NCBI GenBank assembly: GCA_002189035.1
Contig: NEEC01000060.1
Location: 1-58,404 of the forward strand
Length of the DNA: 58,404 bases
Origin: Utricularia gibba
Taxonomy: Eukaryota; Plantae; Magnoliophyta
Direction of reading: 5' to 3'
Made by a program: the position numbers and the translations under genes. Positions 1 to 58,404 of this stretch are shown here, one piece after another. The notes beneath the pieces were generated by a model. The model saw nothing but the letters and a program-made list of their open reading frames with translations, had not been told where the DNA came from and did not search any database. Each line of letters starts with the position of its first letter. Within the stretch, counting starts at the first letter, position 1.

Positions 1-536
1 GCACACTGTTGGGAAGCCCTTTTCGAGCTCCAAGTATTATAATTTGGAGTTACGTTTGTCCGATAACTGTGGACATATTAAAAACAAGCCACAACGAAAA
101 GTGTCTTAGGTGTCCTTTCTTGGTGGCTGCGTCTAAGAATGTGCTTCTCGTTCTCGACATTGATGCAAATGGGATACACGGCAAAAGAATCAAATAGCCA
201 CTAGAGACATGGTGTATGGGAATGGTGCATCAAGAATCAGAAGTATCATAGCAACTAATTGAATCAATCAACAGCCAAAACATATGGTGTCAAACTTCAT
301 CGGATATGCGATCAAGATGGAAAAAAGTCACATGTTACATCATGAATTTCGTGGCATCACTTATCCCAACACTGTTGTATACTCAGGATATGCGTAAATA
401 TTTATTTTTAACAAATCCGGTGCACGTGTGATTTTTTCGGCTGCATCCCGAATGGTGATGCGCAATGAAATGACTACGTCGCACATCCTGGTCCGCGAAA
501 CACTCTTGCATAACATGCAGATCCTTGCTCTTCATA
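1..536. repeat. Representative monomer A (536 bp)
   Basis: Runs from GCACACTGTTGGG at 1 to the next GCACACTGTTGGG at 537. Confidence 0.95.
332..448 (-). pseudogene. Degenerate 5S rRNA-like segment in the first A monomer (C-type alleles)
   Basis: Same sequence as the C-type 5S-like segment apart from one extra T in the T5 run. Confidence 0.7.
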
Positions 537-1059
537 GCACACTGTTGGGAAGCCCTTTTCGAGCTCCAAGTATTATAATTTGGAGTTACGTTTGTCCGAT
601 AACTGTGGACATATTAAAAAAGGGCCACAACGAAAGGTGTCTCACGTGGCATTCCGTGGTGACTGCATTTAATAATGTGCTTCATGTTCTCGAAATTGAT
701 GCGAACAACATACAAGGCAAAAGAATCAAATAGCCACTAGAGACATGGTATACGGGAATGGTGCATCAAGAATCAGAAGTATCATAGCAACTAAATGCAT
801 CAACATATGGTGTCAGAATTCATCTACTATGCGATCAAGTTGGAAAAAAGTCACATGCTACATCATGAATTTCGTGGCATCACTTATCCCAACACTGTTA
901 TACACTCTGGATATGCGTAAATATTTATTTTTAATGAATCCCGTGCACGTGTGATTTTTAGGATGCACCCCGAATGATGATGCGCAATGAAATGACTACG
1001 TCGCACATCCTGGTCCGCGAAGCACCTCTTGCATAACATGCAGATCCTTGCTCTTCATA
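537..1059. repeat. Representative monomer B (523 bp; 13 bp shorter than A)
   Basis: GCAACTAA-ATGCATCAA-CATATGG in B versus GCAACTAA-TTGAATCAATCAACAGCCAAAA-CATATGG in A/C; the next A starts at 1060. Confidence 0.95.
855..970 (-). pseudogene. Degenerate 5S rRNA-like segment, B-type copy (closest to 5S); one such segment per monomer
   Basis: The minus strand reads GGGTGC-ATCCTAAAAATCACACG-TGCACGGGAT-TCATTAAAAAT...TTACGC...AGTGTTGGGATAAGTGA...CCACGAAATTCATGATGTAGCAT. Plant 5S (recalled) reads GGGTGCGATCATACCAGCACTAA-TGCACCGGAT-CCCATCAGAACT...TTAAGC...AGTACTAGGATGGGTGA...CCTGGGAAGTCCTCGTGTTGCAC. About 69 of 119 columns are identical by hand, colinear from 5S nt 1 to nt 116. Confidence 0.72.
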
Positions 1060-4000
1060 GCACACTGTTGGGAAGCCCTTTTCGAGCTCCAAGTATTATA
1101 ATTTGGAGTTACGTTTGTCCGATAACTGTGGACATATTAAAAACAAGCCACAACGAAAAGTGTCTTAGGTGTCCTTTCTTGGTGGCTGCGTCTAAGAATG
1201 TGCTTCTCGTTCTCGACATTGATGCAAATGGGATACACGGCAAAAGAATCAAATAGCCACTAGAGACATGGTGTATGGGAATGGTGCATCAAGAATCAGA
1301 AGTATCATAGCAACTAATTGAATCAATCAACAGCCAAAACATATGGTGTCAAACTTCATCGGATATGCGATCAAGATGGAAAAAAGTCACATGTTACATC
1401 ATGAATTTCGTGGCATCACTTATCCCAACACTGTTATATACACTCTGGATATGCGTAAATATTTATTTTTAATGAATCCGTGCACGTGTGATTTTTAGGA
1501 TGCACCCGAATGATGATGCGCAATGAAATGACTACGTCGCACATCCTGGTCCGCGAAGCACCTCTTGCATAACATGCAGATCCTTGCTCTTCATAGCACA
1601 CTGTTGGGAAGCCCTATTCGAGCTCCAAGTATTATAATTTGGAGTTACGTTTGTCCGATAACTGTGGACATATTAAAAAAGGGCCACAACGAAAGGTGTC
1701 TCACGTGGCATTCCGTGGTGACTGCATTTAATAATGTGCTTCATGTTCTCGAAATTGATGCGAACAACATACAAGGCAAAAGAATCAAATAGCCACTAGA
1801 GACATGGTATACGGGAATGGTGCATCAAGAATCAGAAGTATCATAGCAACTAAATGCATCAACATATGGTGTCAGAATTCATCTACTATGCGATCAAGTT
1901 GGAAAAAAGTCACATGCTACATCATGAATTTCGTGGCATCACTTATCCCAACACTGTTATACACTCTGGATATGCGTAAATATTTATTTTTAATGAATCC
2001 CGTGCACGTGTGATTTTTAGGATGCACCCCGAATGATGATGCGCAATGAAATGACTACGTCGCACATCCTGGTCCGCGAAGCACCTCTTGCATAACATGC
2101 AGATCCTTGCTCTTCATAGCACACTGTTGGGAAGCCCTTTTCGAGCTCCAAGTATTATAATTTGGAGTTACGTTTGTCCGATAACTGTGGACATATTAAA
2201 AACAAGCCACAACGAAAAGTGTCTTAGGTGTCCTTTCTTGGTGGCTGCGTCTAAGAATGTGCTTCTCGTTCTCGACATTGATGCAAATGGGATACACGGC
2301 AAAAGAATCAAATAGCCACTAGAGACATGGTGTATGGGAATGGTGCATCAAGAATCAAAGTATCATAGCAACTAATTGAATCAATCAACAGCCAAAACAT
2401 ATGGTGTCAAACTTCATCGGATATGCGATCAAGATGGAAAAAAGTCACATGTTACATCATGAATTTCGTGGCATCACTTATCCCAACACTGTTATACACT
2501 CTGGATATGCGTAAATATTTATTTTTAATGAATCCGTGCACGTGTGATTTTTAGGATGCATCCCGAATGGTGATGCGCAATGAAATGACTACGTCGCACA
2601 TCCTGGTCCGCGAAGCACCTCTTGCATAACATGCAGATCCTTGCTCTTCATAGCACACTGTTGGGAAGCCCTTTCGAGCTCCAAGTATTATAATTTGGAG
2701 TTACGTTTGTCCGATAACTGTGGACATATTAAAAAAGGGCCACAACGAAAGGTGTCTCACGTGGCATTCCGTGGTGACTGCATTTAATAATGTGCTTCAT
2801 GTTCTCGAAATTGATGCGAACAACATACAAGGCAAAAGAATCAAATAGCCACTAGAGACATGGTATACGGGAATGGTGCATCAAGAATCAGAAGTATCAT
2901 AGCAACTAAATGCATCAACATATGGTGTCAGAATTCATCTACTATGCGATCAAGTTGGAAAAAAGTCACATGCTACATCATGAATTTCGTGGCATCACTT
3001 ATCCCAACACTGTTATACACTCTGGATATGCGTAAATATTTATTTTTAATGAATCCCGTGCACGTGTGATTTTTAGGATGCACCCCGAATGATGATGCGC
3101 AATGAAATGACTACGTCGCACATCCTGGTCCGCGAAGCACCTCTTGCATAACATGCAGATCCTTGCTCTTCATAGCACACTGTTGGGAAGCCCTTTTCGA
3201 GCTCCAAGTATTATAATTTGGAGTTACGTTTGTCCGATAACTGTGGACATATTAAAAACAAGCCACAACGAAAAGTGTCTTAGGTGTCCTTTCTTGGTGG
3301 CTGCGTCTAAGAATGTGCTTCTCGTTCTCGACATTGATGCAAATGGGATACACGGCAAAAGAATCAAATAGCCACTAGAGACATGGTGTATGGGAATGGT
3401 GCATCAAGAATCAGAAGTATCATAGCAACTAATTGAATCAATCAACAGCCAAAACATATGGTGTCAAACTTCATCGGATATGCGATCAAGATGGAAAAAA
3501 GTCACATGTTACATCATGAATTTCGTGGCATCACTTATCCCAACACTGTTGTATACTCAGGATATGCGTAAATATTATTTTTAACAAAATCCGGTGCACG
3601 TGTGATTTTTCGGCTGCATCCCGAATGGTGATGCGCAATGAAATGACTACGTCGCACATCCTGGTCCGCGAAGCACCTCTTGCATAACATGCAGATCCTT
3701 GCTCTTCATAGCACACTGTTGGGAAGCCCTTTCGAGCTCCAAGTATTATAATTTGGAGTTACGTTTGTCCGATAACTGTGGACATATTAAAAAAGGGCCA
3801 CAACGAAAGGTGTCTCACGTGGCATTCCGTGGTGACTGCATTTAATAATGTGCTTCATGTTCTCGAAATTGATGCGAACAACATACAAGGCAAAAGAATC
3901 AAATAGCCACTAGAGACATGGTATACGGGAATGGTGCATCAAGAATCAGAAGTATCATAGCAACTAAATGCATCAACATATGGTGTCAGAATTCATCTAC

Positions 4001-7000
4001 TATGCGATCATCAAGTTGGAAAAAAGTCACATGCTACATCATGAATTTCGTGGCATCACTTATCCCAACACTGTTATACACTCTGGATATGCGTAAATAT
4101 TTATTTTTAATGAATCCCGTGCACGTGTGATTTTTAGGATGCACCCCGAATGATGATGCGCAATGAAATGACTACGTCGCACATCCTGGTCCGCGAAGCA
4201 CCTCTTGCATAACATGCAGATCCTTGCTCTTCATAGCACACTGTTGGGAAGCCCTTTTCGAGCTCCAAGTATTATAATTTGGAGTTACGTTTGTCCGATA
4301 ACTGTGGACATATTAAAAACAAGCCACAACGAAAAGTGTCTTAGGTGTCCTTTCTTGGTGGCTGCGTCTAAGAATGTGCTTCTCGTTCTCGACATTGATG
4401 CAAATGGGATACACGGCAAAAGAATCAAATAGCCACTAGAGACATGGTGTATGGGAATGGTGCATCAAGAATCAGAAGTATCATAGCAACTAATTGAATC
4501 AATCAACAGCCAAAACATATGGTGTCAAACTTCATCGGATATGCGATCAAGATGGAAAAAAGTCACATGTTACATCATGAATTTCGTGGCATCACTTATC
4601 CCAACACTGTTATACACTCTGGATATGCGTAAATATTTATTTTTAAAATCCCGTGCACGTGTGATTTTTAGGATGCACCCGAATGATGATGCGCAATGAA
4701 ATGACTACGTCGCACATCCTGGTCGCGAAACACCTCTTGCATAACATGCAGATCCTTGCTCTTCATAGCACACTGTTGGGAAGCCCTTTTCGAGCTCCAA
4801 GTATTATAATTTGGAGTTACGTTTGTCCGATAACTGTGGACATATTAAAAAAGGGCCACAACGAAAGGTGTCTCACGTGGCATTCCGTGGTGACTGCATT
4901 TAATAATGTGCTTCATGTTCTCGAAATTGATGCGAACAACATACAAGGCAAAAGAATCAAATAGCCACTAGAGACATGGTATACGGGAATGGTGCATCAA
5001 GAATCAGAAGTATCATAGCAACTAAATGCATCAACATATGGTGTCAGAATTCATCTACTATGCGATCAAGTTGGAAAAAAGTCACATGCTACATCATGAA
5101 TTTCGTGGCATCACTTATCCCAACACTGTTATACACTCTGGATATGCGTAAATATTTATTTTTAATGAATCCCGTGCACGTGTGATTTTTAGGATGCACC
5201 CCGAATGATGATGCGCAATGAAATGACTACGTCGCACATCCTGGTCCGCGAAGCACCTCTTGCATAACATGCAGATCCTTGCTCTTCATAGCACACTGTT
5301 GGGAAGCCCTTTTCGAGCTCCAAGTATTATAATTTGGAGTTACGTTTGTCCGATAACTGTGGACATATTAAAAACAAGCCACAACGAAAAGTGTCTTAGG
5401 TGTCCTTTCTTGGTGGCTGCGTCTAAGAATGTGCTTCTCGTTCTCGACATTGATGCAAATGGGATACACGGCAAAAGAATCAAATAGCCACTAGAGACAT
5501 GGTGTATGGGAATGGTGCATCAAGAATCAGAAGTATCATAGCAACTAATTGAATCAATCAACAGCCAAAACATATGGTGTCAAACTTCATCGGATATGCG
5601 ATCAAGATGGAAAAAAGTCACATGTTACATCATGAATTTCGTGGCATCACTTATCCCAACACTGTTATACACTCTGGATATGCGTAAATATTTATTTTTA
5701 ATGAATCCGTGCACGTGTGATTTTTAGGATGCACCCGAATGATGATGCGCAATGAAATGACTACGTCGCACATCCTGGTCCGCGAAGCACCTCTTGCATA
5801 ACATGCAGATCCTTGCTCTTCATAGCACACTGTTGGGAAGCCCTTTTCGAGCTCCAAGTATTATAATTTGGAGTTACGTTTGTCCGATAACTGTGGACAT
5901 ATTAAAAAAGGGCCACAACGAAAGGTGTCTCACGTGGCATTCCGTGGTGACTGCATTTAATAATGTGCTTCATGTTCTCGAAATTGATGCGAACAACATA
6001 CAAGGCAAAAGAATCAAATAGCCACTAGAGACATGGTATACGGGAATGGTGCATCAAGAATCAGAAGTATCATAGCAACTAAATGCATCAACATATGGTG
6101 TCAGAATTCATCTACTATGCGATCAAGTTGGAAAAAAGTCACATGCTACATCATGAATTTCGTGGCATCACTTATCCCAACACTGTTATACACTCTGGAT
6201 ATGCGTAAATATTTATTTTTAATGAATCCCGTGCACGTGTGATTTTTAGGATGCACCCCGAATGATGATGCGCAATGAAATGACTACGTCGCACATCCTG
6301 GTCCGCGAAGCACCTCTTGCATAACATGCAGATCCTTGCTCTTCATAGCACACTGTTGGGAAGCCCTTTTCGAGCTCCAAGTATTATAATTTGGAGTTAC
6401 GTTTGTCCGATAACTGTGGACATATTAAAAACAAGCCACAACGAAAAGTGTCTTAGGTGTCCTTTCTTGGTGGCTGCGTCTAAGAATGTGCTTCTCGTTC
6501 TCGACATTGATGCAAATGGGATACACGGCAAAAGAATCAAATAGCCACTAGAGACATGGTGTATGGGAATGGTGCATCAAGAATCAGAAGTATCATAGCA
6601 ACTAATTGAATCAATCAACAGCCAAAACATATGGTGTCAAACTTCATCGGATATGCGATCAAGATGGAAAAAAGTCACATGTTACATCATGAATTTCGTG
6701 GCATCACTTATCCCAACACTGTTGTACACTCTGGATATGCGTAAATATTTATTTTTAAATCCGTGCACGTGTGATTTTTAGGCTGCACCCGAATGGTGAT
6801 GCGCAATGAAATGACTACGTCGCACATCCTGGTCGCGAAGCACCTCTTGCATAACATGCAGATCCTTGCTCTTCATAGCACACCTGTTGGGAAGCCCTAT
6901 TCGAGCTCCAAGTATTATAATTTGGAGTTACGTTTGTCCGATAACTGTGGACATATTAAAAAAGGGCCACAACGAAAGGTGTCTCACGTGGCATTCCGTG

Positions 7001-9843
7001 GTGACTGCATTTAATAATGTGCTTCATGTTCTCGAAATTGATGCGAACAACATACAAGGCAAAAGAATCAAATAGCCACTAGAGACATGGTATATGGGGA
7101 ATGGTGCATCAAGAATCAGAAGTATCATAGCAACTAAATGCATCAACATATGGTGTCAGAATTCATCTACTATGCGATCAAGTTGGAAAAAAGTCACATG
7201 CTACATCATGAATTTCGTGGCATCACTTATCCCAACACTGTTATACACTCTGGATATGCGTAAATATTTATTTTTAATGAATCCCGTGCACGTGTGATTT
7301 TTAGGATGCACCCCGAATGATGATGCGCAATGAAATGACTACGTCGCACATCCTGGTCCGCGAAGCACCTCTTGCATAACATGCAGATCCTTGCTCTTCA
7401 TAGCACACTTTGGGAAGCCCTTTTCGAGCTCCAAGTATTATAATTTGGAGTTACGTTTGTCCGATAACTGTGGACATATTAAAAACAAGCCACAACGAAA
7501 AGTGTCTTAGGTGTCCTTTCTTGGTGGCTGCGTCTAAGAATGTGCTTCTCGTTCTCGACATTGATGCAAATGGGATACACGGCAAAAGAATCAAATAGCC
7601 ACTAGAGACATGGTGTATGGGAATGGTGCATCAAGAATCAGAAGTATCATAGCAACTAATTGAATCAATCAACAGCCAAAACATATGGTGTCAAACTTCA
7701 TCGGATATGCGATCAAGATGGAAAAAAGTCACATGTTACATCATGAATTTCGTGGCATCACTTATCCCAACACTGTTGTACACTCTGGATATGCGTAAAT
7801 ATTTATTTTAAAAATCCGTGCACGTGTGATTTTTAGGATGCACCCCCGAATGGTGATGCGCAATGAAATGACTACGTCGCACATCCTGGTCGCGAAGCAC
7901 CTCTTGCATAACATGCAGATCCTTGCTCTTCATAGCACACTGTTGGGAAGCCCTTTTCGAGCTCCAAGTATTATAATTTGGAGTTACGTTTGTCCGATAA
8001 CTGTGGACATATTAAAAAAGGGCCACAACGAAAGGTGTCTCACGTGGCATTCCGTGGTGACTGCATTTAATAATGTGCTTCATGTTCTCGAAATTGATGC
8101 GAACAACATACAAGGCAAAAGAATCAAATAGCCACTAGAGACATGGTATACGGGAATGGTGCATCAAGAATCAGAAGTATCATAGCAACTAAATGCATCA
8201 ACATATGGTGTCAGAATTCATCTACTATGCGATCAAGTTGGAAAAAAGTCACATGCTACATCATGAATTTCGTGGCATCACTTATCCCAACACTGTTATA
8301 CACTCTGGATATGCGTAAATATTTATTTTTAATGAATCCGTGCACGTGTGATTTTTAGGATGCACCCCGAATGATGATGCGCAATGAAATGACTACGTCG
8401 CACATCCTGGTCCGCGAAGCACCTCTTGCATAACATGCAGATCCTTGCTCTTCATAGCACACTGTTGGGAAGCCCTTTTCGAGCTCCAAGTATTATAATT
8501 TGGAGTTACGTTTGTCCGATAACTGTGGACATATTAAAAACAAGCCACAACGAAAAGTGTCTTAGGTGTCCTTTCTTGGTGGCTGCGTCTAAGAATGTGC
8601 TTCTCGTTCTCGACATTGATGCAAATGGGATACACGGCAAAAGAATCAAATAGCCACTAGAGACATGGTGTATGGGAATGGTGCATCAAGAATCAGAAGT
8701 ATCATAGCAACTAATTGAATCAATCAACAGCCAAAACATATGGTGTCAAACTTCATCGGATATGCGATCAAGATGGAAAAAAGTCACATGTTACATCATG
8801 AATTTCGTGGCATCACTTATCCCAACACTGTTGTATACTCAGGATATGCGTAAATATTTATTTTTAACAAATCCGGTGCACGTGTGATTTTTCGGCTGCA
8901 TCCCGAATGGTGATGCGCAATGAAATGACTATGTCGCACATCCTGGTCCACGAAGCACCTCTTCGAAACATGTAGAGCCTTACTCTTCATAGCACACCAT
9001 TGGGAAGCTTTATTCGTGCTCCAAGTAATATCATATGGAGTTACGTTTTCCGATAACTGTGGACATATTAAAAACAACCTCAACGAAAAGTGTCTTCCGT
9101 GTCCTTCTTGGTGGCTGCGTCTAAGAATGTGCTTCTCGTTCTCGACATTGATGCAAATGGGATACACGGCAAAAGAATCAAATAGCCACTAGAGACATGG
9201 TGTATGGGAATGGTGCATCAAGAATCAGAAGTATCATAGCAACTAATTGAATCAATCAACAGCCAAAACATATGGTGTCAAACTTCATCGGATATGCGAT
9301 CAAGATGGAAAAAAGTCACATGTTACATCATGAATTTCGTGGCATCACTTATCCCAACACTGTTGTATACTCAGGATATGCGTAAATATTTATTTTTAAC
9401 AAATCCGGTGCACGTGTGATTTTTCGGCTGCATCCCGAATGGTGATGCGCAATGAAATGACTATGTCGCACATCCTGGTCCACGAAGCACCTCTTCGAAA
9501 ACATGTAGAGCCTTACTCTTCATAGCACACCATTGGGAAGCTTTATTCGTGCTCCAAGTAATATCATATGGAGTTACGTTTTTCCGATAACTGTGGACAT
9601 ATTAAAAACAACCTCAACGAAAAGTGTCTTCCGTGTCCTTCCTTGGTGGCTGCGTCTAAGAATGTGCTTCTCGTTCTCGACATTGATGCAAATGGGATAC
9701 ACGGCAAAAGAATCAAATAGCCACTAGAGACATGGTGTATGGGAATGGTGCATCAAGAATCAGAAGTATCATAGCAACTAATTGAATCAATCAACAGCCA
9801 AAACATATGGTGTCAAACTTCATCGGATATGCGATCAAGATGG

Positions 9844-9849
9844 AAAAAA
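9844..9849 (-). terminator. T6 run at the expected Pol III terminator position after the 5S-like segment (present in every monomer, e.g. 321-326, 844-849)
   Basis: Plus-strand GGAAAAAAGTCAC reads GTGAC-TTTTTT-CC on the minus strand. The T run starts at 5S-equivalent nt 122, just after the ~120-nt 5S length. Oligo-T is the established Pol III terminator. Confidence 0.55.
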
Positions 9850-9872
9850 GTCACATGTTACATCATGAATTT

Positions 9873-9890
9873 CGTGGCATCACTTATCCC
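9873..9890 (-). promoter_or_regulatory. Degenerate 5S box C remnant, probably non-functional
   Basis: Minus-strand GGGATAAGTGATGCCACG aligns with 5S AGGATGGGTGACCTCCTG at the matching position; GGATGGG has become GGATAAG. Confidence 0.5.
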
Positions 9891-9910
9891 AACACTGTTG
9901 TATACTCAGG

Positions 9911-9922
9911 ATATGCGTAAAT
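9911..9922 (-). promoter_or_regulatory. Degenerate 5S box A remnant
   Basis: Minus-strand ATTTACGCATAT aligns with 5S AGTTAAGCGTGC at the matching position. Confidence 0.4.
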
Positions 9923-12900
9923 ATTTATTTTTAACAAATCCGGTGCACGTGTGATTTTTCGGCTGCATCCCGAATGGTGATGCGCAATGAAATGACTATG
10001 TCGCACATCCTGGTCCACGAAGCACCTCTTCGAAAACATGTAGAGCCTTACTCTTCATAGCACACCATTGGGAAGCTTTATTCGTGCTCCAAGTAATATC
10101 ATATGGAGTTACGTTTTTCCGATAACTGTGGACATATTAAAAACAACCTCAACGAAAAGTGTCTTCGTGTCCTTCCTTGGTGGCTGCGTCTAAGAATGTG
10201 CTTCTCGTTCTCGACATTGATGCAAATGGGATACACGGCAAAAGAATCAAATAGCCACTAGAGACATGGTGTATGGGAATGGTGCATCAAGAATCAGAAG
10301 TATCATAGCAACTAATTGAATCAATCAACAGCCAAAACATATGGTGTCAAACTTCATCGGATATGCGATCAAGATGGAAAAAAGTCACATGTTACATCAT
10401 GAATTTCGTGGCATCACTTATCCCAACACTGTTGTATACTCAGGATATGCGTAAATATTTATTTTTAACAAATCCGGTGCACGTGTGATTTTTCGGCTGC
10501 ATCCCGAATGGTGATGCGCAATGAAATGACTATGTCGCACATCCTGGTCCACGAAGCACCTCTTCGAAAACATGTAGAGCCTTACTCTTCATAGCACACC
10601 ATTGGGAAGCTTTATTCGTGCTCCAAGTAATATCATATGGAGTTACGTTTTTCCGATAACTGTGGACATATTAAAAACAACCTCAACGAAAAGTGTCTTC
10701 CGTGTCCTTCCTTGGTGGCTGCGTCTAAGAATGTGCTTCTCGTTCTCGACATTGATGCAAATGGGATACACGGCAAAAGAATCAAATAGCCACTAGAGAC
10801 ATGGTGTATGGGAATGGTGCATCAAGAATCAGAAGTATCATAGCAACTAATTGAATCAATCAACAGCCAAAACATATGGTGTCAAACTTCATCGGATATG
10901 CGATCAAGATGGAAAAAAGTCACATGTTACATCATGAATTTCGTGGCATCACTTATCCCAACACTGTTGTATACTCAGGATATGCGTAAATATTTATTTT
11001 TAACAAATCCGGTGCACGTGTGATTTTTCGGCTGCATCCCGAATGGTGATGCGCAATGAAATGACTATGTCGCACATCCTGGTCCACGAAGCACCTCTTC
11101 GAAACATGTAGAGCCTTACTCTTCATAGCACACCATTGGGAAGCTTTATTCGTGCTCAAGTAATATCATATGGAGTTACGTTTTTCCGATAACTGTGGAC
11201 ATATTAAAAAAACCTCAACGAAAAGTGTCTTCCGTGTCCTTCCTTGGTGGCTGCGTCTAAGAATGTGCTTCTCGTTCTCGACATTGATGCAAATGGGATA
11301 CACGGCAAAAGAATCAAATAGCCACTAGAGACATGGTGTATGGGAATGGTGCATCAAGAATCAGAAGTATCATAGCAACTAATTGAATCAATCAACAGCC
11401 AAAACATATGGTGTCAAACTTCATCGGATATGCGATCAAGATGGAAAAAAGTCACATGTTACATCATGAATTTCGTGGCATCACTTATCCCAACACTGTT
11501 GTATACTCAGGATATGCGTAAATATTTATTTTTAACAAATCCGGTGCACGTGTGATTTTTCGGCTGCATCCCGAATGGTGATGCGCAATGAAATGACTAT
11601 GTCGCACATCCTGGTCCACGAAGCACCTCTTCGAAAACATGTAGAGCCTTACTCTTCATAGCACACCATTGGGAAGCTTTATTCGTGCTCCAAGTAATAT
11701 CATATGGAGTTACGTTTTTCCGATAACTGTGGACATATTAAAAACAACCTCAACGAAAAGTGTCTTCCGTGTCCTTCCTTGGTGGCTGCGTCTAAGAATG
11801 TGCTTCTCGTTCTCGACATTGATGCAAATGGGATACACGGCAAAAGAATCAAATAGCCACTAGAGACATGGTGTATGGGAATGGTGCATCAAGAATCAGA
11901 AGTATCATAGCAACTAATTGAATCAATCAACAGCCAAAACATATGGTGTCAAACTTCATCGGATATGCGATCAAGATGGAAAAAAGTCACATGTTACATC
12001 ATGAATTTCGTGGCATCACTTATCCCAACACTGTTGTATACTCAGGATATGCGTAAATATTTATTTTTAACAAATCCGGTGCACGTGTGATTTTTCGGCT
12101 GCATCCCGAATGGTGATGCGCAATGAAATGACTATGTCGCACATCCTGGTCCACGAAGCACCTCTTCGAAAACATGTAGAGCCTTACTCTTCATAGCACA
12201 CCATTGGGAAGCTTTATTCGTGCTCCAAGTAATATCATATGGAGTTACGTTTTTCCGATAACTGTGGACATATTAAAAACAACCTCAACGAAAAGTGTCT
12301 TCCGTGTCCTTCCTTGGTGGCTGCGTCTAAGAATGTGCTTCTCGTTCTCGACATTGATGCAAATGGGATACACGGCAAAAGAATCAAATAGCCACTAGAG
12401 ACATGGTGTATGGGAATGGTGCATCAAGAATCAGAAGTATCATAGCAACTAATTGAATCAATCAACAGCCAAAACATATGGTGTCAAACTTCATCGGATA
12501 TGCGATCAAGATGGAAAAAAGTCACATGTTACATCATGAATTTCGTGGCATCACTTATCCCAACACTGTTGTATACTCAGGATATGCGTAAATATTTATT
12601 TTTAACAAATCCGGTGCACGTGTGATTTTTCGGCTGCATCCCGAATGGTGATGCGCAATGAAATGACTATGTCGCACATCCTGGTCCACGAAGCACCTCT
12701 TCGAAAACATGTAGAGCCTTACTCTTCATAGCACACCATTGGGAAGCTTTATTCGTGCTCCAAGTAATATCATATGGAGTTACGTTTTTCCGATAACTGT
12801 GGACATATTAAAAACAACCTCAACGAAAAGTGTCTTCCGTGTCCTTCCTTGGTGGCTGCGTCTAAGAATGTGCTTCTCGTTCTCGACATTGATGCAAATG

Positions 12901-15900
12901 GGATACACGGCAAAAGAATCAAATAGCCACTAGAGACATGGTGTATGGGAATGGTGCATCAAGAATCAGAAGTATCATAGCAACTAATTGAATCAATCAA
13001 CAGCCAAAACATATGGTGTCAAACTTCATCGGATATGCGATCAAGATGGAAAAAAGTCACATGTTACATCATGAATTTCGTGGCATCACTTATCCCAACA
13101 CTGTTGTATACTCAGGATATGCGTAAATATTTATTTTTAACAAATCCGGTGCACGTGTGATTTTTCGGCTGCATCCCGAATGGTGATGCGCAATGAAATG
13201 ACTATGTCGCACATCCTGGTCCACGAAGCACCTCTTCGAAAATGTAGAGCCTTACTCTTCATAGCACACCATTGGGAAGCTTTATTCGTGCTCCAAGTAA
13301 TATCATATGGAGTTACGTTTTTCCGATAACTGTGGACATATTAAAAACAACCTCAACGAAAAGTGTCTTCCGTGTCCTTCCTTGGTGGCTGCGTCTAAGA
13401 ATGTGCTTCTCGTTCTCGACATTGATGCAAATGGGATACACGGCAAAAGAATCAAATAGCCACTAGAGACATGGTGTATGGGAATGGTGCATCAAGAATC
13501 AGAAGTATCATAGCAACTAATTGAATCAATCAACAGCCAAAACATATGGTGTCAAACTTCATCGGATATGCGATCAAGATGGAAAAAAGTCACATGTTAC
13601 ATCATGAATTTCGTGGCATCACTTATCCCAACACTGTTGTATACTCAGGATATGCGTAAATATTTATTTTTAACAAATCCGGTGCACGTGTGATTTTTCG
13701 GCTGCATCCCGAATGGTGATGCGCAATGAAATGACTATGTCGCACATCCTGGTCCACGAAGCACCTCTTCGAAAACATGTAGAGCCTTACTCTTCATAGC
13801 ACACCATTGGGAAGCTTTATTCGTGCTCCAAGTAATATCATATGGAGTTACGTTTTTCCGATAACTGTGGACATATTAAAAACAACCTCAACGAAAAGTG
13901 TCTTCCGTGTCCTTCCTTGGTGGCTGCGTCTAAGAATGTGCTTCTCGTTCTCGACATTGATGCAAATGGGATACACGGCAAAAGAATCAAATAGCCACTA
14001 GAGACATGGTGTATGGGAATGGTGCATCAAGAATCAGAAGTATCATAGCAACTAATTGAATCAATCAACAGCCAAAACATATGGTGTCAAACTTCATCGG
14101 ATATGCGATCAAGATGGAAAAAAGTCACATGTTACATCATGAATTTCGTGGCATCACTTATCCCAACACTGTTGTATACTCAGGATATGCGTAAATATTT
14201 ATTTTTAACAAATCCGGTGCACGTGTGATTTTTCGGCTGCATCCCGAATGGTGATGCGCAATGAAATGACTATGTCGCACATCCTGGTCCACGAAGCACC
14301 TCTTCGAAAACATGTAGAGCCTTACTCTTCATAGCACACCATTGGGAAGCTTTATTCGTGCTCCAAGTAATATCATATGGAGTTACGTTTTTCCGATAAC
14401 TGTGGACATATTAAAAACAACCTCAACGAAAAGTGTCTTCCGTGTCCTTCCTTGGTGGCTGCGTCTAAGAATGTGCTTCTCGTTCTCGACATTGATGCAA
14501 ATGGGATACACGGCAAAAGAATCAAATAGCCACTAGAGACATGGTGTATGGGAATGGTGCATCAAGAATCAGAAGTATCATAGCAACTAATTGAATCAAT
14601 CAACAGCCAAAACATATGGTGTCAAACTTCATCGGATATGCGATCAAGATGGAAAAAAGTCACATGTTACATCATGAATTTCGTGGCATCACTTATCCCA
14701 ACACTGTTGTATACTCAGGATATGCGTAAATATTTATTTTTAACAAATCCGGTGCACGTGTGATTTTTCGGCTGCATCCCGAATGGTGATGCGCAATGAA
14801 ATGACTATGTCGCACATCCTGGTCCACGAAGCACCTCTTCGAAAACATGTAGAGCCTTACTCTTCATAGCACACCATTGGGAAGCTTTATTCGTGCTCAA
14901 GTAATATCATATGGAGTTACGTTTTTCCGATAACTGTGGACATATTAAAAACAACCTCAACGAAAAGTGTCTTCCGTCCTTCCTTGGTGGCTGCGTCTAA
15001 GAATGTGCTTCTCGTTCTCGACATTGATGCAAATGGGATACACGGCAAAAGAATCAAATAGCCACTAGAGACATGGTGTATGGGAATGGTGCATCAAGAA
15101 TCAGAAGTATCATAGCAACTAATTGAATCAATCAACAGCCAAAACATATGGTGTCAAACTTCATCGGATATGCGATCAAGATGGAAAAAAGTCACATGTT
15201 ACATCATGAATTTCGTGGCATCACTTATCCCAACACTGTTGTATACTCAGGATATGCGTAAATATTTATTTTTAACAAATCCGGTGCACGTGTGATTTTT
15301 CGGCTGCATCCCGAATGGTGATGCGCAATGAAATGACTATGTCGCACATCCTGGTCCACGAAGCACCTCTTCGAAAACATGTAGAGCCTTACTCTTCATA
15401 GCACACCATTGGGAAGCTTTATTCGTGCTCCAAGTAATATCATATGGAGTTACGTTTTTCCGATAACTGTGGACATATTAAAAACAACCTCAACGAAAAG
15501 TGTCTTCCGTGTCCTTCCTTGGTGGCTGCGTCTAAGAATGTGCTTCTCGTTCTCGACATTGATGCAAATGGGATACACGGCAAAAGAATCAAATAGCCAC
15601 TAGAGACATGGTGTATGGAATGGTGCATCAAGAATCAGAAGTATCATAGCAACTAATTGAATCAATCAACAGCCAAAACATATGGTGTCAAACTTCATCG
15701 GATATGCGATCAAGATGGAAAAAAGTCACATGTTACATCATGAATTTCGTGGCATCACTTATCCCAACACTGTTGTATACTCAGGATATGCGTAAATATT
15801 TATTTTTAACAAATCCGGTGCACGTGTGATTTTTCGGCTGCATCCCGAATGGTGATGCGCAATGAAATGACTATGTCGCACATCCTGGTCCACGAAGCAC

Positions 15901-18900
15901 CTCTTCGAAAACATGTAGAGCCTTACTCTTCATAGCACACCATTGGGAAGCTTTATTCGTGCTCCAAGTAATATCATATGGAGTTACGTTTTTCCGATAA
16001 CTGTGGACATATTAAAAACAACCTCAACGAAAAGTGTCTTCCGTGTCCTTCCTTGGTGGCTGCGTCTAAGAATGTGCTTCTCGTTCTCGACATTGATGCA
16101 AATGGGATACACGGCAAAAGAATCAAATAGCCACTAGAGACATGGTGTATGGGAATGGTGCATCAAGAATCAGAAGTATCATAGCAACTAATTGAATCAA
16201 TCAACAGCCAAAACATATGGTGTCAAACTTCATCGGATATGCGATCAAGATGGAAAAAAGTCACATGTTACATCATGAATTTCGTGGCATCACTTATCCC
16301 AACACTGTTGTATACTCAGGATATGCGTAAATATTTATTTTTAACAAATCCGGTGCACGTGTGATTTTTCGGCTGCATCCCGAATGGTGATGCGCAATGA
16401 AATGACTATGTCGCACATCCTGGTCCACGAAGCACCTCTTCGAAAACATGTAGAGCCTTACTCTTCATAGCACACCATTGGGAAGCTTTATTCGTGCTCC
16501 AAGTAATATCATATGGAGTTACGTTTTTCCGATAACTGTGGACATATTAAAAACAACCTCAACGAAAAGTGTCTTCCGTGTCCTTCCTTGGTGGCTGCGT
16601 CTAAGAATGTGCTTCTCGTTCTCGACATTGATGCAAATGGGATACACGGCAAAAGAATCAAATAGCCACTAGAGACATGGTGTATGGGAATGGTGCATCA
16701 AGAATCAGAAGTATCATAGCAACTAATTGAATCAATCAACAGCCAAAACATATGGTGTCAAACTTCATCGGATATGCGATCAAGATGGAAAAAAGTCACA
16801 TGTTACATCATGAATTTCGTGGCATCACTTATCCCAACACTGTTGTATACTCAGGATATGCGTAAATATTTATTTTTAACAAATCCGGTGCACGTGTGAT
16901 TTTTCGGCTGCATCCCGAATGGTGATGCGCAATGAAATGACTATGTCGCACATCCTGGTCCACGAAGCACCTCTTCGAAACATGTAGAGCCTTACTCTTC
17001 ATAGCACACCATTGGGAAGCTTTATTCGTGCTCCAAGTAATATCATATGGAGTTACGTTTTTCCGATAACTGTGGACATATTAAAAACAACCTCAACGAA
17101 AAGTGTCTTCCGTGTCCTTCCTTGGTGGCTGCGTCTAAGAATGTGCTTCTCGTTCTCGACATTGATGCAAATGGGATACACGGCAAAAGAATCAAATAGC
17201 CACTAGAGACATGGTGTATGGGAATGGTGCATCAAGAATCAGAAGTATCATAGCAACTAATTGAATCAATCAACAGCCAAAACATATGGTGTCAAACTTC
17301 ATCGGATATGCGATCAAGATGGAAAAAAGTCACATGTTACATCATGAATTTCGTGGCATCACTTATCCCAACACTGTTGTATACTCAGGATATGCGTAAA
17401 TATTTATTTTTAACAAATCCGGTGCACGTGTGATTTTTCGGCTGCATCCCGAATGGTGATGCGCAATGAAATGACTATGTCGCACATCCTGGTCCACGAA
17501 GCACCTCTTCGAAACATGTAGAGCCTTACTCTTCATAGCACACCATTGGGAAGCTTTATTCGTGCTCCAAGTAATATCATATGGAGTTACGTTTTCCGAT
17601 AACTGTGGACATATTAAAAACAACCTCAACGAAAAGTGTCTTCCGTGTCCTTCCTTGGTGGCTGCGTCTAAGAATGTGCTTCTCGTTCTCGACATTGATG
17701 CAAATGGGATACACGGCAAAAGAATCAAATAGCCACTAGAGACATGGTGTATGGGAATGGTGCATCAAGAATCAGAAGTATCATAGCAACTAATTGAATC
17801 AATCAACAGCCAAAACATATGGTGTCAAACTTCATCGGATATGCGATCAAGATGGAAAAAAGTCACATGTTACATCATGAATTTCGTGGCATCACTTATC
17901 CCAACACTGTTGTATACTCAGGATATGCGTAAATATTTATTTTAACAAATCCGGTGCACGTGTGATTTTTCGGCTGCATCCCGAATGGTGATGCGCAATG
18001 AAATGACTATGTCGCACATCCTGGTCCACGAAGCACCTCTTCGAAACATGTAGAGCCTTACTCTTCATAGCACACCATTGGGAAGCTTTATTCGTGCTCC
18101 AAGTAATATCATATGGAGTTACGTTTTCCGATAACTGTGGACATATTAAAAACAACCTCAACGAAAAGTGTCTTCCGTGTCCTTCCTTGGTGGCTGCGTC
18201 TAAGAATGTGCTTCTCGTTCTCGACATTGATGCAAATGGGATACACGGCAAAAGAATCAAATAGCCACTAGAGACATGGTGTATGGGAATGGTGCATCAA
18301 GAATCAGAAGTATCATAGCAACTAATTGAATCAATCAACAGCCAAAACATATGGTGTCAAACTTCATCGGATATGCGATCAAGATGGAAAAAAGTCACAT
18401 GTTACATCATGAATTTCGTGGCATCACTTATCCCAACACTGTTGTATACTCAGGATATGCGTAAATATTTATTTTTAACAAATCCGGTGCACGTGTGATT
18501 TTTCGGCTGCATCCCGAATGGTGATGCGCAATGAAATGACTATGTCGCACATCCTGGTCCACGAAGCACCTCTTCGAAAACATGTAGAGCCTTACTCTTC
18601 ATAGCACACCATTGGGAAGCTTTATTCGTGCTCCAAGTAATATCATATGGAGTTACGTTTTTCCGATAACTGTGGACATATTAAAAACAACCTCAACGAA
18701 AAGTGTCTTCCGTGTCCTTCCTTGGTGGCTGCGTCTAAGAATGTGCTTCTCGTTCTCGACATTGATGCAAATGGGATACACGGCAAAAGAATCAAATAGC
18801 CACTAGAGACATGGTGTATGGGAATGGTGCATCAAGAATCAGAAGTATCATAGCAACTAATTGAATCAATCAACAGCCAAAACATATGGTGTCAAACTTC

Positions 18901-21900
18901 ATCGGATATGCGATCAAGATGGAAAAAAGTCACATGTTACATCATGAATTTCGTGGCATCACTTATCCCAACACTGTTGTATACTCAGGATATGCGTAAA
19001 TATTTATTTTTAACAAATCCGGTGCACGTGTGATTTTTCGGCTGCATCCCGAATGGTGATGCGCAATGAAATGACTATGTCGCACATCCTGGTCCACGAA
19101 GCACCTCTTCGAAACATGTAGAGCCTTACTCTTCATAGCACACCATTGGGAAGCTTTATTCGTGCTCCAAGTAATATCATATGGAGTTACGTTTTTCCGA
19201 TAACTGTGGACATATTAAAAACAACCTCAACGAAAAGTGTCTTCCGTGTCCTTCCTTGGTGGCTGCGTCTAAGAATGTGCTTCTCGTTCTCGACATTGAT
19301 GCAAATGGGATACACGGCAAAAGAATCAAATAGCCACTAGAGACATGGTGTATGGGAATGGTGCATCAAGAATCAGAAGTATCATAGCAACTAATTGAAT
19401 CAATCAACAGCCAAAACATATGGTGTCAAACTTCATCGGATATGCGATCAAGATGGAAAAAAGTCACATGTTACATCATGAATTTCGTGGCATCACTTAT
19501 CCCAACACTGTTGTATACTCAGGATATGCGTAAATATTTATTTTTAACAAATCCGGTGCACGTGTGATTTTTCGGCTGCATCCCGAATGGTGATGCGCAA
19601 TGAAATGACTATGTCGCACATCCTGGTCCACGAAGCACCTCTTCGAAAACATGTAGAGCCTTACTCTTCATAGCACACCATTGGGAAGCTTTATTCGTGC
19701 TCCAAGTAATATCATATGGAGTTACGTTTTTCCGATAACTGTGGACATATTAAAAACAACCTCAACGAAAAGTGTCTTCCGTGTCCTTCCTTGGTGGCTG
19801 CGTCTAAGAATGTGCTTCTCGTTCTCGACATTGATGCAAATGGGATACACGGCAAAAGAATCAAATAGCCACTAGAGACATGGTGTATGGGAATGGTGCA
19901 TCAAGAATCAGAAGTATCATAGCAACTAATTGAATCAATCAACAGCCAAAACATATGGTGTCAAACTTCATCGGATATGCGATCAAGATGGAAAAAAGTC
20001 ACATGTTACATCATGAATTTCGTGGCATCACTTATCCCAACACTGTTGTATACTCAGGATATGCGTAAATATTTATTTTTAACAAATCCGGTGCACGTGT
20101 GATTTTTCGGCTGCATCCCGAATGGTGATGCGCAATGAAATGACTATGTCGCACATCCTGGTCCACGAAGCACCTCTTCGAAAACATGTAGAGCCTTACT
20201 CTTCATAGCACACCATTGGGAAGCTTTATTCGTGCTCCAAGTAATATCATATGGAGTTACGTTTTTCCGATAACTGTGGACATATTAAAAACAACCTCAA
20301 CGAAAAGTGTCTTCCGTGTCCTTCCTTGGTGGCTGCGTCTAAGAATGTGCTTCTCGTTCTCGACATTGATGCAAATGGGATACACGGCAAAAGAATCAAA
20401 TAGCCACTAGAGACATGGTGTATGGGAATGGTGCATCAAGAATCAGAAGTATCATAGCAACTAATTGAATCAATCAACAGCCAAAACATATGGTGTCAAA
20501 CTTCATCGGATATGCGATCAAGATGGAAAAAAGTCACATGTTACATCATGAATTTCGTGGCATCACTTATCCCAACACTGTTGTATACTCAGGATATGCG
20601 TAAATATTTATTTTTAACAAATCCGGTGCACGTGTGATTTTTCGGCTGCATCCCGAATGGTGATGCGCAATGAAATGACTATGTCGCACATCCTGGTCCA
20701 CGAAGCACCTCTTCGAAAACATGTAGAGCCTTACTCTTCATAGCACACCATTGGGAAGCTTTATTCGTGCTCCAAGTAATATCATATGGAGTTACGTTTT
20801 TCCGATAACTGTGGACATATTAAAAACAACCTCAACGAAAAGTGTCTTCCGTGTCCTTCCTTGGTGGCTGCGTCTAAGAATGTGCTTCTCGTTCTCGACA
20901 TTGATGCAAATGGGATACACGGCAAAAGAATCAAATAGCCACTAGAGACATGGTGTATGGAATGGTGCATCAAGAATCAGAAGTATCATAGCAACTAATT
21001 GAATCAATCAACAGCCAAAACATATGGTGTCAAACTTCATCGGATATGCGATCAAGATGGAAAAAAGTCACATGTTACATCATGAATTTCGTGGCATCAC
21101 TTATCCCAACACTGTTGTATACTCAGGATATGCGTAAATATTTATTTTTAACAAATCCGGTGCACGTGTGATTTTTCGGCTGCATCCCGAATGGTGATGC
21201 GCAATGAAATGACTATGTCGCACATCCTGGTCCACGAAGCACCTCTTCGAATATGTAGAGCCTTACTCTTCATAGCACACCATTGGGAAGCTTTATTCGT
21301 GCTCCAAGTAATATCATATGGAGTTACGTTTTCCGATAACTGTGGACATATTAAAAACAACCTCAACGAAAAGTGTCTTCCGTGTCCTTCCTTGGTGGCT
21401 GCGTCTAAGAATGTGCTTCTCGTTCTCGACATTGATGCAAATGGGATACACGGCAAAAGAATCAAATAGCCACTAGAGACATGGTGTATGGGAATGGTGC
21501 ATCAAGAATCAGAAGTATCATAGCAACTAATTGAATCAATCAACAGCCAAAACATATGGTGTCAAACTTCATCGGATATGCGATCAAGATGGAAAAAAGT
21601 CACATGTTACATCATGAATTTCGTGGCATCACTTATCCCAACACTGTTGTATACTCAGGATATGCGTAAATATTTATTTTTAACAAATCCGGTGCACGTG
21701 TGATTTTTCGGCTGCATCCCGAATGGTGATGCGCAATGAAATGACTATGTCGCACATCCTGGTCCACGAAGCACCTCTTCGAAAACATGTAGAGCCTTAC
21801 TCTTCATAGCACACCATTGGGAAGCTTTATTCGTGCTCCAAGTAATATCATATGGAGTTACGTTTTTCCGATAACTGTGGACATATTAAAAACAACCTCA

Positions 21901-24900
21901 ACGAAAAGTGTCTTCCGTGTCCTTCCTTGGTGGCTGCGTCTAAGAATGTGCTTCTCGTTCTCGACATTGATGCAAATGGGATACACGGCAAAAGAATCAA
22001 ATAGCCACTAGAGACATGGTGTATGGGAATGGTGCATCAAGAATCAGAAGTATCATAGCAACTAATTGAATCAATCAACAGCCAAAACATATGGTGTCAA
22101 ACTTCATCGGATATGCGATCAAGATGGAAAAAAGTCACATGTTACATCATGAATTTCGTGGCATCACTTATCCCAACACTGTTGTATACTCAGGATATGC
22201 GTAAATATTTATTTTTAACAAATCCGGTGCACGTGTGATTTTTCGGCTGCATCCCGAATGGTGATGCGCAATGAAATGACTATGTCGCACATCCTGGTCC
22301 ACGAAGCACCTCTTCGAAAACATGTAGAGCCTTACTCTTCATAGCACACCATTGGGAAGCTTTATTCGTGCTCCAAGTAATATCATATGGAGTTACGTTT
22401 TTCCGATAACTGTGGACATATTAAAAACAACCTCAACGAAAAGTGTCTTCCGTGTCCTTCCTTGGTGGCTGCGTCTAAGAATGTGCTTCTCGTTCTCGAC
22501 ATTGATGCAAATGGGATACACGGCAAAAGAATCAAATAGCCACTAGAGACATGGTGTATGGGAATGGTGCATCAAGAATCAGAAGTATCATAGCAACTAA
22601 TTGAATCAATCAACAGCCAAAACATATGGTGTCAAACTTCATCGGATATGCGATCAAGATGGAAAAAAGTCACATGTTACATCATGAATTTCGTGGCATC
22701 ACTTATCCCAACACTGTTGTATACTCAGGATATGCGTAAATATTTATTTTTAACAAATCCGGTGCACGTGTGATTTTTCGGCTGCATCCCGAATGGTGAT
22801 GCGCAATGAAATGACTATGTCGCACATCCTGGTCCACGAAGCACCTCTTCGAAAACATGTAGAGCCTTACTCTTCATAGCACACCATTGGGAAGCTTTAT
22901 TCGTGCTCCAAGTAATATCATATGGAGTTACGTTTTTCCGATAACTGTGGACATATTAAAAACAACCTCAACGAAAAGTGTCTTCCGTGTCCTTCCTTGG
23001 TGGCTGCGTCTAAGAATGTGCTTCTCGTTCTCGACATTGATGCAAATGGGATACACGGCAAAAGAATCAAATAGCCACTAGAGACATGGTGTATGGGAAT
23101 GGTGCATCAAGAATCAGAAGTATCATAGCAACTAATTGAATCAATCAACAGCCAAAACATATGGTGTCAAACTTCATCGGATATGCGATCAAGATGGAAA
23201 AAAGTCACATGTTACATCATGAATTTCGTGGCATCACTTATCCCAACACTGTTGTATACTCAGGATATGCGTAAATATTTATTTTTAACAAATCCGGTGC
23301 ACGTGTGATTTTTCGGCTGCATCCCGAATGGTGATGCGCAATGAAATGACTATGTCGCACATCCTGGTCCACGAAGCACCTCTTCGAAAACATGTAGAGC
23401 CTTACTCTTCATAGCACACCATTGGGAAGCTTTATTCGTGCTCCAAGTAATATCATATGGAGTTACGTTTTTCCGATAACTGTGGACATATTAAAAACAA
23501 CCTCAACGAAAAGTGTCTTCCGTGTCCTTCCTTGGTGGCTGCGTCTAAGAATGTGCTTCTCGTTCTCGACATTGATGCAAATGGGATACACGGCAAAAGA
23601 ATCAAATAGCCACTAGAGACATGGTGTATGGGAATGGTGCATCAAGAATCAGAAGTATCATAGCAACTAATTGAATCAATCAACAGCCAAAACATATGGT
23701 GTCAAACTTCATCGGATATGCGATCAAGATGGAAAAAAGTCACATGTTACATCATGAATTTCGTGGCATCACTTATCCCAACACTGTTGTATACTCAGGA
23801 TATGCGTAAATATTTATTTTAACAAATCCGGTGCACGTGTGATTTTTCGGCTGCATCCCGAATGGTGATGCGCAATGAAATGACTATGTCGCACATCCTG
23901 GTCCACGAAGCACCTCTTCGAAACATGTAGAGCCTTACTCTTCATAGCACACCATTGGGAAGCTTTATTCGTGCTCCAAGTAATATCATATGGAGTTACG
24001 TTTTTCCGATAACTGTGGACATATTAAAAACAACCTCAACGAAAAGTGTCTTCCGTGTCCTTCCTTGGTGGCTGCGTTAAGAATGTGCTTCTCGTTCTCG
24101 ACATTGATGCAAATGGGATACACGGCAAAAGAATCAAATAGCCACTAGAGACATGGTGTATGGGAATGGTGCATCAAGAATCAGAAGTATCATAGCAACT
24201 AATTGAATCAATCAACAGCCAAAACATATGGTGTCAAACTTCATCGGATATGCGATCAAGATGGAAAAAAGTCACATGTTACATCATGAATTTCGTGGCA
24301 TCACTTATCCCAACACTGTTGTATACTCAGGATATGCGTAAATATTTATTTTTAACAAATCCGGTGCACGTGTGATTTTTCGGCTGCATCCCGAATGGTG
24401 ATGCGCAATGAAATGACTATGTCGCACATCCTGGTCCACGAAGCACCTCTTCGAAAACATGTAGAGCCTTACTCTTCATAGCACACCATTGGGAAGCTTT
24501 ATTCGTGCTCCAAGTAATATCATATGGAGTTACGTTTTTCCGATAACTGTGGACATATTAAAAACAACCTCAACGAAAAGTGTCTTCCGTGTCCTTCCTT
24601 GGTGGCTGCGTTAAGAATGTGCTTCTCGTTCTCGACATTGATGCAAATGGGATACACGGCAAAAGAATCAAATAGCCACTAGAGACATGGTGTATGGGAA
24701 TGGTGCATCAAGAATCAGAAGTATCATAGCAACTAATTGAATCAATCAACAGCCAAAACATATGGTGTCAAACTTCATCGGATATGCGATCAAGATGGAA
24801 AAAAGTCACATGTTACATCATGAATTTCGTGGCATCACTTATCCCAACACTGTTGTATACTCAGGATATGCGTAAATATTTATTTTTAACAAATCCGGTG

Positions 24901-27900
24901 CACGTGTGATTTTTCGGCTGCATCCCGAATGGTGATGCGCAATGAAATGACTATGTCGCACATCCTGGTCCACGAAGCACCTCTTCGAAAACATGTAGAG
25001 CCTTACTCTTCATAGCACACCATTGGGAAGCTTTATTCGTGCTCCAAGTAATATCATATGGAGTTACGTTTTTCCGATAACTGTGGACATATTAAAAACA
25101 ACCTCAACGAAAAGTGTCTTCCGTGTCCTTCCTTGGTGGCTGCGTCTAAGAATGTGCTTCTCGTTCTCGACATTGATGCAAATGGGATACACGGCAAAAG
25201 AATCAAATAGCCACTAGAGACATGGTGTATGGGAATGGTGCATCAAGAATCAGAAGTATCATAGCAACTAATTGAATCAATCAACAGCCAAAACATATGG
25301 TGTCAAACTTCATCGGATATGCGATCAAGATGGAAAAAAGTCACATGTTACATCATGAATTTCGTGGCATCACTTATCCCAACACTGTTGTATACTCAGG
25401 ATATGCGTAAATATTTATTTTTAACAAATCCGGTGCACGTGTGATTTTTCGGCTGCATCCCGAATGGTGATGCGCAATGAAATGACTATGTCGCACATCC
25501 TGGTCCACGAAGCACCTCTTCGAAACATGTAGAGCCTTACTCTTCATAGCACACCATTGGGAAGCTTTATTCGTGCTCCAAGTAATATCATATGGAGTTA
25601 CGTTTTTCCGATAACTGTGGACATATTAAAAACAACCTCAACGAAAAGTGTCTTCCGTGTCCTTCCTTGGTGGCTGCGTCTAAGAATGTGCTTCTCGTTC
25701 TCGACATTGATGCAAATGGGATACACGGCAAAAGAATCAAATAGCCACTAGAGACATGGTGTATGGGAATGGTGCATCAAGAATCAGAAGTATCATAGCA
25801 ACTAATTGAATCAATCAACAGCCAAAACATATGGTGTCAAACTTCATCGGATATGCGATCAAGATGGAAAAAAGTCACATGTTACATCATGAATTTCGTG
25901 GCATCACTTATCCCAACACTGTTGTATACTCAGGATATGCGTAAATATTTATTTTTAACAAATCCGGTGCACGTGTGATTTTTCGGCTGCATCCCGAATG
26001 GTGATGCGCAATGAAATGACTATGTCGCACATCCTGGTCCACGAAGCACCTCTTCGAAAATATGTAGAGCCTTACTCTTCATAGCACACCATTGGGAAGC
26101 TTTATTCGTGCTCCAAGTAATATCATATGGAGTTACGTTTTTCCGATAACTGTGGACATATTAAAAACAACCTCAACGAAAAGTGTCTTCCGTGTCCTTC
26201 CTTGGTGGCTGCGTTTAAGAATGTGCTTCTCGTTCTCGACATTGATGCAAATGGATACACGGCAAAAGAATCAAATAGCCACTAGAGACATGGTGTATGG
26301 GAATGGTGCATCAAGAATCAGAAGTATCATAGCAACTAATTGAATCAATCAACAGCCAAAACATATGGTGTCAAACTTCATCGGATATGCGATCAAGATG
26401 GAAAAAAGTCACATGTTACATCATGAATTTCGTGGCATCACTTATCCCAACACTGTTGTATACTCAGGATATGCGTAAATATTTATTTTTAACAAATCCG
26501 GTGCACGTGTGATTTTTCGGCTGCATCCCGAATGGTGATGCGCAATGAAATGACTATGTCGCACATCCTGGTCCACGAAGCACCTCTTCGAAAACATGTA
26601 GAGCCTTACTCTTCATAGCACACCATTGGGAAGCTTTATTCGTGCTCCAAGTAATATCATATGGAGTTACGTTTTTCCGATAACTGTGGACATATTAAAA
26701 ACAACCTCAACGAAAAGTGTCTTCCGTGTCCTTCCTTGGTGGCTGCGTCTAAGAATGTGCTTCTCGTTCTCGACATTGATGCAAATGGGATACACGGCAA
26801 AAGAATCAAATAGCCACTAGAGACATGGTGTATGGGAATGGTGCATCAAGAATCAGAAGTATCATAGCAACTAATTGAATCAATCAACAGCCAAAACATA
26901 TGGTGTCAAACTTCATCGGATATGCGATCAAGATGGAAAAAAGTCACATGTTACATCATGAATTTCGTGGCATCACTTATCCCAACACTGTTGTATACTC
27001 AGGATATGCGTAAATATTTATTTTTAACAAATCCGGTGCACGTGTGATTTTTCGGCTGCATCCCGAATGGTGATGCGCAATGAAATGACTATGTCGCACA
27101 TCCTGGTCCACGAAGCACCTCTTCGAAAACATGTAGAGCCTTACTCTTCATAGCACACCATTGGGAAGCTTTATTCGTGCTCCAAGTAATATCATATGGA
27201 GTTACGTTTTTCCGATAACTGTGGACATATTAAAAACAACCTCAACGAAAAGTGTCAAGAATGTGCTTCTCGTTCTCGACATTGATGCAAATGGGATACA
27301 CGGCAAAAGAATCAAATAGCCACTAGAGACATGGTGTATGGGAATGGTGCATCAAGAATCAGAAGTATCATAGCAACTAATTGAATCAATCAACAGCCAA
27401 AACATATGGTGTCAAACTTCATCGGATATGCGATCAAGATGGAAAAAAGTCACATGTTACATCATGAATTTCGTGGCATCACTTATCCCAACACTGTTGT
27501 ATACTCAGGATATGCGTAAATATTTATTTTTAACAAATCCGGTGCACGTGTGATTTTTCGGCTGCATCCCGAATGGTGATGCGCAATGAAATGACTATGT
27601 CGCACATCCTGGTCCACGAAGCACCTCTTCGAAAACATGTAGCCTTACTCTTCATAGCACACCATTGGGAAGCTTTATTCGTGCTCCAAGTAATATCATA
27701 TGGAGTTACGTTTCCGATAACTGTGGACATATTAAAAACAACCTCAACGAAATGTGTCTTCGTGTCCTTCTTGGTGGCTGCGTTTAATAATGTGCTTCTC
27801 GTTCTCGACATTGATGCAAATGGATACACGGCAAAAGAATCAAATAGCCACTAGAGACATGGTGTAAGGGAATGGTGCATCAAGAATCAGAAGTATCATA

Positions 27901-30900
27901 GCAACTAATTGAATCAATCAACAGCCAAAACATATGGTGTCAAACTTCATCGGATATGCGATCAAGATGGAAAAAAGTCACATGTTACATCATGAATTTC
28001 GTGGCATCACTTATCCCAACACTGTTGTATACTCAGGATATGCGTAAATATTTATTTTTAACAAATCCGGTGCACGTGTGATTTTTCGGCTGCATCCCGA
28101 ATGGTGATGCGCAATGAAATGACTATGTCGCACATCCTGGTCCACGAAGCACCTCTTCGAAAATGTAGAGCCTTACTCTTCATAGCACACCATTGGGAAG
28201 CTTTATTCGTGCTCCAAGTAATATCATATGGAGTTACGTTTTTTCCACACCATTGGGATTTAACATGTGGACTCCGATAACTTCTCGTGGACAAATATTA
28301 AAAGCCACAAGACATGGTGTATGGGAATGGTGCTCAACGAAGTATCATAGCAACTGTCAATTATGGTGTCAAACTTCATCGGATATGCGATCAAGATGGA
28401 AAAAAGTCACATGTTACATCATGAATTTCGTGGCATCACTTATCCAACACTGTTGTATACTCAGGATATGCGTAAATATTTATTTTTAACAAATCCGGTG
28501 CACGTGTGATTTTTCGGCTGCATCCCGAATGGTGATGCGCAATGAAATGACTATGTCGCACATCCTGGTCCACGAAGCACCTCTTCGAAAACATGTAGAG
28601 CCTTACTCTTCATAGCACACCATTGGGAAGCTTTATTCGTGCTCCAAGTAATATCATATGGAGTTACGTTTTTCCGATAACTGTGGACATATTAAAAACA
28701 ACCTCAACGAAAAGTGTCTTCCGTGTCCTTCCTTGGTGGCTGCGTCTAAGAATGTGCTTCTCGTTCTCGACATTGATGCAAATGGGATACACGGCAAAAG
28801 AATCAAATAGCCACTAGAGACATGGTGTATGGGAATGGTGCATCAAGAATCAGAAGTATCATAGCAACTAATTGAATCAATCAACAGCCAAAACATATGG
28901 TGTCAAACTTCATCGGATATGCGATCAAGATGGAAAAAAGTCACATGTTACATCATGAATTTCGTGGCATCACTTATCCCAACACTGTTGTATACTCAGG
29001 ATATGCGTAAATATTTATTTTTAACAAATCCGGTGCACGTGTGATTTTTCGGCTGCATCCCGAATGGTGATGCGCAATGAAATGACTATGTCGCACATCC
29101 TGGTCCACGAAGCACCTCTTCGAAACATGTAGAGCCTTACTCTTCATAGCACACCATTGGGAAGCTTTATTCGTGCTCCAAGTAATATCATATGGAGTTA
29201 CGTTTTCCGATAACTGTGGACATATTAAAAACAACCTCAACGAAAAGTGTCTTCCGTGTCCTTCCTTGGTGGCTGCGTCTAAGAATGTGCTTCTCGTTCT
29301 CGACATTGATGCAAATGGGATACACGGCAAAAGAATCAAATAGCCACTAGAGACATGGTGTATGGGAATGGTGCATCAAGAATCAGAAGTATCATAGCAA
29401 CTAATTGAATCAATCAACAGCCAAAACATATGGTGTCAAACTTCATCGGATATGCGATCAAGATGGAAAAAAGTCACATGTTACATCATGAATTTCGTGG
29501 CATCACTTATCCCAACACTGTTGTATACTCAGGATATGCGTAAATATTTATTTTTAACAAATCCGGTGCACGTGTGATTTTTCGGCTGCATCCCGAATGG
29601 TGATGCGCAATGAAATGACTATGTCGCACATCCTGGTCCACGAAGCACCTCTTCGAAACATGTAGAGCCTTACTCTTCATAGCACACCATTGGGAAGCTT
29701 TATTCGTGCTCCAAGTAATATCATATGGAGTTACGTTTTTCCGATAACTGTGGACATATTAAAAACAACCTCAACGAAAAGTGTCTTCCGTGTCCTTCCT
29801 TGGTGGCTGCGTCTAAGAATGTGCTTCTCGTTCTCGACATTGATGCAAATGGGATACACGGCAAAAGAATCAAATAGCCACTAGAGACATGGTGTATGGG
29901 AATGGTGCATCAAGAATCAGAAGTATCATAGCAACTAATTGAATCAATCAACAGCCAAAACATATGGTGTCAAACTTCATCGGATATGCGATCAAGATGG
30001 AAAAAAGTCACATGTTACATCATGAATTTCGTGGCATCACTTATCCCAACACTGTTGTATACTCAGGATATGCGTAAATATTTATTTTTAACAAATCCGG
30101 TGCACGTGTGATTTTTCGGCTGCATCCCGAATGGTGATGCGCAATGAAATGACTATGTCGCACATCCTGGTCCACGAAGCACCTCTTCGAAAACATGTAG
30201 AGCCTTACTCTTCATAGCACACCATTGGGAAGCTTTATTCGTGCTCCAAGTAATATCATATGGAGTTACGTTTCCGATAACTGTGGACATATTAAAAACA
30301 ACCTCAACGAAAAGTGTCTTTGTCCTTCCTTGGTGGCTGCGTCTAAGAATGTGCTTCTCGTTCTCGACATTGATGCAAATGGGATACACGGCAAAAGAAT
30401 CAAATAGCCACTAGAGACATGGTGTATGGGAATGCATCAAGAATCAGAAGTATCATAGCAACTAATTGAATCAATCAACAGCCAAAACATATGGTGTCAA
30501 ACTTCATCGGATATGCGATCAAGATGGAAAAAAGTCACATGTTACATCATGAATTTCGTGGCATCACTTATCCCAACACTGTTGTATACTCAGGATATGC
30601 GTAAATATTTATTTTTAACAAATCCGGTGCACGTGTGATTTTTCGGCTGCATCCCGAATGGTGATGCGCAATGAAATGACTATGTCGCACATCCTGGTCC
30701 ACGAAGCACCTCTTCGAAACATGTAGAGCCTTACTCTTCATAGCACACCATTGGGAAGCTTTATTCGTGCTCCAAGTAATATCATATGGAGTTACGTTTT
30801 TCCGATAACTGTGGACATATTAAAAACAACCTCAACGAAAAGTGTCTTCCGTGTCCTTCCTTGGTGGCTGCGTCTAAGAATGTGCTTCTCGTTCTCGACA

Positions 30901-33900
30901 TTGATGCAAATGGGATACACGGCAAAAGAATCAAATAGCCACTAGAGACATGGTGTATGGGAATGGTGCATCAAGAATCAGAAGTATCATAGCAACTAAT
31001 TGAATCAATCAACAGCCAAAACATATGGTGTCAAACTTCATCGGATATGCGATCAAGATGGAAAAAAGTCACATGTTACATCATGAATTTCGTGGCATCA
31101 CTTATCCCAACACTGTTGTATACTCAGGATATGCGTAAATATTTATTTTTAACAAATCCGGTGCACGTGTGATTTTTCGGCTGCATCCCGAATGGTGATG
31201 CGCAATGAAATGACTATGTCGCACATCCTGGTCCACGAAGCACCTCTTCGAAAACATGTAGAGCCTTACTCTTCATAGCACACCATTGGGAAGCTTTATT
31301 CGTGCTCCAAGTAATATCATATGGAGTTACGTTTTTCCGATAACTGTGGACATATTAAAAACAACCTCAACGAAAAGTGTCTTCGTGTCCTTCCTTGGTG
31401 GCTGCGTCTAAGAATGTGCTTCTCGTTCTCGACATTGATGCAAATGGGATACACGGCAAAAGAATCAAATAGCCACTAGAGACATGGTGTATGGGAATGG
31501 TGCATCAAGAATCAGAAGTATCATAGCAACTAATTGAATCAATCAACAGCCAAAACATATGGTGTCAAACTTCATCGGATATGCGATCAAGATGGAAAAA
31601 AGTCACATGTTACATCATGAATTTCGTGGCATCACTTATCCCAACACTGTTGTATACTCAGGATATGCGTAAATATTTATTTTTAACAAATCCGGTGCAC
31701 GTGTGATTTTTCGGCTGCATCCCGAATGGTGATGCGCAATGAAATGACTATGTCGCACATCCTGGTCCACGAAGCACCTCTTCGAAAACATGTAGAGCCT
31801 TACTCTTCATAGCACACCATTGGGAAGCTTTATTCGTGCTCCAAGTAATATCATATGGAGTTACGTTTTTCCGATAACTGTGGACATATTAAAAACAACC
31901 TCAACGAAAAGTGTCTTCCGTGTCCTTCCTTGGTGGCTGCGTCTAAGAATGTGCTTCTCGTTCTCGACATTGATGCAAATGGGATACACGGCAAAAGAAT
32001 CAAATAGCCACTAGAGACATGGTGTATGGGAATGGTGCATCAAGAATCAGAAGTATCATAGCAACTAATTGAATCAATCAACAGCCAAAACATATGGTGT
32101 CAAACTTCATCGGATATGCGATCAAGATGGAAAAAAGTCACATGTTACATCATGAATTTCGTGGCATCACTTATCCCAACACTGTTGTATACTCAGGATA
32201 TGCGTAAATATTTATTTTTAACAAATCCGGTGCACGTGTGATTTTTCGGCTGCATCCCGAATGGTGATGCGCAATGAAATGACTATGTCGCACATCCTGG
32301 TCCACGAAGCACCTCTTCGAAACATGTAGAGCCTTACTCTTCATAGCACACCATTGGGAAGCTTTATTCGTGCTCCAAGTAATATCATATGGAGTTACGT
32401 TTTTCCGATAACTGTGGACATATTAAAAACAACCTCAACGAAAAGTGTCTTCCGTGTCCTTCCTTGGTGGCTGCGTCTAAGAATGTGCTTCTCGTTCTCG
32501 ACATTGATGCAAATGGGATACACGGCAAAAGAATCAAATAGCCACTAGAGACATGGTGTATGGGAATGGTGCATCAAGAATCAGAAGTATCATAGCAACT
32601 AATTGAATCAATCAACAGCCAAAACATATGGTGTCAAACTTCATCGGATATGCGATCAAGATGGAAAAAAGTCACATGTTACATCATGAATTTCGTGGCA
32701 TCACTTATCCCAACACTGTTGTATACTCAGGATATGCGTAAATATTTATTTTTAACAAATCCGGTGCACGTGTGATTTTTCGGCTGCATCCCGAATGGTG
32801 ATGCGCAATGAAATGACTATGTCGCACATCCTGGTCCACGAAGCACCTCTTCGAAAACATGTAGAGCCTTACTCTTCATAGCACACCATTGGGAAGCTTT
32901 ATTCGTGCTCCAAGTAATATCATATGGAGTTACGTTTTTCCGATAACTGTGGACATATTAAAAACAACCTCAACGAAAAGTGTCTTCCGTGTCCTTCCTT
33001 GGTGGCTGCGTCTAAGAATGTGCTTCTCGTTCTCGACATTGATGCAAATGGGATACACGGCAAAAGAATCAAATAGCCACTAGAGACATGGTGTATGGGA
33101 ATGGTGCATCAAGAATCAGAAGTATCATAGCAACTAATTGAATCAATCAACAGCCAAAACATATGGTGTCAAACTTCATCGGATATGCGATCAAGATGGA
33201 AAAAAGTCACATGTTACATCATGAATTTCGTGGCATCACTTATCCCAACACTGTTGTATACTCAGGATATGCGTAAATATTTATTTTTAACAAATCCGGT
33301 GCACGTGTGATTTTTCGGCTGCATCCCGAATGGTGATGCGCAATGAAATGACTATGTCGCACATCCTGGTCCACGAAGCACCTCTTCGAAAACATGTAGA
33401 GCCTTACTCTTCATAGCACACCATTGGGAAGCTTTATTCGTGCTCCAAGTAATATCATATGGAGTTACGTTTTTCCGATAACTGTGGACATATTAAAAAC
33501 AACCTCAACGAAAAGTGTCTTCCGTGTCCTTCCTTGGTGGCTGCGTCTAAGAATGTGCTTCTCGTTCTCGACATTGATGCAAATGGGATACACGGCAAAA
33601 GAATCAAATAGCCACTAGAGACATGGTGTATGGGAATGGTGCATCAAGAATCAGAAGTATCATAGCAACTAATTGAATCAATCAACAGCCAAAACATATG
33701 GTGTCAAACTTCATCGGATATGCGATCAAGATGGAAAAAAGTCACATGTTACATCATGAATTTCGTGGCATCACTTATCCCAACACTGTTGTATACTCAG
33801 GATATGCGTAAATATTTATTTTTAACAAATCCGGTGCACGTGTGATTTTTCGGCTGCATCCCGAATGGTGATGCGCAATGAAATGACTATGTCGCACATC

Positions 33901-36900
33901 CTGGTCCACGAAGCACCTCTTCGAAACATGTAGAGCCTTACTCTTCATAGCACACCATTGGGAAGCTTTATTCGTGCTCCAAGTAATATCATATGGAGTT
34001 ACGTTTTTCCGATAACTGTGGACATATTAAAAACAACCTCAACGAAAAGTGTCTTCCGTGTCCTTCCTTGGTGGCTGCGTCTAAGAATGTGCTTCTCGTT
34101 CTCGACATTGATGCAAATGGGATACACGGCAAAAGAATCAAATAGCCACTAGAGACATGGTGTATGGGAATGGTGCATCAAGAATCAGAAGTATCATAGC
34201 AACTAATTGAATCAATCAACAGCCAAAACATATGGTGTCAAACTTCATCGGATATGCGATCAAGATGGAAAAAAGTCACATGTTACATCATGAATTTCGT
34301 GGCATCACTTATCCCAACACTGTTGTATACTCAGGATATGCGTAAATATTTATTTTTAACAAATCCGGTGCACGTGTGATTTTTCGGCTGCATCCCGAAT
34401 GGTGATGCGCAATGAAATGACTATGTCGCACATCCTGGTCCACGAAGCACCTCTTCGAAAACATGTAGAGCCTTACTCTTCATAGCACACCATTGGGAAG
34501 CTTTATTCGTGCTCCAAGTAATATCATATGGAGTTACGTTTTTCCGATAACTGTGGACATATTAAAAACAACCTCAACGAAAAGTGTCTTCCGTGTCCTT
34601 CCTTGGTGGCTGCGTCTAAGAATGTGCTTCTCGTTCTCGACATTGATGCAAATGGGATACACGGCAAAAGAATCAAATAGCCACTAGAGACATGGTGTAT
34701 GGGAATGGTGCATCAAGAATCAGAAGTATCATAGCAACTAATTGAATCAATCAACAGCCAAAACATATGGTGTCAAACTTCATCGGATATGCGATCAAGA
34801 TGGAAAAAAGTCACATGTTACATCATGAATTTCGTGGCATCACTTATCCCAACACTGTTGTATACTCAGGATATGCGTAAATATTTATTTTTAACAAATC
34901 CGGTGCACGTGTGATTTTTCGGCTGCATCCCGAATGGTGATGCGCAATGAAATGACTATGTCGCACATCCTGGTCCACGAAGCACCTCTTCGAAAACATG
35001 TAGAGCCTTACTCTTCATAGCACACCATTGGGAAGCTTTATTCGTGCTCCAAGTAATATCATATGGAGTTACGTTTTTCCGATAACTGTGGACATATTAA
35101 AAACAACCTCAACGAAAAGTGTCTTCCGTGTCCTTCCTTGGTGGCTGCGTCTAAGAATGTGCTTCTCGTTCTCGACATTGATGCAAATGGGATACACGGC
35201 AAAAGAATCAAATAGCCACTAGAGACATGGTGTATGGGAATGGTGCATCAAGAATCAGAAGTATCATAGCAACTAATTGAATCAATCAACAGCCAAAACA
35301 TATGGTGTCAAACTTCATCGGATATGCGATCAAGATGGAAAAAAGTCACATGTTACATCATGAATTTCGTGGCATCACTTATCCCAACACTGTTGTATAC
35401 TCAGGATATGCGTAAATATTTATTTTTAACAAATCCGGTGCACGTGTGATTTTTCGGCTGCATCCCGAATGGTGATGCGCAATGAAATGACTATGTCGCA
35501 CATCCTGGTCCACGAAGCACCTCTTCGAAACATGTAGAGCCTTACTCTTCATAGCACACCATTGGGAAGCTTTATTCGTGCTCCAAGTAATATCATATGG
35601 AGTTACGTTTTTCCGATAACTGTGGACATATTAAAAACAACCTCAACGAAAAGTGTCTTCCGTGTCCTTCCTTGGTGGCTGCGTCTAAGAATGTGCTTCT
35701 CGTTCTCGACATTGATGCAAATGGGATACACGGCAAAAGAATCAAATAGCCACTAGAGACATGGTGTATGGGAATGGTGCATCAAGAATCAGAAGTATCA
35801 TAGCAACTAATTGAATCAATCAACAGCCAAAACATATGGTGTCAAACTTCATCGGATATGCGATCAAGATGGAAAAAAGTCACATGTTACATCATGAATT
35901 TCGTGGCATCACTTATCCCAACACTGTTGTATACTCAGGATATGCGTAAATATTTATTTTTAACAAATCCGGTGCACGTGTGATTTTTCGGCTGCATCCC
36001 GAATGGTGATGCGCAATGAAATGACTATGTCGCACATCCTGGTCCACGAAGCACCTCTTCGAAAACATGTAGAGCCTTACTCTTCATAGCACACCATTGG
36101 GAAGCTTTATTCGTGCTCCAAGTAATATCATATGGAGTTACGTTTTTCCGATAACTGTGGACATATTAAAAACAACCTCAACGAAAAGTGTCTTCCGTGT
36201 CCTTCTGCGTTAAGAATGTGCACATTGATGCAAATGATACACGGCAAAGAATCAAATAGCCACTGTGGTCATCAAGAATCAGAAGTATCATAGCGAATCA
36301 ATTATGGTGTCATTCATCGGATATGCGATCAAGATGGAAAAAAGTCACATGTTACATCATGAATTTCGTGGCATCACTTATCCCAACACTGTTGTATACT
36401 CAGGATATGCGTAAATATTTATTTTTAACAAATCCGGTGCACGTGTGATTTTTCGGCTGCATCCCGAATGGTGATGCGCAATGAAATGACTATGTCGCAC
36501 ATCCTGGTCCACGAAGCACCTCTTCGGTGTATTCGAAGTAATATCATATGGAGTTACGTTATAACTGTGGACATATCAAGAATGTACATTGATGCACACG
36601 GCAAAAGAATCAAATAGCCACTAGAGACATGCATCAAGAATCAGAAGTATCATAGCAACTAATTGAATCAATCATATGGTGTCAAACTTCATCGGATATG
36701 CGATCAAGATGGAAAAAAGTCACATGTTACATCATGAATTTCGTGGCATCACTTATCCCAACACTGTTGTATACTCAGGATATGCGTAAATATTTATTTT
36801 TAACAAATCCGGTGCACGTGTGATTTTTCGGCTGCATCCCGAATGGTGATGCGCAATGAAATGACTATGTCGCACATCCTGGTCCACGAAGCACCTCTTC

Positions 36901-39900
36901 GAAAACATGTAGAGCCTTACTCTTCATAGCACACCATTGGGAAGCTTTATTCGTGCTCCAAGTAATATCATATGGAGTTACGTTTTCCGATAACTGTGGA
37001 CATATTAAAAACTCAACGAAAAGTGTCTTCCGTGTCCTTCCTTGGTGGCTGCGTCTAAGAATGTGCTTCTCGTTCTCGACATTGATGCAAATGGGATACA
37101 CGGCAAAAGAATCAAATAGCCACTAGAGACATGGTGTATGGGAATGGTGCATCAAGAATCAGAAGTATCATAGCAACTAATTGAATCAATCAACAGCCAA
37201 AACATATGGTGTCAAACTTCATCGGATATGCGATCAAGATGGAAAAAAGTCACATGTTACATCATGAATTTCGTGGCATCACTTATCCCAACACTGTTGT
37301 ATACTCAGGATATGCGTAAATATTTATTTTTAACAAATCCGGTGCACGTGTGATTTTTCGGCTGCATCCCGAATGGTGATGCGCAATGAAATGACTATGT
37401 CGCACATCCTGGTCCACGAAGCACCTCTTCGAAAACATGTAGAGCCTTACTCTTCATAGCACACCATTGGGAAGCTTTATTCGTGCTCCAAGTAATATCA
37501 TATGGAGTTACGTTTTTCCGATAACTGTGGACATATTAAAAACAACCTCAACGAAAAGTGTCTTCCGTGTCCTTCCTTGGTGGCTGCGTCTAAGAATGTG
37601 CTTCTCGTTCTCGACATTGATGCAAATGGGATACACGGCAAAAGAATCAAATAGCCACTAGAGACATGGTGTATGGGAATGGTGCATCAAGAATCAGAAG
37701 TATCATAGCAACTAATTGAATCAATCAACAGCCAAAACATATGGTGTCAAACTTCATCGGATATGCGATCAAGATGGAAAAAAGTCACATGTTACATCAT
37801 GAATTTCGTGGCATCACTTATCCCAACACTGTTGTATACTCAGGATATGCGTAAATATTTATTTTTAACAAATCCGGTGCACGTGTGATTTTTCGGCTGC
37901 ATCCCGAATGGTGATGCGCAATGAAATGACTATGTCGCACATCCTGGTCCACGAAGCACCTCTTCGAAACATGTAGAGCCTTACTCTTCATAGCACACCA
38001 TTGGGAAGCTTTATTCGTGCTCCAAGTAATATCATATGGAGTTACGTTTTTCCGATAACTGTGGACATATTAAAAACAACCTCAACGAAAAGTGTCTTCC
38101 GTGTCCTTCCTTGGTGGCTGCGTCTAAGAATGTGCTTCTCGTTCTCGACATTGATGCAAATGGGATACACGGCAAAAGAATCAAATAGCCACTAGAGACA
38201 TGGTGTATGGGAATGGTGCATCAAGAATCAGAAGTATCATAGCAACTAATTGAATCAATCAACAGCCAAAACATATGGTGTCAAACTTCATCGGATATGC
38301 GATCAAGATGGAAAAAAGTCACATGTTACATCATGAATTTCGTGGCATCACTTATCCCAACACTGTTGTATACTCAGGATATGCGTAAATATTTATTTTT
38401 AACAAATCCGGTGCACGTGTGATTTTTCGGCTGCATCCCGAATGGTGATGCGCAATGAAATGACTATGTCGCACATCCTGGTCCACGAAGCACCTCTTCG
38501 AAACATGTAGAGCCTTACTCTTCATAGCACACCATTGGGAAGCTTTATTCGTGCTCCAAGTAATATCATATGGAGTTACGTTTTTCCGATAACTGTGGAC
38601 ATATTAAAAACAACCTCAACGAAAAGTGTCTTCCGTGTCCTTCCTTGGTGGCTGCGTCTAAGAATGTGCTTCTCGTTCTCGACATTGATGCAAATGGGAT
38701 ACACGGCAAAAGAATCAAATAGCCACTAGAGACATGGTGTATGGGAATGGTGCATCAAGAATCAGAAGTATCATAGCAACTAATTGAATCAATCAACAGC
38801 CAAAACATATGGTGTCAAACTTCATCGGATATGCGATCAAGATGGAAAAAAGTCACATGTTACATCATGAATTTCGTGGCATCACTTATCCCAACACTGT
38901 TGTATACTCAGGATATGCGTAAATATTTATTTTTAACAAATCCGGTGCACGTGTGATTTTTCGGCTGCATCCCGAATGGTGATGCGCAATGAAATGACTA
39001 TGTCGCACATCCTGGTCCACGAAGCACCTCTTCGAAAACATGTAGAGCCTTACTCTTCATAGCACACCATTGGGAAGCTTTATTCGTGCTCCAAGTAATA
39101 TCATATGGAGTTACGTTTTTCCGATAACTGTGGACATATTAAAAACAACCTCAACGAAAAGTGTCTTCCGTGTCCTTCCTTGGTGGCTGCGTCTAAGAAT
39201 GTGCTTCTCGTTCTCGACATTGATGCAAATGGGATACACGGCAAAAGAATCAAATAGCCACTAGAGACATGGTGTATGGGAATGGTGCATCAAGAATCAG
39301 AAGTATCATAGCAACTAATTGAATCAATCAACAGCCAAAACATATGGTGTCAAACTTCATCGGATATGCGATCAAGATGGAAAAAAGTCACATGTTACAT
39401 CATGAATTTCGTGGCATCACTTATCCCAACACTGTTGTATACTCAGGATATGCGTAAATATTTATTTTTAACAAATCCGGTGCACGTGTGATTTTTCGGC
39501 TGCATCCCGAATGGTGATGCGCAATGAAATGACTATGTCGCACATCCTGGTCCACGAAGCACCTCTTCGAAAACATGTAGAGCCTTACTCTTCATAGCAC
39601 ACCATTGGGAAGCTTTATTCGTGCTCCAAGTAATATCATATGGAGTTACGTTTTTCCGATAACTGTGGACATATTAAAAACAACCTCAACGAAAAGTGTC
39701 TTCCGTGTCCTTCCTTGGTGGCTGCGTCTAAGAATGTGCTTCTCGTTCTCGACATTGATGCAAATGGGATACACGGCAAAAGAATCAAATAGCCACTAGA
39801 GACATGGTGTATGGGAATGGTGCATCAAGAATCAGAAGTATCATAGCAACTAATTGAATCAATCAACAGCCAAAACATATGGTGTCAAACTTCATCGGAT

Positions 39901-42900
39901 ATGCGATCAAGATGGAAAAAAGTCACATGTTACATCATGAATTTCGTGGCATCACTTATCCCAACACTGTTGTATACTCAGGATATGCGTAAATATTTAT
40001 TTTTAACAAATCCGGTGCACGTGTGATTTTTCGGCTGCATCCCGAATGGTGATGCGCAATGAAATGACTATGTCGCACATCCTGGTCCACGAAGCACCTC
40101 TTCGAAAACATGTAGAGCCTTACTCTTCATAGCACACCATTGGGAAGCTTTATTCGTGCTCCAAGTAATATCATATGGAGTTACGTTTTTCCGATAACTG
40201 TGGACATATTAAAAACAACCTCAACGAAAAGTGTCTTCCGTGTCCTTCCTTGGTGGCTGCGTCTAAGAATGTGCTTCTCGTTCTCGACATTGATGCAAAT
40301 GGGATACACGGCAAAAGAATCAAATAGCCACTAGAGACATGGTGTATGGGAATGGTGCATCAAGAATCAGAAGTATCATAGCAACTAATTGAATCAATCA
40401 ACAGCCAAAACATATGGTGTCAAACTTCATCGGATATGCGATCAAGATGGAAAAAAGTCACATGTTACATCATGAATTTCGTGGCATCACTTATCCCAAC
40501 ACTGTTGTATACTCAGGATATGCGTAAATATTTATTTTTAACAAATCCGGTGCACGTGTGATTTTTCGGCTGCATCCCGAATGGTGATGCGCAATGAAAT
40601 GACTATGTCGCACATCCTGGTCCACGAAGCACCTCTTCGAAAACATGTAGAGCCTTACTCTTCATAGCACACCATTGGGAAGCTTTATTCGTGCTCCAAG
40701 TAATATCATATGGAGTTACGTTTTTCCGATAACTGTGGACATATTAAAAACAACCTCAACGAAAAGTGTCTTCCGTGTCCTTCCTTGGTGGCTGCGTCTA
40801 AGAATGTGCTTCTCGTTCTCGACATTGATGCAAATGGGATACACGGCAAAAGAATCAAATAGCCACTAGAGACATGGTGTATGGGAATGGTGCATCAAGA
40901 ATCAGAAGTATCATAGCAACTAATTGAATCAATCAACAGCCAAAACATATGGTGTCAAACTTCATCGGATATGCGATCAAGATGGAAAAAAGTCACATGT
41001 TACATCATGAATTTCGTGGCATCACTTATCCCAACACTGTTGTATACTCAGGATATGCGTAAATATTTATTTTTAACAAATCCGGTGCACGTGTGATTTT
41101 TCGGCTGCATCCCGAATGGTGATGCGCAATGAAATGACTATGTCGCACATCCTGGTCCACGAAGCACCTCTTCGAAAACATGTAGAGCCTTACTCTTCAT
41201 AGCACACCATTGGGAAGCTTTATTCGTGCTCCAAGTAATATCATATGGAGTTACGTTTTTCCGATAACTGTGGACATATTAAAAACAACCTCAACGAAAA
41301 GTGTCTTCCGTGTCCTTCCTTGGTGGCTGCGTCTAAGAATGTGCTTCTCGTTCTCGACATTGATGCAAATGGGATACACGGCAAAAGAATCAAATAGCCA
41401 CTAGAGACATGGTGTATGGGAATGGTGCATCAAGAATCAGAAGTATCATAGCAACTAATTGAATCAATCAACAGCCAAAACATATGGTGTCAAACTTCAT
41501 CGGATATGCGATCAAGATGGAAAAAAGTCACATGTTACATCATGAATTTCGTGGCATCACTTATCCCAACACTGTTGTATACTCAGGATATGCGTAAATA
41601 TTTATTTTTAACAAATCCGGTGCACGTGTGATTTTTCGGCTGCATCCCGAATGGTGATGCGCAATGAAATGACTATGTCGCACATCCTGGTCCACGAAGC
41701 ACCTCTTCGAAAACATGTAGAGCCTTACTCTTCATAGCACACCATTGGGAAGCTTTATTCGTGCTCCAAGTAATATCATATGGAGTTACGTTTTTCCGAT
41801 AACTGTGGACATATTAAAAACAACCTCAACGAAAAGTGTCTTCCGTGTCCTTCCTTGGTGGCTGCGTCTAAGAATGTGCTTCTCGTTCTCGACATTGATG
41901 CAAATGGGATACACGGCAAAAGAATCAAATAGCCACTAGAGACATGGTGTATGGGAATGGTGCATCAAGAATCAGAAGTATCATAGCAACTAATTGAATC
42001 AATCAACAGCCAAAACATATGGTGTCAAACTTCATCGGATATGCGATCAAGATGGAAAAAAGTCACATGTTACATCATGAATTTCGTGGCATCACTTATC
42101 CCAACACTGTTGTATACTCAGGATATGCGTAAATATTTATTTTTAACAAATCCGGTGCACGTGTGATTTTTCGGCTGCATCCCGAATGGTGATGCGCAAT
42201 GAAATGACTATGTCGCACATCCTGGTCCACGAAGCACCTCTTCGAAAACATGTAGAGCCTTACTCTTCATAGCACACCATTGGGAAGCTTTATTCGTGCT
42301 CCAAGTAATATCATATGGAGTTACGTTTTTCCGATAACTGTGGACATATTAAAAACAACCTCAACGAAAAGTGTCTTCCGTGTCCTTCCTTGGTGGCTGC
42401 GTCTAAGAATGTGCTTCTCGTTCTCGACATTGATGCAAATGGGATACACGGCAAAAGAATCAAATAGCCACTAGAGACATGGTGTATGGGAATGGTGCAT
42501 CAAGAATCAGAAGTATCATAGCAACTAATTGAATCAATCAACAGCCAAAACATATGGTGTCAAACTTCATCGGATATGCGATCAAGATGGAAAAAAGTCA
42601 CATGTTACATCATGAATTTCGTGGCATCACTTATCCCAACACTGTTGTATACTCAGGATATGCGTAAATATTTATTTTTAACAAATCCGGTGCACGTGTG
42701 ATTTTTCGGCTGCATCCCGAATGGTGATGCGCAATGAAATGACTATGTCGCACATCCTGGTCCACGAAGCACCTCTTCGAAAACATGTAGAGCCTTACTC
42801 TTCATAGCACACCATTGGGAAGCTTTATTCGTGCTCCAAGTAATATCATATGGAGTTACGTTTTTCCGATAACTGTGGACATATTAAAAACAACCTCAAC

Positions 42901-45900
42901 GAAAAGTGTCTTCCGTGTCCTTCCTTGGTGGCTGCGTCTAAGAATGTGCTTCTCGTTCTCGACATTGATGCAAATGGGATACACGGCAAAAGAATCAAAT
43001 AGCCACTAGAGACATGGTGTATGGGAATGGTGCATCAAGAATCAGAAGTATCATAGCAACTAATTGAATCAATCAACAGCCAAAACATATGGTGTCAAAC
43101 TTCATCGGATATGCGATCAAGATGGAAAAAAGTCACATGTTACATCATGAATTTCGTGGCATCACTTATCCCAACACTGTTGTATACTCAGGATATGCGT
43201 AAATATTTATTTTTAACAAATCCGGTGCACGTGTGATTTTTCGGCTGCATCCCGAATGGTGATGCGCAATGAAATGACTATGTCGCACATCCTGGTCCAC
43301 GAAGCACCTCTTCGAAAACATGTAGAGCCTTACTCTTCATAGCACACCATTGGGAAGCTTTATTCGTGCTCCAAGTAATATCATATGGAGTTACGTTTTT
43401 CCGATAACTGTGGACATATTAAAAACAACCTCAACGAAAAGTGTCTTCCGTGTCCTTCCTTGGTGGCTGCGTCTAAGAATGTGCTTCTCGTTCTCGACAT
43501 TGATGCAAATGGGATACACGGCAAAAGAATCAAATAGCCACTAGAGACATGGTGTATGGGAATGGTGCATCAAGAATCAGAAGTATCATAGCAACTAATT
43601 GAATCAATCAACAGCCAAAACATATGGTGTCAAACTTCATCGGATATGCGATCAAGATGGAAAAAAGTCACATGTTACATCATGAATTTCGTGGCATCAC
43701 TTATCCCAACACTGTTGTATACTCAGGATATGCGTAAATATTTATTTTTAACAAATCCGGTGCACGTGTGATTTTTCGGCTGCATCCCGAATGGTGATGC
43801 GCAATGAAATGACTATGTCGCACATCCTGGTCCACGAAGCACCTCTTCGAAAACATGTAGAGCCTTACTCTTCATAGCACACCATTGGGAAGCTTTATTC
43901 GTGCTCCAAGTAATATCATATGGAGTTACGTTTTTCCGATAACTGTGGACATATTAAAACAAACCTCAACGAAAAGTGTCTTCCGTGTCCTTCATTGGTG
44001 GCTGCGTCTAAGAATGTGCTTCTCGTTCTCGACATTGATGCAAATGGGATACACGGCAAAAGAATCAAATAGCCACTAGAGACATGGTGTATGGGAATGG
44101 TGCATCAAGAATCAGAAGTATCATAGCAACTAATTGAATCAATCAACAGCCAAAACATATGGTGTCAAACTTCATCGGATATGCGATCAAGATGGAAAAA
44201 AGTCACATGTTACATCATGAATTTCGTGGCATCACTTATCCCAACACTGTTGTATACTCAGGATATGCGTAAATATTTATTTTTAACAAATCCGGTGCAC
44301 GTGTGATTTTTCGGCTGCATCCCGAATGGTGATGCGCAATGAAATGACTATGTCGCACATCCTGGTCCACGAAGCACCTCTTCGAAAACATGTAGAGCCT
44401 TACTCTTCATAGCACACCATTGGGAAGCTTTATTCGTGCTCCAAGTAATATCATATGGAGTTACGTTTTTCCGATAACTGTGGACATATTAAAAACAACC
44501 TCAACGAAAAGTGTCTTCCGTGTCCTTCCTTGGTGGCTGCGTCTAAGAATGTGCTTCTCGTTCTCGACATTGATGCAAATGGGATACACGGCAAAAGAAT
44601 CAAATAGCCACTAGAGACATGGTGTATGGGAATGGTGCATCAAGAATCAGAAGTATCATAGCAACTAATTGAATCAATCAACAGCCAAAACATATGGTGT
44701 CAAACTTCATCGGATATGCGATCAAGATGGAAAAAAGTCACATGTTACATCATGAATTTCGTGGCATCACTTATCCCAACACTGTTGTATACTCAGGATA
44801 TGCGTAAATATTTATTTTTAACAAATCCGGTGCACGTGTGATTTTTCGGCTGCATCCCGAATGGTGATGCGCAATGAAATGACTATGTCGCACATCCTGG
44901 TCACTCTTCATAGCACACCATTGGGAAGCTTTATTCGTGCTCCAAGTAATATCATATGGAGTTACGTTTTTCCGATAACTGTGGACATATTAAAAACAAC
45001 CTCAACGAAAAGTAAGAATGTGGTTCTCGACATTGATGCAAATGGGATACATCAAGAAGAGACATGGTGTATGGGAATGGTGCATCAAGAATCAGAAGTA
45101 TCATAGCAACTAATTGAATCAATCAACAGCCAAAACATATGGTGTCAAACTTCATCGGATATGCGATCAAGATGGAAAAAAGTCACATGTTACATCATGA
45201 ATTTCGTGGCATCACTTATCCCAACACTGTTGTATACTCAGGATATGCGTAAATATTTATTTTTAACAAATCCGGTGCACGTGTGATTTTTCGGCTGCAT
45301 CCCGAATGGTGATGCGCAATGAAATGACTATGTCGCACATCCTGGTCCACGAAGCACCTCTTCGAAAACATGTAGAGCCTTACTCTTCATAGCACACCAT
45401 TGGGAAGCTTTATTCGTGCTCCAAGTAATATCATATGGAGTTACGTTTTTCCGATAACTGTGGACATATTAAAAACAACCTCAACGAAAAGTGTCTTCCG
45501 TGTCCTTCCTTGGTGGCTGCGTCTAAGAATGTGCTTCTCGTTCTCGACATTGATGCAAATGGGATACACGGCAAAAGAATCAAATAGCCACTAGAGACAT
45601 GGTGTATGGGAATGGTGCATCAAGAATCAGAAGTATCATAGCAACTAATTGAATCAATCAACAGCCAAAACATATGGTGTCAAACTTCATCGGATATGCG
45701 ATCAAGATGGAAAAAAGTCACATGTTACATCATGAATTTCGTGGCATCACTTATCCCAACACTGTTGTATACTCAGGATATGCGTAAATATTTATTTTTA
45801 ACAAATCCGGTGCACGTGTGATTTTTCGGCTGCATCCCGAATGGTGATGCGCAATGAAATGACTATGTCGCACATCCTGGTCCACGAAGCACCTCTTCGA

Positions 45901-48900
45901 AACATGTAGAGCCTTACTCTTCATAGCACACCATTGGGAAGCTTTATTCGTGCTCCAAGTAATATCATATGGAGTTACGTTTTCCGATAACTGTGGACAT
46001 ATTAAAAACAACCTCAACGAAAAGTGTCTTCCGTGTCCTTCCTTGGTGGCTGCGTCTAAGAATGTGCTTCTCGTTCTCGACATTGATGCAAATGGGATAC
46101 ACGGCAAAAGAATCAAATAGCCACTAGAGACATGGTGTATGGGAATGGTGCATCAAGAATCAGAAGTATCATAGCAACTAATTGAATCAATCAACAGCCA
46201 AAACATATGGTGTCAAACTTCATCGGATATGCGATCAAGATGGAAAAAAGTCACATGTTACATCATGAATTTCGTGGCATCACTTATCCCAACACTGTTG
46301 TATACTCAGGATATGCGTAAATATTTATTTTTAACAAATCCGGTGCACGTGTGATTTTTCGGCTGCATCCCGAATGGTGATGCGCAATGAAATGACTATG
46401 TCGCACATCCTGGTCCACGAAGCACCTCTTCGAAACATGTAGAGCCTTACTCTTCATAGCACACCATTGGGAAGCTTTATTCGTGCTCCAAGTAATATCA
46501 TATGGAGTTACGTTTTTCCGATAACTGTGGACATATTAAAAACAACCTCAACGAAAAGTGTCTTCCGTGTCCTTCCTTGGTGGCTGCGTTAAGAATGTGC
46601 TTCTCGTTCTCGACATTGATGCAAATGGGATACACGGCAAAAGAATCAAATAGCCACTAGAGACATGGTGTATGGGAATGGTGCATCAAGAATCAGAAGT
46701 ATCATAGCAACTAATTGAATCAATCAACAGCCAAAACATATGGTGTCAAACTTCATCGGATATGCGATCAAGATGGAAAAAAGTCACATGTTACATCATG
46801 AATTTCGTGGCATCACTTATCCCAACACTGTTGTATACTCAGGATATGCGTAAATATTTATTTTTAACAAATCCGGTGCACGTGTGATTTTTCGGCTGCA
46901 TCCCGAATGGTGATGCGCAATGAAATGACTATGTCGCACATCCTGGTCCACGAAGCACCTCTTCGAAACATGTAGAGCCTTACTCTTCATAGCACACCAT
47001 TGGGAAGCTTTATTCGTGCTCCAAGTAATATCATATGGAGTTACGTTTTCCGATAACTGTGGACATATTAAAAACAACCTCAACGAAAAGTGTCTTCCGT
47101 GTCCTTCCTTGGTGGCTGCGTCTAAGAATGTGCTTCTCGTTCTCGACATTGATGCAAATGGGATACACGGCAAAAGAATCAAATAGCCACTAGAGACATG
47201 GTGTATGGGAATGGTGCATCAAGAATCAGAAGTATCATAGCAACTAATTGAATCAATCAACAGCCAAAACATATGGTGTCAAACTTCATCGGATATGCGA
47301 TCAAGATGGAAAAAAGTCACATGTTACATCATGAATTTCGTGGCATCACTTATCCCAACACTGTTGTATACTCAGGATATGCGTAAATATTTATTTTTAA
47401 CAAATCCGGTGCACGTGTGATTTTTCGGCTGCATCCCGAATGGTGATGCGCAATGAAATGACTATGTCGCACATCCTGGTCCACGAAGCACCTCTTCGAA
47501 AACATGTAGAGCCTTACTCTTCATAGCACACCATTGGGAAGCTTTATTCGTGCTCCAAGTAATATCATATGGAGTTACGTTTTTCCGATAACTGTGGACA
47601 TATTAAAAACAACCTCAACGAAAAGTGTCTTCCGTGTCCTTCCTTGGTGGCTGCGTCTAAGAATGTGCTTCTCGTTCTCGACATTGATGCAAATGGGATA
47701 CACGGCAAAAGAATCAAATAGCCACTAGAGACATGGTGTATGGGAATGGTGCATCAAGAATCAGAAGTATCATAGCAACTAATTGAATCAATCAACAGCC
47801 AAAACATATGGTGTCAAACTTCATCGGATATGCGATCAAGATGGAAAAAAGTCACATGTTACATCATGAATTTCGTGGCATCACTTATCCCAACACTGTT
47901 GTATACTCAGGATATGCGTAAATATTTATTTTTAACAAATCCGGTGCACGTGTGATTTTTCGGCTGCATCCCGAATGGTGATGCGCAATGAAATGACTAT
48001 GTCGCACATCCTGGTCCACGAAGCACCTCTTCGAAAACATGTAGAGCCTTACTCTTCATAGCACACCATTGGGAAGCTTTATTCGTGCTCCAAGTAATAT
48101 CATATGGAGTTACGTTTTTCCGATAACTGTGGACATATTAAAAACAACCTCAACGAAAAGTGTCTTCCGTGTCCTTCCTTGGTGGCTGCGTCTAAGAATG
48201 TGCTTCTCGTTCTCGACATTGATGCAAATGGGATACACGGCAAAAGAATCAAATAGCCACTAGAGACATGGTGTATGGGAATGGTGCATCAAGAATCAGA
48301 AGTATCATAGCAACTAATTGAATCAATCAACAGCCAAAACATATGGTGTCAAACTTCATCGGATATGCGATCAAGATGGAAAAAAGTCACATGTTACATC
48401 ATGAATTTCGTGGCATCACTTATCCCAACACTGTTGTATACTCAGGATATGCGTAAATATTTATTTTTAACAAATCCGGTGCACGTGTGATTTTTCGGCT
48501 GCATCCCGAATGGTGATGCGCAATGAAATGACTATGTCGCACATCCTGGTCCACGAAGCACCTCTTCGAAAACATGTAGAGCCTTACTCTTCATAGCACA
48601 CCATTGGGAAGCTTTATTCGTGCTCCAAGTAATATCATATGGAGTTACGTTTTCCGATAACTGTGGACATATTAAAAACAACCTCAACGAAAAGTGTCTT
48701 CCGTGTCCTTCCTTGGTGGCTGCGTCTAAGAATGTGCTTCTCGTTCTCGACATTGATGCAAATGGGATACACGGCAAAAGAATCAAATAGCCACTAGAGA
48801 CATGGTGTATGGGAATGGTGCATCAAGAATCAGAAGTATCATAGCAACTAATTGAATCAATCAACAGCCAAAACATATGGTGTCAAACTTCATCGGATAT

Positions 48901-51900
48901 GCGATCAAGATGGAAAAAAGTCACATGTTACATCATGAATTTCGTGGCATCACTTATCCCAACACTGTTGTATACTCAGGATATGCGTAAATATTTATTT
49001 TTAACAAATCCGGTGCACGTGTGATTTTTCGGCTGCATCCCGAATGGTGATGCGCAATGAAATGACTATGTCGCACATCCTGGTCCACGAAGCACCTCTT
49101 CGAAAACATGTAGAGCCTTACTCTTCATAGCACACCATTGGGAAGCTTTATTCGTGCTCCAAGTAATATCATATGGAGTTACGTTTTTCCGATAACTGTG
49201 GACATATTAAAAACAACCTCAACGAAAAGTGTCTTCCGTGTCCTTCCTTGGTGGCTGCGTCTAAGAATGTGCTTCTCGTTCTCGACATTGATGCAAATGG
49301 GATACACGGCAAAAGAATCAAATAGCCACTAGAGACATGGTGTATGGGAATGGTGCATCAAGAATCAGAAGTATCATAGCAACTAATTGAATCAATCAAC
49401 AGCCAAAACATATGGTGTCAAACTTCATCGGATATGCGATCAAGATGGAAAAAAGTCACATGTTACATCATGAATTTCGTGGCATCACTTATCCCAACAC
49501 TGTTGTATACTCAGGATATGCGTAAATATTTATTTTTAACAAATCCGGTGCACGTGTGATTTTTCGGCTGCATCCCGAATGGTGATGCGCAATGAAATGA
49601 CTATGTCGCACATCCTGGTCCACGAAGCACCTCTTCGAAAACATGTAGAGCCTTACTCTTCATAGCACACCATTGGGAAGCTTTATTCGTGCTCCAAGTA
49701 ATATCATATGGAGTTACGTTTTTCCGATAACTGTGGACATATTAAAAACAACCTCAACGAAAAGTGTCTTCCGTGTCCTTCCTTGGTGGCTGCGTCTAAG
49801 AATGTGCTTCTCGTTCTCGACATTGATGCAAATGGGATACACGGCAAAAGAATCAAATAGCCACTAGAGACATGGTGTATGGGAATGGTGCATCAAGAAT
49901 CAGAAGTATCATAGCAACTAATTGAATCAATCAACAGCCAAAACATATGGTGTCAAACTTCATCGGATATGCGATCAAGATGGAAAAAAGTCACATGTTA
50001 CATCATGAATTTCGTGGCATCACTTATCCCAACACTGTTGTATACTCAGGATATGCGTAAATATTTATTTTTAACAAATCCGGTGCACGTGTGATTTTTC
50101 GGCTGCATCCCGAATGGTGATGCGCAATGAAATGACTATGTCGCACATCCTGGTCCACGAAGCACCTCTTCGAAACATGTAGAGCCTTACTCTTCATAGC
50201 ACACCATTGGGAAGCTTTATTCGTGCTCCAAGTAATATCATATGGAGTTACGTTTTTCCGATAACTGTGGACATATTAAAAACAACCTCAACGAAAAGTG
50301 TCTTCCGTGTCCTTCCTTGGTGGCTGCGTCTAAGAATGTGCTTCTCGTTCTCGACATTGATGCAAATGGGATACACGGCAAAAGAATCAAATAGCCACTA
50401 GAGACATGGTGTATGGGAATGGTGCATCAAGAATCAGAAGTATCATAGCAACTAATTGAATCAATCAACAGCCAAAACATATGGTGTCAAACTTCATCGG
50501 ATATGCGATCAAGATGGAAAAAAGTCACATGTTACATCATGAATTTCGTGGCATCACTTATCCCAACACTGTTGTATACTCAGGATATGCGTAAATATTT
50601 ATTTTTAACAAATCCGGTGCACGTGTGATTTTTCGGCTGCATCCCGAATGGTGATGCGCAATGAAATGACTATGTCGCACATCCTGGTCCACGAAGCACC
50701 TCTTCGAAAACATGTAGAGCCTTACTCTTCATAGCACACCATTGGGAAGCTTTATTCGTGCTCCAAGTAATATCATATGGAGTTACGTTTTTCCGATAAC
50801 TGTGGACATATTAAAAACAACCTCAACGAAAAGTGTCTTCCGTGTCCTTCCTTGGTGGCTGCGTCTAAGAATGTGCTTCTCGTTCTCGACATTGATGCAA
50901 ATGGGATACACGGCAAAAGAATCAAATAGCCACTAGAGACATGGTGTATGGGAATGGTGCATCAAGAATCAGAAGTATCATAGCAACTAATTGAATCAAT
51001 CAACAGCCAAAACATATGGTGTCAAACTTCATCGGATATGCGATCAAGATGGAAAAAAGTCACATGTTACATCATGAATTTCGTGGCATCACTTATCCCA
51101 ACACTGTTGTATACTCAGGATATGCGTAAATATTTATTTTTAACAAATCCGGTGCACGTGTGATTTTTCGGCTGCATCCCGAATGGTGATGCGCAATGAA
51201 ATGACTATGTCGCACATCCTGGTCCACGAAGCACCTCTTCGAAAACATGTAGAGCCTTACTCTTCATAGCACACCATTGGGAAGCTTTATTCGTGCTCCA
51301 AGTAATATCATATGGAGTTACGTTTTCCGATAACTGTGGACATATTAAAAACAACCTCAACGAAAAGTGTCTTCCGTGTCCTTCCTTGGTGGCTGCGTCT
51401 AAGAATGTGCTTCTCGTTCTCGACATTGATGCAAATGGGATACACGGCAAAAGAATCAAATAGCCACTAGAGACATGGTGTATGGGAATGGTGCATCAAG
51501 AATCAGAAGTATCATAGCAACTAATTGAATCAATCAACAGCCAAAACATATGGTGTCAAACTTCATCGGATATGCGATCAAGATGGAAAAAAGTCACATG
51601 TTACATCATGAATTTCGTGGCATCACTTATCCCAACACTGTTGTATACTCAGGATATGCGTAAATATTTATTTTTAACAAATCCGGTGCACGTGTGATTT
51701 TTCGGCTGCATCCCGAATGGTGATGCGCAATGAAATGACTATGTCGCACATCCTGGTCCACGAAGCACCTCTTCGAAAACATGTAGAGCCTTACTCTTCA
51801 TAGCACACCATTGGGAAGCTTTATTCGTGCTCCAAGTAATATCATATGGAGTTACGTTTTTCCGATAACTGTGGACATATTAAAAACAACCTCAACGAAA

Positions 51901-54900
51901 AGTGTCTTCCGTGTCCTTCCTTGGTGGCTGCGTCTAAGAATGTGCTTCTCGTTCTCGACATTGATGCAAATGGATACACGGCAAAAGAATCAAATAGCCA
52001 CTAGAGACATGGTGTATGGGAATGGTGCATCAAGAATCAGAAGTATCATAGCAACTAATTGAATCAATCAACAGCCAAAACATATGGTGTCAAACTTCAT
52101 CGGATATGCGATCAAGATGGAAAAAAGTCACATGTTACATCATGAATTTCGTGGCATCACTTATCCCAACACTGTTGTATACTCAGGATATGCGTAAATA
52201 TTTATTTTTAACAAATCCGGTGCACGTGTGATTTTTCGGCTGCATCCCGAATGGTGATGCGCAATGAAATGACTATGTCGCACATCCTGGTCCACGAAGC
52301 ACCTCTTCGAAACATGTAGAGCCTTACTCTTCATAGCACACCATTGGGAAGCTTTATTCGTGCTCCAAGTAATATCATATGGAGTTACGTTTTTCCGATA
52401 ACTGTGGACATATTAAAAACAACCTCAACGAAAAGTGTCTTCCGTGTCCTTCCTTGGTGGCTGCGTTCTAAGAATGTGCTTCTCGTTCTCGACATTGATG
52501 CAAATGGGATACACGGCAAAAGAATCAAATAGCTCACTAGAGACATGGTGTATGGGAATGGTGCATCAAGAATCAGAAGTATCATAGCAACTAATTGAAT
52601 CAATCAACAGCCAAAACATATGGTGTCAAACTTCATCGGATATGCGATCAAGATGGAAAAAAGTCACATGTTACATCATGAATTTCGTGGCATCACTTAT
52701 CCCAACACTGTTGTATACTCAGGATATGCGTAAATATTTATTTTTAACAAATCCGGTGCACGTGTGATTTTTCGGCTGCATCCCGAATGGTGATGCGCAA
52801 TGAAATGACTATGTCGCACATCCTGGTCCACGAAGCACCTCTTCGAAAACATGTAGAGCCTTACTCTTCATAGCACACCATTGGGAAGCTTTATTCGTGC
52901 TCCAAGTAATATCATATGGAGTTACGTTTTTCCGATAACTGTGGACATATTAAAAACAACCTCAACGAAAAGTGTCTTCCGTGTCCTTCCTTGGTGGCTG
53001 CGTCTAAGAATGTGCTTCTCGTTCTCGACATTGATGCAAATGGGATACACGGCAAAAGAATCAAATAGCCACTAGAGACATGGTGTATGGGAATGGTGCA
53101 TCAAGAATCAGAAGTATCATAGCAACTAATTGAATCAATCAACAGCCAAAACATATGGTGTCAAACTTCATCGGATATGCGATCAAGATGGAAAAAAGTC
53201 ACATGTTACATCATGAATTTCGTGGCATCACTTATCCCAACACTGTTGTATACTCAGGATATGCGTAAATATTTATTTTTAACAAATCCGGTGCACGTGT
53301 GATTTTTCGGCTGCATCCCGAATGGTGATGCGCAATGAAATGACTATGTCGCACATCCTGGTCCACGAAGCACCTCTTCGAAAACATGTAGAGCCTTACT
53401 CTTCATAGCACACCATTGGGAAGCTTTATTCGTGCTCCAAGTAATATCATATGGAGTTACGTTTTTCCGATAACTGTGGACATATTAAAAACAACCTCAA
53501 CGAAAAGTGTCTTCCGTGTCCTTCCTTGGTGGCTGCGTCTAAGAATGTGCTTCTCGTTCTCGACATTGATGCAAATGATACACGGCAAAAGAATCAAATA
53601 GCCACTAGAGACATGGTGTATGGGAATGGTGCATCAAGAATCAGAAGTATCATAGCAACTAATTGAATCAATCAACAGCCAAAACATATGGTGTCAAACT
53701 TCATCGGATATGCGATCAAGATGGAAAAAAGTCACATGTTACATCATGAATTTCGTGGCATCACTTATCCCAACACTGTTGTATACTCAGGATATGCGTA
53801 AATATTTATTTTTAACAAATCCGGTGCACGTGTGATTTTTCGGCTGCATCCCGAATGGTGATGCGCAATGAAATGACTATGTCGCACATCCTGGTCCACG
53901 AAGCACCTCTTCGAAAACATGTAGAGCCTTACTCTTCATAGCACACCATTGGGAAGCTTTATTCGTGCTCCAAGTAATATCATATGGAGTTACGTTTTTC
54001 CGATAACTGTGGACATATTAAAAACAACCTCAACGAAAAGTGTCTTCCGTGTCCTTCCTTGGTGGCTGCGTCTAAGAATGTGCTTCTCGTTCTCGACATT
54101 GATGCAAATGGGATACACGGCAAAAGAATCAAATAGCCACTAGAGACATGGTGTATGGGAATGGTGCATCAAGAATCAGAAGTATCATAGCAACTAATTG
54201 AATCAATCAACAGCCAAAACATATGGTGTCAAACTTCATCGGATATGCGATCAAGATGGAAAAAAGTCACATGTTACATCATGAATTTCGTGGCATCACT
54301 TATCCCAACACTGTTGTATACTCAGGATATGCGTAAATATTTATTTTTAACAAATCCGGTGCACGTGTGATTTTTCGGGTGATGCTGCATCCCGAATGGT
54401 GATGCGCAAAGTGAAATGACTATGTCGCACATCCTGGTCCACGAAGCACCTCTTCGAAACATGTAGAGCCTTACTCTTCATAGCACACCATTGAAGCTTT
54501 ATTCGCCATCAAGTCACAACTAATTGAATCAATCAACAGCCAAAACATATGGTGTCAAACTTCATCGGATATGCGATCAAGATGGAAAAAAGTCACATGT
54601 TACATCATGAATTTCGTGGCATCACTTATCCCAACACTGTTGTATACTCAGGATATGCGTAAATATTTATTTTTAACAAATCCGGTGCACGTGTGATTTT
54701 TCGGCTGCATCCCGAATGGTGATGCGCAATGAAATGACTATGTCGCACATCCTGGTCCACGAAGCACCTCTTCGAAAACATGTAGAGCCTTACTCTTCAT
54801 AGCACACCATTGGGAAGCTTTATTCGTGCTCCAAGTAATATCATATGGAGTTACGTTTTCCGATAACTGTGGACATATTAAAAACAACCTCAACGAAAAG

Positions 54901-57238
54901 TGTCTTCCGTGTCCTTCCTTGGTGGCTGCGTTTAAGAATGTGCTTCTCGTTCTCGACATTGATGCAAATGGGATACACGGCAAAAGAATCAAATAGCCAC
55001 TAGAGACATGGTGTATGGGAATGGTGCATCAAGAATCAGAAGTATCATAGCAACTAATTGAATCAATCAACAGCCAAAACATATGGTGTCAAACTTCATC
55101 GGATATGCGATCAAGATGGAAAAAAGTCACATGTTACATCATGAATTTCGTGGCATCACTTATCCCAACACTGTTGTATACTCAGGATATGCGTAAATAT
55201 TTATTTTTAACAAATCCGGTGCACGTGTGATTTTTCGGCTGCATCCCGAATGGTGATGCGCAATGAAATGACTATGTCGCACATCCTGGTCCACGAAGCA
55301 CCTCTTCGAAAACATGTAGAGCCTTACTCTTCATAGCACACCATTGGGAAGCTTTATTCGTGCTCCAAGTAATATCATATGGAGTTACGTTTTTCCGATA
55401 ACTGTGGACATATTAAAAACAACCTCAACGAAAAGTGTCTTCCGTGTCCTTCCTTGGTGGCTGCGTCTAAGAATGTGCTTCTCGTTCTCGACATTGATGC
55501 AAATGGGATACACGGCAAAAGAATCAAATAGCCACTAGAGACATGGTGTATGGGAATGGTGCATCAAGAATCAGAAGTATCATAGCAACTAATTGAATCA
55601 ATCAACAGCCAAAACATATGGTGTCAAACTTCATCGGATATGCGATCAAGATGGAAAAAAGTCACATGTTACATCATGAATTTCGTGGCATCACTTATCC
55701 CAACACTGTTGTATACTCAGGATATGCGTAAATATTTATTTTTAACAAATCCGGTGCACGTGTGATTTTTCGGCTGCATCCCGAATGGTGATGCGCAATG
55801 AAATGACTATGTCGCACATCCTGGTCCACGAAGCACCTCTTCGAAAACATGTAGAGCCTTACTCTTCATAGCACACCATTGGGAAGCTTTATTCGTGCTC
55901 CAAGTAATATCATATGGAGTTACGTTTTTCCGATAACTGTGGACATATTAAAAAACAACCTCAACGAAAAGTGTCTTCCGTGTCCTTCCTTGGTGGCTGC
56001 GTCTAAGAATGTGCTTCTCGTTCTCGACATTGATGCAAATGGGATACACGGCAAAAGAATCAAATAGCCACTAGAGACATGGTGTATGGAATGGTGCATC
56101 AAGAATCAGAAGTATCATAGCAACTAATTGAATCAATCAACAGCCAAAACATATGGTGTCAAACTTCATCGGATATGCGATCAAGATGGAAAAAAGTCAC
56201 ATGTTACATCATGAATTTCGTGGCATCACTTATCCCAACACTGTTGTATACTCAGGATATGCGTAAATATTTATTTTTAACAAATCCGGTGCACGTGTGA
56301 TTTTTCGGCTGCATCCCGAATGGTGATGCGCAATGAAATGACTATGTCGCACATCCTGGTCCACGAAGCACCTCTTCGAAAACATGTAGAGCCTTACTCT
56401 TCATAGCACACCATTGGGAAGCTTTATTCGTGCTCCAAGTAATATCATATGGAGTTACGTTTTTCCGATAACTGTGGACATATTAAAAACAACCTCAACG
56501 AAAAGTGTCTTCCGTGTCCTTCCTTGGTGGCTGCGTCTAAGAATGTGCTTCTCGTTCTCGACATTGATGCAAAATTTCGTGGCATCACTTATCCCAACAC
56601 TGGATACACGGCAAAAGAATCAAATAGCCACTAGAGACATGGTGTAAGGAATGGTGCATCAAGAATCAGAAGTATCATAGCAACTAATTGAATCAATCAA
56701 CAGCCAAAACATATGGTGTCAAACTTCATCGGATATGCGATCAAGATGGAAAAAAGTCACATGTTACATCATGAATTTCGTGGCATCACTTATCCCAACA
56801 CTGTTGTATACTCAGGATATGCGTAAATATTTATTTTTAACAAATCCGGTGCACGTGTGATTTTTCGGCTGCATCCCGAATGGTGATGCGCAATGAAATG
56901 ACTATGTCGCACATCCTGGTCCACGAAGCACCTCTTCGAAAACATGTATGTAGAGCCTTACTCTTCATAGCACACCATTGGGAAGCTTTATTCGTGCTCC
57001 AAGTAATATCATATGGAGTTACGTTTTCCGATAACTGTGGACATATTAAAAACAACCAACGAAAAGTGTCTTAGGTGTCCTTCCTTGGTGGCTGCGTTAC
57101 GTAAGAATGTGCTTCTCGTTCTCGACATTGATGCAAAATGGTGCATCAAGATACACGGCAAAAGAATCAAATAGCCACTAGAGACATGGTGTATGGAATG
57201 GTGCATCAAGAATCAGAAGTATCATAGCAACTAATTGA

Positions 57239-57339
57239 ATCAATCAACAGCCAAAACATATGGTGTCAAACTTCATCGGATATGCGATCAATCAACAGCC
57301 AAAACATATGGTGTCAAACTTCATCGGATATGCGATCAA
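57239..57339. repeat. 48-bp tandem duplication inside one C monomer
   Basis: ATCAATCAACAGCC...GGATATGCG occurs at 57239 and again at 57287, bounded by ATCAA. Confidence 0.93.
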
Positions 57340-58404
57340 GATGGAAAAAAGTCACATGTTACATCATGAATTTCGTGGCATCACTTATCCCAACACTGTT
57401 GTATACTCAGGATATGCGTAAATATTTATTTTTAACAAATCCGGTGCACGTGTGATTTTTCGGCTGCATCCCGAATGGTGATGCGCAATGAAATGACTAT
57501 GTCGCACATCCTGGTCCACGAAGCACCTCTTCGAAAACATGTAGAGCCTTACTCTTCATAGCACACCATTGGGAAGCTTTATTCGTGCTCCAAGTAATAT
57601 CATATGGAGTTACGTTTTTCCGATAACTGTGGACATATTAAAAACAACCTCAACGAAATGTGTCTTCCGTGTCCTTCCTTGGTGGCTGCGTTTAATAATG
57701 TGCTTCTCGTTCTCGACATTGATGCAAAAAGATACACGGCAAAAGAATCAAATAGCCACTAGAGACATGGTGTAAGGAATGGTGCATCAAGAATCAGAAG
57801 TATCATAGCAACTAATTGAATCAATCAACAGCCAAAACATATGGTGTCAAACTTCATCGGATATGCGATCAAGATGGAAAAAAGTCACATGTTACATCAT
57901 GAATTTCGTGGCATCACTTATCCCAACACTGTTGTATACTCAGGATATGCGTAAATATTTATTTTTAACAAATCCGGTGCACGTGTGATTTTTCGGCTGC
58001 ATCCCGAATGGTGATGCGCAATGAAATGACTATGTCGCACATCCTGGTCCACGAAGCACCTCTTCGAAAATATGTAGAGCCTTACTCTTCATAGCACACC
58101 ATTGGGAAGCTTTATTCGTGCTCCAAGTAATATCATATGGAGTTACGTTTTTCCGATAACTGTGGACATATTAAAAACAACCTCAACGAAAAGTGTCTTC
58201 CGTGTCCTTCCTTGGTGGCTGCGTTTAATAATGTGCTTCTCGTTCTCGACATTGATGCAAAAAGATACACGGCAAAAAGAATCAAATAGCCACTAGAGAC
58301 ATGGTGTATGGGAATGGTGCATCAAGAATCAGAAGTATCATAGCAACTAATTGAATCAATCAACAGCCAAAACATATGGTGTCAAACTTCATCGGATATG
58401 CGAT

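Follow-up and report, generated by a model that had tools for sequence, protein, structure and literature searches.

A land-plant satellite array from Utricularia gibba with a probable, decayed 5S rRNA gene relic in every unit

Origin from 5S rDNA is already known for plant satellites and is rarely documented. PLsatB, a satellite of the B chromosome of Plantago lagopus (Lamiales), is described in PMC6410184, after Kumke et al. (2016), as a massively amplified 325-bp unit with 5S rDNA-derived sequence. For hyloid frogs, the account in PMC11675491 describes each unit of the PcP190 satellite as a variable region joined to about 120 bp that stem from the 5S coding sequence, and treats the satellite as old and common to several species. 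The centromeric satellite 5SHindIII of the fish Hoplias malabaricus is likewise credited to 5S rDNA in citations of Martins et al. (2006). The putative centromeric regions of Utricularia gibba, in turn, have been published as being without satellite repeats. We analyzed a window of U. gibba DNA, meaning the whole stretch of 58,404 nucleotides, in which an earlier note had proposed that each monomer of a tandem repeat is a decayed 5S rDNA unit. For the array in hand, a 5S-derived origin is the most likely one.

BLAST of two unit variants (A and B) against the window determined that positions 1-58404 are a single uninterrupted head-to-tail tandem repeat on one strand (plus), tiled completely by approximately 110 units of 522-536 bp and overrunning both window ends. 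The units fall into variants A, B, and C. Positions 1-8456 (plus strand) form a higher-order part of 8 A/B dimers, in which A measures 530-536 bp and B 522-525 bp; A and B are approximately 89% identical, and B copies are 99-100% identical among themselves. An A-like junction unit (8457-8991, plus strand, 98% identity to A) separates this part from the C-variant array (8992-58404, plus strand), which holds approximately 93 units of about 535 bp with 95% identity to A and 86% to B. No substitution relative to the C consensus was found in 75 of the 81 full-length C copies, and their length variation consists of single-base indels, mainly within short homopolymer runs; such near-identical copies suggest that C was homogenized very recently. 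Units damaged by internal deletions were recognized by BLAST tiling and inspection of irregular units at 27153-28614 (plus strand), with similar lesions at 36089-36928, 44412-45391, 53941-54801, and 56406-57560, and no foreign DNA was found in the irregular units of window 1-58404. Exact-word scans of genome contigs and viral contigs for the satellite gave no match. Related species carry variants of the satellite that are approximately 85-95% alike, at high read depth. A unit of 535 bp does not match the size of a nucleosome. Overall, the window is part of a large land-plant satellite array that is non-coding.

Each unit, 110 of 110, is composed of one 120-nt segment on the minus strand and a remainder of 403-415 bp, and no second 5S copy was found within that remainder. 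The segment starts with GGGTGC in A and B and with GGATGC in C. Its nucleotides 24-33 read TGCACGGGAT in B and TGCACCGGAT in C, and nucleotide 116 closes on ...GATGTAGCAT or ...GATGTAACAT, followed by GTGAC and then by TTTTTT. The start, the internal word, the end, and the T run had all been claimed in the earlier note, and all are in the sequence. Example copies, each on the minus strand, lie at 1387-1507 for A, 851-970 for B, and 9851-9970 for C, the last with TGCACCGGAT kept exactly. Read directly from the letters, a TTTTTT run sits 1 nt past the B relic (844-849, minus strand) and 1 nt past the C relic (9844-9849, minus strand), which is the position of a Pol III terminator. A run of at least 5 T starting 0-4 nt past a random end has a chance of approximately 2%. 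The layout is that of a 5S gene, about 120 nt (alignment positions 1-120) with a T-run terminator directly behind it. The GC content of the segment is 36-38%, compared to 56% for plant 5S and 42% for the remainder of the unit, in agreement with the values of about 38% and 56% noted before, and the CpG o/e of 0.9 indicates no depletion. A relic richer in AT than the supposed spacer, together with this CpG ratio, sits uneasily with a single shared history of decay.

Profile searches gave little. Rfam cmscan of the whole window at the gathering threshold matched no family, and neither did cmscan at E<=10 of 530-2130 (1.6 kb), 9525-10593 (1.07 kb), and 835-985 (151 nt), RF00001 included. The earlier note had staked its proposal on an RF00001 hit at 855-970 or 9855-9970, and at both places there was no match even at E<=10. 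The curated score of RF00001 is 38 bits, and real plant 5S genes in the fetched loci reach 65-96 bits. A plant 5S HMM run with nhmmer --max returned no match for the real units and weak matches in 5-7% of shuffles, and stringent local Smith-Waterman alignment to the plant 5S consensus was at shuffle background. With a plant-only 5S covariance model (R1, filters off), the best full-length match was exactly the candidate segment in A and B units. The R1 scores were weak, at 11.9 bits for B (model positions 1-120, E 0.06), 8.9 bits for A (model positions 1-120), and 2.4 bits for C.

Significant similarity to the 5S coding region was obtained only under end-to-end, transition-aware alignment, with a search-wide p of approximately 1e-4 to 5e-3. 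Aligned end to end with the plant 5S consensus, the segments have 63-69 matches and 4-10 gap columns (69 matches in 123 alignment columns for the B example), or approximately 56% identity, which bears out the claim of similarity over the whole coding length with few gaps. In semi-global searches with a symmetric K2P matrix, search-wide p was approximately 1e-3 for B, 6e-4 for C (score 22.1 for the example copy), and 0.03 for A; a decay matrix gave 2e-4 to 6e-3, and the plus strand never scored. The transition-aware matrices were picked after the alignment had been seen, and with no transition bonus the search-wide p rose to 0.007 for B, 0.05 for C, and 0.2 for A. When the query combined 5S with TTTTT, the scores of B and C were reached by 0 of 3000 target shuffles and 0 of 3000 decoys that kept the T tail, and that of A by 5-7 of 3000. 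Under unbiased scoring, transitions made up 0.48-0.57 of mismatches compared to 0.33-0.34 +/- 0.08 in shuffles, and the largest mismatch class was GC>AT transitions (16-17 of 42-49), as expected from the many G>A and C>T changes reported earlier. When a satellite variant from one related species was used as an outgroup, some of its changes brought it nearer to 5S and others took it further off, so that it was uninformative.

The match is specific to plant 5S. The plant 5S consensus scored 13-22 and single plant genes up to 30, whereas the all-life Rfam consensus on the same strand scored -3 to -4.5. Since the all-life consensus fell below its own decoys and the plant consensus stood far above its decoys, we judged the RF00001 test to be too blunt for this sequence. 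The plant specificity also supports the land-plant host that had been proposed from the letters. In practical terms, a lineage-specific relic with approximately 56% identity escapes both the all-life Rfam model of 5S and local profile HMMs, yet can still be detected by end-to-end alignment with a transition-aware substitution model and proper nulls.

These results allow more than one explanation. The resemblance could be due to chance, with an AT-rich satellite of unrelated origin aligning with 5S at approximately 56% and found by seeking 5S-like words. The 5S hypothesis was post hoc, Rfam, nhmmer, and local alignment were all empty, unbiased scoring was marginal for A and C, C was at background with the plant covariance model, and another region of the unit matches the 5S locus of an unrelated plant similarly (64% over 111 nt, E 0.047). 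However, three roughly independent signals agree, namely how well the segment aligns, how many of its mismatches are transitions, and where its terminator lies, with a joint search-wide p of approximately 1e-4 to 2e-3, the match is specific both to one strand and to plant 5S, and the best full-length match of the plant covariance model is at the same spot. We consider chance resemblance unlikely. Real 5S ancestry of the segment is probable, and the central claim that each monomer carries a decayed, full-length, plant-type 5S relic with its terminator was supported by the search-wide p, the transition excess, the plant specificity, and the top full-length match of the plant model.

Units were also compared by BLASTN (word size 7) with 119 fetched 5S-bearing loci, which belong to plants other than the host. 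The best match was the one just mentioned, to locus L100 and its relatives; it covers upstream spacer, runs 24 nt into the 5S gene, and sits on the plus strand, in a part of the unit other than the relic. It was examined on account of the period of L100-type arrays, approximately 505 bp. L100 is from an unrelated plant and not from the host, and the match was taken as chance.

A second explanation accepts the relic as real 5S and holds that unrelated sequence took up a lone 5S copy or fragment together with its terminator, and that the composite was then amplified. Possible routes include a dispersed 5S pseudogene, a Cassandra-type TRIM/LTR element carrying 5S, and mosaic amplification like that of PLsatB. 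The difference in GC between relic and remainder speaks for capture, as does a remainder without a tie to any 5S spacer, the compared loci being those of other plants. On the 5S-sense strand of the unit, however, there was no tRNA-iMet primer-binding site within 3 mismatches and no purine run of at least 10 that could serve as a polypurine tract, and no LTR-like structure or long internal direct repeat was found in the unit. With these hallmarks absent and the organization strictly tandem, identity as a Cassandra/TRIM retrotransposon was rejected. Two further points oppose capture in general: the relic spans the full length (1-120) and is followed immediately by the terminator, and plant 5S repeats in the fetched loci vary from approximately 290 to 1000 bp, a range that includes this unit. 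We regard capture, too, as improbable.

The relic is dead as a 5S gene. Consensus 5S base pairs are kept at 16-17 of 34 positions, compared to 14.4 +/- 2.7 in shuffles and 31 of 34 in the plant consensus, and the three-arm secondary structure that a 5S RNA requires was not found (MFE z-score +0.72). Promoter positions followed those established for Xenopus and Arabidopsis 5S genes. Identity was 8-10 of 15 in box A, 2-3 of 6 in the intermediate element, and 9 of 18 in box C. The box A- and box C-like words pointed out in the earlier note are indeed in the sequence, but these blocks are approximately 50% kept, which does not exceed conservation across the whole segment, and an intact internal Pol III promoter was lacking. 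RNA runs of the host species contain next to none of the words of the repeat. The full length of the segment and the T6 run at the terminator position would suit a 5S-like Pol III unit that still has a function or a regulatory role, whether as an array of variant 5S genes or as a decoy for TFIIIA or Pol III, but with pairing at chance level, folding no better than shuffles, half-kept promoter blocks, no RF00001 match, and the RNA result, this is extremely improbable. With no functional gene in the relic, the present behavior of the array is that of ordinary satellite DNA.

The unit is organized like a 5S rDNA repeat, with a 120-nt relic, a TTTTTT run where the terminator would be, and a further 403-415 bp. 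Since each unit carries a full-length decayed 5S copy with its terminator, the most likely beginning of the satellite is an array of 5S genes. That the whole unit, spacer included, descended from a 5S rDNA repeat is the reading toward which we lean slightly. Under this descent, all or one block of a 5S rDNA array would first have lost its function; point mutations, most of them transitions and largely GC to AT, would then have eroded it to approximately 56% identity. It may then have persisted as a tandem family and split into variants A, B, and C, common to related species. Finally, C could have expanded very recently and been homogenized by unequal exchange or a similar tandem amplification, which would have left the older A/B dimers at one flank of the expansion. 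At approximately 0.57 substitutions per site from 5S, the age would be roughly 10^7 years or more. We think it quite unlikely that the window holds an old 5S rDNA paralogue array whose unit remained intact across several related species and was re-amplified very recently in a plant with a very small genome. If it did, the array would have been kept by drive or selection, for example as pericentromeric or heterochromatin-organizing DNA, and would not be junk awaiting deletion. The presence in U. gibba of satellite DNA extending over at least 58 kb bears on the published satellite-free putative centromeres of this species.

Functional plant 5S arrays (L100 and L053) resemble the Utricularia array in layout: a gene of 120 nt is closed by a T-run terminator and followed by a few hundred bp of spacer, in units of approximately 505 bp compared to approximately 535 bp here. 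Their genes differ in scoring 65-96 bits with RF00001 at 56% GC, whereas the relic has no score, has lost structure and promoter, and is at 36-38% GC. Like the 5S-derived satellites, the Utricularia sequence is a long head-to-tail array of a non-functional unit (approximately 110 units and no RF00001 match in the window). Cassandra TRIMs, with 5S-like domains in their LTRs, are also non-rDNA repeats with a 5S-derived segment; the Utricularia unit differs in being strictly tandem and without primer-binding site, polypurine tract, or LTR. 5SHindIII is similarly derived from 5S rDNA, but it is an animal satellite, is centromeric, and keeps a truncated 5S gene only. PcP190 shares a tandem unit with a 5S-derived region of about 120 bp and is old and multi-species; it differs in being from animals, in its 190-bp unit, and in a highly conserved 5S-like region, compared to approximately 56% identity in the Utricularia relic. 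PLsatB is likewise a Lamiales plant satellite whose unit measures a few hundred bp and is partly 5S-derived. It carries 5S fragments and is specific to the B chromosome, whereas each 535-bp unit of the Utricularia array carries a single full-length gene with its terminator, in a far more decayed state. Because PLsatB provides a plant precedent, the array is not the first of its kind, and the rarity that had been claimed for such an origin was overstated. The Utricularia array would be a second plant satellite to have arisen from 5S rDNA, again in the Lamiales, with the whole gene-plus-terminator layout still traceable despite heavy decay.

A single 120-nt segment on the minus strand was present in each of the 110 satellite units (for example, at 851-970 in a B unit, 1387-1507 in an A unit, and 9851-9970 in a C unit, these being the variants of the approximately 535-bp unit), and there was no second 5S copy in the remaining 403-415 bp of the unit. 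The earlier note had read this segment as a decayed plant 5S gene, and every detail that it gave was borne out by the sequence. The segment begins with GGGTGC or GGATGC, has TGCAC(G/C)GGAT at nucleotides 24-33, and ends in GATGTA(G/A)CAT at nucleotide 116, followed by GTGAC and then TTTTTT. Its low GC content was also as described, 36-38% compared to 56% in the plant 5S consensus.

The earlier note had named Rfam model RF00001 as the check on this reading and had taken the absence of a match at 855-970 or 9855-9970 as refutation. RF00001 failed to match at its gathering score, and searches relaxed to E ≤ 10 on 1.6 kb, on 1.07 kb, and on the 151-nt candidate alone were equally negative. Other Rfam families likewise gave no match in these searches; by that measure, the 5S reading was refuted. 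Genuine plant 5S genes were drawn from metagenome contigs by means of a conserved 19-mer, and those sampled for Rfam scoring reached 65-96 bits. A plant 5S consensus was derived from the fetched genes, and 38 of them were aligned to build a plant-only covariance model. With filters off, the best full-length matches (model positions 1-120) of this model in the first 11.2 kb were exactly the candidate, at weak scores of 11.9 bits for B (E = 0.06), 8.9 bits for A, and 2.4 bits for C (E = 6.8). No match was found in real units by nhmmer at maximum sensitivity, and stringent local alignment of units with plant 5S was at the shuffle background.

Global alignment of the pre-chosen segment with the plant consensus yielded 63-69 matches, above 2000 of 2000 shuffles (z = 3.9-5.6). 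Because this test ignores the search over offset and strand, the later nulls were made search-wide, taking the best score over both strands of the whole circularised unit. The search-wide p values for B, C, and A were 0.005, 0.33, and 0.07, respectively, with +1/-1 scoring and 0.007, 0.05, and 0.2 with a log-odds matrix without transition bias (JC55). The transition-aware matrices, which were picked after the alignments had been viewed, gave 1e-3, 6e-4, and 0.03 (generic symmetric K2P) and 2e-4, 7e-4, and 6e-3 (GC>AT decay). The transition excess can, however, be tested separately: transitions were 48-57% of the mismatches in the unbiased +1/-1 alignment compared to 33-34 ± 8% in the best shuffle alignments, and the observed share was matched by 2 of 400 shuffles for A, 20 of 400 for B, and 0 of 400 for C. 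When the consensus was combined with TTTTT as the query and the decoys retained the T tail, the counts for both nulls were 0/3000 for B, 0/3000 for C, and 5-7/3000 for A; the chance of a T run of at least 5 beginning no more than 4 nt from a random end is about 2%. Target shuffling and query shuffling agreed, and the plus strand was never above background in the search-wide tests.

Units scored 13-22 against the plant consensus and up to 30 against individual plant 5S genes, and on the strand of the candidate the all-life Rfam consensus gave scores of only -3 to -4.5, under its own decoys. The match is thus specific to plant 5S, which accounts for the blindness of Rfam to the relic and supports the land-plant origin suggested in the earlier note. 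The relic keeps 16-17 of the 34 base pairs in the Rfam consensus structure (chance, 14.4 ± 2.7; plant consensus, 31), and its folding energy is not better than that of shuffles (z = +0.72). Identity in the promoter blocks, at positions that we take from established knowledge to be those of the 5S internal control regions, was 8-10/15, 2-3/6, and 9/18, the level of the whole segment. These data indicate that the relic is a pseudogene that no longer functions rather than a variant gene. The 22 transitions and 24 transversions over 117 aligned sites correspond to a K2P distance of about 0.57 substitutions per site, a lower bound owing to alignment optimisation. By rough inference, and assuming a neutral rate typical of plants, the relic would be tens of millions of years old; past hypermutability of the array would make it younger.

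Judged from sequence, the segment probably descends from a 5S gene; the transition-aware alignments support this part of the decayed 5S rDNA unit reading, and the negative or weak profile searches count against it. Those searches favor chance resemblance instead, as does the fact that, once the transition bonus is removed, only B is clearly significant; we consider chance unlikely. A yardstick for how readily weak matches appear was provided by positions 154-259 of unit A on the plus strand (window approximately 1213-1318). Five fetched metagenome loci (L100, L079, L062, L042, and L014; tandem 5S repeats of about 505 bp) matched there with their upstream spacer and the opening 24 nt of their 5S gene, at 64% over 111 nt (E = 0.047). 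This match lies in a different part of the unit and on the other strand and involves a non-host plant; it was judged to be chance. A 5S copy could also have been captured via a Cassandra-type element or a PLsatB-like mosaic, but neither a primer-binding site nor a polypurine tract was found in the unit, and LTR-like repeats were absent as well, which argues against the Cassandra-type route. That the unit in its entirety goes back to a 5S rDNA repeat, with the remainder as old non-transcribed spacer, is plausible, slightly better than an even prospect in our estimation, and unproven. Joint decay of gene and spacer by methyl-cytosine deamination fits poorly because the relic is more AT-rich than the remainder (42% GC) and CpG is not depleted.

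Other fetched loci (L017, L021, L052, and L010) were plant arrays in which the 5S unit recurs about every 291 bp and many mutated or truncated copies stand alongside intact genes. Some loci, L003 and L029 among them, had just the first 40-80 nt of 5S joined to unrelated sequence; such fusions would be expected of Cassandra-type or other 5S-carrying elements.

BLAST of two adjacent units against all 58,404 bases tiled the window fully, on one strand, with approximately 110 head-to-tail units. Eight A/B dimers occupied 1-8456, an A-like unit 8457-8991, and an array of the C variant (unit of about 535 bp) 8992 to the window end at 58404. Unit length was 530-536 bp for A and 522-525 bp for B; A was about 89% identical to B, B copies were 99-100% identical to each other, and C was 95% identical to A and 86% to B. 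The A/B dimers (1-8991 side), older and more diverged, flank the homogeneous C array (8992-58404). The satellite had 41% GC and a CpG o/e of 0.9, and the array was overlooked by TRF because the longest period that this program covers is 500. Compared to their own consensus, 75 of 81 full-length C copies had no substitution. Lengths in the C array (530-537 bp) differed by single-base indels, found in 24 of 28 variable alignment columns and predominantly within short homopolymers (T5, A4, GGG), that look like long-read noise. The near-uniform C array could reflect very recent amplification, or long-read indel noise plus consensus polishing of a collapsed repeat. A few units had internal deletions or short duplications, and no foreign DNA was found in the irregular units. 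Within one unit, 48 bp were perfectly duplicated in tandem (2.1 copies; 57239-57339), and a lengthened unit had a second occurrence, at 56573-56602, of the 30 nt from unit positions 345-374.

The repeat was present in "plant metagenome" sequencing runs and several coded organisms. Contigs of related organisms aligned to the window at approximately 85-95% identity, and word depth was in the hundreds in one run, indicating that the satellite family is real, abundant, and common to several species. In RNA runs from the host species, words of the repeat were all but absent. In one related species, record 9 was a B-like contig, whereas the contigs of records 11 and 13 aligned to the A-like unit, with identities of about 92-97% in each case; the variants may, therefore, have diverged before the species did.

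A literature search found no published description of this repeat in Utricularia. In a preprint (10.1101/2020.12.05.413054), the 2017 genome paper is cited for putative centromeric regions of U. gibba without satellite repeats. Set against that statement, the satellite array in the window extends over at least 58 kb. Established examples of satellites that arose from 5S rDNA are 5SHindIII in fish, PcP190 in frogs (PMC11675491), and, among plants, a satellite of the B chromosome of Plantago lagopus (PMC6410184). A centromeric repeat of switchgrass has reportedly been related to 5S genes as well, and the paper on it is cited among those on rDNA-derived satellites. Compared to the known 5S-derived satellites, the Utricularia relic is full-length with a terminator, and its degree of decay sets it apart.
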